Assembly (NCBI GenBank): GCA_965644315.1
Contig: CBFFRQ010000208.1
Span: forward strand, 1 to 58,519
Direction: 5' to 3'
Length of the DNA stretch: 58,519 bases
From: Caecitellus pseudoparvulus
Lineage: Eukaryota > Protista > Bigyra: Bicosoecida
Part shown: one piece after another, positions 1-58,519 of the stretch
How the letters are laid out: each line of letters opens with the position of its first letter
Numbering within the stretch: position 1 is the first letter of the stretch
Program-made: the position numbers and the translations under genes
Notes under the pieces: generated by a model
What the model was told of the DNA's origin: nothing
Databases searched by the model: none
What the model saw: only the letters and a program-made list of their open reading frames with translations

Positions 1-220
1 GCTGCAGCACGTGCAGTCGAGGCAAGGCGGTGAGCTTTCCACTGCATTTTTAGCGGTTTCCTACCAAGTAGTGCTTCAAGAAACTAGTGCAGTTTCCAGT
101 TTTAAGTGATCATCGTGCGTCGGTGCACGTGCGCACGCAAAGGGCTGTTCAAGGCGGTGGCGCAAGTAGTAGGCGAGGGAGCTGGCCAGGAGGCAACCTG
201 TGGTGTCAGCCCTCGCGCTG

Positions 221-1756
221 ATGACAACACCCATGGGAGCGACGCCTGAGAAAGCAGAGGACTCCCAGTCAACAGAGCGCCCAGCTTTTGCCTTGCATTG
301 CTGCCTGCAGCCCCACTCTCTCTGTCGGGGCGTGCCGCGCAAGCTGCAGTGTTCGACGCCACCAAAACTTTGCGTCTCGGGCCGAGTATTACTGGTGCTG
401 CAACTACTCCTGGCCTTTGGCTCCTGGCATGCGTTTCGTAACTGGCCCAGTACCTTGCCGCGGTTGCATGCCTCCAGTGCCGGCCTTCGGGGAATCCCTG
501 AGTCGATAGGGTTTGCCTTCACCCCGACGACGCCTGGCGTGTACGCGTGGGACAGCCTTCCCCCGCCACTGAGATGCAGCTTGCAGACTGCAGTGCAGGG
601 GCACCCCGGACATGCCCCCTTAGTGTACACTGTGCAGTCATTTGCAGGGGGAGTGGGTGACCGCGTGCGCGGCCTGGCTGTGGGAGCCTACCTCGCCCTT
701 GTGACGCAGCGCCGGCTGGTGGTGGCCGCCGACGCGCTGCGCACGAGCATGACCAACCCACCACAGCACCAGCCCACTGTGACATCAGCGTGGGGCACGG
801 GGCCGTACATCGTCGCTCGCCCGGAGGCGTTGCCGGCCGGGGAAGGGGGCGGGCCAGGCAAGCTCAGGCCTTGCCTGGCTCATCCCGACATCATGCGCAC
901 GTTGCAGGCAGAGCAGGATGGAGGAGCGAGCAAGCACACCCCTCTGCACTTCAGCACTGGATGTATGCTTGATCGACGCTTGCTCACGGCCGAGCCGTGG
1001 CTGCCGCCCAGCAACGGAAGCTCAGCAGGTGACTGCAGCTGGCAGTGGGCTGCAGCTCAGTTGCTGAAGCACTGCGCACATGACCGCCAGTATGCGTGTG
1101 GGGCGGCCCTTCTGCACGCTGCATGGGGTAGTCAACGTGCAAGCACCAGCAACGTGCATTCTCTCGTAGCAGTGCAGAGCCTGTTCGCCGCGTGGCAGGG
1201 CAGTTTCGGGGAGTCAGAGTACGCTGCACTGCACATGCGGGCTGGCGGGGGCAGCTTGGACCTGCTGTCTTCACAAGGGGAGCCTGTGCAGGTGCCGGCT
1301 CTGCCATACTTCGACGGCTACGCCAACGGCCTGGCGAAAGCCTGGCTCGTTGCTCTGCGGGCAGCGGCGGCGGGGCTGGGCGACAGCGCTTGCCGTCACA
1401 AGCTTGCCATCGTCACCGACTCCATGCGCTTCCGGGCAGAGGCTGCCGGCGTGTTGTGGGACAAGGCCACAGTGCAGGCCTGCTGCCAGACCCCCCTGCA
1501 CGTCAGTCGCACAGCCGGACTGCGGCAGGCTGAGGTTGATGCGGAGCGGCAGGTGTTCATGGACTTGTTCTTCATGAGCCGTGCCCGAGTCCTCTTCACG
1601 ACGCAAGGCGGCTTTGGCATGCTGGGGGCCTCCTTCCTCAGCTGGAACCCCCCCCCGTCGCACAGCTGTGCTGAGGAGGCCTGTGTGAATGCCACGGCCT
1701 CGGCGCTGTTGGGGGAGCTGGGGTGTGACGGCGTGGGCGCAGCTGAGGGGGCCTGA
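221..1756 (+). CDS. Putative Golgi fucosyltransferase-like glycosyltransferase (GT-B, GDP-fucose-binding motifs)
   Basis: N-terminal TM segment (VLLVLQLLLAFGSW). Motifs GGVGDRVRG...LALVTQR, YAALHMRAG (HxRxG), IVTDS and DLFFMSRAR...GGFG are typical of alpha-1,2/1,6/O-fucosyltransferase families. First in-frame ATG is at 221. Confidence 0.7.
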   Translation: MTTPMGATPEKAEDSQSTERPAFALHCCLQPHSLCRGVPRKLQCSTPPKLCVSGRVLLVLQLLLAFGSWHAFRNWPSTLPRLHASSAGLRGIPESIGFAFTPTTPGVYAWDSLPPPLRCSLQTAVQGHPGHAPLVYTVQSFAGGVGDRVRGLAVGAYLALVTQRRLVVAADALRTSMTNPPQHQPTVTSAWGTGPYIVARPEALPAGEGGGPGKLRPCLAHPDIMRTLQAEQDGGASKHTPLHFSTGCMLDRRLLTAEPWLPPSNGSSAGDCSWQWAAAQLLKHCAHDRQYACGAALLHAAWGSQRASTSNVHSLVAVQSLFAAWQGSFGESEYAALHMRAGGGSLDLLSSQGEPVQVPALPYFDGYANGLAKAWLVALRAAAAGLGDSACRHKLAIVTDSMRFRAEAAGVLWDKATVQACCQTPLHVSRTAGLRQAEVDAERQVFMDLFFMSRARVLFTTQGGFGMLGASFLSWNPPPSHSCAEEACVNATASALLGELGCDGVGAAEGA

Positions 1757-1936
1757 GCCAAGCATCTCCCCGGTGCAGTGACAGTTGCAGTTTTGACACA
1801 CTTCAAATGCACGATTCCCCCTCCTGCTGTGGCTTCCCTCCCAGGGCTTGACGGTGACAGGCTCCACACTCTGCTGCACCCCGCAGGAAAGGGGTCTTGT
1901 CTGTGCCTTACCCGCCGACGGCCCCAGCTGTGCACC

Positions 1937-2487
1937 ATGGCGTTGGCCATTGTGCGATTCGCATCAGCTGCGTGAGTTCATGCTGCCATGTCGCTGTGCT
2001 GGCAAGCTTCCGCTGCTCACAGCGCCAGTGCCCTGCGGAATTCGCAGTGTGGTCAGCACTCCTTCACACGCGATGCCAGCGCTGCACATTGCTGCGTCGC
2101 TTGGGCGGCCAGTGGCCGACGAACAAATTCGCTTCAAGTACAAGGTGCGCCCACTGCAGCATCGATGTGTGGCTTGTGAGCCTGCTCTCGGTCATCTCCC
2201 CCTGCCTGGCTTTCGTTTCCAGCTCAAGACTCGCAAGGGCGCTGCCAAGCGCTTCAAAGTTACGCCTTCGGGGCACTTCAAGCACAGCCATGCCTTCCGA
2301 GGACACTTGATGTTGACCAAGGAACGCAAGCGCGTGAACGCGCTGGGAGAGACGAGCTACGTCCACAACACGAACGTGCGTGAAGCGCTTGCGCACTCTG
2401 CGCGGCGCCCGCTTGACGCCACGTCGTCCCTCTCCACAGCGAAAGGCCGTTGCACGTATGCTGGGTGTCTCAGCGACGCGGCGGTGA
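1937..2487 (+). CDS. MRPL35: Organellar (probably mitochondrial) ribosomal protein bL35, spliced
   Basis: Manual splicing with GT-AG introns 1972-2047, 2145-2222 and 2376-2439 gives MALAIVRFASAAVV...IRFKYKLKTRKGAAKRFKVTPSGHFKHSHAFRGHLMLTKERKRVNALGETSYVHNTNRKAVARMLGVSATRR*. KxKTxKGAAKRF is the L35 signature, preceded by a transit-peptide-like N-terminus. Confidence 0.85.
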
Positions 2488-2910
2488 CGTGTCTCACGGA
2501 GGCGTGGTGTGAAGGAGTGGCTGTGCTTGGCGGCGAAGCCGCGGGGTCATGCCAACCTAGTGTCCTCAAGGACAAGCCTCTGCTTGGCTGGCCGCAGTTC
2601 ACAAAGTGCAGCTGCTGTGGTTGGGTGTTTGAAGGGCAGGTGGTCTACCGCAGTGGCGTGCCCGGCACCGGGGCTCCCTGGCGAACTTGCCTCTGCATCC
2701 ATGGACCCTGCGCAATTCACAACCCGATCACGACAGCGCCAGTGCAGCGACGTATCTTTCATCAGACGCCTTCCTCCTGCAGCGTAGGTAGCCTGCATTA
2801 TCGCAGGCGACACAGCTGAGCGATAAGGCCATCAACAGGAGGCTGAGTGGCCAGCTGGAACGCCAGGCGCTCGGCAGCAAAGCTGTGCTCGGCAGCAGAG
2901 TGAATCAAGC

Positions 2911-4998
2911 ATGGGTTGCTCCAGCAGTAAGGCAACTGTGGTGGCTGGGAGTGAGCCTGGCCACCCGCAGGCCACTTCAGACGGTGCGTGCGGGGATTGG
3001 TGAGCGTTTCTGCCCGGCGTCGCAGCAACTGTTGTACCTGCACCAGCTGCTTGCACTGCGTGGTCTTCACGGCACCAGCAGCACCGTGCCATTCAGAACG
3101 CCTGCATGTGTGTCAGTGTGCTCGTTTGGTCGCTGTTCTCGCTTGCCCTTCTGCTGGCCTCGCACATCTCACGCCTGGTCCACCAACGCAGACACAACTG
3201 GCGGCTCGGTCGCCTCCTCCAAGCCCAAGCGCCACAGTGGCGCTCGTGTGACGTTTTCTGAGGGAACAGACGACAAATCACAGGAAAAGACGAGCACGAG
3301 TCCGCCAGGTGGCGCTGCAGGCTCGTCGCTGGCCGCTTCCATGGCCATGTCTGGGTCTGGCTCTCGCGCCCTGCACGAGGAGGAAGGCAAGGGGGAGGGC
3401 GGCAGCGGCAGCGGTGGGGGGGGCAAGTGGATCCCCGAAGCCTCCACGTCAGGGGAGGGCGAGCCCCGCAGACGGGATGACTGGCCGGCCCTGCGCACGA
3501 CGTCCAGTTTCGGGCGGGAGTACACCGTCGGCACGGTGCTGGGCAAGGGGTCGTTTGGGGAGGTGTTTGTGGCGACCAAGGTGGCGGATGGTGTCAAGTA
3601 CGCCGTCAAGAAGATCAAGCCCGCCAAGCGCAGCGGGGAAGGCATCGGCTTCGACAGCACATCCCTCGCCCACGACAGGGAGGCTGCCAACCGGGAAGCC
3701 GCCCTCATGAAGCGCGTGGCGGGGCACAGCAGCGTCATCTCCATCACAGACCACGTGCAAGACGACGCCTTCGTGTACATTGTCATGGAGCACTGCGCGG
3801 GAGGTGACCTCATGAAGTACATCCTCAACTGCCACAGGTTCGTGGGGACGCCCCTCGCGCCCAGCAGGCCGCTCCGCAGCACTCAGACGCCCCCCGCCCG
3901 CTGCGCAGTTTTTCAGAGCAGGTGGCGGCGTTTCTCTTTCGGCAGATGTTGCTGGGCGTGTCGCACTGTCACGAGCGTGGCGTGGCGCACCGAGACATCA
4001 AACCCGACAACTTTCTGTTCAAGGCCACTGAGGGCGAGGCAGTGCTGAAGTTGGCGGATTTTGGACTCAGCACGCGTGTGAATGGGCCAGACGACATCAT
4101 TACAGATGCCGTCGGCTCTGCCTTCTTCATCGCACCGGAGGTGTTCCGCCGGAAGTACACTCTGGCGTGCGATGCGTGGAGCCTGGGCGTGTTGCTGTAC
4201 CTCATGCTGTCGGGCACAGTGCCGTTCGGAAGCAAGGCGACCACGCCACAGGAAGTGCACCACAGCATCAAGCACGACGAACTGTCATTCTCCTCCCCCG
4301 CTTGGGCGCGTGTGTCCTCCCCCGCCCGGGAGCTCGTGGCTGGCCTGCTGGAGAAAACAGTGTGGAAGCGGTACACCCTGGCCCAGGCCCTGGCACACCC
4401 GTGGGTATCTGACCCCACCACAGCGCCTGCTGCGCCTCTGGACCGTTCTGTCATCGACTCCATGTACCGCTTCAACGCGCGCAACCGTCTGCGGCGTGAG
4501 GCGCTGAAGCTGGTGGCCAGCACACTATCCGCTGCCGATGTGCAGAAGCTGCGGCAGCAGTTCCTGGAAATGGACACTGACACGGACTTGAAGGTCAGCG
4601 TGGGGGAGCTACAGGCGGCGCTGAAGAAGATCGGCATGGCTGCGACAGCTGAGCAGGTGTCGGCCATGGTGGCACGCCTGGACACGGACTCTGACGGCGT
4701 CATTGACTTGGAGGAGTTCCTGGTGGCCACGACTGAGATGCAGATGCTGGCGCACCAGAACAGCGTCTACTGGGCCTTCAAGCAGTACGATGCCGACGGG
4801 GACGGGCAGATCACTGTGGATGAGCTGCGGGCAGCATTTGCGCGCCTGGGTGAGGGCACGGCTCGCGACGAGGAGGCGAAGCTGGAGGAGTACATTGCTG
4901 AGGCGGACCTGGACGGCGACGGCAAGGTGTCGTATGAGGAGTTCCTGGCCATGCTGGTCCCCGAAGACATCAAGTTCAGGTCCATCCAGTTCACGTGA
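2911..4998 (+). CDS. Calcium-dependent protein kinase (CDPK), spliced
   Basis: Kinase motifs LGKGSFGEV, YAVK, HRDIKPDN, DFG, APE and DAWSLG, then a junction region and four EF-hands (DTDTDLKVS, DTDSDGVID, DADGDGQIT, DLDGDGKVS). Intron 3838-3908 joins the two ORFs in frame. The putative start MGCSSSK at 2911 is an N-myristoylation/palmitoylation-type terminus; the 5' exon structure is uncertain. Confidence 0.92.
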
Positions 4999-5409
4999 GG
5001 CTGGCGCGAACCCAGGAGGGAGCACCCGCTCGCGCGCCTCCATGGCGCTGGGCCTGTGCTAAGAGGGTCACTTGCCACTGCCGTGCCACAATTCAAATCA
5101 GTGTGCTGGATTTGCGGTACCCCTACCCGCCCCCTCCAGTACAAGGCCGCCACTCCCCCTTGCGCAAGCCAGGCTGGGTTGAGGACAGCGGAGGCCACGT
5201 GACGCTCACTGCACCGCTGCGTCTGCGTCCTTTCTGCGCGGTGGCGCTGGCAACAAAAATCACAGTGTATACCCTCCAGTGCTAGCTGTATTACGTGCTC
5301 CCTGACAGAGCACGCGCAGTTCCTGTGAGCAACTGTCGCACGCCGTTGAGAGGCTTGCGGAATTTGGCGCTGTCCAACGGGCCACGCTGACCCCCTGCCA
5401 ACGCTCAGC

Positions 5410-6574
5410 ATGGCGAGCGGAAGGCTGTTCGGAAACGAGGGCTGGAATCCCACCGTCATTCTGGGGCGCATAGGAGCACTGCAGCTGGTGTTCTATACAT
5501 CGTACTACACCGCTCTGGTCATCCTGGCTATGTGCCTGGGCACTTCCCTGCACCCTGACTACATGCTGCGCGGTGACAGTGTCACTGTCCTGACATCGTT
5601 TGGCTGGGCTGGGGTCATTGCCTGGTTCGTTGCAGACATCGTTTGGTGCGTGCCCACCGCTGCGATGCAGGCCTTCGAGCGCTGCACACTGCGCCTCTCG
5701 CCCTTCACAGCGCACTGAGCATGCCGTACATTGTCGTGCGCGCCAAGCGGTGCTGGGATTATGCCGTGACAACGCTCTTCCTTCACCTCGTTGTGTCCTG
5801 CCTCTACGGTGGCTTCCCCACTGGCTGGACGTGGTGGCTCGTGTCCCTTGTGTCCTTTGTCGTCACCACTGCCCGTGCGTTGCTTGCGCTGCCCTCTCCT
5901 GCTGCTGGAGCTTGCCTCGGCGCGCCACATCCAGAGCTCCAACCGCCGCCCGCCTCACAGTTGGGGAGTACACATGCATGCGATTCGAAATGATGGACAT
6001 CGGGGTCGATGAGATGTTGGGCCGGGGTGCCAGCGGCGCTTCGGCGCCTCGTGCTCCTGAGCCCCCAAGTGCCTCCGCAAGGGGCACAGGCACAGGCAGG
6101 CCTGCGTATACCGCAAAGGATCGGGGGTCACCGAATTCTTCACACGGCGAGGCGGCAACCCTGTCAGCTTCCATGGAAGGCGTTCCTTTGCTGCGCGCCA
6201 GGTCAGCTGAGCGGACTCCCGCAACTCCTCCCTCCCGCATGGTGCTGGAGTCAGCTGGAAGGCTGGGCAGTCCCCAAAGCACCACGCACGAGGACGCGCC
6301 TCCCGGTGTTGTGGCTGAGCGATCCCTGTCCGAACCCAGCATTACGACGCACGAGCAGCACGCTGGGGCTGGCAGCCTGGGGTCAGCTCATGCGGACGAA
6401 CGGCACGTGTTGGCTTCACGGGAAATGTCGTTGCCGGTGGCCCCCAGCCCCATGTCCAAGGCTCTGGGTCTGTCTGCAAAGCTCGCGGCAGAGTCTGGTC
6501 GTTTCCCCCACACCCCTGGCAGTGTCGCCAGCGCTTCATCCTCCAGCAGGCAGCGCACGGTGGGGGCAGAGTGA
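5410..6574 (+). CDS. SYS1: SYS1 Golgi membrane trafficking protein with low-complexity C-terminal extension, spliced
   Basis: Three exons (introns about 5647-5710 and 5875-5960) give WNPTVILGRIGALQ, IVVRAKRCWDYAVTTLFLHL...FPTGWTWW and VGEYTCMRFEMMDI, matching SYS1 family motifs. Confidence 0.82.
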
Positions 6575-6575
6575 C

Positions 6576-9500
6576 TCACACCAGCTGCGCACAGGCTGTC
6601 ATGAACTCGTTGAAAGAGATTTCCCCATCTCCATCGGAGTCCATGAACTCCATGATTGCGAGCGCCTTGTGTTCCGGTACCCCCCCGTCGAAGAGCAGGC
6701 GCAGTGTTTCCTCAGGGCTGAGCAGACCGCTCTCATCCTCGTCTGCTTCGTGGAATGCGGCCCGCAAGTCAGCCAGCTGCCCCAGAAAGGACGTGTCGTC
6801 TTGCTCTGGCTCCTCCAAGTCGTCTGTTAGGTGAACTGCTCCATCCGGGCTCCCTGCGGCGGCAGCTGCAGCCAGCCTCTGCGTTACGCTGCTACTTCTG
6901 CCCGCCTCCTCCCTGACTGGAATGCCTGCGCGCCGAAGGGACAGCGCCGAGCTGCGTTGGCGCAGTGCGCGGGTGGTCGCTGCATCCAGGTAGCTCTCTG
7001 ACGTTTCATCCACGAGAGCCGTGGTGAGCTCCAATACCTCGATGAAAGCAGTGAGGAAGGGAACCCCCGCGAATGCAGGATCCTGCAGCAGCAGCATGGC
7101 CATGCGTGCCTGGGCTTCGAAGAACTCAAGGAGGGTCAGGACACGGTGGCTTGACGAAGCTGCTTGTTCGTCTTCGACGAGGCCCTTGGACCAGTTGAAG
7201 GCCACCTTTGCGTCGTGCTCCGAGACTTGAAGCCCCCCCCCTTCGGACCCCAGGATGCCGCTGAGCTCCAGCAGGTGGATCCAAGAAATCATGTCCATGC
7301 CATCGTATGCCTTGCTCGCGCAGTCAATGACAGGCGGGCACTGGAAACGACCGTACAACTTCTTGAGCAGTGGCAGGTACTGCTTGATGGTCAAGTCGAC
7401 CTCCTCCGTCCACAAGGTGGTCTCCCGGAAGCCTTCGTCCACGACCAGCCGATCGTAGCGGCAGGCAGGGCGAAGGTGCTGTGCCAGGCAGGCTTCCAGC
7501 GCCTCTGCACCCCTCGTCGTCCCCTTGAAGTCCGGAAACAGCAGCAGCGAAAGCCGAACCATTGCCTCGATAAACTCATGTCGGCACAAGGCCCTGTAAG
7601 GGTTGTTTTTCCCTGTCTCTGCTTTGATGTCGGATGCGATAAATACGCGGTCCGTGTCGGCGGGGGAGACGTCCGTCCGGCTCTCCGCGGCTGAGGAGCA
7701 AATAGCCCCATCTGCAACCAGCTGCCGCATGCCCCCCCATGAGACGTTGAAGAAATCCTTGGCTCCGCCCCTGCCCGCACCAGCCAAGCAGTAGAACTTG
7801 AACATGGACACGATCACAGCGTAGTTGGCTTCCACGACCGCCTTGACCGCCTCCACGGCTGCTTCGCTCTTCAGCAGTGCCTGCAGGCGGGAACCGATTG
7901 CGGAGAAGTCCGAGTTAACGCTTCGCTTGGTCAGCTCTGCAGCAGCCTGCGCAGCCCCCTTGAAGATGCTGTTGTCAACACTCCACTTGATGCGGGCCTT
8001 GTACCCGCCCACCAGGTCGTCCCCGCCTTGCCGTGGCAGAATTGCCCCACCCTCGTAACTAGCCAGGAGCGTGCCCGGTTTCTGGGGCAAGAAGCTCGAT
8101 ATCGGCTCTTGTCTTGTTCTGTCTTGAGCATGCTGCCTCGATGCCTGGGAAAGCTCCGACCTGCCAGCGCTGGAGCTGCCTGCAGTCCCCGCAGCAGGAG
8201 AAGCGAGGGGGGACGCGATGGAGCTGGCCAAAGCAACCATGGACACTCTTCGAGCCCGGGGTTGAGTTCGGGTGCTTCGCCTACGGTGCGGGGATTCTGA
8301 AAGGACAGCCAGCTTGCTCCTTGACCTGGACAACTTGCCCCACCCCGAGTCGGAGCGGTGGATCCTGCTGCGACTGGTTGACGCCTTCCCCTGACTTTCC
8401 ATGGCCGCCCACTGCCGCCTCATGGCGCCCTTTGCGTACTGGTGTCGCATGGTCATGACTTGGTGCGGGCCGGCTTCAGCGAGGGCGGAGGCCGCAGACA
8501 CCGATATGCTGCTGCCTGCCTGCCCTGCCGCGGCAGCTTTCCTGTGCGTTCTGACTGCGCGCTGCAGCTGGGACAGGGGGCTTTGCATCATGTTCAGGAA
8601 GTCCACTCCTGCTGGCAAGTACCCTTTTGACTGCGAGTCGCCTTGGCTGGACAGGTGCTCAAGGACCCGACTCACTGAGCTGCCTGCTGACCGATCGTAC
8701 TTGGACGCTGCAAGCACGACACTCATGTCCATGCCAGCTCGGAGCTTGCCATCGACAATGAAGCAGAAGAAGAAGGCCCGACTTGGCACCATGCGGTCCA
8801 GCGTAAATGTGGACCCAGTCTCTAACGGCTGCATGAGCTGGGGCACCCAGTTGTCAAAGGACGTCACGAGCATGACATGCTGTCTTGCCACTGGCCCAGA
8901 AACGGGGGCTTGGTACTTGAACGTGAAAGGGCGCCAACATCCACACGCCCAGCAGTGACACCTGGACTCCGCGATACCGGCGGAGATTTTGCCCAAAGCC
9001 CGCAGCATGGCCTCAGCCCGCACTGTCAGCCTGCCCTTGCAAGCCTTGATCAGCTCCTCCACATCCCCGCTACACCCCGTCTTGCTGCCCAGCAGGGTAT
9101 GATTCTCATTGGAATGCACAATAGCAAGCTCAGACGCCGAGAGCGAGTCATGGCCCATGCTTGCGGCGCATGCCTCAAACCAGCGTGTGATGGCCGGGTG
9201 CAGAGTGACCTTCCCGTCCATGATGAGGATTGGCCTGTGCTCCTGGGTCCGCGCCTCTTCTGCCAGCTTTTCCTCAAGAGGTTTACGCTGAGAGGAGTGG
9301 GCCGTGTGCTTCTTCCTACCAGCGGCAGCAGCACCCTCTCCGCCCCCTGCCGTTGCCGGTCTGGAATCGTCGCTTGCCTCAAGTCCGGGCACGGCAGAGG
9401 CACGCAGGAATGAGCGAAGGAGCAGGTCGGTCGCTTCACGATTGAGACTGTCACTGCTGGGGTGGTCGATGAACGCCGGAATGACGAAGCCACGCGCGTC

Positions 9501-10931
9501 AATGTTCAGCTCATTGCCACCCATGTGCAAGCCAGTCAGCGTGGTGTTCGCGCTGAGTGCTTGAGACAGGGCCAAGCCGTGTGACAGGCGCAAACCAGCG
9601 TGCCCTATGTTTAAGTGCTTCAGTGATTTTGCCCCTGCGAGAAAGTCAGCCAGGGTCAGAATGCCTACGTTGGAAGCAGAGGACGCGAGAGAGTTGTGGC
9701 TGAGATCCAGCGTCGCTACCTGAGTGTCAGCCAGCGCCCGAATCAACAACGCGGTGCCAGTGGGGCTAAAGGAGTTCCAGCCCACGTCGAGCTCCAGTTG
9801 GGCAGCCTTTCGTGCTGCTATGGCGGCGTTGTCCTCTGGGAGGGTACCTGCTGCGGTGCCATCGTCTGAGTCGGCGATGCCGACGGCGCTCACCGTGTGC
9901 ATGACGTCCGCGGAGGCGATGTGCCCAGCGCCGGCCGAGGCAGGAAGGCTGCGAAGCGCATCCAGCGAAGCCTCGGCAGCGGCGCGCCCAATGAGAAGGC
10001 TTGTAAGCTCCATGGAAACGCAGTCTGGAAGGGAGTTCCTTCTCAGCACCAGCCGTCGGAGGTGCTTGGAGCGCTGCAGCGCCCGCACGACTCGCGCCGA
10101 CCCTGCTGGCGAGAGGCTGCATGATTCCAGAGACAGACTGTGCAGGTGTTCTGCGCCTTTAAGTCCAGAGCACAAGTGCTTGATTGAGGGCGGGGACATC
10201 CGGCAGAAGCTCAAGTCCACTGCCAGAAGTGGCGTCCACGTGACTGCCCGCAGTGTCCCAACAAGGCCACTCCCCAACCGGCTCCCCCGAAGTGAGAGCT
10301 CCTCCAATTCTTCCATGCGCTCCAGTGCGGAGCTAAGAGATGGAGCCCTGTGATGGCCCAGGGATGCTCCGCCCACGGAGAACGCTGTCACGGCCTGCCT
10401 CACAACGCCAGCTGGCAGGGGAGGCAGGCCGCCTTGAACGCAGCTGTGCAGGTACGCCACCTTTGCTGATTTGGTCGAGTGTGAATCAGAAAACCCTGCG
10501 TAGCGTCGAATTTCATGGTACATGCTGTGAAACTGGCTCGCTCGCTTGTGTGGAGAGCCGTGGAGCCCGCGAGGCGTCTTGCCTGGCCGAACCAGCGTGC
10601 GCTGTTCAACCGACAAGACTTGATCCACGGATGCGTCATGGGGGGACGAGACCCCATGCAAGAAGTGCTTGTCATCCATTGGACCCGCCAAGGGCTTCTT
10701 TCCGCGTGGTCCCATTGCGTGCGTTGTCCTCGGCGTGGTGGGCTGAGGCAGTCCCTTCATGCGCGCGGCAGGCAAGGACGAAGCCACTGCAGCGATGCCT
10801 GCGACAGCATCCTCAAAGTCGCTGTCTTCCGAGTCATCAGACTTGCTGCTAGACTGTGCCGTGTCCTCCGTGATGATAGGGGGCGGGCGATACCCGGCAG
10901 CAGATTGCCGCCAACGTTCGGAGTCACTCAT
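6576..10931 (-). CDS. Large leucine-rich-repeat (RNI-like) protein with CBM48/AMPK-beta-like domain and C-terminal EF-hand pair
   Basis: LRRs (LEELSLRGSRL, LHSLSLESCSL, LKHLNIGHAGL, LTGLHMGGNEL); CWACGCW followed by VMLVTSFDNW...FFFCFIVDG; EF-hands DEDESGLLS and DSDGDGEISFNEF. Start placed at MSDSERW (10931) because the upstream ORF extension overlaps the MFS gene. Confidence 0.75.
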   Translation of the reverse strand: MSDSERWRQSAAGYRPPPIITEDTAQSSSKSDDSEDSDFEDAVAGIAAVASSLPAARMKGLPQPTTPRTTHAMGPRGKKPLAGPMDDKHFLHGVSSPHDASVDQVLSVEQRTLVRPGKTPRGLHGSPHKRASQFHSMYHEIRRYAGFSDSHSTKSAKVAYLHSCVQGGLPPLPAGVVRQAVTAFSVGGASLGHHRAPSLSSALERMEELEELSLRGSRLGSGLVGTLRAVTWTPLLAVDLSFCRMSPPSIKHLCSGLKGAEHLHSLSLESCSLSPAGSARVVRALQRSKHLRRLVLRRNSLPDCVSMELTSLLIGRAAAEASLDALRSLPASAGAGHIASADVMHTVSAVGIADSDDGTAAGTLPEDNAAIAARKAAQLELDVGWNSFSPTGTALLIRALADTQVATLDLSHNSLASSASNVGILTLADFLAGAKSLKHLNIGHAGLRLSHGLALSQALSANTTLTGLHMGGNELNIDARGFVIPAFIDHPSSDSLNREATDLLLRSFLRASAVPGLEASDDSRPATAGGGEGAAAAGRKKHTAHSSQRKPLEEKLAEEARTQEHRPILIMDGKVTLHPAITRWFEACAASMGHDSLSASELAIVHSNENHTLLGSKTGCSGDVEELIKACKGRLTVRAEAMLRALGKISAGIAESRCHCWACGCWRPFTFKYQAPVSGPVARQHVMLVTSFDNWVPQLMQPLETGSTFTLDRMVPSRAFFFCFIVDGKLRAGMDMSVVLAASKYDRSAGSSVSRVLEHLSSQGDSQSKGYLPAGVDFLNMMQSPLSQLQRAVRTHRKAAAAGQAGSSISVSAASALAEAGPHQVMTMRHQYAKGAMRRQWAAMESQGKASTSRSRIHRSDSGWGKLSRSRSKLAVLSESPHRRRSTRTQPRARRVSMVALASSIASPLASPAAGTAGSSSAGRSELSQASRQHAQDRTRQEPISSFLPQKPGTLLASYEGGAILPRQGGDDLVGGYKARIKWSVDNSIFKGAAQAAAELTKRSVNSDFSAIGSRLQALLKSEAAVEAVKAVVEANYAVIVSMFKFYCLAGAGRGGAKDFFNVSWGGMRQLVADGAICSSAAESRTDVSPADTDRVFIASDIKAETGKNNPYRALCRHEFIEAMVRLSLLLFPDFKGTTRGAEALEACLAQHLRPACRYDRLVVDEGFRETTLWTEEVDLTIKQYLPLLKKLYGRFQCPPVIDCASKAYDGMDMISWIHLLELSGILGSEGGGLQVSEHDAKVAFNWSKGLVEDEQAASSSHRVLTLLEFFEAQARMAMLLLQDPAFAGVPFLTAFIEVLELTTALVDETSESYLDAATTRALRQRSSALSLRRAGIPVREEAGRSSSVTQRLAAAAAAGSPDGAVHLTDDLEEPEQDDTSFLGQLADLRAAFHEADEDESGLLSPEETLRLLFDGGVPEHKALAIMEFMDSDGDGEISFNEFMTACAQLV

Positions 10932-11220
10932 GCGGAAATTGACACAAGGACAACAATGGTGCAGCACTTGAAAGCAAGCCTTCACGTGGGCCCATTGGAG
11001 AGTTCTATGGTTTGTGATTCCAAGTTGCTGCATCAGTTCACTGGCGGTTTGAATTCTTGATGCACCGAATGCACTGTGCTGTAATGTCTTGCCGCGCAGG
11101 GTAGTCGTCCTCCGAGAAGCAGGGCAGGACTTTGCCTCTTGACTGAGCTCACCAAGTGGGACCTGACCCAGCTGCTGGAAACGTGCTGCACGTTGGGAAT
11201 GCCGGGAGGGTGGTAGAGGC

Positions 11221-13535
11221 CTACGGTGACAGGAGCTGTTCAGAAAGGTCTCCGGAGTGCTGGCTGCCAGCTGTATCACTGCCCGAAGCCGAGCTGTGCC
11301 CATCTTCTGAGGCGGTCCCGCCTTCCGTTTCTTCCTCACCACTGCGGTCTTCGACTTCAACTGCAAGGTCTGAGACGCTGCTGGCGCGGGGGGGCGACGG
11401 TGCTTCCACGTCTCCACCTGCTGGCTGGGCGGGCTCATGCACGCCTTCCAGGAGCTGAGCGACCGCTGCTGGGGCGACTCCATCATGGGCCGCCAGACTC
11501 CCATGCGGCTGCTCATGCTCATCTAGGGGAGAGTGCGGGTGGGCTGGCCCAGCGTTGCTTTCTGCAGCAGCTTGGCCCGCCGCTTCCTCCAGCGTCTTGT
11601 TCGCAGTTTCATGCTTCAAGGACGCTGCTGCTGCGACTGCCAGCAGGCAGAAGCCGCCAAAAATGGCAGCTGCAGCTTCGATGTGCCCGCTCGTGACAAG
11701 CGTCTGGCCAATGAAGGGCGCCACCATGCCGCCGATTCGCGCGAAAGAATTGGCGAGGCCGAAACCCGTCGTTCGCAGGTGTGTCGGGTAAACTTCTGGG
11801 GTGTACGTGTAGGTGACCAAGAACACCCCCAGCGCTGCACCTCGCCCAATGAAGAGGATGGCCGTGCGCAAGAATCCCGTTTGGAAGGGAATGATGAGGA
11901 AGAAGGCCACACCTGCAGCTGCGAACATGACAGCTTGCAGCCACTTGCGCCCAAGGCCTGAGAAGTCAATGGCCCAAGCTGCGATGAAGGTGCCGGGCAG
12001 CTCTGAGGCTGACTGAATGAGGAGGTCGATGAAGTCTCCCGTCTGCAGACTGCTGTGACTGCCGTGGCAGAGTCCCTCCTCGTGGTCCGACAGGCTTAGC
12101 GCGCTGCCGAGGAGAACAATGCCGTAGTAGCAGATGGCGTTGCATAGCCACAGCACCCAGAGGGCCGCTGTGAGCCTCGCCATGTCGCTTGTCGCAAAGA
12201 GGGCGTGCAGCCCTCCGAAGAAGCCCTTGGTGCAAGTCCCTACTTGGGCAAACGCATCGGAAAGAGCAGCGCAGCAGCCCCTCGGTGTTCCGTCGTGCCT
12301 GGGGGAGGCGTCTGCCGACTCGGACGTCAAGGCCGTCGAATGCAGCGCCGTGCGTTCAGTGGACGTGTCAGCAGCGGGTGCCTGTGGCTCTTCGTGTGGG
12401 GTCGCTCCATGGGTGATGAGGGCAGCCAGGTCCCCCTTTGCCTGTCCCTGCTCTGGCCGCGGTGCCGGTGCCTGCGGTGCCGCAAAGGGGATGAGCGTGA
12501 CGCCCATGAGGTCTGGGCGTCCGTTTGTGAGGAGCATGTGGTCCAGGAGTGCCTCTGCCTCCTGCACCCGGCCCACACTGAGCAGGTAACGCGGGGACTC
12601 CTTGCCGTAGAAGTAGAAGATGACGACGAACAGCGCTAGGGGCGTGGAAGAGATGACCAGCAGCCACCTCCACCCCAACACTGGCAAGATGGCAAAGGCC
12701 AGGCCCGCCTGCACAATGCTGCCCAGCGCCCACCAGATGCCGTCAATGATGACGCCCCACATGCCACGTGTGTTGGAGGGGATGTACTCCATGAACAGCG
12801 AGAAGGCGACGGGGATGCCGCCGATGCCAAGGCCCATGATGCCACGGGCTGCCAACATCCCGGCAATGTCCAAGGTCGCAGCTGAGCCAAGTGCAGAGAG
12901 CAGCACGAGAGTGCTGGCACCCAGGATGACCGCCTTGCGTCCATACTCGTCAGCGAGGTACCCCCACACCGCGGCGCCACTGTGCAGTGGGCAAAGGCCA
13001 AGAGTGTGGGGGAAGGCGGACGGCACAAAGGTGGCCGGCGGGCAGGCGAGGCCCAACCATCACTCACAGCATCATGCCCAAGAAGACCATGGTGGTCAGG
13101 AGGCCTTCCTGTGCGGATGAGATGCCCCAGTCACACGTCAACTCTGGGCCGAGGAAGGACAGCTGCGAAGGCAGGAAGGTGCGAGGAGTGCGACAATAGG
13201 GACACCAGTAATTTCCGCCAGTGCTTTCATTCAGAGCATGCCACCGCACGCAGCCGGCGCTGGGCAGCACAAGCTGCCCTCAACTGATCCGTGCTGCAGT
13301 GCACTTGACGCAAGGCCGCAAGCCGGGACACAGCTCAGCCGACGCAGGCTTGCTGACGCACAATCATGACTTCCATACTGTCTGCAATCCATGCAAGTCC
13401 CAACATCCCGAGGAGTTGGAACTGGAAGCGGCCAAATCCGCCTTCATCGATGATCGCAGCAACAGTGGCTGGCTCCCGCTTTGCAGGCCGTCCCGTCGTC
13501 TCAAGGGACGTGCTGCCGTACGCTGCGGACGCCAT
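11221..13535 (-). CDS. SV2-related (SVOP-like) MFS transporter, spliced
   Basis: Exons encode IDEGGFGRFQ...LAWIADSMEVMI, LSFLGPELTCDWGIS...VFLGMML, GYLADEYGRK, KESPRYL and YTPEVYPTHLRTTG, with about 12 TM helices. Confidence 0.9.
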
Positions 13536-13853
13536 GGTGCTCCCGGGGTGTCTTGTGGCAATGTGCTTGGCTGTGTGTGTATTTGCCTGCCCACGTGCTC
13601 AAGCGGTGCGCTGTGCCGTTCAGCAGCCTGTGCGCAGCTCTGGCGTTGGCTGCAGCATTCCGCAAGAACGCCTGCAAGCCTAGACTGTGAAGCATGCTGG
13701 TGCACGCGAGACTGACCTATGTGTTTTGAGCGAGAACTTGCGATGAAAGTGGGGCAATGGCTGCTGTCCGGCTGCTATGGTGGGCCGGAGGGGGGGTGCA
13801 GGGCCCTAGGTTTCGCCAGAGCGCTCTGGTTCAGCACCAGTAGCGCAGCAGGT

Positions 13854-16800
13854 CTAACGCGGTGAGTACATGCCCAGGCGAGTGTCAAAGTAGGCGCGGC
13901 GAGAGCGCTGATCAGTTTCATAGCTCGTGGCCTCTACGTCTTTGATCTGGATGAACAGGGCATTCCCCAGGCAAATGTGCCACGCGGCTGCCACAATCCA
14001 CAAGCCCCAAGGCGCCGCCAGTGGCCATACCAGGTGTGCCGCAGAGCTGGCGTCGCCCAACACGTCAGCAATGCTGAGATTGGTGCGGGCCACTTCAGAT
14101 CCGGCATAACTCAGGGCAAACGTCCCCTGCACCTCGACACAGGCCGCGTCAAAAGCAGCAAGCTGGACACGTACCAGCCCCTCCAGCGCCACTGCTCCCC
14201 ACACCAACACAAACGCCACTGCTGCGAGCCACAGCCTGTTCAACATGGGGGGCAGGTGCACGACTGGGTGGCCGCGGTAGACGAAGTGCGCCGAGGCGGT
14301 GCTGCCCCACAGCAGCAGCTGGGACAGGCCCACTGCAGTCGCGTACACCTGCCCGGCAAATGCAGGGCCGCCTGCGCCGCAAGTTGCCTGGTCCACCAAC
14401 AGCCACCCAGAAACGCGTGCACCAGCCAGTGGGAAGCCACTCCAGGCATGTGCAGGGCCTTGCAGCTGCAATGTGAAGGTGCCCGTCGACGAGGTGTTTA
14501 CCGCTCCAGGAAAGAAAGCCGCTGCTTTGGCCGCAGAAATGTGCATCCAGGACTGACTGGTGACAAGGCTGGCAGCGCTGGCATCGGTAGCGACCTGGAT
14601 GGGGCTGCGCAGGGAGTCCATGCAGACTGCGGCAGCTGTGATGGCCCACAGCACGCCAGGCAGCACCCCGCACAGCAGCAGGCCAACCCGGTGCCACCAC
14701 TTGGGCGGCAGGGGCGGCGCCGCCTGCAGTGACACGAGGCGGTCAGCCAGGGGCACGTCAGGACCCAGTCGCTCCCGGGGTGCCACGCCGTTCCACAGCA
14801 GCCCACGCAGCGGCAGACCAGTGGAGGGGGCGCTCTGCCCCGGCAAGGCCAGTGGGTGAGTCACCATGCCCGCCAGGGCGTCGTTTCGCTGTGCAATGCG
14901 CATGAGGGTGGCAGGGTTCGCCGGCTGGGCGTGGGCGCGAGCAGCATCGGTGGACACCTGCAAGATGGCGGCGCCTTCCTCGGGTGTGAGTGGGCCCACC
15001 CACGAAGGGTCTCGTTCCCACACGGGGACGTCCCGTTTGGGCGGTGTGCGGAACTTGGACATGCCTGGCGGCTCCAGCGGCGTGACCAGGAGGGCTGCAC
15101 CGATGGGAACCCCCAGGAACGCGCACAATGTCAGTAAGGTCCATGTGGGAAACAACGCCGCCCAGCCCAGAACAGCCGCAGCCAGCACGGCCACCGCACA
15201 GAGGCTCAGGCAGGCGATGCTCCACGCGGCTGCCTGCGTCCAATTCATGCGGGCTTGACGAGCCTCTGCAAGCAGTGGTTTCACGAGCAAGTGCTGCGTG
15301 GGGGTTGGGGGCAAGACGAAGGCCGAGTTCAAGCAGGAGAGGCTGGTGGCAAAGGCCAGCAGTGGGTTCACTGTGGCGTCATCGGGGCGGGGGCGGGGTT
15401 GAGGGGGGGCCAGCGCCACGCCCACGTCTGCCACGCCCTGCAACATGCTGCTGGCACGGCGCAGAGCACTGGTCAGAACCAGCACACTCTCGCCGTGCTC
15501 TTGCATGACGCGCACCATGCCTGCGATGGTGAGGGGGGTGCAGTCAGTCAGGATGGACACCAGCAGCGGCACGTTGTCCAGCGTGGCCAGGTGCTCCCTG
15601 ATCTCCGAAATGCCGTGGGGCAGCTGCGCCTTAGCATCCCAGCCTTGCACTGCTTCGTTGTACCCCGCTCGCACTTCTGCTGCCTGCGAGTCAGTTAGCA
15701 CTACCACCCCCCTGGCAGCCTGCTGCAGTGGCTGGGGGGCGTCGTCCTCTGAGCTGCTGCCGGCAGGCAGAGCGCGTCGCTTGCGGGAGCCAGCGAGGCT
15801 TTGCTGGGGCTCGTCAGTGTGCAGCACATCGTCGGCGTCGGCGTCATCTGCAAAAAACGCTGCGAGGGCGTCGGCGGCGTCCTCCTCCTCCTCCTCCTCG
15901 CCCTCCTGCGCGGCCGCGGACTGCCCCTCCTGTGCAGCCTGCAACTGCCGCTTCCGCACGATCTCCGTCAATGTCTCCTCCTTGGGTGCCCGGGCACCTG
16001 TGCGATCTCGCAGCGAAATGGCAGCATTCCACCCCGTCTCCAGGCCGAGCTTCTGTGCCAACGGGCGCACCTTGAAGTAGTTGCGGCTGGATGCGAAGAC
16101 GAAGCGGACGCCAGCGAAGGAGATGTCTGTGATCAGGCTCTGCATGCCCGAACGGGGCTGGTACCGCGCAGCCACCACGCCTGCAAGGACTTGCCCTGCT
16201 TGGATAGCGTGCAGGCGGGACTCCAGGTCACGAGGCGCGCCAGATGGTGCACACAGGCGAGGCACCGTGCGCTGCGTGGGCTGGCTGGAAAGAGGAGCTG
16301 CTGCAGCAGGAGCAGTCGGGTGTCGTGCCCCCCTCGCATTGCGAGCCTTGGGAGAGCGCAGGAGGAAGGTGGCCCGGGCGTGCCCAGTCAGCCCGATGTC
16401 AGTGGGAGGCCGCGCGGCTGCCTTGAGCAGGGCCTTGTCGCGCCCCGTCCCGCCCACAGCCGCTTGGCCTTCAAGAGCACGCACCATCGCTGCTTGCTGG
16501 CGGGAGACTGGGTCGTACGCAAGCGCGACGCAGAACATGTCTTCGCGCTGCCAGTGCGCACAGGTGTCCAGCACTGCAGCTTTGCGGGGCTGGGAGAACT
16601 CCCACAGCGCCGTGCCGTCCCAGTACTCACTGCACGCGTTCACGACGTGCTCCACGCTGCCCAGGGTGGCAATGTGGTAGCTAGAGTCCCTCGTGTCCCG
16701 CAGCACGGTGCTGATGAGGCTGGGCTTCAGCGCGGACGTGACGCGTGTGCAGGGCACGAGGGCGGGGTTGGCGGGCAGCAGAGGCCAGGCTGGCGAGGAG

Positions 16801-19800
16801 TTCTGCAGCACCGCCAGCTCATCCGCCTCCAAGCCGTCTTCTTGCACTGCCTCCAAGGCAGGCGCCCGCCCTGCGACGACAGAGTGGCGAGGCAGCGGCA
16901 GGGGCAACGTGTGCATCCTGCGCAGTCCCCGTGGTGGGCGGGCCGTGACGAGGGTGAACAGGTGCCGGGAGTGGGCAAAGGTGTCCAGGTCGTGTTGGTT
17001 GAAGCCCATCTCCCGGGCCAGGGCCAGCAGCCAGGGCCGGGAGGAAATGCCTTGCAGCGCCCGTGCAAGTCGCTGCACGCTTAGCTGGGCCGGCGTTGTG
17101 GCATCGGGGGCGTGTGTAGAGGGCGGCAAGGGGGGCTCCAGGGCTGCCGGCGATGCGGCCGATGTAAGGTGGGCAGGTGGTGCACGAGAGGTGGGTACGC
17201 CTGGGGATGTGTCGGCAGAGGAGGTGGGTGGGCCACCACCCCGGGATCTACCGTGCCTTGCGCCCGCCTTGCCCTCCTGCCACTCACCCGCGCCAGCACT
17301 TTCCCTGGAGCTGGTGCGCTGGCGGGAGGCAGATATGGCGGACAAAGCTGGAGAGACATCTGACGTGGACTTGCCGCCACCAGCGTTGTCGTAGTCACTT
17401 CCTGCATCTTCTGCTTGCAGCAAGGCCTCCAGGAATCCCGACTGATCAGACTCTTTGCGGCCTGGGGCTGCTTCAAGCGCTGCCCCACCATCCTTGCCGC
17501 TATGAGATTCCGACGGCAGCGGTGGAGGGGGCACCTCTTTCGGGGGAGGTGCGGTGGAAGGGCCAGAGGAAGCGGCAGCGGAGGGCGCCTCTCGTGGCTT
17601 GGCTGCATGCCGAGCGCGCCTGGATCCCTTCTTGAGAGCCTTGGCTTCCTCCTCGAGGGAAGGGGGCGCCGCACACCTCGCGCCAGCCAGTGCTGCCAGG
17701 CCGAGGGGCTTCAGCGCAGGCAAGTGCTGCTTCCAGCGGGTGTCTTCAAACCTCAACCCGTGTGGTGCGTCCTCGTCAGGCTGCACGTCCAGGATGAGTT
17801 GCTCCTGCCCGCCTCGCAGCAACAGGACGTGCTCTGCGGAAGGTGTGTCCTGGCACACCGCAGGCCTGTCCCCTGCGAGAAATGTCGTGGTGGAGCCGAG
17901 GCCTGTGAGGGCGCCAGCGGAGAGGAGGGGGGGCTGCACCCGCAGTTGCCCCAGCCCCACACGCTCGTTCTGCCATGCAAGCTGGCGGGCAAAGTACGCT
18001 GCAATGGGATTGGACGAGCAGCAGCAAAGATGCGGTGCATGGGGAGCACTCTCGTTCACATCACGCAGGGTTGGGAGGTGCTGGAAGGGGTGTGGCGCGC
18101 GGGCAGACACCACTGCTCCCAAGTACTTGGCGAGAAGGGACCACGGCACGAGGGTCCACATCTTGCCGTGTTTGGAATCCTTCAGTGGGTTCCACAGCCG
18201 GCTAATCGCCGGCCTGTACCTGCATGTGCGGAAGAGCAGGCGGTACCACCACTCAGACACGGGCGTGGTCCAGCCCTGCCACCGAGATGCACAGCCCGCA
18301 GTGCAGCGAGCGGCTAAAGAGGTTCGCGAGTGGCCCCCACACAACAGACACGGAGCGCACAGAATGGCCACAGCACAGGGCACATGGGTCACTGTGCGCG
18401 CGCTTTCATGCCGGTCGATTTCATGCTGGGCGGCAGTGCGAGGCTGGTCAATGGGGAGATGTGGGAGGCAGCACAAAACTGCCCGTGCCAGTGTGTGCAG
18501 CATGTCACAGCACTGAGGGGGTGCGATGCGGTCCATGCGCACAAGGTGGTGCAGGGGCAAAGCTGGCGTGCTGTGAGCACCTTGCCGCACTGCGCGGGTG
18601 CCTTGTTTGAAAGGAATGCCGCCGTCTGCCAGGAGTTGACCGGCGTGCACGGCCCAGTACTCGACGTGGACAGGGCGGCCAGTGCCATCCAGGCCACCCA
18701 CGCTGCTCTGCAGGCTCAAAGCCTGCACATACTTGCTGTTTGCAAGGCGAATGATGCCCGGGACGCTCCCTGCAGCCCCGTCGTCCAAGCTGCCCCCGTC
18801 GTCGTCGCCACCTGCGGTGCCCTTCTCAACAGTGATGAACCGAGCAGCCACGGACGGGGAAATGGGCAGCCCTCGTGTGCTACCTGAGGGACTGGGTGTG
18901 CCGCTGCGGGGAGCAGGGCCTTGGCGGCGCCAGCGCCGGCCCACGCAGACAGCGCAACAACGCAGCTCCCGCTCGCTAGCTGCAGCTCGCTGTAGCGCGG
19001 CAAAGTCAACCCCGCATTCCGAGGAATGGCGCAGCTGGGCTGCGTTTGTGGTGGTGTACGCCGATGCTCGGCGCGTCCAAGCCTGGTACTGCCGCCTGAC
19101 AGAGGTGATCTCCAGCAACGCGCACATGTGCGCAGTCAGGAGTGTCTCTGCGGTCGCTGTGAGCCATGGAGCCCAAATGACAGGGGACAGCGCGCACACA
19201 GTCATTGCAGGTACACAAGTTTCGGGCAGCCAGCCCGTGAATCCAGCCCCGCTAAACGTGCCGTCCGGGTGCCCACTCACTGCGCGGGCAAGCAACGCGC
19301 GCACTGAAGACAGCAGCAACGTCAAGCCCGCCAGGCACACCAGAGTGAAGTGCACCGCTGCAACAGTCGACCGCAGCTGCTGCATGAACAATGGCTCAGG
19401 CACAGGGGGCGCATGCAGCTCAGCACGCAGCAGCGCCAGCAGGGGGGTTTCCAGCACCAGCCACCTCCGTGAGTCTGCTGCCACTGTGAGAATGTCACGG
19501 GCAGCAACAGGCACCGAACGCGAGCGCGGCTGGTGTCTCTGCTGGGGATCAGGCTGCCGTGGTGCGGGAGGAGGCCCTTCAGGCTTGCGCTGCGCCCTGT
19601 TGGCCTTCACAGCGGCGGCCCACAAGTTGGGCACCTGCGTGCCGCCTCGCAAGCGCAGGGGGGGGTGCTTGGTCAGGTCGGGTGCGAAGGGGTCGTCCAA
19701 GCACACCACTTTTGCCGGTGTGGCAGCCCCTGCACTGAGCGTGATGACATCTCCCGCCACGAGCAAGTGGATGGGCAGGTGGACCCAGGATCCCCCTCGG

Positions 19801-20306
19801 TACACGAGGGAGTGCGCGACCGCTTTGGGCACGTGGCCTGACTCTGGAATGAGAGGCTGCAGCGTTCGCCAGACAGTTTCATCGACACTGCTGGGTGCCA
19901 GGGGACTGAAGGCGCCGGCCCTGGCGCTGGTCAGCTGCTGCTGCAGGCGCAGCACTGCCAAGCCCGCCCGTGTCAAGCTCTCCCACCTGAGCGTGCGACT
20001 GCGGCCCAGCACGAGGGCCATGTTGGCTGCCGCCATGACAAGCAGTAACGCGCATGGGAATGCGTAAGAAGCGTCCCCACTCAGCCCAAGGAGCAGGGCA
20101 AAGCCCAGGCCAAGAGCTGCTGGCCAGGCGAAGTCCAGCGAGCCTGCCCTTGCCACGGCCAACTGCCGTGTGGCTTCAGCTTGGCCCTGCCATGCCTGCT
20201 GGGCGGCTTCGTCAACAAGGGCCCTGACTTGCTGCACAAGTTTGTCCAGGGCCTCCAAGTGCCCCAGACCGACCTTTTCGGCAGACCTGGGCGGAGACTG
20301 GGCCAT
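13854..20306 (-). CDS. TMEM94: TMEM94-like (P-type ATPase-related) membrane protein
   Basis: LLVAGDVI, GVRFVFAS...KLGLETGWNAAISL, AQLPHGISEIREHL..LDNVPLLVS..TDCTP and terminal FDTRLGMYSP are characteristic of TMEM94/KIAA0195. No DKTGT phosphorylation motif. First ATG at 20306. Confidence 0.88.
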   Translation of the reverse strand: MAQSPPRSAEKVGLGHLEALDKLVQQVRALVDEAAQQAWQGQAEATRQLAVARAGSLDFAWPAALGLGFALLLGLSGDASYAFPCALLLVMAAANMALVLGRSRTLRWESLTRAGLAVLRLQQQLTSARAGAFSPLAPSSVDETVWRTLQPLIPESGHVPKAVAHSLVYRGGSWVHLPIHLLVAGDVITLSAGAATPAKVVCLDDPFAPDLTKHPPLRLRGGTQVPNLWAAAVKANRAQRKPEGPPPAPRQPDPQQRHQPRSRSVPVAARDILTVAADSRRWLVLETPLLALLRAELHAPPVPEPLFMQQLRSTVAAVHFTLVCLAGLTLLLSSVRALLARAVSGHPDGTFSGAGFTGWLPETCVPAMTVCALSPVIWAPWLTATAETLLTAHMCALLEITSVRRQYQAWTRRASAYTTTNAAQLRHSSECGVDFAALQRAAASERELRCCAVCVGRRWRRQGPAPRSGTPSPSGSTRGLPISPSVAARFITVEKGTAGGDDDGGSLDDGAAGSVPGIIRLANSKYVQALSLQSSVGGLDGTGRPVHVEYWAVHAGQLLADGGIPFKQGTRAVRQGAHSTPALPLHHLVRMDRIAPPQCCDMLHTLARAVLCCLPHLPIDQPRTAAQHEIDRHESARTVTHVPCAVAILCAPCLLCGGHSRTSLAARCTAGCASRWQGWTTPVSEWWYRLLFRTCRYRPAISRLWNPLKDSKHGKMWTLVPWSLLAKYLGAVVSARAPHPFQHLPTLRDVNESAPHAPHLCCCSSNPIAAYFARQLAWQNERVGLGQLRVQPPLLSAGALTGLGSTTTFLAGDRPAVCQDTPSAEHVLLLRGGQEQLILDVQPDEDAPHGLRFEDTRWKQHLPALKPLGLAALAGARCAAPPSLEEEAKALKKGSRRARHAAKPREAPSAAASSGPSTAPPPKEVPPPPLPSESHSGKDGGAALEAAPGRKESDQSGFLEALLQAEDAGSDYDNAGGGKSTSDVSPALSAISASRQRTSSRESAGAGEWQEGKAGARHGRSRGGGPPTSSADTSPGVPTSRAPPAHLTSAASPAALEPPLPPSTHAPDATTPAQLSVQRLARALQGISSRPWLLALAREMGFNQHDLDTFAHSRHLFTLVTARPPRGLRRMHTLPLPLPRHSVVAGRAPALEAVQEDGLEADELAVLQNSSPAWPLLPANPALVPCTRVTSALKPSLISTVLRDTRDSSYHIATLGSVEHVVNACSEYWDGTALWEFSQPRKAAVLDTCAHWQREDMFCVALAYDPVSRQQAAMVRALEGQAAVGGTGRDKALLKAAARPPTDIGLTGHARATFLLRSPKARNARGARHPTAPAAAAPLSSQPTQRTVPRLCAPSGAPRDLESRLHAIQAGQVLAGVVAARYQPRSGMQSLITDISFAGVRFVFASSRNYFKVRPLAQKLGLETGWNAAISLRDRTGARAPKEETLTEIVRKRQLQAAQEGQSAAAQEGEEEEEEDAADALAAFFADDADADDVLHTDEPQQSLAGSRKRRALPAGSSSEDDAPQPLQQAARGVVVLTDSQAAEVRAGYNEAVQGWDAKAQLPHGISEIREHLATLDNVPLLVSILTDCTPLTIAGMVRVMQEHGESVLVLTSALRRASSMLQGVADVGVALAPPQPRPRPDDATVNPLLAFATSLSCLNSAFVLPPTPTQHLLVKPLLAEARQARMNWTQAAAWSIACLSLCAVAVLAAAVLGWAALFPTWTLLTLCAFLGVPIGAALLVTPLEPPGMSKFRTPPKRDVPVWERDPSWVGPLTPEEGAAILQVSTDAARAHAQPANPATLMRIAQRNDALAGMVTHPLALPGQSAPSTGLPLRGLLWNGVAPRERLGPDVPLADRLVSLQAAPPLPPKWWHRVGLLLCGVLPGVLWAITAAAVCMDSLRSPIQVATDASAASLVTSQSWMHISAAKAAAFFPGAVNTSSTGTFTLQLQGPAHAWSGFPLAGARVSGWLLVDQATCGAGGPAFAGQVYATAVGLSQLLLWGSTASAHFVYRGHPVVHLPPMLNRLWLAAVAFVLVWGAVALEGLVRVQLAAFDAACVEVQGTFALSYAGSEVARTNLSIADVLGDASSAAHLVWPLAAPWGLWIVAAAWHICLGNALFIQIKDVEATSYETDQRSRRAYFDTRLGMYSPR

Positions 20307-20556
20307 GGCCGGCGAGCGGAAATTGCATGCACCCTTTCCAGCCTGCCCACGCGCAGCCAAGGTCGCGAGCTGGGAGAGTGGCGAGCACGATCAAGAAAAC
20401 GTACATTTGTAACAGAATCACTGCGTGTGCTGTAGTGCCTCAGAGTTGTGAGCAGCCAAGGTTTAATCTGGCTGTGCGAGGAGGGGGGGATGCTGGCTCG
20501 GGACAAGGGGCATCTACCTGCCCGCCATGCATCCCAGGCGGACGGCAAAGGGAGCA

Positions 20557-23494
20557 TCACGGTGCCTCCTCATCCTCAAACTCCAAGTCTGAATCGGGTG
20601 CGCCCCTGCGTGCGGCCTGGCGCTTTTCTTCAGCTGCCCTGGCGCAGGCAGCCTCCCATCGCTGCAGAGCGATGCCCAGTCGCACGCCCAGACCTTGGCT
20701 CTCCTTGCGCAGGGCAGCGAGAGCGGTGCGGATGCGCTGCAAGGGGGAGGCGTCAGACACACTGTCTCCACGGGCTGCTACAGCCTCCTCCAGCGCCTCC
20801 ACCTCCTCCCCCAGCTCGGCCAAGTGCGTTGCACCCTCCTCCACTTGCGCGCTCAACGCCTGCACTGTTTCGCGCAGGGTAACGGCTTGCTCGTGCAGCG
20901 TGCGGTACTGGCCGATGACACCGCCATCTCCGCTGTGTTCTGCGTTGATGCGAGTTTCCGCTGAGCGAATGCGTTCCGCCGCGTCCCCTGCACCTGCACC
21001 TGAGCGCTCCAGTGCGGCCAGCGCAGCGCCGGTGGCCAGCCCGTCCTTGGGCTGACTGCGCTGCAAGCGCTCGTGGTTGGCCTGCGTGGCTGCAAAGTGG
21101 GCTCGCCAGCCGCCTCCACCCGCTTGCGCCGCTGCGGTGACGTCAACCAACCCCATGCTGCGGAGGCGGGCTGCAATGCTGCGTTTGACACGCTCCACCT
21201 CCTTGCTCCACGCTTGTGGGGACACATTGGAGCGGACAAAATCCTTCCGCGCAGTGTCGCCAACGCCTGCGTCATGGTCTGTCTTGCGCTCCTCGGAGAA
21301 CAGCACATCCTCGTCGCTGTCCACGGCGTCGTCGCCGCCCACCACCGCCTCCGCCACACCACCGTCAGCCCCATCCACCTCCTGCCCAGCGCCCTCGTCC
21401 TCCTCCACGCCGTCGCCCGAGGGAGGAAAGGCTGGCGCCTCCCAGCGCCAGCCTATGTGAGTGAGGGCGCTGTGTGCCGCAAAGTCCAGCAACCGCGCCA
21501 CTGCCAGTCCATGCCCTGCCGCGACGTCCCGTGGAAGGCAAGCATCCACCAGCGCCGCCGGTGCGCCCGCAGCCTCCTGCAAACTGCGGCAAACCGCATC
21601 TCCCACGACATTTGGCGGGCCGTACTTGCCCTCCGGCCCCCATGCAATGCAATCGGTAGTTGCGCGACCTAAAACGGAGGTGGCACCACGAGAACGGGGT
21701 GGGTCGCGCAAGATACTCAAGCACCAGCTCACCAGGGATGCAAATGTGTGGAACTGCGCGACAGTGCTTCCAGCAGCGCCGACAGCATCAGGAACTGCGA
21801 AGTAGTACGGCGGCAGGGGCGGCGTGTCCAAGGCTGCCGCCCACCCCACCTCATACCCCAGGCACTGCAGGCGACTGACGGCACGTGCACTGAGCGCCAG
21901 AGCGTCGCGCTGCGCAAGCAACTCCCCGACGAAGCCCCTGGGCGGGCTGGTCGGAGGAACTGACGCAGCGCCACCACGTGCAACGGGCGTCGTGGCAGGG
22001 TCACTGCCAGGTGCAGCCTCAGGCGCGTGCACTGCCACGCCACTCCCAGCGCCTCCCTGCCGTTCCGATCTCCCAGCCTGACCACGGGAGGCCCCTGCAG
22101 TAGGCTGCGTTGGGGTGCTGCCGTCGCCAGTCTTGCCTTCGCCGGGCCCTGCTGCGTCTGCGGCAGCGGCGGCTGCGACTTCGGCAGCGGCAGCCTGCTC
22201 GGGGTCAGGTGCTTGCTGCTGAGCAACTGTTTCTGCGGCAGCTGTTCCGCCTGCCGGAGTGGATGCAGGCGGGGCGGCAGCCCGGTCAGCCTGCCGCTGC
22301 TGCTCGAAGCGCTCCAGCAGTGCGCAGGAGATGCGGGTGACTTCCCCCATGTCGGGGCGCGCCGCGGGGTCACTGCTGAGCATGCGGGCGACCAGGTCCT
22401 GCAGCTCAGTGGAGTACAGCGTGGAGATGCCCGGGTACGTGCCCTTGGAGATCTTCTGGAACAGTCCGTACAGGTTCAGGCCCTCCTCCTTGAAGGGGGA
22501 GATGAGCATGGCCAGCTCGTACAGCACACAGCCCAGGCTCCACACGTCACTCTTGTAGTCATACCCCTTGCCCTGCAGCACTTCAGGGGACATGTACAGA
22601 GGTGTGCCCACTTTGCTAAAGGCTTCCAGGGTGTGCTCGGACAGGTACCGGCCGAGGCCCAAATCGCCCACCTTCACAGTCCCATTCAGGGTGAGGAAGA
22701 TGTTGGCAGGCTTCAGGTCGCGGTGCATCACGTGTCGCTCGTGCATGTGTGCAACAGCTGTGAAGGGCCATCGTGCAGATACCTCTGTAGCGTGGCATGC
22801 AGGGCGAGACAAGCGCCGGACACGCACCTGCTGCAACTTGGCTAAAGTACTTCCATATCACGCGCTCGTCGAACCGCGCATTGCGCTCCCTGCACGCGGG
22901 CCGGTGGGGTGGGATATGCTTTCAGGGTCAGTGCTGGTCAGCGGCAGGGGGGCCGTGCTGGGCTCAAGCGAGGCTGCAGGCGCTGGGCGCACGCACCTTG
23001 CCTTGCGAAGCTGGCGCTTCAGGTCACCAGCCTCTGCGTACTCGAAGACCAGCCAGAGCTCCTTGTTGACGATGAATGCGTCATGGAAGGCAATGATGTT
23101 CCGGTGAGAAACTGACTGCACCAAGTGGATCTCCTTCAAGCACTTTTCCCTGCGGCACGCCACAGCGGCAAAGTGCAGAGAGGCACCACGCCAGCGCCAG
23201 GCAGCACCCACCGAGACTTTTCGTCCATCATGTTGAAGATTTGAATGCGCTTCAGCGCCACAAAGTCACCTGTCGCAGTGTGCTTTGCCCGGAACACAGT
23301 GGAGAACTTTCCCTTCCCTGCGCGAGGCATGAAGCCACTGGGTGGGGCGCCTTGCGGCCGTTTCTTGGCCTACTTCCGCACATACCAATGGCCTTCAGCT
23401 GCCCGAACTGCTGGAGCTTCTCATCATCGACTTCCACAGTGACCCTCCCATCTCTCGTGGAGATTCCCACAATGTCCCCATCTTGGCCTGCCAT
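20557..23494 (-). CDS. NEK6/7-like protein kinase fused to a C-terminal IFT57-like domain, spliced
   Basis: Exons encode GKGKFSTVFRA, VALKRIQIFNMMDEKSR-EKCLKEI, HRDLKPANIFLT, GDLGLGR, VGTPLYMSPE and KSDVWSLGCVLYE (NEK6/7-type). The same exon continues into RLQCLGYE..YYFAVP..QFHTF..WSKEVERV..WRAH..ERIRSAETRIN..SDASPLQRIRTAL..GVRLG (IFT57-type). Confidence 0.85.
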
Positions 23495-23905
23495 GCTTCA
23501 AACCCTGGCGCCGGCGGGCAGCTTCCCGTGACTTGTGCGCGTGAAGGCAGCGACGGACCCCGCTGCCCAGTCGACGACGGCGCCTGAGTCACCTGGGAGA
23601 GGTGGACAGTCGTGCTGGGCCCAGCGCAAGGGAACACTCCCACTCTTTGCGGCTGCACCTCGCCGGCTTCCTGCTAAATGGCGTGGAGCTTGGCGAATGC
23701 GTGCAAAGCAAGACTGGCGACTGGGGGCTCTTGCCAGCCTGTGCCACAGCTCACGGCGCGGTCACGACAAGCAAGGGCTCGGCTGCCGTACAGTTATGGA
23801 CAGCAAAGGGTGGTGCAGGCACCGTGGGGAAGTGAGGCCCGTGCATTTTGGAAAATTCTGCAAGTGCTGGGGGGGGCGTGGCAGCACCGCATGCCCTGCG
23901 CCAGT

Positions 23906-25853
23906 TCAAAGGCGCTCAACAGACGCCACGGGACTTGGCAGGTTCCCAATGCTGCCGAGGGAGCTGAGATTGGGCGCAATGAAGGAAGACTGGGGACCAA
24001 TGGCTGCATCCAGAATCGCCCCAGATGGTGAGGGCAGCAGCATGGGTGACGGAATGGGACCGCTGGCGGCCCCAAGAGTCCCCTGCATGGCGTCTTGCTC
24101 TGCTCGGTGGTCTCTCTGGCCTTGACGTTGCCCACGTGAAGGAGTGCGCGTCGAATGTCCGTCCAGTGCCTGCTGTTTGTTTGGGCTTGCTCGGGCGGGG
24201 GATTGGAGACGGCCTGCTCCTGGGCCCCCACCTCCAGCACCGAGCCTGCCTTCGGACTCCCGGCGGGCTTTTTGGTGAATCTCGACGCTACTATACCCAT
24301 ACCGCTCCCGCACAGATTCTTTGGCTGCTACCAACCCTGCTATGGGTGGGTACGTCCCTTGCAGGGCCTCTCTGGGGGTCAGTTGCACCGAGCTTGGCGG
24401 CTGGCGCTGCAGCGGACGCGAGTACAGAGAGACTTTGGACTTGGACCTGGACAAGATGTCAGGTGATGGGAGTGGGTGGTCACAGGATGCACCTCGCAGA
24501 ATTTTTGAAGCTAGAACGGCCTTATCTGGGTCTTCACGCGCTGTGCCTTGGTCGTCAAAACGCACTGCACTGTCGCCAAGCAAGTCGCCCATGCCCATGG
24601 CCTGGTGCAGACTCCGAGTTGCAAATGCCTCTTCAAGGTGTGAATGGAAAGTTGGAGATGCACCTGTGGCCTCTGTGTTTCGCTGAACCCAGTCCTCAAG
24701 GGGGAGCAGCTGCCCGCCCCGCAGTGCAGGGAGGCGCTGCTTCTCACGCTCCGCCAGCAGACCGTGAATGCGCGCTGCAGTCGGCGATACCGGGGACCCA
24801 CCACCATGGCCCCCGCTGCCTTGGTGGGATGCGTATGGATGTTCATGCGAGTGCACCTGCGCCCCTCGGGCTGAGGGTAGTGGGCTGCTCCGGCTTTCAT
24901 CAGCCTTGCTTCCCGGGGAATCGCTGTCGGCGCCACGGGCTGTGCTGCTTGGAGAGCCCTCATCTCTCCCCGACTCCATACTCTGCAGTTGTTTCCACTG
25001 TGCTTGGGTCAACTGTGAATAGGGAAGCAGCGGTGGGCAGGTGCAAGGCCAGCCTGACCTGCAATTGCTCTTCGTGGGCTGCTTACCCCCCCCGCACCGC
25101 CGCCTGCATGCGGCGCGACTGAGCTGACTTCAACTGAGCGCCTTCGGATGGAGTACATGAGCCCTTCCGTGTAGTCCCCTGCAAATGGGAGCGCACAGCC
25201 TACGGTGAGGTGGGCAGAGCTGGCGCCGGGAAGCAAGTTCCGCACCTCGCTGTCCAAACTTGTCACCATGGTACCCCGGCGACGTCATGACTTGCCCGAG
25301 CACCTGCAGGCTCTGTCTGCGTTGAAGACGTGACTTTTCCTCTTGTTCCTCATCACGGCGGGTGGTGCGCTCCGTAGTGCTGTGCGCGAGAGTGCGTGGC
25401 TCCGTCGGAAGTGACTCGCGATCTTTGCCATGGCCAGCCTCACCCTTCCCCCACTTCGATCATGCCCTCCTCCTGCTCAGGCGGGACATACTCCAGCTCG
25501 GCCTTTGCTTCCCGCAGTCGCTGGACCAGCTGCTGCTTGGTCTTGTGGTCTCGCCAGAAGGCAGCTGGGCTTTCTGTGATGCCCCATTTGATTGCAAGCT
25601 CCAGCAGCTCCCGTGTGCTCAAACTGCGCTCCACAACGTGCTCAGGCTTGCCCATGAGGCTGTCCACCTTGCGTTTGGACAAAACTTTGAACTCCTCCAT
25701 ATAAGGCAGCAGCTGCCGGAAGAACTGGCCGTTGAACATGGCTCCGTGGCGCCGGCTTGCTTCGATGCTGGCCTTGCGTTGGCTGACAAGATCAGCAAGC
25801 AGCTGGTGCTGTTGCGCATTCTCCACAGTGCCTGGCAGAGATACCGCCTCCAT
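23906..25853 (-). CDS. Hypothetical multi-exon protein
   Basis: Protein-like ORF segments at 25440-25853 and 23906-25012 on the same strand. No recognised motif; exon boundaries uncertain. Confidence 0.35.
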
Positions 25854-26293
25854 GGTCTTGCACCAGGTGAACAAGGCGTGTGATGGGCATTCCTTGATTG
25901 AGACCACCCAGGGCTCCGTGGTTCGGGAGGGTGAATGGGACCGGCTTTGATTTGCATGAGGGCTAGCGTTGAGACTGCTCCCGCAAGTCGAGCGGACACT
26001 CACCCTGCTCCACCAAGGCATCGCGGCCAATGGAATGTGGGAATTCGCAGTGCAAAGGGGGAAGACGCAGTGCCTCAAAAGCCATTTGGAAGGCTGCTGG
26101 GCTGCTCAGAGAGGGGCCGGAGCCGGGCGGCGGCGGGTCTCTGGATGTTTCTGAGCGCCGCCAAGCGCAGTGCGAAGGGCCAAGGCGGGTAAAATACGAC
26201 TGACATGATCGACAGAACTGTGAATACGATGACACCATTGGGAATCGCGTTCACGTGCCTTACTGATGCTTGTTGGCAGGCATTCCACGCAGC

Positions 26294-26886
26294 ATGTCAT
26301 CATCAGGGCTGGAAGCCCTTTCACGCCGAGTAGAAGTGCTTGAAGAGCTCGCAAGCCGCAATGCTGTGGAGCGAGTCACGCAACTTGAGAAAGAAGTTGC
26401 ATCGTGGCCATCTTTGCCATCCTCCCAGTGTAAGCGAACCACCGCACATTCTCCTGCATTTGCTCGGTGGCGTTTGGCTGTCCTTCAATTTCCGCACTCT
26501 CTGGCGTTGCCGCAGGTGCCGCTCAAGGGTCGCTCACAAGCCCCATGTACACTTTGCTGCCCCGAAGTGCGAAGATAGAGTTGCTGAAGAGCGCCCTCCC
26601 TAGGCTTGAATCAACTGCAGCGCTGCTCGGGAAAGCCAAAGTCCTCGCCCGGTCGCCAGCTGCAACTGCTGTGGAGGGCTGCCCCTTTCATGAGCCGCTC
26701 TGCCCACTTCCATCTGCACATGAATTGAAGCAGCTGGCGGACATTTCGTGTGCACATTCTCGACAAGTCCGTGCGGCTTCAGCACACAGCGCTCACTTGC
26801 ACGCCGTCGTGTCGTCCTACACCGCCTTGCTCGATGCGGTGGAGGAGGGGAACAGCTCCATCCGAGCCTTGGCTGCTGGGGAGTAA
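26294..26886 (+). CDS. Dynactin subunit 3 (p22/p24)-like coiled-coil protein, spliced
   Basis: Intron 26430-26515 joins MSSSGLEALSRRVEVLE... to ...AKIELLKSALPRLESTAALL...HSRQ...VVSSYTALL. Size (about 170 aa) and residue pattern resemble DCTN3. Confidence 0.5.
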
Positions 26887-26887
26887 C

Positions 26888-29800
26888 TCACCAGTCATCA
26901 TCCCACCCGTCAAACTCATCGTCGGCCACGCCTTCCAATTTCACGGCAGCCGCACCTGGGGCTTGCCCCGCAACACCGTCAGCTCCGCCCCCAGCAGGCT
27001 CCACCGGCTGCTGGAAGGCGGTACCGGTGGAGCTTGGTACCTCCGCCGCTGGCTCCGGGGCAGCCCACGAATCATCCAAGCCCAGCTCTGCGTCTACCTC
27101 CCAACCATCGGGCTCAGCACTCAGTGCAGCCGCAACTGCTGCTGCCGTGGCTGTCGGGACAGCAACCGCTGACGGTGTGCCCACGGCCCCGCTCACCGGC
27201 TCTGGTGCTGCCTGCACAGTCGCCCACTCCCCATCCCCTTCATCGTCCCAATCCCACCCAGAAGCATCCCCCACTTGATCCCCGTCAGTGTGATGTAGCA
27301 GCGTGGCTGCCTCAGAGGCATCTCGGGGCGGAGTATTGCGGTGCTGGGCCGTGCGGGCGACCAGTGCCTCGGGCAGAACACTGCGCAGCACGCGTGAAAC
27401 GACGTCTGAGCTGCCAGAGCGAGCGCGGCGGACCATGACGAATGCAGCACCACCCATGGCAGCCATTAACACAAACACCACGCCCCAACCCCAACTGGAC
27501 GACACGTCCCCTACCTGCACTGCTGTATCCTGTGCGGGTGCAATAATGGGTGCTGAAGAAGCGCTTGCGACAGGGGGGACAGGCACTGCCGGCTGCTGGG
27601 AAGGCAGTGGACGCAGGGAAGGGAATGGAGCTGCCCTTGAAGAAGAAGAAGGGGCTGGATCCCACACGGACTTTGTTGGTGCAGGGGTGGTCGTGGCTGT
27701 AAATGATGGGGTGCAAGTAGGTGTTGGGGATGTACTTGCGCTTACAGACAAAGAAGGGCTTGCACTGGCAGATGCAGATGGACTTAAAGAGGAGTTTGGT
27801 GTTGCGGAAACAACAGACACAACCGTCTTGCCCTGCCCAGGTTCACCCGTGGTGCCCTTCTCAGCAGTGCCCGTCTTTCCCTGCCCACCCCCATCCGTCT
27901 TGCCCTTCTCAGCAGCACCCGTGGTACCCTGCCCAGCCCCATCCGTCTTGCCCTTCTCAGCAGGGCCCGTGTCACCCTGCTCAGCAGTACCTGTCTTGCC
28001 CCTCTCAGCAGTGCCCGTCTTTCCCTGCCCAGGCTCACCCGTGGTGCCCTTCTCAGCAGTGCCCGTCTTTCCCTGCCCACCCCCATCCGTCTTGCCCTTC
28101 TCAGCAGCACCCGTGGTACCCTGCCCAGCCCCATCCGTCTTGCCCTTCTCAGCAGCACCCGTGGTACCCTGCCCACCCCCATCCGTCTTGCCCTTCTCAA
28201 CAGCACCCGTGGTACCCTGCCCAGCCCCATCCGTCTTGCCCTTCTCAGCAGCACCCGTGGTACCCTGCCCAGCCCCATCCGTCTTGCCCTTCTCAGCAGC
28301 ACCCGTGGTACCCTGCCCAGCCCCATCCGTCTTGCCCTTCTCAGCAGTGCGCGTGGTACCCTGCCCAGCCCCATCCGTCTTGCCCTTCTCAGCAGCACCC
28401 GTGTCACCCTGCCCGGCCCCATCCGTCTTGCCCTTCTCAGCAGCACCCGTGGTACCCTGCCCAGCCCCATCCGTCTTGCCCTTCTCAGCAGCACCCGTGG
28501 TACCCTGCCCAGCCCCATCCGTCTTGCCCTTCTCAGCAGCACCCGTGGTACCCTGCCCAGCCCCATCCGTCTTGCCCTTCTCAGCAGCACCCGTGGTACC
28601 CTGCCCAGCCCCATCCGTCTTGCCCTTCTCAGCAGCACCCGTGGTACCCTGCCCAGCCCCATCCGTCTTGCCCTTCTCAGCAGCACCCGTGGTACCCTGC
28701 CCAGCCCCATCCGTCTTGCCCTTCTCAGCAGCACCCGTGGTACCCTGCCCAGCCCCATCCGTCTTGCCCTTCTCAGCAGCACCCGTGTCACTCTGCCCAG
28801 CCCCATCCGTCTTGCCCTTCTCAGCAGCACCCGTGGTACCCTGCCCAGCCCCATCCGTCTTGCCCTTCTCAGTAGTGCGCGTGGTACCCTGCCCAGCCCC
28901 ATCCGTCTTGCCCTTCTCAGCAGTGCGCGTGGTACCCTGCCCAGCCCCATCCGTCTTGCCCTTCTCAGCAGCACCCGTGGTACCCTGCCCAGCCCCATCC
29001 GTCTTGCCCTTCTCAGCAGCACCCGTGGTACCCTGCCCGGCCCCATCCGTCTTGCCCTTCTCAGCAGCACCCGTGGTACCCTGCCCAGCCCCATCCGTCT
29101 TGCCCTTCTCAGTAGTGCGCGTGGTACCCTGCCCAGCCCCATCCGTCTTGCCCTTCTCAGCAGCACCCGTGGTACCCTGCCCAGCCCCATCCGTCTTGCC
29201 CTTCTCAGCAGCACCCGTGGTACCCTGCCCACCCCCATCCGTCTTGCCCTTCTCAGCAGCACCCGTGGTACCCTGCCCAGCCCCATCCGTCTTGCCCTTC
29301 TCAGCAGTGCGCGTGGTACCCTGCCCAGCCCCATCCGTCTTGCCCTTCTCAGCAGCACCCGTGGTACCCTGCCCAGCCCCATCCGTCTTGCCCTTCTCAG
29401 CAGCACCCGTGGTACCCTGCCCAGCCCCATCCGTCTTGCCCTTCTCAGCAGTGCGCGTGGTACCCTGCCCGGCCCCATCCGTCTTGCCCTTCTCAGCAGC
29501 ACCCGTGGTACCCTGCCCAGCCCCATCCGTCTTGCCCTTCTCAGCAGTGCCCGTCTTTCCCTGCCCAGCCCCATCCGTCTTGCCCTTCTCAGCAGCACCC
29601 GTGGTACCCTGCCCGGCCCCATCCGTCTTGCCCTTCTCAGCAGTGCGCGTGGTACCCTGCCCAGCCCCATCCGTCTTGCCCTTCTCAGCAGCACCCGTGT
29701 CACCCTGCCCAGCCCCATCCGTCTTGCCCTTCTCAGCAGTGCGCGTGGTACCCTGCCCGGCCCCATCCGTCTTGCCCTTCTCAGCAGCACCCGTGGTACC

Positions 29801-30513
29801 CTGCCCAGCCCCATCCGTCTTGCCCTTCTCAGCAGTGCGCGTGGTACCCTGCCCAGCCCCATCCGTCTTGCCCTGCTCAGCAGCACCTGTCTCGCCCTGC
29901 TCAGCCTCACCCGCCTTGCCCTGACCAGCAGCACCTGCCTTAACGTTGTCAGCCTTGTGACCATGACCACCAGTCTTGCTTGATTTACGACTGGAAAGAG
30001 TCGTGTCGACAAAACGGAGCCTGTCGATTGAGCTGAGCTTCTCTGCATGCCTGTCATTGCCTGTATGACCGGAGCTTGTGATTGGCTCCTTTGGTCCAGA
30101 CGTATCCAGCAAGCGCCTGCCTTCTTCTGGTTTAAGAATATCAAGGTCTGATGCACGAGGGTGTTGATGAAAATCATTGCCTTTCAATGCTAGAGGCGAT
30201 GTTTGCTTTGAAACGTGGTCAGATCGCCCGGCCTCGATCGCAGGCAAGTTGTCTTGCTGAGCTTGTTCCCTGAACCTTTCTCTCTCTGCCTGCCTCTCGC
30301 CCTCCTCGAACTTGCCCCACGCAAGTGAACTTGTTGTTTCTTCCGATGCAACAGCTGGCGTACAAGCCTGCTTGACAGCGCGTTCAGGCGCTTTCGGTCA
30401 CAGCAGAAGTGCGAGGGGGAGCGGCGTGGGCCACTCACCATGAAAAGGCCCACGAGGGCGCAAACTACGAGGACTGCAGACCTCCGGATGGTTACATGCT
30501 TTGTCAATTGCAT
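26888..30513 (-). CDS. Type-I membrane protein with 16-aa tandem-repeat ectodomain, Ser/Thr/Pro stalk and acidic-Trp cytoplasmic tail
   Basis: Intron 30368-30438 joins a signal peptide (MQLTKHVTIRRSAVLVVCALVGLFM-ACTPAVA) in frame to the 1119-aa ORF. TM segment WGWGVVFVLMAAMGGAAFVMV followed by RRAR; tail ends FDGWDDDW. Confidence 0.8.
27824..29920. repeat. Coding minisatellite, 48-bp unit (two related 24-bp halves), roughly 43 copies
   Basis: Unit GCCCAGCCCCATCCGTCTTGCCCTTCTCAGCAGCACCCGTGGTACCCT repeated head-to-tail with few variants; encodes GAAEKGKTDGAGQGTT on the minus strand. Confidence 0.97.
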
Positions 30514-30806
30514 AGTGTGTATCGTGCCTCCCTGGGCCTTAAATGGCTGCTTGGCCTGCACGCAGCAGCAGACGGACACAGCCACTTGGCAGCGGAAATA
30601 GCAACTCCTATACACGAGGCACGTCCAGGCTTGCAAGCCGACGCGATCCGGAAATACCGCAAAGTGAAAGCCTTGTCAGGGAATCCCTCAAGCTGGCACT
30701 ATTGCAGACCGACTGAATTATGTGCGAGCACGTCTGAACGTGTCAGAGCAAACGATTCGTCTCGCTGCCCCTGGCCTCGAACCCCGTCACGTTTCACCGC
30801 AGTTCC

Positions 30807-33800
30807 TCACTCTGCCACTTCCAGCTGCTCCATCGCACGAGCAAGGGCGGTGACAGTGTCAACCTGGCCTGCGTCCACGTGGGAGGCTTCAACTGCAAAG
30901 TCACCGTACTCAGCCTGATCTTCCGCGGGCTCGGGTGCAGTCTGGCTAGCGTTGACCACGGACGAGGGCTTCACTGTCACACCACAAGCTTCCAGAAGCA
31001 GCCGCACCGCTTGCCCAAGCTGTGTCTGCATGAATGGGGCCCCTTCATTCCAGAAAGGATGCAGGGAGTGCGCGAAACTCCCGTGCTGAGGAATCCACCC
31101 ACTGAAGGGCGGAGCGCCTATGGCACCGAGCCACGTCAACAAACACGCAGCTCCGAACAAGTCCACCAGCTGCTGCCACTCCTTGGTGTGCCGAGCATAC
31201 TTCACCACAAATGCAGATCCTTGAGGGGGGCTTAGCCCCAAGTGCAGCTTCTGCAAGACTGTGGCAGCGTAGCCGTCGGCTCGAAGCGACCACGGGTATG
31301 ACAAGCCGAAGTCCACCAGCCGCGCTCGCAACGCCCCTGCTGGGTTGATTTCCACCATGACATTCCCACTGTGTACATCTCGGTGGGCGACACTTTGGCT
31401 GTGCAGGTTCATGATGGCCTCCAGCAGCGACAGGGCCAGCCCAAGCTTCGAACGGCTTGGAAGCCGCTGGCCGAGCTCCTCCGTAACCCACGTCCACTGG
31501 CAACCAGGCACAAACTCTGCCACAGCAGACAACCCCCCAGCGGCCTCGCCCGCCACAGGCGCAGACTGCACCACCCCCAGCACTCTCGCAAGCGTGGCAG
31601 GGGCGATGATGGAGGACTGCACCCGGATTTCGTAGGCTAGCTCCCGCTGTGCGGCAAGGGCATGCGTCCCAGAATCTACACGCAGGGCTTTCACGGCGCA
31701 TGGCAAGCCAGAACGCTTCAGCACTTTGAGAGAGACGTCACCAAAGCCGCCTGCCCCAACAGCGCTTGCATGGCCATCAAGCTGTATCGAGGCGGAGAAG
31801 GCAGCGGCAGCTTGAACTCCTTCAGGAAGAGCAGCAACAGCTCGGAGTGCATCCTTTGCTGATGAAAATACTGCAGCAGTAGGGGGACCAGGGGCACCTG
31901 GGATCCATTGAGTTATGCACCAGGTCCCTGTCGCTGGGAGTAGCGCTGAAGAACTGATACGTGGTGGCAAGGGTGTAAGCTCAGCTTTGAGATCTGAGGT
32001 GGCGGCGCAGTCACAGGGGCGGCGACCTGAGGCGTCCATGGCGACCAACGACGCCCCAGCGGTCAGCAGGGAGTCAACGGCGCCCCCTACTCCCGCTCTT
32101 GCTGCATAGTGAAGGGGTGTCTGGCCTTGTATATCGTGGGCTCCCAGCGCCTGAGGGCAAGCCCGCAACAGCTCAGTGCAGATCTCCACATCCCCCACAG
32201 CAGCAGCGACGTGCAAGGGCGTGCAGAGGCGCTGGCTTAATCCCAAACAATCAGCACCGCTTCGCAAAAGGAACCTGACCATCTCGATATGCTGTCCTTC
32301 GACGGCCCAGTGGAGCGGCGGAGGGGCCATGGTCTCAGCGCTGCCATTCACAGACACGCCTGCAGTGATACAGGCCTCGGCCAGCTCCAATTGGTTGTAC
32401 AGCGCAGCAACATGCAAGGCTCCGACCCCACACCGATTAGTCACGAGTGGGGCAACTTTCAGAAGTGGAGCTGCAGCAAAAGCATTTCCTGAAGCGATCG
32501 CGTCCAGCAGGGGCGGCCAGTTGGTCAGCTGCATCGGGAACGGCTGCTCGTGCTCGTTCTTCCACGCGCGAGAAAGGACACGGAACTCTTTTGCGCTGGT
32601 GTTTGCCATGAAGCGGGTCTGAGTGCCGGTGTCAACGGTGAACACGAGCGGACACATGGACCCCAGGGCTGGGTCAACACCGACCCGCAGCAGCTCCTCC
32701 ACCACTTCCCCAGATTCTGGATTAGAGTGAAGGGTAGCGTACGCGAGGGCGCTGCGCGTGTCAAGGTCTTGGCAGTTGGGGTCCGCACCATGGCTGACAA
32801 GAAGTGGAATAGCAGCTTGCTGCCGGTGCGAAGCGGCGACGTGCAGCATTGAAAGACCGCGAGCCGCGAGAATCTTCGCATCAGCCTCTGCCTCCAACAG
32901 CTCCTTGCACACGGCAACAACGTCACGGTTCTGTGCCCCGCTGCTGAATGATGACTGTAGCGCTGAATACAGCGGAGTTTCACCGTGCCGGGACTGAGCA
33001 TTCACAGCAGAAGCACTCTGAAAGTGAGGCTGCTGAAGCAGCCACCTCACCATGGCAAGGCGAGCTGAAAGGGCACCCAAATGCAGCGCAGATCTCCCCC
33101 AACTGTCTGTAAAGGTGAGATCTGCACCTTCTGCCACAAGGACTTCAACAAAAGTGGCGAGGCCTGACCGTAGCGCGACAATGAGCAACTTGACCAGCTG
33201 CTTCTTGGTCCACGTGCACGCCGTGAGCAGCGCCTTCAGCAAGTCCACAGTGCCAGAGGACCCTTTTGAGGACGTGCGCTCGTCGACTCCGGAATCCAAT
33301 TCAGTGGACACATGGTACATGAAGCTATCGATACTCTCGGAGCAGGCCTCCTGGGCAATGGAGGGCTCTGCGTCCTTCACGTGTTGTGCAAGGAATCTGA
33401 CCAGATCCCAATTCTCTGCCCTCACCGCGCAGACCATTGCAGCAGCAGCCTGCTCAGGGAAATTGGACATGATCGGCTGCATCATGAGAGCGATCTCGAA
33501 CGCTGCCGCCTCCGGGGCGCTGGCCGCAATGGCCAACGGCCAGGTAGGGTCGCGCCATGAGTCACCTCCAAACCTGACCAGCTGGCTCACCCAGGCCTGA
33601 CTGCGTTGCAGGGCAGCGCTGACTGCTTCGACCTGGCCTGTGCCAATGATCTCCAGAAGGTGATTTCCATCGCAAGGAATCTCATCGGGAATTGACTCGT
33701 GCGAAGTCTCTGCCACGCCACGTGTGCTTGCGTCCAATTCCGCAGATGCACCAGCCTGCAAGGAAGGCTCGCTGACTACTGCAAAATCATCATAGCTGGT

Positions 33801-33836
33801 GGAATCAGCAGCTCCAGCCGCGTCTTTACTGGCCAT
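30807..33836 (-). CDS. Ankyrin-repeat protein kinase
   Basis: Multiple ankyrin repeats (GRSALHLGA, GETPLYSAL, PPLHWAV, TPLHVAA, GQTPLHYAA) followed by kinase motifs VGAGGFGDV, CAVK, HRDVHSGN and DFGLS. First ATG (MASKD) at 33836. Confidence 0.85.
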   Translation of the reverse strand: MASKDAAGAADSTSYDDFAVVSEPSLQAGASAELDASTRGVAETSHESIPDEIPCDGNHLLEIIGTGQVEAVSAALQRSQAWVSQLVRFGGDSWRDPTWPLAIAASAPEAAAFEIALMMQPIMSNFPEQAAAAMVCAVRAENWDLVRFLAQHVKDAEPSIAQEACSESIDSFMYHVSTELDSGVDERTSSKGSSGTVDLLKALLTACTWTKKQLVKLLIVALRSGLATFVEVLVAEGADLTFTDSWGRSALHLGALSARLAMVRWLLQQPHFQSASAVNAQSRHGETPLYSALQSSFSSGAQNRDVVAVCKELLEAEADAKILAARGLSMLHVAASHRQQAAIPLLVSHGADPNCQDLDTRSALAYATLHSNPESGEVVEELLRVGVDPALGSMCPLVFTVDTGTQTRFMANTSAKEFRVLSRAWKNEHEQPFPMQLTNWPPLLDAIASGNAFAAAPLLKVAPLVTNRCGVGALHVAALYNQLELAEACITAGVSVNGSAETMAPPPLHWAVEGQHIEMVRFLLRSGADCLGLSQRLCTPLHVAAAVGDVEICTELLRACPQALGAHDIQGQTPLHYAARAGVGGAVDSLLTAGASLVAMDASGRRPCDCAATSDLKAELTPLPPRISSSALLPATGTWCITQWIPGAPGPPTAAVFSSAKDALRAVAALPEGVQAAAAFSASIQLDGHASAVGAGGFGDVSLKVLKRSGLPCAVKALRVDSGTHALAAQRELAYEIRVQSSIIAPATLARVLGVVQSAPVAGEAAGGLSAVAEFVPGCQWTWVTEELGQRLPSRSKLGLALSLLEAIMNLHSQSVAHRDVHSGNVMVEINPAGALRARLVDFGLSYPWSLRADGYAATVLQKLHLGLSPPQGSAFVVKYARHTKEWQQLVDLFGAACLLTWLGAIGAPPFSGWIPQHGSFAHSLHPFWNEGAPFMQTQLGQAVRLLLEACGVTVKPSSVVNASQTAPEPAEDQAEYGDFAVEASHVDAGQVDTVTALARAMEQLEVAE

Positions 33837-35446
33837 TCTATATTTTTGAGCATGGAAGCGGGTGGTTGCAATCTGAAGGGTTCGGAAACGCCGTGCGAAG
33901 ATTGGGAAAGTGAGCAAGGACAAAATCCGCACCGAAGTTGCTTGAATCGGCAGCTGTGAGCAGGGTGGATTCACTGGATGGCGCACTGTGATGAATCCTG
34001 GTGATTACAGGAGACATTATGGTTCGATCGCGATTACATTGTGCCTGTATCACGCCTTCGACACAGCTTGCTTGGCAAGAGGCGACAGTTACTGGTGTGG
34101 CACGGAGGTGATCACCGACTGCCCGCAACACGCGCTGTGCATGTGCATGGGGGTGTGGTGTGGATTGGGCGAACGTGACCCACACTTGCAAGGCCAACCA
34201 CGCCTGCGGGGCGCAGTAAATGCTAAGCTGCGATACATGCAGCGAGCCTGATGAGTTCAGCGATTCAAGTTGTATGAAGGAGTCCAGTAGCACTTCATAC
34301 TTGCAGGGCTCCTCTTGGCGAACACAGAGTTTTGCTAAAATGAACTTCCTGGTGCACCCAGTTGGTCCGCTTGCACTTGTTTCACATCGGAGGTCTGATT
34401 AAAATCACGTGTCCAGCCAGAAGCGCCCTGTGTCGGAGTGGCCTCGCGTTTCGCACCGCCAACACCAACCCTTGCCATGCAGCTGAGCATTCTGGCCGCC
34501 TCTTCATGGCAGGGTGAAGTTCCCCAGTGCTGGAGGGCGAGGTGGACGTAGACATGTGAAACGTATTAGTCGCATGTGTACTGCCTCCACCGTGCTCCAG
34601 GCCTTTCAACAAGCGGCTTGTGATTGTCCGCCGTTCAGGATGAAACTCCCTTCACACCACCCAGCACAAGGCCAGCCCTGCTCCAGCGCCCAGCACTGCA
34701 GCTGGTTGCCCCCTCGCTGACGAGAGGCATATTGAGAAGTCCACCCTTCTGCACCTATGTACTGTTGCGCTGCACGTTGCATGTGGCCGGCCGGGCCTTT
34801 GAACCCGTGCTGCACTGGCGTTTGCAGCTGAGGCTGTTGCGGCCAACTTCGAGGTGGAGCTGGTGAATCTTTCGGCGCACGCCTGCTCGGGGAGCGCGTG
34901 GCTGGGTGTTTTCGACGTCCATCGTGGTTATAGCTGTATGTGGTGCGGCTGGACGTGTTGCTGTGGGTATCGCTTCAGCTAGCCCAGGGTGTGGAAACGC
35001 CGAAGCGGGAGTGGTTCACATTGTTGACATGGCCTGGCAGTGTGGTGGGCTGGATACATCGCCGAGAAGAAGAGTCACTCCCACAGACTACCATTGGCCT
35101 GCAAGGTGTGTGCAGAGCAGGCCAGGGCTGTGTTTGCGGCAACCTCCACGGCCCAGTCTTCCTTTGTGACGGTGTGTGCCGTGCCTGCCAGGGTTCCTGC
35201 CTTGCACTTCGTGGCCTCAGAGAGCTCGATGTACCTGTACAACGTCCAACCTCGTTTGTCAGTCGCTTCCCTTTTCATTGTGGCGTCCACTGAACCTTTC
35301 CCATCCAGCAGTGACCGAGCGACGCCCAGGTCAGCCGCTTTGTGTGAGTGCGCCGTCACCGTCCCTTCTCCATGCTGGGGTGGTAGTCTTGATCGTCCCA
35401 GCACTGTACGGACGGTCATGATAGCTGCCCCAGCAGTCCTAGGGGC

Positions 35447-37540
35447 ATGAAATGCGCAGAGCACGCCATTAACAAGCCCAGCAACACCCACAGGGCCAGC
35501 CAAGACAGCCTCGATTGGATGGACGATCACGTCCGGGGGACATCAGGGAGGCACTGGGCTGCCACGCCCCCTTGTTCAGTTTGTGAGCAGCGTCCTGACA
35601 CTGGCTTATCGCCAGCATATGCAGCCATTGGATCTGCTGTGTTGCAGGTCACCATGGCTGTGGCGTTGGCAGTGTTTGCTCTCCGCAAGCATGCCAAGTC
35701 TGCTGAGAAACTCACCGCCAGCCTGTTCTTGGGCGGACTGCGGATCATGCTGTGGTTCATCAGCATGTCGGCACAGATCGCCATCCTCGCTCCTTCAAGT
35801 CCAGACTCCCTCCAAGCGTCAGCACACTCCCTGCACCAGTGGGCAGGCGCATGTGAGCTGGCCAGGCCGTGGACAGGCCATCCGACCGCAAATCTGAACG
35901 GCACGCTGCATACTCGAGATGCTGGCACGGAATCAGCTGGCGCAGATGGCATGGCTGTTCTATCTAGCATCACTGGATCCAGCAACTTTGCCAGTCTGCC
36001 ATCTGTGGCGAGTGCCGCAGGCGGCGGCGACCCATCCAGTCCAGACAACGCCGGCAACCTGTTCATGGTGGCGCTGGGCGCCTTCCTGCTCGTGGCTTCG
36101 GCACTGAGGCTGGGTCTTACCAAGCCTGCAGTTGGCACAACGAATGGTGTATGGTGCAGTGTGTTGCTGTGGCTCCCAGCAGCTGCGTACCTTCGCCTGC
36201 TGCCAGCTCTGCTGCAGCTGCACGCCGAGTTGGTTGGCTTGCGACTTCAGCACGAAGCACTGGCTGACGCTAATGCGCCAGGTGGTATCATGAAGGCCGC
36301 AGCTCCCTTCATCTTCCCCCTCATACTGCACATTCTGGCAGCCAGTGTGGGTTTCGTCGCCTTTATGGCTTGGCGGCAGTGGCGAGGAGCAAGCACAGCT
36401 GCATTGCGAGGCGCCACCGTGCGTGGCTTCCTGTCTAACGGCTACCGCATCCAGATGACACAACAGCAAGCTCGGAACCTTGTGGCTCATGCAGGCGGTG
36501 ACAAGAGCAGTGTCGTCGCGGAGGTTGCTGTCGCTGAGGCTGAGCAAGCCCAGGCAGCATGCTGGGGCTTCGCTTGGCTGTTGCCCACACACACGTTTCT
36601 CGCGACGCAGACCGCCCTTGTCGCTGTCGTGGCATGCGTCACATGGCCGACCACTGACATCACTCTCCGCCTGTGCATGGTGGGTGGCGTAGTACTGGGT
36701 AGCCTGCTTCTCGTGCGGTGGCGGCGGCCCTGGTGTCTGGAGGAGCTGACATACCTGGACGTCATGGCCCAAGGCGGCATCCTGTTGCAGGTGATCCTGG
36801 TGGGCGTGAACAGCCTCCGCCCACCTGCAGGCGTGCGTGGAGTCACGGATGCTCGTCTGCACCTTTCACAAGGTGTCATCCTGCTGGCCATTCTGCTGCT
36901 GGTGGTGCGAGGGTACAGCTCAGCGGCACGGTCAGTGCTGGCTCGTGTCGGAGCCCGCATCCGGGCCCTGCTGCCTGAGCTGGACAGCGCGGACAGCGCA
37001 GGGGACAGCACCGTGGGGCAGATCGTGGACAGTCGAGTGCCGACGCTCGTGGACATTGTGTCAGCCCTGGCACAGCGACTGGCGAGGGGTTGTCGCATCC
37101 AGCCAGCCGCCCCACGCACCATCACCAGCTTGAGCACTGTGCTATCATTCCCCGGTGACATGGTGCGGCAAGGTGTAGCTGGTAGTTCACGTAGCGATAC
37201 TGATGCCGTGCTACAGGTATTGCGTCCAAGTGGAGCCGCCCTCGTGTCGGTGGCATCCTCTCCCAACGCAGTGCCAACGAGCGGCATCACAACAGACACG
37301 CCAAGGACGCAATCAGGTGCACGCCCAGCCCAGCCAACATCATTGTTGGACTTGCAGAAGTCATCATTGCTGTCCATCACGGAGGCAGGTGCAGGCAGCG
37401 CGGCCAACCTACTACGTGTAGGCAAACTGAAGCCCACCTCTGCACGCAGTGATTTAGCAGCTGGCGCTGAGATACAGGTCGCCTCGCAACCACAAGCGGG
37501 GCAAGCGAATCAGACGCCCGACCTTCCAGCCGGCCGCTAG
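35447..37540 (+). CDS. Multi-pass membrane protein (receptor-like TM bundle); 5' end uncertain
   Basis: 697-aa ORF with a CxxC followed by eight or more hydrophobic segments and GFLSNGYR / RRPW motifs, reminiscent of the TM domains of protist receptor-like proteins. Confidence 0.45.
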   Translation: MKCAEHAINKPSNTHRASQDSLDWMDDHVRGTSGRHWAATPPCSVCEQRPDTGLSPAYAAIGSAVLQVTMAVALAVFALRKHAKSAEKLTASLFLGGLRIMLWFISMSAQIAILAPSSPDSLQASAHSLHQWAGACELARPWTGHPTANLNGTLHTRDAGTESAGADGMAVLSSITGSSNFASLPSVASAAGGGDPSSPDNAGNLFMVALGAFLLVASALRLGLTKPAVGTTNGVWCSVLLWLPAAAYLRLLPALLQLHAELVGLRLQHEALADANAPGGIMKAAAPFIFPLILHILAASVGFVAFMAWRQWRGASTAALRGATVRGFLSNGYRIQMTQQQARNLVAHAGGDKSSVVAEVAVAEAEQAQAACWGFAWLLPTHTFLATQTALVAVVACVTWPTTDITLRLCMVGGVVLGSLLLVRWRRPWCLEELTYLDVMAQGGILLQVILVGVNSLRPPAGVRGVTDARLHLSQGVILLAILLLVVRGYSSAARSVLARVGARIRALLPELDSADSAGDSTVGQIVDSRVPTLVDIVSALAQRLARGCRIQPAAPRTITSLSTVLSFPGDMVRQGVAGSSRSDTDAVLQVLRPSGAALVSVASSPNAVPTSGITTDTPRTQSGARPAQPTSLLDLQKSSLLSITEAGAGSAANLLRVGKLKPTSARSDLAAGAEIQVASQPQAGQANQTPDLPAGR

Positions 37541-38866
37541 AGAGCACCAGGCCAGCTAGCAGCCCTGCCGATTCCTGCAGCGGCGCGCAGCTCCCAAGCT
37601 GGCATTGTAGACCTCAGCCATTCAATGCCCGGTGCACCAGGTACACCTTTGACCCACAATGCTGCCTGTCCGCGTGCAAGCTTTAGCGAAAGGGCAGAGC
37701 TTGGCAGGGGCAGCGGAGAAGTTGAGAACCCACTTCAGCGCACACGCCGTCTGAACATGGGGCACATGGAAGACATTGCAGACATACCGGAGCAGCAGCG
37801 CACCCGGCGAGGCTCCTTGGCGGCGAGGCGGCCCTATGACAGCCGAGGTCGGATTTCTCTCACAAGCTCCACCCGCCGGTGCACCTCCTCCGCTCAACAA
37901 AGGAGCAGCGCCGCCAATCCCCGGCAATCATGAGCCGCCGCCCAGATACTTCGATAAGCAAATAATGGATACATGGAATATAGTTTGAGTCCTCTCCGAC
38001 AAAAGGGTACAGATAGGATCCAGTATACAGGAATACTCTGCAAGTTGCAGACCTGTGTGCTTGATCGTATTTGTACCCTTTTGATTGCTTGCTGCGCTGC
38101 GTGTCTCAACCACATCCACTGTTCAATGGCTTGTTTGTGGAATACACGACACAATCTCATCCGTGAATGTGTCATTGCACACTGGACTTGTGGACTTAAA
38201 GGGTAAAGAAGGGTCCTGGCAAGAGGCGACTTGGTCCTCTTCTCACAATGGCTGCTGCCAAGCGTGGAACCGCCAAGTCTTCACAGATGTGGTCGTGCGT
38301 CACCATCCTAAATGCCACTCCTCCTTGTATGGTGGGAAGGGGCAACGCGCAGGCCGTCCAGGCAGTACCTGCTCCAGCCCAACATGGTGTCTTGCTGAAT
38401 ATGATCAACAAGGGGCAGCTGCAGAGCAGCCAAGCACGCAGGAGCTGTGGTACACAGACTTCCTGCTCACGCCCGCCGAGGCGTCATTCATGGTTGCGGC
38501 GTTCGCTGTAGCCGGTTAGCTAATCGTAGTGCAATTCGCCTCAGTGTAGCTTGTCACTGTACAGCTTGAGCGTCACAAGGGCGCCCCAGTTAGGGTTAGC
38601 TCACTCAATGCATTGCAACTTGCCTCCGCACACTCTTGCACGGTACAGCTTGGGCATCACTCGTGGTGCCTTGCGTACCACAGCACACGAATGCACTGCA
38701 GTAGGCACCACAGCGGCTCCCACTCTCGTGGGTCTGCAGCCATCACGGACATACGTCCGTTGTATGAGCCGCCGCTTGCTAGGGCGCGCCCGCGCCCGCC
38801 CATACATGCTGAACTGTCCCTCCCGCGCCCTCTCGGCTCAGTCGGCTGAGCCAGAGGGGGCCGGGC

Positions 38867-39285
38867 CAAAAAAAAGGGATGGGTGGGTGTTTAGTGTAAA
38901 ACACCACCCCCCGGTAGATACATACGTAATGCGTGGCTAAAGCCACTATATTTAATGGTTCATTTTATAGTAATTTAATAGTCAATAAAATATATATTAT
39001 TTAAGGTATATTTAAAAACAAGAAATAGTAAATTATAGGAAATATAAAAAAGTAATAAGTTAAAACATTATTTCCTATTTCCTTAATTTCTCTTTTTTTT
39101 ATGGATTTTTAAATATTATTATAATTTTCTTAAAATAGACTTTGAGAAAGAAAATATAAGATATAGGAAAAGTCTCTCTTAATCGCATGTGTTATACTTT
39201 TAGTGAATGAGTAAGTAAATATCTCTCTTAATTGCGGTGTGTGTCCCCTTCAAGAACAATTTAAACGCAATATTAAAAAATAAAT
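38867..39285 (+). repeat. Left terminal inverted repeat (419 bp)
   Basis: Base-by-base reverse-complement match to 56146-56564 with no mismatch; begins CAAAAAAAAGGGATGGGTGGG. Confidence 0.98.
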
Positions 39286-39303
39286 TATGAGACTATAATA
39301 ATC

Positions 39304-39546
39304 ATGCAAAAAAAGAACCTATCTAAAAAGTACTTAACCATGGATTTATCTTTATTAGCTTTTGATATTGAAGAGCAAAAGGAGAACATACAAAACCTAA
39401 AGAAAGAACTAAAAGAACTTCAAGCTGAAATGAAAGAAAAATTACAATTGCTAAGTAATAGAATGAAAACAGAAAATAAACAAGAATTAAAAGTAAAAGA
39501 GAAGATTTATAAAATTCAAACAGAGGATACATTAATTGTTGAATAA
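39304..39546 (+). CDS. Viral hypothetical coiled-coil protein (80 aa)
   Basis: ATG preceded by TATAATAATC; K/E-rich heptad pattern. Confidence 0.6.
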   Translation: MQKKNLSKKYLTMDLSLLAFDIEEQKENIQNLKKELKELQAEMKEKLQLLSNRMKTENKQELKVKEKIYKIQTEDTLIVE

Positions 39547-39571
39547 AATTTTTATCTATGTATAATAATAT

Positions 39572-40369
39572 ATGGATAAAGTTATAAACTATTTTAATGA
39601 CTTTTTTTTAGGTAATCCAGCAAATACACAAACATTACAAACATCAACAATTACAAAAAAAGATATTTATCAAGTACCTATACCATGGGACGCTTACCAA
39701 TGTGCTGTAGCGTGCAAATTAGTATATGATAGCCCTTCAACACGTCCATTTATTACAAGTAATTTAGTTTATAATGAAACATTAAGTAATAATAAAATGG
39801 CTGTATTTGTTGATATATCAGAAACACCAAAAGCATTTATTGTATTTAGAGGGACACAAACAGACGTAATTGATTTTATTGATGATTTAAGTATTATTGC
39901 AGGAGGTAGTTTTTCATTAAATTTATTAATTAATACAAAGAGACTAAATAAAATGCTAAATACTTTAAATGAAGTAGGTATTCAAAACATATATTTTACG
40001 GGTCATTCTTTAGGAGGTTTTGAAGCTGTGTATGCTTCAAATGAATATGGTATTCCTGCAATTGTATATAATATTGGTGCATCACCAACACAAGAACTAA
40101 GTAAAAGTATAAGGGAATTTAAAAATAAAGTTTTAGGCATTCGTAATAGCTATAAAGATATTTTTGATAGTAGTATAATTAAATCGTACATTATGGAAGG
40201 TGATTTAATAGCTGAAACAAGTAAAGTTTTAATTCCAAACACAACAGTCTTAAAACCAAAACCAGCACCAAAAAATTTAATAGAAGCCCATTCAATTGAT
40301 TTTATTTTAAAAAGTGTAGCACCAACAAATATTGAATTATATTATAGTAAACCATCAATTGGTTTTTAA
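39572..40369 (+). CDS. Viral class-3 lipase / alpha-beta hydrolase
   Basis: IVFRGT oxyanion motif, YFTGHSLGG nucleophile elbow, GDLI acid and C-terminal AHSI histidine. Confidence 0.9.
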   Translation: MDKVINYFNDFFLGNPANTQTLQTSTITKKDIYQVPIPWDAYQCAVACKLVYDSPSTRPFITSNLVYNETLSNNKMAVFVDISETPKAFIVFRGTQTDVIDFIDDLSIIAGGSFSLNLLINTKRLNKMLNTLNEVGIQNIYFTGHSLGGFEAVYASNEYGIPAIVYNIGASPTQELSKSIREFKNKVLGIRNSYKDIFDSSIIKSYIMEGDLIAETSKVLIPNTTVLKPKPAPKNLIEAHSIDFILKSVAPTNIELYYSKPSIGF

Positions 40370-40400
40370 GAAAGATTTTTTTATGAAAGTAATATATAAT

Positions 40401-40700
40401 ATGAATAAACAATATGATTATGAAGATCCATTTAATGGAAAAGAACCAACAAGAAAAGAGTATGAAGAATATATTGATCATTTAAAAGAAGTAAATCAAA
40501 AGCGTATTGAATTAATTAAAAGTTGTAGTGATTATTATTTGGTACAACACTTAGATTTTTCAGAAGATTACCTATCATATGAAGAATTTATAGAATATGA
40601 AAAAGAAATTGAAAATGAAAAAGACAAGACACAAAAGGAAGCAACAAAAATGAAAATGGATAATGTACATAAGGAACTATTAATGGCTACATCAAATTAA
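40401..40700 (+). CDS. Viral hypothetical acidic protein
   Basis: ORF with ATG preceded by AATATATAAT, as for neighbouring genes. Confidence 0.6.
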   Translation: MNKQYDYEDPFNGKEPTRKEYEEYIDHLKEVNQKRIELIKSCSDYYLVQHLDFSEDYLSYEEFIEYEKEIENEKDKTQKEATKMKMDNVHKELLMATSN

Positions 40701-40798
40701 ATATTTTATAGACTAATTTTATATTCTGTAAAATGATAATTGAGTATTTTTTATTTTTAATTTATGAAAGAGTATTAGAATTTTTGAATTATATAAAA

Positions 40799-41227
40799 AT
40801 GAAATTTTCAGTCTTTCAGTGTTCAGAGTTAAAAAGATTGAAAGAAACTGAAACTAAGACTGAAAATAAGTTTGAAAATGTAAAAGATGATTTTGTTGAT
40901 ATTCAAACTAAGGAAAATGTTCCAGTTATTTCAAATATAGAAACCAAATATTATTATAAACCAAAAAGGGAATTAAAGCAAAGAAAGCAATTATCTGAGA
41001 AGAAAAAACAGCAATTAATAAATGCACGAAAGAAGGCACAAGAAACATATAGAAGGAGAAGAGAACAAAAAGCAAGATTGCAGGAAGAAGAGCGAATAAA
41101 AAAATATGTAAAAATTATTAAACCAGAGATAATAAAGGAGGTTGAACAACCAGTAAAAAATAAGAGTATAAATGATGATTACATAATAGAGGATCTTTTG
41201 AAACAAATGGAGGAAGAAAATTATTGA
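40799..41227 (+). CDS. Viral hypothetical basic/coiled-coil protein
   Basis: KPKR...LSEKKKQQLINARKKAQE basic helix. Start chosen at the ATG preceded by TTATATAAAA (alternative start 40733). Confidence 0.6.
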   Translation: MKFSVFQCSELKRLKETETKTENKFENVKDDFVDIQTKENVPVISNIETKYYYKPKRELKQRKQLSEKKKQQLINARKKAQETYRRRREQKARLQEEERIKKYVKIIKPEIIKEVEQPVKNKSINDDYIIEDLLKQMEEENY

Positions 41228-41261
41228 AAGTATAAATTAATATTTTATTAGTCTATATTAT

Positions 41262-43330
41262 ATGAATCCATTTAATTTGACAGATGAGCAAATTTATAAC
41301 ATGCAGGAAGAGTTGAATGAGGAAAGAAATACACAATTTGTAAATCTAGGCTTATTGAATTATACAACTGATTTATTAGTACCTCAAGAAGCAGAAGAAG
41401 AGGAAGATATAAATTTAGATGAAGCAATTACAAATGCCGATTTAATACTACATAACAAACAGTTCTACAATGAAGGATGGGGTACAACAGATGAATCATT
41501 TGAAGAAGCTTTTTTTAATGAGCAAAAAAAGAAGAAGAAATACAAAATAAATTATTTAGAAGTTTAGGATTAACACCAGAAACTTTAGAGTTAGATGAAG
41601 AACAAAAAGAATTAAAAAATATATTAAATTATATTGATGCTTTTGGAAAACGTCATAACCTTTCACAAGCTGAAGTATTAAATTTAAGATCAAAAGCTAC
41701 TGAATCATTTTTAAAGAACAAATTTAATCCTTCATTCATAGCACAACAACAACCAATAAATCAAATGCAACAAGAAATAAACCAAAAATTCAGTGGTGCT
41801 TCAGACCAGCCACCAGCACAACCACCAACAGAACCACCAGCAGAACCACCAGCAGAACCACAAGCACCAGCACAAGGGGGAGCAGGTGAGAGCAAAGAAG
41901 GAGCGGGAACTGCCCAAATGATAGACACTAGTGGGGGTATTCATACAGTAGATAAACCAACAACAGAAGCACCAGCACCAAGACGACCTGAACCAGTGGC
42001 GGATACAGGGGCGGGGGCAGTAGTTCCAAACCAAGCAGAGCTAAGAGCAAACCGACTTAAATTATTAGAAAGAGTTCAACAAAGAGGAGATGAAGTAAGA
42101 AGAGAAAACAAAGATAAAGAATACCAAGATTTAGCCGATAAGATAGCACGAGAATTTATAGAAGCAATAAAAGGTGTATCTGGTGTTGCAAAAACAAATA
42201 TGATAAATATAATAAACAAATTAGTTGAAAGATCAAGAAATACACTTAATACAACAGGAACAGACAAAGCAATAACAGCCGATGATGTAGATATTATTAC
42301 ACAAAGTAGCACATCAAAATCTGCCGAAGTATTTGAAGGAATATTAGAAGGTATACCAGAATATACAAAACTAAACTTAGAAGATAAAGTAATTGTAATT
42401 TCTAAAATAGATTTTAATAAAATAGAAGAACAAAAACAAAAAGCAAGAGCGGATATTAAGTATGGTACATTACCAGATGCACAAAGAAATGAGGTTTATT
42501 ATTTGTACCTTGGACAATTACTAACTCTTGGGAAAATTTCATTAGATAGTATTTTAAAGCAAACAGAAGAAACTCCAGAGAAACTAGGGCAAAAAATGTA
42601 TACTGCTAGTGTTAATGCTAAGAAAACCCCAAAGTACTTATCAGTTTTGTATGATATATTAAACAGGTACTTAGCTGACAATAAAATAACGACTCCAACA
42701 GGTGGGCATAAGACACAAATGGGTTATTATGGAAAACAAATTTTTGATTTAATTAAAGTTAATGCGGAAAAAGTACCAAGGGATGCAGGCGAGAAGGCGA
42801 ATGCATATGCTAAACGAGTAATTGGAATACTAGCTAACCCCGAAAGCGGAATATATACAACAAGAAGAAGACCAGAACCAGCAGATGCACCAGCCCCAGC
42901 AGACGCACCAACCCCAGCAGATGCAGGAGATGAAGTAAGAGAATTAACAGATGCAGAAGATGGACAACTAAATAGATTAATTGATACATTTGAAGTAAGT
43001 AAAATGGGTGGAGCAAATCCAGATGAATTTATTGGACAGGAAATAGATTTATTATTATCAGGCTCACCAAGTAGAGATATGAAAGCTTTAATAAAATCAA
43101 TGGGCATAACAGAAGATACAATGAAAGACATAATTAAACGTAAGGCATACTTTATTTCACCTGATACAAGAAAGGAATATGATACTGTTTCACAAGAAGC
43201 AAAAGAAGGAAAAATAGATAATATTGTAAAAAGTTATGCTGGTAGAATAGAAGGAGGAGGTGGAGGACAAGCCCAAGGACGCAGAACACAAGCAAGAAAG
43301 GGGCGAATTTTAAAAGGAAGAGGTCAATAA
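41262..43330 (+). CDS. Large viral hypothetical protein (about 689 aa) split by a -1 frameshift at the A7 run 41524-41530
   Basis: The frame of ORF 41765-43330 is open back to 41522 (EEEIQNKLFRSLGL...) and overlaps the end of ORF 41262-41567; one extra A fuses them. Pro/Ala/Glu-rich linkers and a basic C-terminus. Confidence 0.7.
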
Positions 43331-43351
43331 AAAAATCTAAATAAATAGTAT

Positions 43352-44077
43352 ATGACAGAATTTAAAGTTTATACATTTGAAGAAGATGACATAACCAAAG
43401 ATAAAAAATATAAAAGTTTAATTCATCCAATTATAGGAGAACATCCACGAATGATATTAATAGGGCCCAGTCAAGCAGGAAAAACTCAAATGATACATAA
43501 CATATTATGGAATTGGTGTAAAGATTATTACACGAAATCAGAAGATAGCAGAATTATTGTAATCAGTGGAACAGATACAACAATAAGACATATATCAAAA
43601 ATGGCAGACAAACTAAAGCTAGATGAGGAGCAATTATTAATTATGGATTTTTTAGATTTTGAAGAATTAAAGAGTATTTACAAAGGATTAAATCCAAAAG
43701 TTCCACATATTTTTATTTTTGATGATATGGCATATAACCATGAAATGAATACAAATCATAGAACAAATTTTTTATCTGAATTGTTTGCAAGTGGTAGACA
43801 TAAGAACACAGGATGCATAATAGCAACACAAAAGTATCATTTTTTAGGACGTGATGTAAGAATGCTTAATTCAACTTTAGTTTCTATTTATTGGAATTGC
43901 TCAGATGGTGAAATATGGAAAGTATATGATGATAATTTTTCACAATATATAAATACAGATGATTTCAAAGACCTTGTATATGATAATTTGAATGAAAAGT
44001 ATAGTTTTATTTTATTGAACAAGAAAACAGGGAAGATTTATAATAACAAAATGAAAGAAATATATAGTAAGTTTTAA
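43352..44077 (+). CDS. A32-like (FtsK/HerA) genome-packaging ATPase
   Basis: Walker A GPSQAGKT, Walker B FIFDD, and SGRH...IIATQ motif. Confidence 0.95.
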   Translation: MTEFKVYTFEEDDITKDKKYKSLIHPIIGEHPRMILIGPSQAGKTQMIHNILWNWCKDYYTKSEDSRIIVISGTDTTIRHISKMADKLKLDEEQLLIMDFLDFEELKSIYKGLNPKVPHIFIFDDMAYNHEMNTNHRTNFLSELFASGRHKNTGCIIATQKYHFLGRDVRMLNSTLVSIYWNCSDGEIWKVYDDNFSQYINTDDFKDLVYDNLNEKYSFILLNKKTGKIYNNKMKEIYSKF

Positions 44078-44123
44078 TTAATTCTTTTAGTAAAATATTT
44101 TTTCTTTTATAAATATATATATA

Positions 44124-45452
44124 ATGGAAAAGAAAGATGAAATTTATCTATTAGGTGGTGTTTTGGATGGTGTAAGAACGAAAGCAAATAAACTTGTTAA
44201 TTCACGTTCAAGATTACAATATGATTTACAAGGAACACGAAGCGGATTTGGTAATTTAAATACTAATCTAAATGCTACAATTCAAACAGGCTCACATGTT
44301 CCACAAGCTGATACGCTATCATTAGATGGTGAATTTAAAGTTTCTGGAGGTCAAGCAGGTTCAAATGTAAAACTGTGTGGCGATATTTGCTCAGCTATTG
44401 AACAAATAAAAGTTTATGTAGGAGGTGCTTTAGTTGTAAATTTAAGCAAACATGCATATTTAGTAGCTATGATGAATAAAAAATTAAATATGAGTGCAGA
44501 AGAACTAGCAATTCATAACGTTAAGGCTCTTCAAAATGTTGTATTTGATGCAACAGGTGGATCAAGTTATAGTTTTTCAATTCCTATGTCTCTTTTTGGT
44601 TTAGATTTAAAGAAATTAATTCCTGTTGGCAACACTCCTATTAACATACAAATTACTCTTCAAAGTAAATTAGATATGTTATTTGTATCTGGTGGAACAG
44701 CTCCAACAGCACCAATAAAATATGAATTAAATAATGTAAAATTTAGTATGGAAGCATACCAATTAACAAATCTAGGTGCTCAACTGATGTTAAAAAAGGT
44801 TGATCCAACTTCAAATAGTTCAAGTATGAAAGGAATTGTAAATAGATTTTATGGTTATGATTTATCTTATCAAACCCTTCAACAAGCAACCACACATTCA
44901 CACCAATTTAATATTAAAAAGCGTGATATTATCAGCACACTTTTATTACCTGCTTATGTTACCATTCCCGCAGGAAGTTCTGATGCTAATGGATTTAATA
45001 CACTTAATACAGACCCAGTCAACGATTTTTTATGGACTACTAGCACAAATTTTAATTTTGTTTCAAATTATCGTATACAATTTACAGGAGAACCCTATGC
45101 AAATGTAAATGGTGCAAATGGTGAATCTCTATATACTGATCATTTTGAAGGAGTATTAAGAACCGCAAAACCAGAACTACACAGTAAGAGCTATGCTTCT
45201 GAATATTCAGATCAAATGAAAAGAAGTAATAATAAATGTCAAGTCCTTGGCGGTCTGTTCCTAAAAACACCAGAAGACAGCCAACATGCAACAGAAAATG
45301 GTTTTAATAGTTTAGTTGGTTCATCTGCTTTAGTAGTTGATTTTGATACATCTGCTGCACCTGCAAATTATGCAAATAAAAATTTAGTATGCTTAGTAAA
45401 ATTCAAAAGACAATTAGAACTAGCAGGTGGTGTAGCAAAAGTAGTTGAATAA
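44124..45452 (+). CDS. Major capsid protein (double jelly-roll, PLV-type)
   Basis: 442 aa, beta-rich, positioned between the ATPase and the penton. SAIEQIKVYVGGALV, FSIPMS, YELNNVKF and terminal LELAGGVAKV resemble PLV MCP patterns. Confidence 0.8.
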   Translation: MEKKDEIYLLGGVLDGVRTKANKLVNSRSRLQYDLQGTRSGFGNLNTNLNATIQTGSHVPQADTLSLDGEFKVSGGQAGSNVKLCGDICSAIEQIKVYVGGALVVNLSKHAYLVAMMNKKLNMSAEELAIHNVKALQNVVFDATGGSSYSFSIPMSLFGLDLKKLIPVGNTPINIQITLQSKLDMLFVSGGTAPTAPIKYELNNVKFSMEAYQLTNLGAQLMLKKVDPTSNSSSMKGIVNRFYGYDLSYQTLQQATTHSHQFNIKKRDIISTLLLPAYVTIPAGSSDANGFNTLNTDPVNDFLWTTSTNFNFVSNYRIQFTGEPYANVNGANGESLYTDHFEGVLRTAKPELHSKSYASEYSDQMKRSNNKCQVLGGLFLKTPEDSQHATENGFNSLVGSSALVVDFDTSAAPANYANKNLVCLVKFKRQLELAGGVAKVVE

Positions 45453-45464
45453 ATAAATATATAG

Positions 45465-45497
45465 TATTCTTTTATTTTATAAAACAATAAAAGAATA
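45465..45497. terminator. AT-rich hairpin after the MCP stop (putative 3'-end/polyadenylation signal)
   Basis: Perfect 12-bp stem TATTCTTTTATT / AATAAAAGAATA with a 9-nt loop, 12 nt after the stop codon. Confidence 0.6.
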
Positions 45498-45533
45498 ATT
45501 GAATTTTTATTTTCTCAATTAAGAATATATAAA

Positions 45534-46376
45534 ATGAGCTTAATTGACATCAATAATACTTTAGAAGTTTATATTAATAGTGCAATTGACAAAAGACCAA
45601 GTGATACATCTTTTGAATGGACAACTGAATTTAATACTACACCATTAGTTTTATCAGGTGGTGATTATATCCACCGTCTTATTGTTCAATCTGCATCCGT
45701 CCCTAATACATTTCCACAATTTAACCCAATTGATAGAGCTACATTTTCTATTGAAATAGAAAATGGAGCAACAACAGAACACACTATAAGCGAAAATTTA
45801 GTTTTTTCATCTACTGAGCAATTTGCAACATATTTACAAACAACAATAAATAATGCTGGTGGTAATGTTTCAGTATCACAAGAACAATCAACATTAAAAT
45901 TAAAAATTGTGAATAATGATACTGATTATGTTAAATTTTCAACAGTTGGTAATTATGGTAAGTTTTGGAATAAAATAGGTTTTACACAAGAACAGTATAA
46001 TGATGGTGAAGCATTAAAAATTGATCCATCCGATAATATGGAAGGTTTAAATTATCCAAATTTAATTAGTACCAGTAAAGTTTTTATTTGTATGAAAAAT
46101 GGTATTTTAAATAATTCATTCTTTGGTTCAGGATTAAACAGGCTTAAGTATCCAGTACTATTAAGTTTAAATATAGAATCAGGAACAGGTACATACTCAA
46201 GTTATGTATCAGATGATGAAATATTCTTTAATCATGATTTATTAGAAAACAATCAAATTAACCAAATGGATTTTATTTTATTAGATGATGAATATCAAGA
46301 GGTCAAATTGAAAGGTGGTTCAGTCAAATTATCTTTAATAATTAAGCAATATAGAACAGCCCAAGAACATTATTAA
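45534..46376 (+). CDS. Minor capsid (penton) protein, single jelly-roll
   Basis: N-terminal VYINSAIDKR, SASVPNTF and C-terminal INQMDFILLDDEYQEVKLKGGSVKLSLII match the PLV/virophage penton pattern; adjacent to the MCP. Confidence 0.8.
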   Translation: MSLIDINNTLEVYINSAIDKRPSDTSFEWTTEFNTTPLVLSGGDYIHRLIVQSASVPNTFPQFNPIDRATFSIEIENGATTEHTISENLVFSSTEQFATYLQTTINNAGGNVSVSQEQSTLKLKIVNNDTDYVKFSTVGNYGKFWNKIGFTQEQYNDGEALKIDPSDNMEGLNYPNLISTSKVFICMKNGILNNSFFGSGLNRLKYPVLLSLNIESGTGTYSSYVSDDEIFFNHDLLENNQINQMDFILLDDEYQEVKLKGGSVKLSLIIKQYRTAQEHY

Positions 46377-46424
46377 ATTGTACACTGTAGTTTATAAAAA
46401 TTAATTTTATACACTATATAATAT

Positions 46425-48965
46425 ATGGACGATACAAGATTATCATATTCTTTAAATTTAAATGGTTCAGGTGTTATTGAATCAGTAATAGAAGGATTGG
46501 AGAATGCAGAGAACATAACATTTAAAAATGTAACTATTCAAAATAATTTAGAAGTAGATGGTGAAGAAATCATTAATGAAGTTGAAACATTCAAAGTAAA
46601 AGATGCAATTGTTGAATTTAATAATGCTTCACCTGCTGTAAATGCTGATACTGGTTTTACTTCAAAAGAAGTTATAGGAGGAAATACAAGATACAAAGGT
46701 TTAATATTCAAAAGTGGTCAAGATGTAGGTATTGTTTATAATAATGCTTCAGCAGAGCCATTAACAACATTAGAACAACCTTATGATTTAGGCACGGTAA
46801 GAGTGCGAGATGCAAACAGCCAAAACGAACCAATTACAAAGCAACAATTTGATAATAATACGGTTAAATTATCAGGTAATCAAGATATTTCAGGGGTTAA
46901 AACATTTAATACTGATACACATTTACACAAATCAAAGTTCATTAATCCAAGCACACAAGACACAGACAGAGCAATATATTCAGATGAAAACGGCGATTTG
47001 GTATTTTTAAATGAATCATCATCAGGAAGCCACACATTTTATACTATGCAGGGAGGAACAGAAACATTAATGCTACGAATTAACGCACAAACGAATCAAA
47101 TTGACTGTTTAAAAGGGCTTTCAATGAATAATAATAGATTGGTATCTGTTGGTTCTCCTTCACTTCCTGGAGATGCAGCAACAAAACAATATGTAGATGA
47201 TAATGCACCAACTGATTATGTAAATTTAACAACAAATCAAACTGTAGGGGGTGAAAAAACTTTCACAAATACCCTGATTACTGAACAAGATATACAAACT
47301 AATAAAATGATATTAATTAGGACTGACGGCAGTGAAGCAAACTATCTTGAGTCAGAACCAACAACAAATATAATGCGTTATGTTAATGGTAGTGGAAATA
47401 ATAGACATTCATTTTTTAATAATAATTCTGGAACTGTAATAAATACATTTAATATAAATTATAATAGCGTTCAATCATTACTACCTTTTAATATGTCAAA
47501 TAATATTCTTTATGGTCTTGCTGAGCCTGTAGATGACGATGAAGCAGCAACAAAAAAATATGTAGATGATAATATACCAACTGATTATGTAAATTTAACA
47601 ACAAATCAAAATGTAGGGGGTGAAAAAACTTTCACAAATAAAATGATACTTGAGAATACATCAGCAGGAATGCAAAGCTTATTACGTTTTGAAACTGGAA
47701 GACCTTGGGAATTTAGAACTAATAATGCAGGGGCAGGAACATCTTTAGAATTGTACTCAACAGCACCAGAAAAAGGATTTAAAATAACTACACTTACAGA
47801 AACTTCAGGAGACCAAGACATAGCCCAATTTTCAGAAAGTAGCGTTTCAATATATACACAACAAAATTTAAATGATAATGACATTTTAGATATTGATGAA
47901 GCACAAGTAAAAAGATTAACATTAATCAAACCTGATGATGGGAATAAAAGCGTGGCAAATATTAGAATGGTTGGAAATTATATAAGTTATGATAGTTTAA
48001 TAAATAGCTCATTTGGAGGTCACAGATTTTACGTAAAAGACGGAGCAAACGATGTTATGGCTCTTCAAATTACAAGAAATCATATTGATACTAATTATAA
48101 ATTAAATATGGGGTATAATAAAATAGAACAACTGGCGGAACCTACAGCAAATACAGATGCAGCAACAAAAAATTATGTTGATAATGCTGTTGCTACTGCT
48201 GGTTCTTTCAATACTGATATAAATATGAATGATAATAACATTCAAAATATTAATGAAGCAGAAGCAAAAAAATTAATATTAATCCGCCCTAGTGATAACA
48301 ATAAAAACGTTTCAAGCATATATATGGAGTCAAATTATATTAGATATGATAATTTAGTTAATTCAGGAGCTGCTGGACACCGTTTTTATACTTTTAATGG
48401 TTTTACAAATGATTTGGCTTTTAGAATCGCAAATTCATTTATAGAAAGCAATTTTGAATTAAGAATGGGAAACCAAAAAATAGAAGAATTAGCAGAACCA
48501 GTAGTAGGCTCAGACGCAGCAACAAAAAATTATGTTGATAATATTGCTCGATCTTACTCTGCTACGGTTACGAGTTTAAGTATGAGTTGTACTAATTTAC
48601 CTATATATTCTTCATATAATGTTGGTGCTTTTAATTTAACAAAGACAGGACATTATATGATTGATTATACTATTAATATAAAACAAAACGAACCGACATT
48701 AACTGATAGACATTTTACGCTAATTCTAACTGCTCCCGGGTCTGTTGGTAATCTATCAGCACCTGGTGGAGCAAGAGGAATTGATTTATCAAGGACTGGT
48801 ATGAGCAATTCATCTACGGCTACTGGTAGTATTAATCTAAAATGGATTGTTGAATATACCTCAACAGGAATTAAGCAACTTACAATGGATATAGGTTCAA
48901 GAAGTGGTAGTGGAACACCATTTGAATTTTATGGAAATGCTATAATATCTAGAGTAGTAGTATAA
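46425..48965 (+). CDS. Putative virion fibre/spike protein with repeated modules
   Basis: Four (D/E)AATKxYVD neck motifs and three NQxxxGxKTF motifs, typical of trimeric fibres/adhesins; directly follows the penton. Confidence 0.75.
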   Translation: MDDTRLSYSLNLNGSGVIESVIEGLENAENITFKNVTIQNNLEVDGEEIINEVETFKVKDAIVEFNNASPAVNADTGFTSKEVIGGNTRYKGLIFKSGQDVGIVYNNASAEPLTTLEQPYDLGTVRVRDANSQNEPITKQQFDNNTVKLSGNQDISGVKTFNTDTHLHKSKFINPSTQDTDRAIYSDENGDLVFLNESSSGSHTFYTMQGGTETLMLRINAQTNQIDCLKGLSMNNNRLVSVGSPSLPGDAATKQYVDDNAPTDYVNLTTNQTVGGEKTFTNTLITEQDIQTNKMILIRTDGSEANYLESEPTTNIMRYVNGSGNNRHSFFNNNSGTVINTFNINYNSVQSLLPFNMSNNILYGLAEPVDDDEAATKKYVDDNIPTDYVNLTTNQNVGGEKTFTNKMILENTSAGMQSLLRFETGRPWEFRTNNAGAGTSLELYSTAPEKGFKITTLTETSGDQDIAQFSESSVSIYTQQNLNDNDILDIDEAQVKRLTLIKPDDGNKSVANIRMVGNYISYDSLINSSFGGHRFYVKDGANDVMALQITRNHIDTNYKLNMGYNKIEQLAEPTANTDAATKNYVDNAVATAGSFNTDINMNDNNIQNINEAEAKKLILIRPSDNNKNVSSIYMESNYIRYDNLVNSGAAGHRFYTFNGFTNDLAFRIANSFIESNFELRMGNQKIEELAEPVVGSDAATKNYVDNIARSYSATVTSLSMSCTNLPIYSSYNVGAFNLTKTGHYMIDYTINIKQNEPTLTDRHFTLILTAPGSVGNLSAPGGARGIDLSRTGMSNSSTATGSINLKWIVEYTSTGIKQLTMDIGSRSGSGTPFEFYGNAIISRVVV
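47175..47640 (+). repeat. 97-bp direct repeat pair within the fibre gene (47175-47271 and 47544-47640)
   Basis: Four mismatches over 97 bp by manual alignment. Confidence 0.9.
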
Positions 48966-49002
48966 ATTTAAATATAAAATAAAATTTGTAGTATAAGTAT
49001 AT

Positions 49003-49287
49003 ATGATTCTAGATATAATACCATCAGCAAGAAAGGATAAAAGATTTACAGCTATATTTAAAGATGGTTCAAAAACTTCATTTGGACAAAAGGAAGGTAG
49101 CACATTTATTGACCACAAGGACAAAGAGAAAAGAAAGAATTATAGAGCCAGACATGAAAGAGATTTAGAAACTAAAGACCCAAAAAGAGCAGGATACTTA
49201 TCATATTATATTTTATGGGGTGATGAGACAAACTTAAAAGATGCAATGAAAGCATATAATAAGCAATTCTTCTTTAATAAAAAATGA
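49003..49287 (+). CDS. Tlr6F-like (DUF5754-like) small conserved viral protein
   Basis: S.RK.K.F.A.F.DG..T.FG......DHKD..KR..Y.ARH......P..AG.LS..ILW pattern known from NCLDVs, PLVs and virophages; family name recalled from memory. Confidence 0.7.
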   Translation: MILDIIPSARKDKRFTAIFKDGSKTSFGQKEGSTFIDHKDKEKRKNYRARHERDLETKDPKRAGYLSYYILWGDETNLKDAMKAYNKQFFFNKK

Positions 49288-49333
49288 TTATATTTATGGA
49301 AATATAGTTTTTTTCTCTTACTATAATATATTT

Positions 49334-49897
49334 ATGGAAATGGAAAATGCATTAATTTTAGGTGCTGGTTTGGTATCAATTGGTGCTAAAACCGCTTATT
49401 CATGTTTTGGAAAATCAAAAAAGAAGAAATGGTCTAAAATTAGATTTGGTGCTATTGTTATGAGTTGCATGACTGGAAAATCTACACTGGCAAACAAACT
49501 TAAAGCAGATTCAGGTGTCTATTTAATTGATGTTGGCCAATCTGTCGCTGTTGATGGTGATACAAACGCAGATATTAATTATTTAATGAAAGCTAAGGAA
49601 TATGTAGATAAAGTAAAAAAGGATTTGAAAGATTACAAACTAATTTTGATTTGTTCCTCTATTGGTGAAGCAAAGTATCTTGGTGTTGATGAATCAAACA
49701 TTGCTGTTCTGACACCTTCAAACTCGCTTTTTAAATCAATATGTGAAGGTCGTAATACTGCAAATGTAGCAGAAATGGAACGTAAAAGAATGGAACTAAT
49801 TAGTGCTTGTAGTGAGGACGTACTAAATATTTTTGATAGTTATGATACTCTTTATTCTGTCATTCGCACCACGTTCAAATTGCGTAATAAATTCTGA
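49334..49897 (+). CDS. Atypical P-loop (kinase-like) protein with N-terminal hydrophobic segment
   Basis: FGAIVMSCMTGKSTLANKL...YLIDV; N-terminal ALILGAGLVSIGA followed by KSKKKK. Confidence 0.6.
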   Translation: MEMENALILGAGLVSIGAKTAYSCFGKSKKKKWSKIRFGAIVMSCMTGKSTLANKLKADSGVYLIDVGQSVAVDGDTNADINYLMKAKEYVDKVKKDLKDYKLILICSSIGEAKYLGVDESNIAVLTPSNSLFKSICEGRNTANVAEMERKRMELISACSEDVLNIFDSYDTLYSVIRTTFKLRNKF

Positions 49898-49924
49898 AAA
49901 GGACTTTCAAAGAACTTTTATTTA

Positions 49925-49957
49925 AAACAAAATATAAATAATTATATTTTGCTTCTT
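49925..49957. terminator. Hairpin between convergent genes (copy 1)
   Basis: Stem CAAAATATAA / TTATATTTTG with loop ATAA. Confidence 0.6.
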
Positions 49958-49971
49958 AAAAAACTATATTA

Positions 49972-50445
49972 TTATATTATCATTGTTATTTTTTTCATTT
50001 TAGTCCATTTATCAAAATCTAATTTATCTTGCCTTTCAATTCTCTTTCTTCTAGCTTCTCTATCCCTTCCTTTTCTCCTATATTTCTTTTTCAATCTTTC
50101 ATAAATATCTTTCCAATGTTCTAATGTAATTTCCTTTCTTAGTCTGTATGTGTATAGTCTGTTGTACTCTCTCCTAAAGTCTTTATCATCTTCTTCAGAT
50201 AATCGCTTAATTCTACATCTTATTAAATTACAATCACTCTTGTACTCATCTATTTTTACGCAATCATGATAGACATTAAATAAATGTTGTAAGTTCTCTT
50301 GTCTTGTTCTCAAACTCATATCAATTCTATCTTCTAATGGAGAATCTTTTACTTTATAAAGAATGTAATCAAACATATTCATACATGTTTCAAAGTCTTT
50401 TTTAAATTCTGTCATTGAATAAACAGTTTTTGAAAATTCTGTCAT
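49972..50445 (-). CDS. Viral hypothetical protein (157 aa)
   Basis: ORF with AATATATAA before the ATG; charged helical composition; duplicated MTEF at the N-terminus. Confidence 0.6.
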   Translation of the reverse strand: MTEFSKTVYSMTEFKKDFETCMNMFDYILYKVKDSPLEDRIDMSLRTRQENLQHLFNVYHDCVKIDEYKSDCNLIRCRIKRLSEEDDKDFRREYNRLYTYRLRKEITLEHWKDIYERLKKKYRRKGRDREARRKRIERQDKLDFDKWTKMKKITMII

Positions 50446-50465
50446 TTATATATTACTTATATAAT

Positions 50466-50645
50466 ATGATTTCAAGATCAAAGCAAAGGAGAAAACACAA
50501 TGGCATCTGGTATTCCATTATGACGAAAGCCATTCAAGAAAAAAGAGAAAAAATCATTGAACAGAATACAAAAGATCTCATTGAAACTTTTGGAATAAAA
50601 ATAATTATTGATGTATTGGATGATCAAAATAAAATGAAAGAATAG
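50466..50645 (+). CDS. Viral hypothetical protein (59 aa)
   Basis: ATG preceded by TTATATAAT; divergent from the 50445 gene with only 20 bp between the starts; followed by a hairpin. Confidence 0.5.
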   Translation: MISRSKQRRKHNGIWYSIMTKAIQEKREKIIEQNTKDLIETFGIKIIIDVLDDQNKMKE

Positions 50646-50651
50646 TACTTG

Positions 50652-50684
50652 AAACAAAATATAAATAATTATGTTTTGCTTCTT
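50652..50684. terminator. Hairpin between convergent genes (copy 2)
   Basis: 33-bp near-identical copy of 49925-49957; one A>G change gives a U-G pair. Confidence 0.6.
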
Positions 50685-50700
50685 GAAATAATAAATTGAG

Positions 50701-51009
50701 TTATTTTTCTGATTCACCAATAAGTTTTAATCTCTCATTAATTGCATCATTAATTTTTTCAAATCCTGATTTAGTAAACTTATAAACAAGTGATACTCCA
50801 ATATCTGGAAAATTTAGTATTACATTATAGCTTGCTGAATCTACCTCTACACAGCTCTTAAAATCATATGCATGAACGTTAGTTATAAATAAGGGAGTTG
50901 TGAATGTTAGAATTAATTCTTTATCTTCAAATCTGATAGATGTGTTCTGTCTGGGACAAGTCAATAGCTTTCCATTTAAAGTACAATATCTCGCATTAAC
51001 AATTTTCAT
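50701..51009 (-). CDS. Viral hypothetical protein (102 aa)
   Basis: Beta-rich ORF preceded by the shared AAATNACTTAAA motif. Confidence 0.6.
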   Translation of the reverse strand: MKIVNARYCTLNGKLLTCPRQNTSIRFEDKELILTFTTPLFITNVHAYDFKSCVEVDSASYNVILNFPDIGVSLVYKFTKSGFEKINDAINERLKLIGESEK

Positions 51010-51024
51010 TTTAGTTTATTCCTT

Positions 51025-51051
51025 AAAACGCATTTTATGTTTAAGTTATTT
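51025..51051 (-). promoter_or_regulatory. Shared upstream motif, copy before ORF 51009
   Basis: Minus strand AAATAACTTAAACATAAAATGCGTTTT. Confidence 0.5.
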
Positions 51052-51068
51052 TATTAATTAATTATATA

Positions 51069-52097
51069 ATGAGCAAAATAAAAGAGTTAATATCTGAATT
51101 GGGAATTGATGAGACTTTTACTAAACCACAACCTAAAGAAACTCAGTTTACAAAAGTTAAAGGGGTAATCTATCCTGAAGAAGATTATAATTTTCAAGCT
51201 GATTTATTAGAGCTACCAAAGACCAAAGAAGGATTTAAATATTTATTAGTTGTTGTTGATTTATGGACTAATGAATTTGATATTGAACCACTAAAAACTA
51301 AAAGACCAAATACTGTTTTAGGTGCATTTAAAAAGATGATTAAACGAAAACATATTAATTTACCAGAAGCAAGTATAAGAACAGATGGAGGAGGAGAGTT
51401 TAAAGGTGATTTTGCCAAATTTCTATTTGATGAATCAATTTTAAAAAAAACAGCAATGAAAGGAAGACACCAGCAAATGGCAAATGTGGAAAGATTAAAT
51501 AAAACACTTGGAAGACTATTTAATGGATACATGAACAAAAAAGAAGAAGAAACTAATAAACCTTATAGAGAATGGACAGATATTTTATCTCAGGTAAGAA
51601 CTAAATTAAACAAAATAAGAAAAGTTGAACCAAACAAATTTAAATTTGCAAAAATTAAGATGATCTCTCCAAAATTTAAAATAGGTGATCTTGTATATTA
51701 TAAGCTGACACCATCTCAGGCCGAAGATTCATTAGGAAATCCCGTTCAAGGAGGATTTAGAACAGGAGATAGAAGATTTAGTAAGAAAGCTAGAAAAATT
51801 AAACAAATACTGGCATATAAAGGAAATGTTCCAGTACGATATCAATTAAATTATTTACCAAATGTATCATTTGCAGAATCAGAACTTAAACTAGCCAGTG
51901 GTGAAGAAACATTTGAAGTCAGAGAAATAATAGATGATAGGAGAGGACAATATAAAGTATGGTGGAAAGGTTTTCCTAAGAAAAATGCAACTTGGGAAAA
52001 CAAAATAAGAATTAAAAAACAAGTTCCAGATATAGTAAAGGAATATGAAGAAAAAAGAAGAATCAATCCAAAAAGTAAATTGTTTGTGAGCTTTTAA
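51069..52097 (+). CDS. Retroviral-type (rve) DDE integrase with C-terminal chromodomain
   Basis: FQADLLEL...YLLVVVDLWT, IRTDGGGEF and ANVERLNKTL (D-D-E); KFKIGDLV; chromodomain FEVREIID...YKVWWKGFP...ATWE. Confidence 0.95.
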   Translation: MSKIKELISELGIDETFTKPQPKETQFTKVKGVIYPEEDYNFQADLLELPKTKEGFKYLLVVVDLWTNEFDIEPLKTKRPNTVLGAFKKMIKRKHINLPEASIRTDGGGEFKGDFAKFLFDESILKKTAMKGRHQQMANVERLNKTLGRLFNGYMNKKEEETNKPYREWTDILSQVRTKLNKIRKVEPNKFKFAKIKMISPKFKIGDLVYYKLTPSQAEDSLGNPVQGGFRTGDRRFSKKARKIKQILAYKGNVPVRYQLNYLPNVSFAESELKLASGEETFEVREIIDDRRGQYKVWWKGFPKKNATWENKIRIKKQVPDIVKEYEEKRRINPKSKLFVSF

Positions 52098-53301
52098 TAT
52101 CTATTGTCTTATTGTGGTACTTATGATCCTGACAAATAAACTTTGTTATTACTTCATCATGATTCTTTTTACATATGAAACCATCAATATATATCCTTAC
52201 TACATCATCAAGAATTGGAGCTATTAAATTTGACATCTTAGCTCTACAAGTGGCAGGTAGAAAATATCCCATTCTTGCAGTTGTATATAAGAATATACGC
52301 TCTCTTTTTACTGTATAATACACACGTTCACCTTTCTTGTTTACATAAGACTTACTAAGAATTGGTAAAATATTTTTTTGTTCCTCTTCGGTTTTGCTTT
52401 GAATACTTGATAGTTTTCTATAAATTGGCCGATGTTTAATTTTTTGATATCCAAACATATTATTTAACATAAACTTAATAAGAGGGTTCTTTGGTAATTT
52501 ATCATTTGCTTTCATTAGTATATCTTGATACCATCCAAAAATAATATGTGAATCTACTAATGTATCATTATCATATATTAAAGCATTTGGTTTACCATCC
52601 TGTATAATTTCCCATTTAAGATTTAGGCCGACCCAATCACGAAAAAATTTCAGTTTATTCAATGTAAAATGATCATAATAATTTTTCTTAGAAAAGCCAA
52701 TAAGAAATTTTGCTCTTGGATCCGATGAAACAACTTTAATATGATAATATCCATATTCAAACTTTTCGGGTGTCTCTGTTAATGTTTCAAATCTTCCTCT
52801 TTTTACTGGAAACTTAAAATTTCTTTTTCTACATCCATAAGTCATTGAATAAAATTTCTTTTGATCATAAGCATATACTTTACCTTTGTATGGTGTACCT
52901 GCAATTAAACCTGAATCGTATGATTGATCCATAAATTTATATTCTTCATATGTCATATGTTCATAGGATTTCAAATTCTTCTTATCTTTGCGTGTATTGC
53001 TCAGTAAAGTATTCATTAGTGAGGTATTACATCCATCCTTTTTAAAGAATCTTAGATCCAGTCCTTTAAATAACATTCTTTTAGGATTTCGTGTACTTGG
53101 TATATTGGATAAGTATTTTTCTAATTCATTCGAATATTCTTGAATCTTTTCATAATACTCTATGAGTCCGTTTTCATCTGCATCTATTCCAAAGCTCTTT
53201 AACATCTCATACCCATTTGCTTTTTTATAGCTCTTCTTTACCTTTCCTCCATCATATGAAAAATAAGTTCTTGATACTGAGTCTTTATAATATACTATCA
53301 T
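52063..53301 (-). CDS. Short, divergent family-B DNA polymerase (pPolB-related)
   Basis: Motif A VYAYDQKKFYS, motif B IKFMLNNMFG, motif C-like VVRIYIDGF; only 412 aa. Confidence 0.72.
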   Translation of the reverse strand: MIVYYKDSVSRTYFSYDGGKVKKSYKKANGYEMLKSFGIDADENGLIEYYEKIQEYSNELEKYLSNIPSTRNPKRMLFKGLDLRFFKKDGCNTSLMNTLLSNTRKDKKNLKSYEHMTYEEYKFMDQSYDSGLIAGTPYKGKVYAYDQKKFYSMTYGCRKRNFKFPVKRGRFETLTETPEKFEYGYYHIKVVSSDPRAKFLIGFSKKNYYDHFTLNKLKFFRDWVGLNLKWEIIQDGKPNALIYDNDTLVDSHIIFGWYQDILMKANDKLPKNPLIKFMLNNMFGYQKIKHRPIYRKLSSIQSKTEEEQKNILPILSKSYVNKKGERVYYTVKRERIFLYTTARMGYFLPATCRAKMSNLIAPILDDVVRIYIDGFICKKNHDEVITKFICQDHKYHNKTIDIKSSQTIYFLD

Positions 53302-53310
53302 ATATTATAA

Positions 53311-53337
53311 AATACTAATCTTATCTTTAAGTCATTT
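53311..53337 (-). promoter_or_regulatory. Shared upstream motif, copy before PolB
   Basis: Minus strand AAATGACTTAAAGATAAGATTAGTATT, then TTATAATAT-ATG. Confidence 0.6.
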
Positions 53338-53344
53338 TATTAAT

Positions 53345-53689
53345 TTATTCTTCCACTAACCATGAAATAGTTAATGATCTTACAGATTGAAACTTTGATT
53401 GTACTTTTACCTTACCATTTAGGTACTCATCTAAATTATCTAATGTTTCGGCAATAGTTGATCCATACCCTTTAATATTCATAATGCCATCTTTACGAAG
53501 TCCAAGTACAACAAGTTCATCAACATCATATTTTTTATCTATCTTTGGGACAATATGACCATATAGTTCTTTGATGGTATCAAAATTTATTTCTTCTCCA
53601 TCCTTTGCTTCAATATACATATCATGTTGAGTATGTCCTCCTACCTTCTCTTCATTTCTTCTTACAATATACTTATTCATATTTACCAT
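53345..53689 (-). CDS. Viral hypothetical protein (114 aa) between helicase and PolB
   Basis: Clean ORF with its own copy of the shared upstream motif. Confidence 0.7.
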   Translation of the reverse strand: MVNMNKYIVRRNEEKVGGHTQHDMYIEAKDGEEINFDTIKELYGHIVPKIDKKYDVDELVVLGLRKDGIMNIKGYGSTIAETLDNLDEYLNGKVKVQSKFQSVRSLTISWLVEE

Positions 53690-53704
53690 ATCTATTATAT
53701 CGTA

Positions 53705-53731
53705 AATACGTAATTTATCCTTAGGTCATTT
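53705..53731 (-). promoter_or_regulatory. Shared upstream motif, copy before ORF 53689
   Basis: Minus strand AAATGACCTAAGGATAAATTACGTATT...TATAATAGAT-ATG. Confidence 0.6.
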
Positions 53732-53733
53732 AA

Positions 53734-55437
53734 TTAAAAAATTCCTAAATTATCATTTTCTTTAGTTATTAATTTTCCGTTCTTACTTGCTTTTGTTGCT
53801 TTCTTTTTGTATTCTTTAATTTCCTTTTCTGTTTTCTCTTTCTTTGCTTTTGCTTTGGCTTCCTTTTCTTTCTTGAATATTTTCTTGTTTTCAGATAATT
53901 TAACTTTTTTTGGTTTTGATTTTTTTGATTCTACTGTTATTGGTTTTGGTTTCTTCCCTTCTAAAATTGACATAAACTCTTTGAACTTTTCAGGATGTTT
54001 TGCATACAAAACTTTAATATAATCCATGTCATCAACTGATACCTCTTCTTCTGGTGCTTCATCATCTTCTATTTCTGGGTCATACCATCTTTTACTTATA
54101 AATATTTTGCGTAATGTTTCAACAGGTACAATAAATTTTCTCTTTGTTGAACCATTTACAGATACAGTAGTTTTAATAATACCTATCTTTTTTAAATCTT
54201 TATGTAATCTATGAAGGGTCATTTTAAATTTTGCGTTCGTATTGTATTCATCCAATAATTGCTTGCATTCTATATCCATATCAGCATTATTAAATATAAA
54301 TTCATCTTTGATATACTTGTATAAAGGAGGAAGAGCAGATATAATTTTTTCATCCCTTGTTCTTGAATTTGGCATAATATCAAAATTAAAATCTTTGTTT
54401 TCTTCATAAAGCTTTCTCATATGATTAAAATATGCAGGTATTACCCCCTTACAATTCATAGCCTTAATGACACTTTGGAAATACTTAAAATCACCTTTAC
54501 GATGGTCTGATACATCGGGGCATATATACCGCTCTTTGTTTGATTGACTCAAATTAATTGATCCTTCAATATTTGTCGTTATAATTATGTTAAATGTATT
54601 TGTTTGAGTGTATCCTACACTGTACATATCACGGCAATCAAATTTATCTTCAGTTATTAATCCTTTCAGTTTATCTTGTATAAGTAAATTTCCTCTTAGT
54701 TCTGGTAGCTCATCAATATTTACTAATACAACCCCTTCTAATGGTTTTGTGTACTTTGTTATAGTTTCGGTTGAGGATGTTTTAAGCATTCTTTCGCCAA
54801 GCACACGATCTAAGAAGTTTAAGTATATTCCTTTTCCTGTTCTCTCTTCTGATAACATAAAGATTGCTTTTCGCACCTTTACACCAGCAATTGAAAAAGC
54901 AAAAAATAAACGTAAATATTCAAACATAGCAATATTTCCCCCACATAGTACTTCCTTAATATGATTATCAATAACTCCAATTTCTTTTAAAAAATCTTTA
55001 TCTTTTATGTCTTTACATTCACTTAAATCAAAAGGTAAAGGTTTAACCATATTTAAATATTTTTGAGTTAAGGCTTTACCCTTAATATTTCTTGTAATGG
55101 ATACAATATCATCATCTGTATCTGGAAATATACCATATTGTACATTATTGGAACAATCACAAAATTCAGAACTTACCATATAATCAAACAAATTAAATTT
55201 TGTTTGTCTATTTGATTTTAAATTGTTCTCTTCAATATAATCTTGATTAGTTAAATCTTTTGGGATATATTGTCTTAAGTCTTTTTGCTTGAAGTTATCA
55301 TATTTCCCAGTTTGCACATTCTTAAAAAAATAACTATCTGTAGTCTTAAAAAAGTATTTTTGCACATACTGTTTGACATCTTCTATTTTGTTTTCATTAA
55401 GTAAATTCTTAATTGTCATTACACTAAATACGACCAT
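53734..55437 (-). CDS. Superfamily-3 (D5/NrS-1-like) helicase
   Basis: Walker A variant FMLSEERTGKG, Walker B LVNIDE, KLKGLIT and motif C FNIIITTN; lysine-rich tail. Confidence 0.88.
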   Translation of the reverse strand: MVVFSVMTIKNLLNENKIEDVKQYVQKYFFKTTDSYFFKNVQTGKYDNFKQKDLRQYIPKDLTNQDYIEENNLKSNRQTKFNLFDYMVSSEFCDCSNNVQYGIFPDTDDDIVSITRNIKGKALTQKYLNMVKPLPFDLSECKDIKDKDFLKEIGVIDNHIKEVLCGGNIAMFEYLRLFFAFSIAGVKVRKAIFMLSEERTGKGIYLNFLDRVLGERMLKTSSTETITKYTKPLEGVVLVNIDELPELRGNLLIQDKLKGLITEDKFDCRDMYSVGYTQTNTFNIIITTNIEGSINLSQSNKERYICPDVSDHRKGDFKYFQSVIKAMNCKGVIPAYFNHMRKLYEENKDFNFDIMPNSRTRDEKIISALPPLYKYIKDEFIFNNADMDIECKQLLDEYNTNAKFKMTLHRLHKDLKKIGIIKTTVSVNGSTKRKFIVPVETLRKIFISKRWYDPEIEDDEAPEEEVSVDDMDYIKVLYAKHPEKFKEFMSILEGKKPKPITVESKKSKPKKVKLSENKKIFKKEKEAKAKAKKEKTEKEIKEYKKKATKASKNGKLITKENDNLGIF

Positions 55438-55453
55438 TTGCTATTATAATTAC

Positions 55454-55480
55454 AATACGAAATTTATCTTTAAGTAATTT
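55454..55480 (-). promoter_or_regulatory. Shared upstream motif, copy before helicase
   Basis: Minus strand AAATTACTTAAAGATAAATTTCGTATT...TATAATAGCAA-ATG. Confidence 0.6.
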
Positions 55481-55569
55481 TTTTATTTTTTAAATTCTCC
55501 TCATAATTATTATGAAGATAATTCTATAAAACTCAAAGGGGGAAAACACTAAACCCCTATACTATACTC

Positions 55570-55959
55570 TTATACTTTATTTTTTAGTATTGCGTTCATG
55601 TATCTACTACGTGAATTTTTAGTTCCACTTTTCATATGTCTACTAATATACTCATGTATAATGAACCATAACCAATTAAATTGATCATCAGTTAAGCAAT
55701 TATATCCATAAAAATGCTTTTTCTTTTCTAACTTAAACGCTACAAATGAAAAATTGTCTTTACTCACACGATGTTCACCATATGTTGTATTAAATTCATT
55801 CCTTTCATCATATAAATTAATATTTTCACTTTGTTGAAAATAATCATTTAGTAAATCTGAAGATAAAACTTTTCTTAAATTGTAATAAAGGTCTATATTT
55901 AACTTAATATGATTTAAATATTCTTCATTACTTTCTTTTTTATGAGTAAAATATAACAT
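55570..55959 (-). CDS. Viral hypothetical protein (129 aa)
   Basis: Clean ORF adjacent to the right TIR; no recognised motif. Confidence 0.6.
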   Translation of the reverse strand: MLYFTHKKESNEEYLNHIKLNIDLYYNLRKVLSSDLLNDYFQQSENINLYDERNEFNTTYGEHRVSKDNFSFVAFKLEKKKHFYGYNCLTDDQFNWLWFIIHEYISRHMKSGTKNSRSRYMNAILKNKV

Positions 55960-56145
55960 TATGTGTATATAAAAATCTTCATTTTTTAGGTCTTCTACAT
56001 CTTAAATTTCAATAATAAAATTCCTTACAAAAGATTTACTACTACTAAATGTTAGTTCCTTTTTATAGTATGATTTTCTATTTTTCATAGAAATTTTCGG
56101 TTTCATACTCATATATATTACTAATACATAATTCACTTTTATGTT

Positions 56146-56564
56146 ATTTATTTTTTAATATTGCGTTTAAATTGTTCTTGAAGGGGACACACACCGCAAT
56201 TAAGAGAGATATTTACTTACTCATTCACTAAAAGTATAACACATGCGATTAAGAGAGACTTTTCCTATATCTTATATTTTCTTTCTCAAAGTCTATTTTA
56301 AGAAAATTATAATAATATTTAAAAATCCATAAAAAAAAGAGAAATTAAGGAAATAGGAAATAATGTTTTAACTTATTACTTTTTTATATTTCCTATAATT
56401 TACTATTTCTTGTTTTTAAATATACCTTAAATAATATATATTTTATTGACTATTAAATTACTATAAAATGAACCATTAAATATAGTGGCTTTAGCCACGC
56501 ATTACGTATGTATCTACCGGGGGGTGGTGTTTTACACTAAACACCCACCCATCCCTTTTTTTTG
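56146..56564 (-). repeat. Right terminal inverted repeat (419 bp)
   Basis: Exact reverse complement of 38867-39285. Confidence 0.98.
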
Positions 56565-57742
56565 CTGGGGCAGATGTGGGGCGAGGCGCGGGAGCGCGTG
56601 TGCAGGGCGTGCCTCGGTGCATGCTGTGCGATGTGGTGTTGGGGTCGTGGGGCGCTGTGGAGAAGCACAGGCGTGAGTGTCATGGGGGGGCAGGTGCTGG
56701 TGGTCGTGTGGTGTGCATTGTGTGTGGGAAGAGCTTCTGCAAGGCTTCGTATCTGAGGAAGCATGTCCGCGCCGTGCACGAGGGCGCCAAAGACCACCAC
56801 TGCCCACACTGTGACAAGACATTCACCGTGGCTGGCAGCCTCAAGACACACATCCGCAACGTCCATGAAGGTGTCAGAGATCACCACTGTCCGCACTGTG
56901 ACAAGGCGTTTGGCAAGGCTGGCGACCTCAAGAGACACATCCGCAATGTCCACGAGGGTGCGCGAGACCACCACTGCCCACACTGTGACAAGACGTTCGG
57001 CGAGGCTGGTCATCTCAAGGCACACATCCGCAACGTGCACGAAGGCACCAGAGACCACCACTGCCCACACTGTGACAAGGCGTTCAGCGGGGCTGGCAAC
57101 CTCAAGAAGCACATCCGCACTGTCCATGAAGGCGTGAAAGACCACCACTGCCCGCACTGTGACAAGGCGTTTGGCGAGGCTGGTAGCCTCAAGACACACA
57201 TCCGCACCGTGCACGAAGGCACCAGAGACCACCACTGCCCACACTGTGACAAGGCATTCGGCACGGCTTGCAGCCTCAAAACCCACATCCACACCGTGCA
57301 CGAAGGCACCAGAGACCACCACTGCCCACACTGTGACAAGGCGTTTGGCGAGGCTGGCCACCTCAAGAGGCACATCCGCACTGTGCATGAGGGTGCCAGA
57401 GACCACCACTGCCCACACTGTGAAAAGGCGTTCGGCGAGGCTGGCAACCTCAAGACCCACATCCGCACCGTTCATGAGGGTGCCCGAGACCACCACTGTC
57501 CACACTGTGACAAGGCGTTTACACAGGCTGGTAGTCTCAAGACACACATCCGCACCGTGCACGAAGGCACCAGAGACCACCACTGCCCACACTGTGAAAA
57601 GGCGTTCGGCGAGGCTGGCAACCTCAAGACCCACATCCGCACCGTTCATGAGGGTGCCCGAGACCACCACTGTCCACACTGTGACAAGGAGTTTGGCGAG
57701 GCTGGTAGCCTCAAGAGACACATCCGCTCCATACACGCATGA
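56565..57742 (+). CDS. Tandem C2H2 zinc-finger protein (12 canonical fingers plus 1 degenerate), probably 5'-interrupted by the PLV
   Basis: 29-aa (87-bp) repeats HHCPHCDKAFGEAGxLKxHIRTVHEGxRD. The frame is open back to the TIR edge, with no ATG before the first finger. Confidence 0.85.
56795..57735 (+). repeat. 87-bp coding tandem repeat (zinc-finger units), 11 copies
   Basis: CACCACTGCCCACACTGTGACAAG... recurs every 87 bp. Confidence 0.9.
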
Positions 57743-57768
57743 CCACTATGCCCACAATGCACTACACC

Positions 57769-58245
57769 TCACCCCTCTCCACCTCCGCCCCTCACACACC
57801 CACCAGGACGAGACACACACACATACCCACCATCCACCTCACACCACAGCGGACACCCCTCCCCGCACCTCCACACATCCCCATGCCCGCCCTGACCACC
57901 CAACACACCCGCGCTCGCCGCACGCACACCATGCAGCGCCGCAGAGCCTGCAGCCGTCACCACCACGGACGTGATTGCGCCAGCCGCCGCACTGGCCACT
58001 GTGCCGGTGGTGCTGGCGGCTGTCGCGGCCAGGGCACACCCAGCACCACACACACCTGCCACGGCTGCCGCGGCCACGTCACCGCCCACGGCCCGTGTGC
58101 CCTCCGTCATGGCGGTGGATGCCAGGCTGAGGCCCGCGCCAGCAACAGTGCCGGCAGCTTGGCTCGCCAGGTGCACTCCCGTGGCCACGGCTGCACCGGC
58201 GGCGAGGCCAGCGAGAGCGGGGCCCTGGTGTGGGGTCCCGGCCAT
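57769..58245 (-). CDS. Small Ala/Gly-rich hydrophobic protein (uncertain)
   Basis: ATG-initiated 158-aa ORF with glycine-zipper-like hydrophobic stretches; could be spurious in GC-rich DNA. Confidence 0.3.
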   Translation of the reverse strand: MAGTPHQGPALAGLAAGAAVATGVHLASQAAGTVAGAGLSLASTAMTEGTRAVGGDVAAAAVAGVCGAGCALAATAASTTGTVASAAAGAITSVVVTAAGSAALHGVRAASAGVLGGQGGHGDVWRCGEGCPLWCEVDGGYVCVSRPGGCVRGGGGEG

Positions 58246-58519
58246 GTCAAGATGTGTATGTGTGTGGCGTGTGGCGTGTGCTCAGTGTGCTGTGGAGGTG
58301 TGCGGGTGGGCTGTGGATGGGTGTGAGGAAACGCCGTGGAAACGCGGCCGGCGTTGCGGGTGCTGCTGGGAGGACGGGTCCGTGGTCAGGGCAGTCCACT
58401 GTGCGCCGCGATGCAGCCGGGTACAGACCATGCACGGCAGCATGCTCGTGGGAGGCTTGCGTGTAGGTGGCCGTGTGTGATGTGGGGGCGTGGAGGCAAT
58501 GGTGGCTTGGGGCTGGGCG

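Follow-up and report, generated by a model that had tools for sequence, protein, structure and literature searches.

A probable endogenous Polinton-like virus whose short mavirus-type polymerase likely has its terminal protein encoded by a separate gene

Introduction

Contig CBFFRQ010000208.1 of the bicosoecid Caecitellus pseudoparvulus, analysed over its whole length of 58,519 nucleotides (the window), contains an AT-rich element at 38867-56564. The element raises two questions: what kind of virus it represents, and how a DNA polymerase as short as its own would be primed. An earlier note, made from the letters alone, described an intact, recently inserted recombinant between virophage and Polinton-like virus (PLV) lineages. 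In our assessment, the element is quite probably an endogenous PLV with a double jelly-roll capsid, an ATPase, an integrase and no detected protease, whose short pPolB is likely primed by a separate terminal protein. This split priming layout is the new point, and the pairing of a separate terminal protein with a short pPolB lacking vOTU was not found in the published literature; the capsid/replication mosaic itself has already been published.

Bounds of the element and history of the locus

The element has a GC content of 28.3%, as against 62.5% in the remaining DNA, and the profile along the window lies at 24-34% between 39.0 and 56.0 kb and at 56-67% outside; this step confirms the 17.7-kb AT-rich element in GC-rich DNA of the earlier note. 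The left (38867-39285, plus strand) and right (56146-56564, minus strand) terminal inverted repeats are 419 nt each and 100% complementary, and the mismatch-free 419-bp repeats described before are thus real, likely with 418 nt of element sequence in each. The element proper likely spans 38868-56563 and starts with eight A and then GGG. The outermost C/G pair of the arms is probably host DNA, because the loose ends of empty sites keep C38867 in three of four runs and the end of another copy meets different host DNA behind 56563. Nineteen ORFs cover 92-93% of the interior, and the description of these ORFs as essentially intact holds except for a frame break near 41524-41530 and a one-base difference at 52050.

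The insertion history is less simple. None of the three end positions tried showed an exact 2-10 nt duplication of the target site. Among the pieces listed, three of four runs take the left flank past 38865-38867 into sequence that the window lacks, and in three of four other runs the right flank likewise follows sequence not present in the window. Variant contigs and truncated copies of the element exist, and X9 holds members of the family with other insertion flanks. Given the identical arms and these other flanks, the family has likely been active recently; this locus, with no target-site duplication, with flanks that diverge in other copies and with one gene split, is nonetheless not a clean single insertion, which weakens the earlier reading of an intact, fresh one.

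Two separate insertions likely contributed the two ends seen here, brought together either through recombination or in the assembly. There is a substantial, though less than even, chance that the assembled locus is a chimera in which the left junction of one copy was merged with the right junction of a near-identical copy, as the missing duplication, the continuation of both flanks, the variant and truncated copies and a probable homopolymer slip at 52050 would all suggest. The same picture would result, however, if two copies had recombined ectopically or if insertion had been accompanied by a deletion, and both flanks look multi-copy, so that the loose ends may stem from paralogous sites.

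Capsid module and accessory genes

The major capsid protein (MCP; 44124-45452, plus strand, 442 aa) belongs to a small divergent family with 17 representative matches. It has no match in Pfam, NCBIfam or PHROG, none among PDB sequences whether searched alone or as a profile, and no significant phmmer match to the MCP-like proteins of 594-618 aa. Its model (pLDDT 84) is a double jelly-roll that matches PBCV-1 Vp54 (E 1.6e-15), and in BFVD the best-placed entries that bear a virophage MCP name come at ranks 21 and 35. IMG/VR scans gave no match for the MCP, for the ATPase or for one distant MCP. The A32-like packaging ATPase (43352-44077, plus strand; Pox_A32, E 7.7e-6) is 39% identical to its counterpart in L007, a 14-kb relative with the same gene set and the same MCP family, and the only grouping shown by an ATPase tree of eight rows with long branches is that of the window with L007. 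A 280-aa ORF (45534-46376, plus strand) comes after the MCP both in this element and, with 32-34% identity, in L007 and, judging by position and conservation only, encodes a probable minor capsid (penton) protein; it has no family match and none to two other minor capsid candidates. A profile of three protease-like ORFs, which recovers the proteases of L005 (E 6.5e-22) and L017 (E 1.2e-18), gave a best E of 0.044 in a six-frame search of the element, and Pfam returned no protease match.

Other plus-strand genes include an alpha/beta-hydrolase lipase with a GHSLG motif (39572-40369; Lipase_3 E 0.009, Mbeg1-like E 5e-5; 31% identical to its L007 counterpart), with a likely role in entry, a fibre-like protein of 846 aa (46425-48965; PHROG tail-fibre and head-decoration matches, to E 9e-18) and Tlr6F (49003-49287; DUF5754, E 2.5e-15, equated with Tlr6f in PMC12220804). 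No assignment is made for an 80-aa coiled-coil ORF (39304-39546), two ORFs of 105 and 164 aa (40383-41227) and a 187-aa P-loop-like ORF with a weak AAA_24 match (49334-49897; E 0.004), all on the plus strand, or for a 129-aa ORF on the minus strand (55570-55959). Two further minus-strand ORFs, of 157 and 102 aa (49972-51009), travel with the integrase in L007 (54% and 58%).

A one-base break in the reading frame, close to the A-run at 41524-41530, divides the gene preceding the ATPase (41262-43330, plus strand) into a 101-aa ORF and a frame that is open from 41522. The frame upstream of the ATG at 41765 matches residues 117-156 of the L007 counterpart (E 0.006), which is a single continuous ORF of 488 aa; a search for full-length relatives found none. 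The break may inactivate this copy. Programmed -1 frameshifting at the A-run is not favoured, although a slippery-type heptamer is present, because the sequence downstream folds weakly (z -1.9, matched by 11 of 200 shuffles) and the L007 ORF is continuous.

Replication and integration genes

An rve integrase with a C-terminal chromodomain (51069-52097, plus strand; Pfam match) has its last dozen residues affected by the one-base difference at 52050, which is probably an assembly slip. The minus strand carries a superfamily 3 helicase (DUF5906; 53734-55437; E 8.5e-10, PHROG E 4e-20) and a mavirus-type pPolB of 412 aa (52063-53301) that keeps motifs A, B and C, with D146, K276 and D373 invariant across 31 rows. 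The top structural match of the polymerase model (pLDDT 93) is the mavirus pPolB (E 3e-21).

Transcription and dependence on other systems

No recognised transcription genes occur in the element, so that it likely relies on a co-infecting giant virus or on the nucleus of its host, and an Rfam search of 36000-58519 gave no match. The TCTA motif of CroV and mavirus is found in 3 of 19 upstream regions, against a shuffle mean of 3.1, and the idea of a TCTA promoter was dropped. For 11 of 18 genes a TATAA is found no more than 20 nt from the start (mean in shuffles 4.2, p about 1e-4), a pattern chosen after inspection from four tried, and it is weak in L007 (6 of 14 genes, p 0.054). The X11 contigs, which are RNA only by guess, roughly track gene bounds with the greatest depth over the MCP; they are not counted as evidence.

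By analogy with related systems, dependence on a co-infecting giant virus would be very slightly favoured over dependence on the host nucleus. A tentative alternative, to which we give appreciable weight though less than even, is an autonomous virus replicating in the nucleus, or a Polinton-type self-synthesising element, with no need of a giant virus. The element has its own polymerase, helicase, integrase and capsid genes, the TATAA pattern is compatible with host polymerase II, and TsV-N1 offers a precedent. AT-rich motifs would also fit giant-virus transcription, however, the post hoc choice of TATAA and its weakness in L007 count against autonomy, and most characterised PLVs and mavirus-type elements need giant viruses.

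A separate gene for the candidate terminal protein

In its long relatives, the terminal-protein and vOTU-like domains lie in the first ~230 residues, and this part is missing from the 412-aa polymerase. Residue 3 of the short polymerases aligns with residue 235 of the long ones, whose N-terminus carries NDC..HY, a vOTU-like Cys/His pair, and in a quick version of the pPolB tree some short forms fall among long ones. Upstream of the polymerase is a gene of 114 aa (53345-53689, minus strand). A profile of 24 such upstream genes, built with the window and L007 rows excluded and run against 353 targets, finds this gene (E 4e-17) and matches two long polymerases at residues 7-106 (E 9e-7) and 11-107 (E 2e-5), with the next-best match at E 0.028; it misses five of the seven long polymerases. 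Comparison of the 114-aa family with the long polymerases by hhalign gave a probability of 90.5 on the N-termini and 48 on full-length profiles. These moderate scores support homology of the gene with the D1 (terminal-protein) domain of fused pPolBs, a link made by way of long polymerases from metagenomes and of the domain order as published.

Tyr89 is the sole invariant column of the 114-aa family (26 rows) and, judged from the sequence pattern, would precede the last strand with a Gly nearby; the linking Ser/Tyr described in PMC11161782 lies between helix 2 and the last strand, also with Gly nearby. Because the gene matches the missing polymerase N-terminus and has this invariant tyrosine, it likely encodes a stand-alone terminal protein. 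The layout of short polymerase plus upstream gene occurs at 28 of 55 loci, in a biased sample, and the vOTU motif is found in none of the 28 split-locus polymerases versus all seven long forms. It is unlikely that the product is instead an accessory partner of the polymerase with no relationship to terminal proteins, the short polymerase being primed otherwise. The low full-length probability, five short polymerases with no profile-detectable partner gene, and the absence of any PDB, Pfam or Atlas match to the 114-aa protein would suit such a partner, but the match falls on exactly the region that the short polymerase lacks, and both the vOTU distribution and the invariant Tyr argue for a terminal protein.

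In the 2024 scheme of Krupovic et al. (PMC11161782), eukaryotic pPolBs have a fused terminal protein, adenovirids and one coral polinton being the exceptions. These encode the terminal protein apart from the polymerase, as is likely here, but their polymerases keep a vOTU (inactive or active), whereas that region is absent from the element's polymerase, which is of the exonuclease-reduced mavirus type. The mavirus pPolB, with fused TP-vOTU, has 617 aa.

Relationship to known groups

The element has the divergent double jelly-roll MCP and A32-like ATPase of PLVs, with Tlr6F, no maturation protease and a size within 14-40 kb. The virophage-type MCP and Ulp1-like maturation protease of the Virophaviricetes are absent. 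With the Polintoviricetes (Polintons/Mavericks) it shares pPolB, RVE integrase and terminal inverted repeats, but not the TP-vOTU-Exo-Palm polymerase, the maturation protease or the 5-6-bp target-site duplication, the last of which may be explained by joined loci rather than by the enzyme. Polinton-configured PLVs, of which 28 in at least 8 clusters are known (Bellas and Sommaruga 2021, PMC7805220), likewise combine pPolB with RVE, MCP, mCP (a probable one here) and an ATPase, the MCP being divergent.

Features shared with pMVRE group 1 (Wei et al. 2026, PMC13215967) are a palm-retaining mavirus-type pPolB, a DUF5906 SF3 helicase and an RVE with chromodomain, together with terminal inverted repeats; in that group too the MCP is not congruent with pPolB, and the main text is silent on a terminal protein and vOTU. 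The endogenous PLVs of Halocafeteria seosinensis (Haro et al., 10.64898/2026.07.28.741278) are, by description, also low-GC, bounded by terminal inverted repeats and protease-less, with a stand-alone MCP cluster and with RVE and pPolB clusters common to virophages, but their mean length is 23.6 kb and the GC content of their host 47%. Mavirus and the EMALEs of Cafeteria burkhardae (PMC8547959, PMC10945749) share the SF3 helicase, pPolB and rve integrase, and are AT-rich elements with terminal inverted repeats in GC-rich protist genomes. They differ in their virophage MCP and protease, in the TCTA promoter of mavirus and in the target-site duplications of 1-9 bp of EMALEs.

Module exchange

Identity with L007 is 85% for the integrase, 77% for the 114-aa gene and 72% for the polymerase, as against 25% for the MCP, and the helicases have no BLAST match to each other. 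The same replication module adjoins capsid genes of 594-618 aa and proteases in L005, L017 and L056, a protease and ATPase in L001 and L035, and an unrelated capsid-sized gene of 455 aa, with no protease detected, in L004. Capsid types of these loci are provisional labels taken from gene size and an adjacent protease, and PDB and Pfam searches of their MCPs named none. The integrases of protease-bearing elements are 41-46% identical to that of the element and share a 100/100 clade with it. A single clade of the former, a group defined after the tree had been viewed, is rejected (p-AU 2.9e-70), and monophyly of three PLV-associated integrases is not (p-AU 0.41). The direction of transfer is not inferable from unrooted trees.

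Much of the gene-level reading in the earlier note stands: the SF3 helicase, pPolB and chromodomain rve integrase by Pfam and, for the polymerase, structural matches; the 442-aa non-virophage MCP by its double jelly-roll model and BFVD ranks; and a capsid module with no protease. The lipase, a general gene of PLVs and virophages (PMC4642659), does not belong to a mavirus signature. A mavirus-type module is indeed joined to a protease-less, non-virophage capsid module, but a special recombinant lineage is not supported, as the module adjoins several capsid types and such swaps are described as common in papers from 2021 to 2026 (PMC7805220, PMC13215967, 10.64898/2026.07.28.741278, 10.64898/2026.10.13.758929). 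A recent, distinctive virophage-PLV recombinant acting as an antiviral defence is improbable: the mavirus-type polymerase, the shared integrase clade, two module relatives on contigs named GVMAG and an L007 closeness of 72-85% for integrase to polymerase against 25-39% for the capsid genes, which suggests a fairly recent cassette exchange, are outweighed by the published frequency of the pairing, by a nearest exchange partner that has the same MCP family and not a virophage capsid, by a donor that unrooted trees do not name, and by TCTA no richer than in shuffles. Reactivation and antiviral defence would be proposed by analogy.

Proposed life cycle and implications

For the PLV with a split priming pair, Tyr89 of the terminal protein would form the bond to the first nucleotide at the A-rich ends. 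A primer made as a protein of its own would have rendered a vOTU protease for cutting it off dispensable, and the protease would have been lost. The SF3 helicase would unwind DNA for the exonuclease-deficient polymerase, and the chromodomain integrase would put copies into host chromosomes. The block of integrase, polymerase and primer may shift between capsid modules as a cassette.

On balance, we lean towards a joint reading in which a widespread branch of mavirus-type cassettes has returned to two-gene priming, with a free terminal protein of ~110 aa, a polymerase of ~400 aa and the vOTU wholly lost. Such cassettes would serve both virophage-type and PLV-type capsids; the one seen here would belong to a PLV with a possibly undescribed capsid family, and this PLV would exist in multiple copies among marine protists. 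Runs from several organisms and from one marine metagenome contain close relatives, so a cultured host may exist for induction by a giant virus.

The mosaic itself is one more example of a known pattern. If the terminal-protein assignment is true, the split pair departs from the 2024 scheme and would offer a minimal eukaryotic protein-priming pair for in vitro work. That the split forms have lost vOTU entirely agrees with the view that this domain serves to release the primer. PMC11161782 names priming in these integrating viruses, and removal of the terminal protein before integration, as open questions; two small proteins, the 114-aa primer with its single invariant Tyr and the 412-aa polymerase, would make them accessible to tests.

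Element boundaries and gene content

The element is a real endogenous Polinton-like virus (PLV) carrying a mavirus-type cassette. As the earlier note had claimed, it is an AT-rich insert with mismatch-free 419-bp terminal inverted repeats in GC-rich DNA: the inverted arms, at 38867-39285 and 56146-56564, span 419 nt each and are fully complementary, and GC content is 24-34% within 39.0-56.0 kb and 56-67% outside (28.3% for the element, 62.5% for the remaining window). The interior is 92-93% filled by 19 ORFs. Long ORFs of eukaryotic type lie in the flanks, among them an EF-hand kinase and an MFS transporter, together with a zinc-finger gene. They suggest that the host is a protist, since such kinases are not known from animals. 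A host C2H2 zinc-finger ORF (56621-57742), made of 87-nt repeats, starts 57 nt past the right arm; its upstream region occurs in other copies with a different 5' sequence. A host ORF of 1169 aa (26888-30397, minus strand) carries a long 48-nt (16-residue) tandem repeat.

Pfam matches identify an integrase with a chromodomain, a DUF5906 helicase, the ATPase, Tlr6F and a lipase-like gene; the replication gene set is that of pMVRE group 1 as described in PMC13215967. Lipase and Tlr6F are common PLV genes, and the capsid module follows the PLV layout (both PMC4642659). An 846-aa protein has fibre-like PHROG matches, and a 280-aa ORF is a penton candidate by position only. The 442-aa major capsid protein (MCP) has two near relatives at 57-58% identity and 17 matches in 1.84 billion representative sequences; its alignment comprised the close relatives and 14 of the 17 matches (22-30% identity, 362-443 aa), omitting two long proteins in which the match was partial and repeated. 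The predicted model (pLDDT 83.8) resembles double jelly-roll capsids, with PBCV-1 Vp54 at E 1.6e-15. In a BFVD search with this model, the top three proteins are unnamed (400-449 aa), and the best named virophage MCPs appear at ranks 21 and 35. The family may already have a name, as MCP profiles are provided in the supplements of 10.64898/2026.06.19.733378. The absence of a protease beside the MCP, also proposed earlier, holds: three protease-like ORFs taken from related loci were combined into a profile, which recovers the proteases of L005 and L017 and whose best match in the element has E 0.044. Within the MCP gene, about 120 nt (44935-45056) are exchanged for other letters of like length in runs X9 and X11, and this stretch is a variable capsid region.

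No transcription genes were recognised in the element. The TCTA motif is not enriched (3 of 19 upstream regions), and TATAA, a motif chosen after looking, is enriched (11 of 18 genes). Reactivation and protection have been demonstrated for type 4 EMALEs (PMC10945749), and only by this analogy might they extend to the element.

Insertion site and copies

The earlier description of the element as intact and recent is weakened. Twenty sequencing runs from 12 studies contain part of 35000-44000, and eight were compared at the contig level. X1 and X2 are one sample filed twice, as are X3 and X4, and these may be the source of the window. Relatives at roughly 88-99% occur in X5, X8, X9 and X11. No exact target-site duplication (TSD) was found at the element ends, whereas EMALEs have TSDs of 1-9 bp (PMC8547959). 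The left flank extends behind 38865-38867 into non-window sequence in X1, X5 and X8, and in X2, X4 and X9 a different non-window sequence lies ahead of the right flank. The two flanks therefore probably belong to different sites, and the locus is probably a fusion of two insertions. In favour of recent activity, the host DNA behind 56562, 56563 and 56570 differs in X9; this points to further insertions and to an element end at 56563.

The left flank at about 38549-38866 behaves as a multi-copy host repeat: in all four of four runs, loose ends are numerous at 38548-38549 and the summed depth is high. No second copy was found within the window. In X2, loose ends at 50224 and 55776 join the element to a telomere-like CCCTAA repeat and to GC-rich DNA; these are truncated copies, one probably at a chromosome end. 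Three joints leave out parts of the element (39444-43991, with a short side of just 21 letters, and 47568-48998 in X8; 55489-56147 in X9), which suggests internally deleted or variant copies. A loose end at 41872 in X9 resembles a template-switch cDNA adapter, so this run, listed as 'DNA?', may be cDNA or amplified material.

Two frame differences were observed. An extra A behind 52050 appears in six runs (X1-X5 and X8), each time in a single contig. X1, X2 and X5 have no other form, whereas this form makes up about half of the summed depth in X8 and roughly 5% of it in X3 and X4. The extra base leaves the integrase core and chromodomain unaffected, and the integrase of L007, the closest related locus, ends at the corresponding point. 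A frame break at about 41524-41530 interrupts a gene present as one ORF in L007. No indel was found there among the matches listed, so the break, which counts against intactness, may be real.

Comparison with related loci

Sequence scans gave 58 loci, or 55 after removal of the duplicates L003, L027 and L034. L007, for which 13,962 nt of the 17,988-nt contig were examined, matches the element in gene set and MCP family. Identity is 85% for the integrase, 77% for the 114-aa gene upstream of the polymerase and 72% for the polymerase, and falls to 39% for the ATPase, 32% for the penton candidate, 31% for the lipase and 25% for the MCP, with no match between the helicases; DNA similarity is largely restricted to a 2.8-kb block at 79%. 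This gradient suggests cassette exchange inside the lineage, although part of it may be rate. The L007 helicase (549-2318) is different but shares its last residues with the helicase of the element, and the L007 capsid block (6812-13962) lies in the opposite orientation to the replication block.

The cassette adjoins 594-618-aa capsid-like genes and proteases in L005, L017 and L056, and a protease and ATPase in L001 and L035. In L004 its neighbour is a capsid-sized gene of 455 aa that is unrelated, and no protease was detected there. These capsid-type labels are presumptive, based on size and the protease; searches put no name on any MCP-like protein of the comparison loci. In L010 (862-4890), three adjoining ORFs (385, 359 and 551 aa; one weak Capsid_N match, E 0.03) lie beside a short pPolB and resemble a three-MCP (Trimcap) layout. 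An integrase tree of 17 rows places the window, three protease-bearing loci and L004 among the members of one clade of 14 rows (100/100). A single clade of the five protease-bearing loci, a group chosen after viewing the tree, is rejected (p-AU 2.9e-70), and one of the three PLV-type loci is not (p-AU 0.41).

The mosaic is already known. The earlier note was right that a mavirus-type module is joined to a non-virophage capsid, but this is not special, given the same cassette beside other capsids and the published pattern: 28 viruses combine pPolB and RVE with divergent MCPs (PMC7805220), protease-less PLVs and virophages of one host have RVE and pPolB in common (10.64898/2026.07.28.741278), modules reassociate across the whole group (10.64898/2026.10.13.758929), and pDNAPs flanking the mavirus-type ones occur in PLVs (PMC12220804).

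Polymerase and candidate terminal protein

The 412-aa polymerase retains motifs A, B and C across 31 aligned rows. Its motif C lacks the first Asp, as does that of mavirus pPolB (PMC11161782). The model (pLDDT 93) best matches mavirus pPolB (E 3e-21), followed by matches at E 1e-18 and 9e-11. The second-best match overall, BFVD A0A3G5A8K3, a 339-aa protein annotated Harvfovirus, is a short pPolB of mavirus type from a giant-virus record.

According to PMC11161782, mavirus pPolB has the order TP-vOTU-PALM, and every eukaryotic pPolB carries a fused terminal protein (TP), apart from those of adenovirids and one coral polinton, both of which keep the vOTU. Long relatives (581-655 aa) have an N-terminal domain of about 105 aa and an NDC..HY protease-like pair; short polymerases can be aligned with them only from about residue 235 of the long forms onward, and most have a 94-145-aa gene immediately upstream. 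In an alignment of 26 upstream genes, Tyr89 is the sole invariant column. With the rows of the window and L007 removed, an upstream-gene profile searched against 353 targets recovers the window's 114-aa gene (53345-53689, minus strand) at E 4e-17. It also matches the N-terminal ends of the long polymerases in L017 and L005 (E 9e-7 and 2e-5; next match E 0.028), with no match to the other five long polymerases. Profile-profile comparison gave a probability of 90.5 for N-termini only, from an alignment containing a few unrelated rows, and 48 for clean full-length profiles. On these sequence comparisons, the 114-aa gene is likely a stand-alone terminal protein.

Among the 55 loci, 28 have the split form and 7 the fused form, 5 have a short polymerase for which no partner was detected, and 15 are truncated on the 5' side. 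These counts show the spread, not the frequency, of the split form: the query was built from short forms, 25 of the 28 split loci are themselves profile rows, and some loci are near-identical. A TP-like gene lies on the strand opposite the polymerase in L014 (1179-1535), L015 (5121-5477) and L044 (75-410). No description of the split layout was found in literature searches, which covered open-access papers and few supplements, or in the searched text of PMC13215967, PMC12721341 and 10.64898/2026.10.13.758929. The stand-alone TP candidate, together with a polymerase that lacks the vOTU, is the feature that merits further attention.

Follow-up and report, generated by a model that had tools for sequence, protein, structure and literature searches.

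The closest described relatives of the polymerase reported here are the mavirus-type protein-primed family B DNA polymerases (pPolBs). For mavirus, the available text of PMC11161782 gives a domain plan of terminal protein (TP), vOTU protease and palm (TP-vOTU-PALM), and it describes exonuclease loss beside an SF3 helicase; that loss is itself already known. The same text assigns the fused TP and protease domains from structure models rather than from experiment. Such polymerases have been named PRT-pPolB, for 'palm-retaining truncated pPolB', in PMC13215967, which in its available part ties DUF5906 to pMVRE group 1 and in whose main text, to the same extent, the words 'terminal protein' and 'vOTU' are absent. 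Here we describe a 412-aa protein encoded in the window (the whole stretch of 58,519 nt that was analysed). We consider it fairly probable that this protein is a mavirus-type protein-primed PolB without the TP and protease domains, that it is the replicase of a 17.7-kb Polinton-like virus (PLV), and that it is primed by a 114-aa protein.

The element and its replication genes

The window holds an endogenous PLV, recognized by its terminal inverted repeats, packaging ATPase, integrase and GC contrast with the flanks. Its main features are as follows.

38867..56564 (no strand): whole endogenous Polinton-like virus, 17,698 bp, 28% GC in flanks of 62-64% GC
38867..39285 (+): left arm of the terminal inverted repeats, 419 nt, with 100% complementarity to the right one
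43352..44077 (+): A32-like packaging ATPase, Pfam Pox_A32 E 7.7e-6, above cut-off
44124..45452 (+): probable major capsid protein, 442 aa, of PLV size, assigned by position and size; homologue at the matching place in the gene order of locus L002, E 2.5e-27
45534..46376 (+): probable minor capsid protein, 280 aa, assigned by position; L002 homologue E 5.8e-39; no Pfam match
51069..52097 (+): rve integrase carrying a chromodomain, its gene running towards that of the polymerase (convergent); Pfam rve E 3.9e-7 (below cut-off), Chromo E 2.8e-7
52063..53301 (-): polymerase gene, 412 aa, read from 53301 to 52063, identified by Atlas features, profile and alignment
53302..53344 (-): spacer of 43 nt with the upstream motif, repeat family D5, present in L002 too
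53345..53689 (-): 114-aa gene, candidate stand-alone terminal (priming) protein, with Tyr89 or Ser98 as putative linking residue
53734..55437 (-): SF3 helicase, 567 aa, Pfam DUF5906 E 8.5e-10, PHROG 1156 over residues 168-457
56146..56564 (-): right terminal inverted repeat, 419 nt

Among the 19 ORFs of the element, Pfam named the A32-like ATPase, the rve integrase with its chromodomain, the DUF5906 SF3 helicase and a lipase-like protein; the 442-aa capsid candidate had no match in Pfam, PHROG or PDB. The integrase is 84% identical in L002. Part of the replication module was found in 17 of the 20 sequencing runs listed, and half or more of its words in 8; these come from nine studies, several of them marine metagenomes, and no RNA run is listed among those that carry it. 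One or more of the runs may derive from the very source of the window. The capsid module (43352-46376, compared with L002 10082-12944) is far more diverged than the replication module, with 38% likeness for the ATPase and 26% for the capsid candidate, which indicates module exchange.

Other parts of the window were noted in passing. A lipase-like alpha/beta hydrolase (39572-40369) is present in L002 and L016 too, a 94-aa DUF5754 protein lies at 49003-49287 (Pfam E 2.5e-15), and an 846-aa fibre-like protein (46425-48965) has internal repeats spaced 357-369 nt and differs strongly in other strains. The flanks carry long ORFs of eukaryotic character, most of them uninterrupted, some of which look kinase- or EF-hand-like by eye; they suggest a protist host. 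A long host tandem repeat at 27400-30200 shows strong GC skew and has several open frames. A host C2H2 zinc-finger array with an 87-nt repeat (56576-57742) starts about 12 nt beyond the element's right end, and the insertion may have hit the front of this gene. No exact duplication of 4-9 nt was found at the element ends. At these ends (38865-38867 and 56564-56570), contigs from other runs extend the flanks with sequence unlike the opposite window flank, so the flanks may not form a simple empty site. The window gave no Rfam match.

Three genes of the replication module share an upstream motif, A(C/T)(C/T)TAA(A/G)GATA, placed 31-38 nt ahead of the ATG. Its copies lie near 55475 for the helicase, near 53726 for the 114-aa gene and near 53332 for the polymerase. 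Shuffling gave a mean of 0.76 and a maximum of 4 occurrences in 200 shuffles, a count that is not an independent test because the pattern was derived from the same sites. The 33-nt upstream motif at 53703-53737 also occurs twice, 1,848 nt apart, in a contig of run X6 (record 22, 4,383 nt) that holds little else of this stretch; that contig is a diverged element with the same regulatory signal.

The polymerase ORF has an in-frame stop two codons 5' of its ATG, which bars an upstream extension. Extension, or fusion with the 114-aa gene by a frameshift, was rejected on account of this stop and of the 43-nt spacer with its own motif, and the equal spacer layout in L002 also backs the rejection. 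At its 3' end, the gene is overlapped by the integrase tail over 35 nt, compared with 16 nt in L002. One extra A is present at 52050 in three of four runs (region 52044-52097), and the integrase tail with its 35-nt overlap may come from a one-base slip in this A run.

The helicase (53734-55437) is only 25% alike to that of L002 (549-2318), and it was therefore probably swapped inside the module; the polymerase, small gene and integrase are 73-84% alike. Both helicases end in the same six residues.

A conserved polymerase with altered motifs

The 412-aa protein had no direct sequence match in Pfam, PHROG or PDB, and P0001, A1, A4 and A5 were without significant match in PDB sequence searches. 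When the polymerase, its alignment, the 114-aa protein, the capsid candidate, P0005 and the integrase were used to look for related loci, viral contigs yielded none, and neither did prokaryote genomes; tblastn returned only rows of E 0.2-0.9 from phages and none from plasmids. By Atlas features, the protein matched a 408-aa cluster at 0.96 (206 of 256 features). This cluster has 91 members, mostly from viruses and most commonly Preplasmiviricota, with PF03175 on 11% of them. The features also match a 380-aa cluster, and forms of about 400 aa are not rare, as the Atlas clusters number 52 and 91 proteins.

Two motif scans of IMG/VR yielded 17 and 9 loci. A profile of close homologues accepted 3 and 7 of them, respectively, giving seven distinct proteins at E 1e-14 to 2e-34; the other 14 and 2 loci were unrelated by this test and were dropped. 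Omitted from the alignments were L024 and L025, which duplicate L023 and L016 nearly or exactly, and P0002, 97% identical to the query. The resemblance to polymerases is not due to chance, because a profile made from the seven distant relatives alone recovered the window polymerase at E 5e-43 among 865 sequences, and two of the seven pass the PF03175 (DNA_pol_B_2) cut-off of 25.8 bits (L018 with 34.1 bits, L008 with 43.5 bits).

Motifs A, B and C follow one another in order.

52846..52869 (-): motif A, YDQKKFYS, residues 145-152; Y145, D146 and Y151 invariant in 11 of 11 sequences
52450..52476 (-): motif B, KFMLNNMFG, residues 276-284; K276 and G284 invariant, N280 in 10 of 11
52180..52197 (-): motif C, RIYIDG, residues 369-374; D373 and G374 invariant

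The initial annotation had read a 412-aa ORF with these three motifs, a clean ATG, an upstream motif of its own and a short stretch ahead of motif A, and all of this agrees with what we found: the motifs start at residues 145, 276 and 369, the stretch ahead of motif A has 144 residues, and the stop before the ATG and the upstream motif lie as given above. It was also right that both essential aspartates are retained, since D146 and D373 are invariant across the 11 aligned sequences, together with Y145, Y151, K276, G284 and G374. The conservation of D373 and G374 in the distant rows is partly built in, because the IMG/VR scan patterns contained motif C and AR..F; they did not contain motif A or the Lys of motif B. 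The distances between the motifs are 131 and 96 residues, compared with 121 and 89 in PRD1, so the inserts are of TPR1 and TPR2 size. In a low-confidence model these two regions contain alpha/beta and hairpin elements that had no match in a structure search. The polymerase model as a whole had a pLDDT of 52, with residues 104-172 and 335-412 under 50, and it showed no palm; fold searches with it were uninformative.

The description of the catalytic motifs as rewired proved overstated. In the relatives the motifs follow the patterns YD[FVIK]xSxYP, KxxxNxLWG and [RY]xHTDG, so that HTDG instead of DTDS is usual among them, as is W or F where motif B canonically has Y. Because the relatives read [RY]xHTDG and KxxxNxLWG, the loss of the first Asp of motif C and the swapped aromatic residue of motif B are family traits. 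That Asp is likewise absent in mavirus, pipolin and other active polymerases, according to the available text of PMC11161782. Lys at the Ser position of motif A recurs in full-length L023 (YDINKQYT). The change of Thr to Ile in motif C is confined to the window protein and its two closest rows (3 of 11 rows).

These changes bear on whether the protein could be catalytically dead and kept for another role, the 'repurposed fold' of the initial annotation. Lys and Ser occupy the usual Ser and Pro positions of motif A, Ile replaces Thr in motif C, the clade evolves fast and the model has no palm. However, both aspartates are kept, motifs A and B retain their Tyr, Lys, Asn and Gly, similar changes in motif A are found in full-length L023 and L008, and no other polymerase or primase family was matched among the 19 element ORFs. 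We therefore regard a dead protein as very improbable, and the other half of the same proposal, a minimal polymerase without proofreading, is the one that gained support. Trees made with 11 relatives and PRD1 only did not settle the branching; they placed the fast-evolving window clade on a long branch, with a p-AU of 0.41 for holding this clade together with L018.

We then considered conservation of the short form. A set of 1,432 candidates with 226-721 aa contained four homologues. They have 412, 404, 425 and 445 aa at 97-40% identity, start alike with M-x-[VI]-Y-Y-K and fall in the same length class, and a further profile search, covering forms up to 779 aa, added none. Two metagenome loci with the 404-aa form have the same order of helicase, 113-aa gene, polymerase and convergent integrase. 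Pairwise dN/dS between the window and L002, a check proposed in the initial annotation, was 0.18 for the polymerase, indicating purifying selection; the small gene gave 0.12 and the integrase 0.14. Four sequencing runs gave 107 variants, of which 40 were listed; 37 of these lie inside two ORFs and are silent in 17 of 23 and 12 of 14 cases, and no indel was among the variants listed inside either ORF.

Longer relatives of 618-719 aa do exist, and they would fit a gene that arose by truncation and decay from a longer one. The same start and length in four homologues down to about 40-41% identity, the dN/dS of 0.18, the perfect terminal repeats and the lack of indels among the variants listed in the four runs leave that reading a negligible chance and uphold the earlier view that the gene is not a decayed fragment. 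Since the short form is conserved and under selection, the difference in length reflects a lasting loss of domains. On its sequence, the 412-aa protein is a real, intact polymerase of the known exonuclease-less class, and it is probably active.

Missing domains and the candidate primer protein

Six of the seven distant relatives are 618-719 aa long, with an N-terminal domain of about 120 aa followed by a Cys...His domain. Their layout matches the plan given for mavirus in the available text of PMC11161782, and the TP and vOTU labels were put on them by position, size and Cys/His motifs after that text, not by library match. Residue 2 of the window protein aligns to residue 242 of L023, and residue 5 to residue 247 of L016, just past the His. 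The alignment thus begins at residues 242-247 of the fused relatives, which accords with the earlier remark that the polymerase bears no obvious TP domain. Fused TP and vOTU domains are absent from the window protein; what is present is the mavirus-type combination of an exonuclease remnant and palm with a separate SF3 helicase. The Cys/His domain, searched as a profile, matched none of the 186 window ORFs at E up to 5, and TP and vOTU domain profiles likewise gave no match on window ORFs. The loci of two full-length relatives, L016 and L022, carry virophage capsid genes.

The seventh relative, L018, is a stand-alone polymerase of 405 aa that follows an SF3 helicase, an 89-aa ORF and a 100-aa ORF. 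In this region (L018 3146-4719) the polymerase has canonical motifs and the 100-aa upstream ORF is weakly like the fused TP domains; to judge by its name, the contig was binned with the genome of a giant virus. Split TPs have been reported in adenoviruses and in one coral polinton, both of which keep the vOTU according to the available text of PMC11161782. A mavirus-type polymerase with a separate TP and no vOTU had no description in the main texts of the mostly open-access papers that we searched; the layout, which here is further reduced and probably split, was not found in print within that scope.

The initial annotation saw no clear Exo I-III motifs, and indeed none are present: the only invariant acidic residues ahead of motif A are D17 and E120, and contact between the family profile and PRD1 is limited to motifs A and B. 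There is no room for an exonuclease, because 144 residues precede motif A, compared with 218 in PRD1. After motif C the window protein has 37 residues, compared with 121 in PRD1. All 11 sequences stop 36-56 residues past motif C, so a thumb-sized region appears to be absent family-wide, and the literature search found no paper on such a loss.

By analogy with phi29, from which the residue roles are also taken, a missing exonuclease and thumb should lower processivity. The protein might therefore only initiate, placing the first nucleotides on the primer protein and leaving elongation to a polymerase of a helper giant virus or the host. The lack of both domains in the sequence and the long branch agree with this idea, and such elements co-occur with giant viruses (available part of PMC13215967). 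It is nevertheless quite unlikely, as the TPR2-sized insert is kept, a dedicated SF3 helicase is retained under the same upstream motif, and the short C-terminus, being common to all six full-length relatives, is not special to the window clade.

The initial annotation left priming unexplained, and the 114-aa neighbour now offers a candidate, unproven answer. A PRD1-like TP would be expected to have a little-finger fold, a four-stranded sheet with two helices, and a Ser or Tyr that lies after the second helix and ahead of the last strand, close to a Gly or Pro. In the 114-aa protein Y89, with G92 near, and S98 are kept in the three full-length sequences aligned, a set too small to be telling. 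A different possibility is that the polymerase is active and the 114-aa protein is an accessory, for DNA binding or helicase loading, with priming supplied from elsewhere: by a primase of the host or of a giant virus, by an end that folds back, or by some other gene of the element. The small protein shows no sequence homology to the fused N-terminal TP domains (in a comparison whose positive controls were also weak), its structure match is at background level only, and it had no usable Atlas match. Complex prediction with the polymerase, at 0.37, 0.00 and 0.00 over the runs, spoke for neither view. Set against an accessory role, inserts of TPR1 and TPR2 size persist in the polymerase, the small gene matches the lost domain in length and place and remains beside the polymerase where the helicase has been exchanged, and L018 has a similar ORF weakly similar to the fused domains. 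An accessory role is therefore unlikely, though less so than a protein that only initiates.

We favour a mavirus-type replicase that is likely primed by the 114-aa protein. The reading draws on homology from the first residue after the protease domain, invariant catalytic residues and the lack of room for exonuclease and thumb, and also on purifying selection and the upstream motif common to helicase, 114-aa gene and polymerase. After excision, a linear genome would be copied from both terminal repeats. The polymerase would attach the first nucleotide to Tyr89 or Ser98 of the 114-aa protein and elongate without proofreading, the SF3 helicase would unwind ahead, and the rve integrase would re-insert copies. 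We propose that the protease became dispensable, and was then lost, because the primer protein was made separately. The analogy with mavirus makes it plausible that the element depends on a helper giant virus.

Comparison with known systems

A free primer protein and a lost protease are what the fused-domain model in the available text of PMC11161782 predicts, and two such small proteins would allow an in-tube test of protein priming by an exonuclease-less, thumb-less polymerase. This form would also add a further route to the split layout used in arguments on adenovirus origin. The chances seem evenly balanced that this is the smallest protein-primed machine yet seen in a eukaryotic virus, in which a 412-aa polymerase devoid of exonuclease, thumb, protease and fused primer domain acts with a 114-aa primer protein made on its own and an SF3 helicase that can be exchanged. 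The lineage would then have returned to the two-gene layout of bacterial tectiviruses separately from adenoviruses, and perhaps on several occasions within the mavirus-type polymerases.

Compared with the mavirus-type pPolB or pMVRE group 1 of PMC11161782 and PMC13215967, as far as their available texts describe it, about 240 N-terminal residues (TP and vOTU) are missing here. The likely primer protein is a separate gene and no vOTU-like ORF was found in the element, and its capsid genes, unlike those of the relatives L016 and L022, give no virophage Pfam match. The pPolB-S1H with Tlr1-like helicase of PLVs and transpovirons pairs an exonuclease-less palm with a helicase, as here, but its SF1 helicase is fused and its TP and vOTU domains are kept (PMC11161782, available text). 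EMALE02 of Cafeteria burkhardae, compared by description only, is like this element in being of low GC in a GC-rich protist and in combining mavirus-like replication genes with PLV-like capsid genes; its polymerase is not described as short or split in the available part of PMC8547959.

A TP split from the polymerase, probable here, is shared with the adenovirus pair pTP and Pol and with the Stylophora coral polinton, which has a separate TP gene. By the available text of PMC11161782, however, the polymerases of both keep a vOTU, which is dead in adenoviruses and active in the coral form, and adenoviruses keep the exonuclease; the vOTU and exonuclease are absent here, and the candidate primer protein has only 114 aa. 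In PRD1 (P8 and P1, NC_001421) the primer-protein gene immediately precedes that of the polymerase and has the same orientation, as the candidate does in this element, but the primer protein has 259 aa and the polymerase has 553 aa with exonuclease and thumb. Most likely, the element came to its PRD1-like layout by going back secondarily to the two-gene state.
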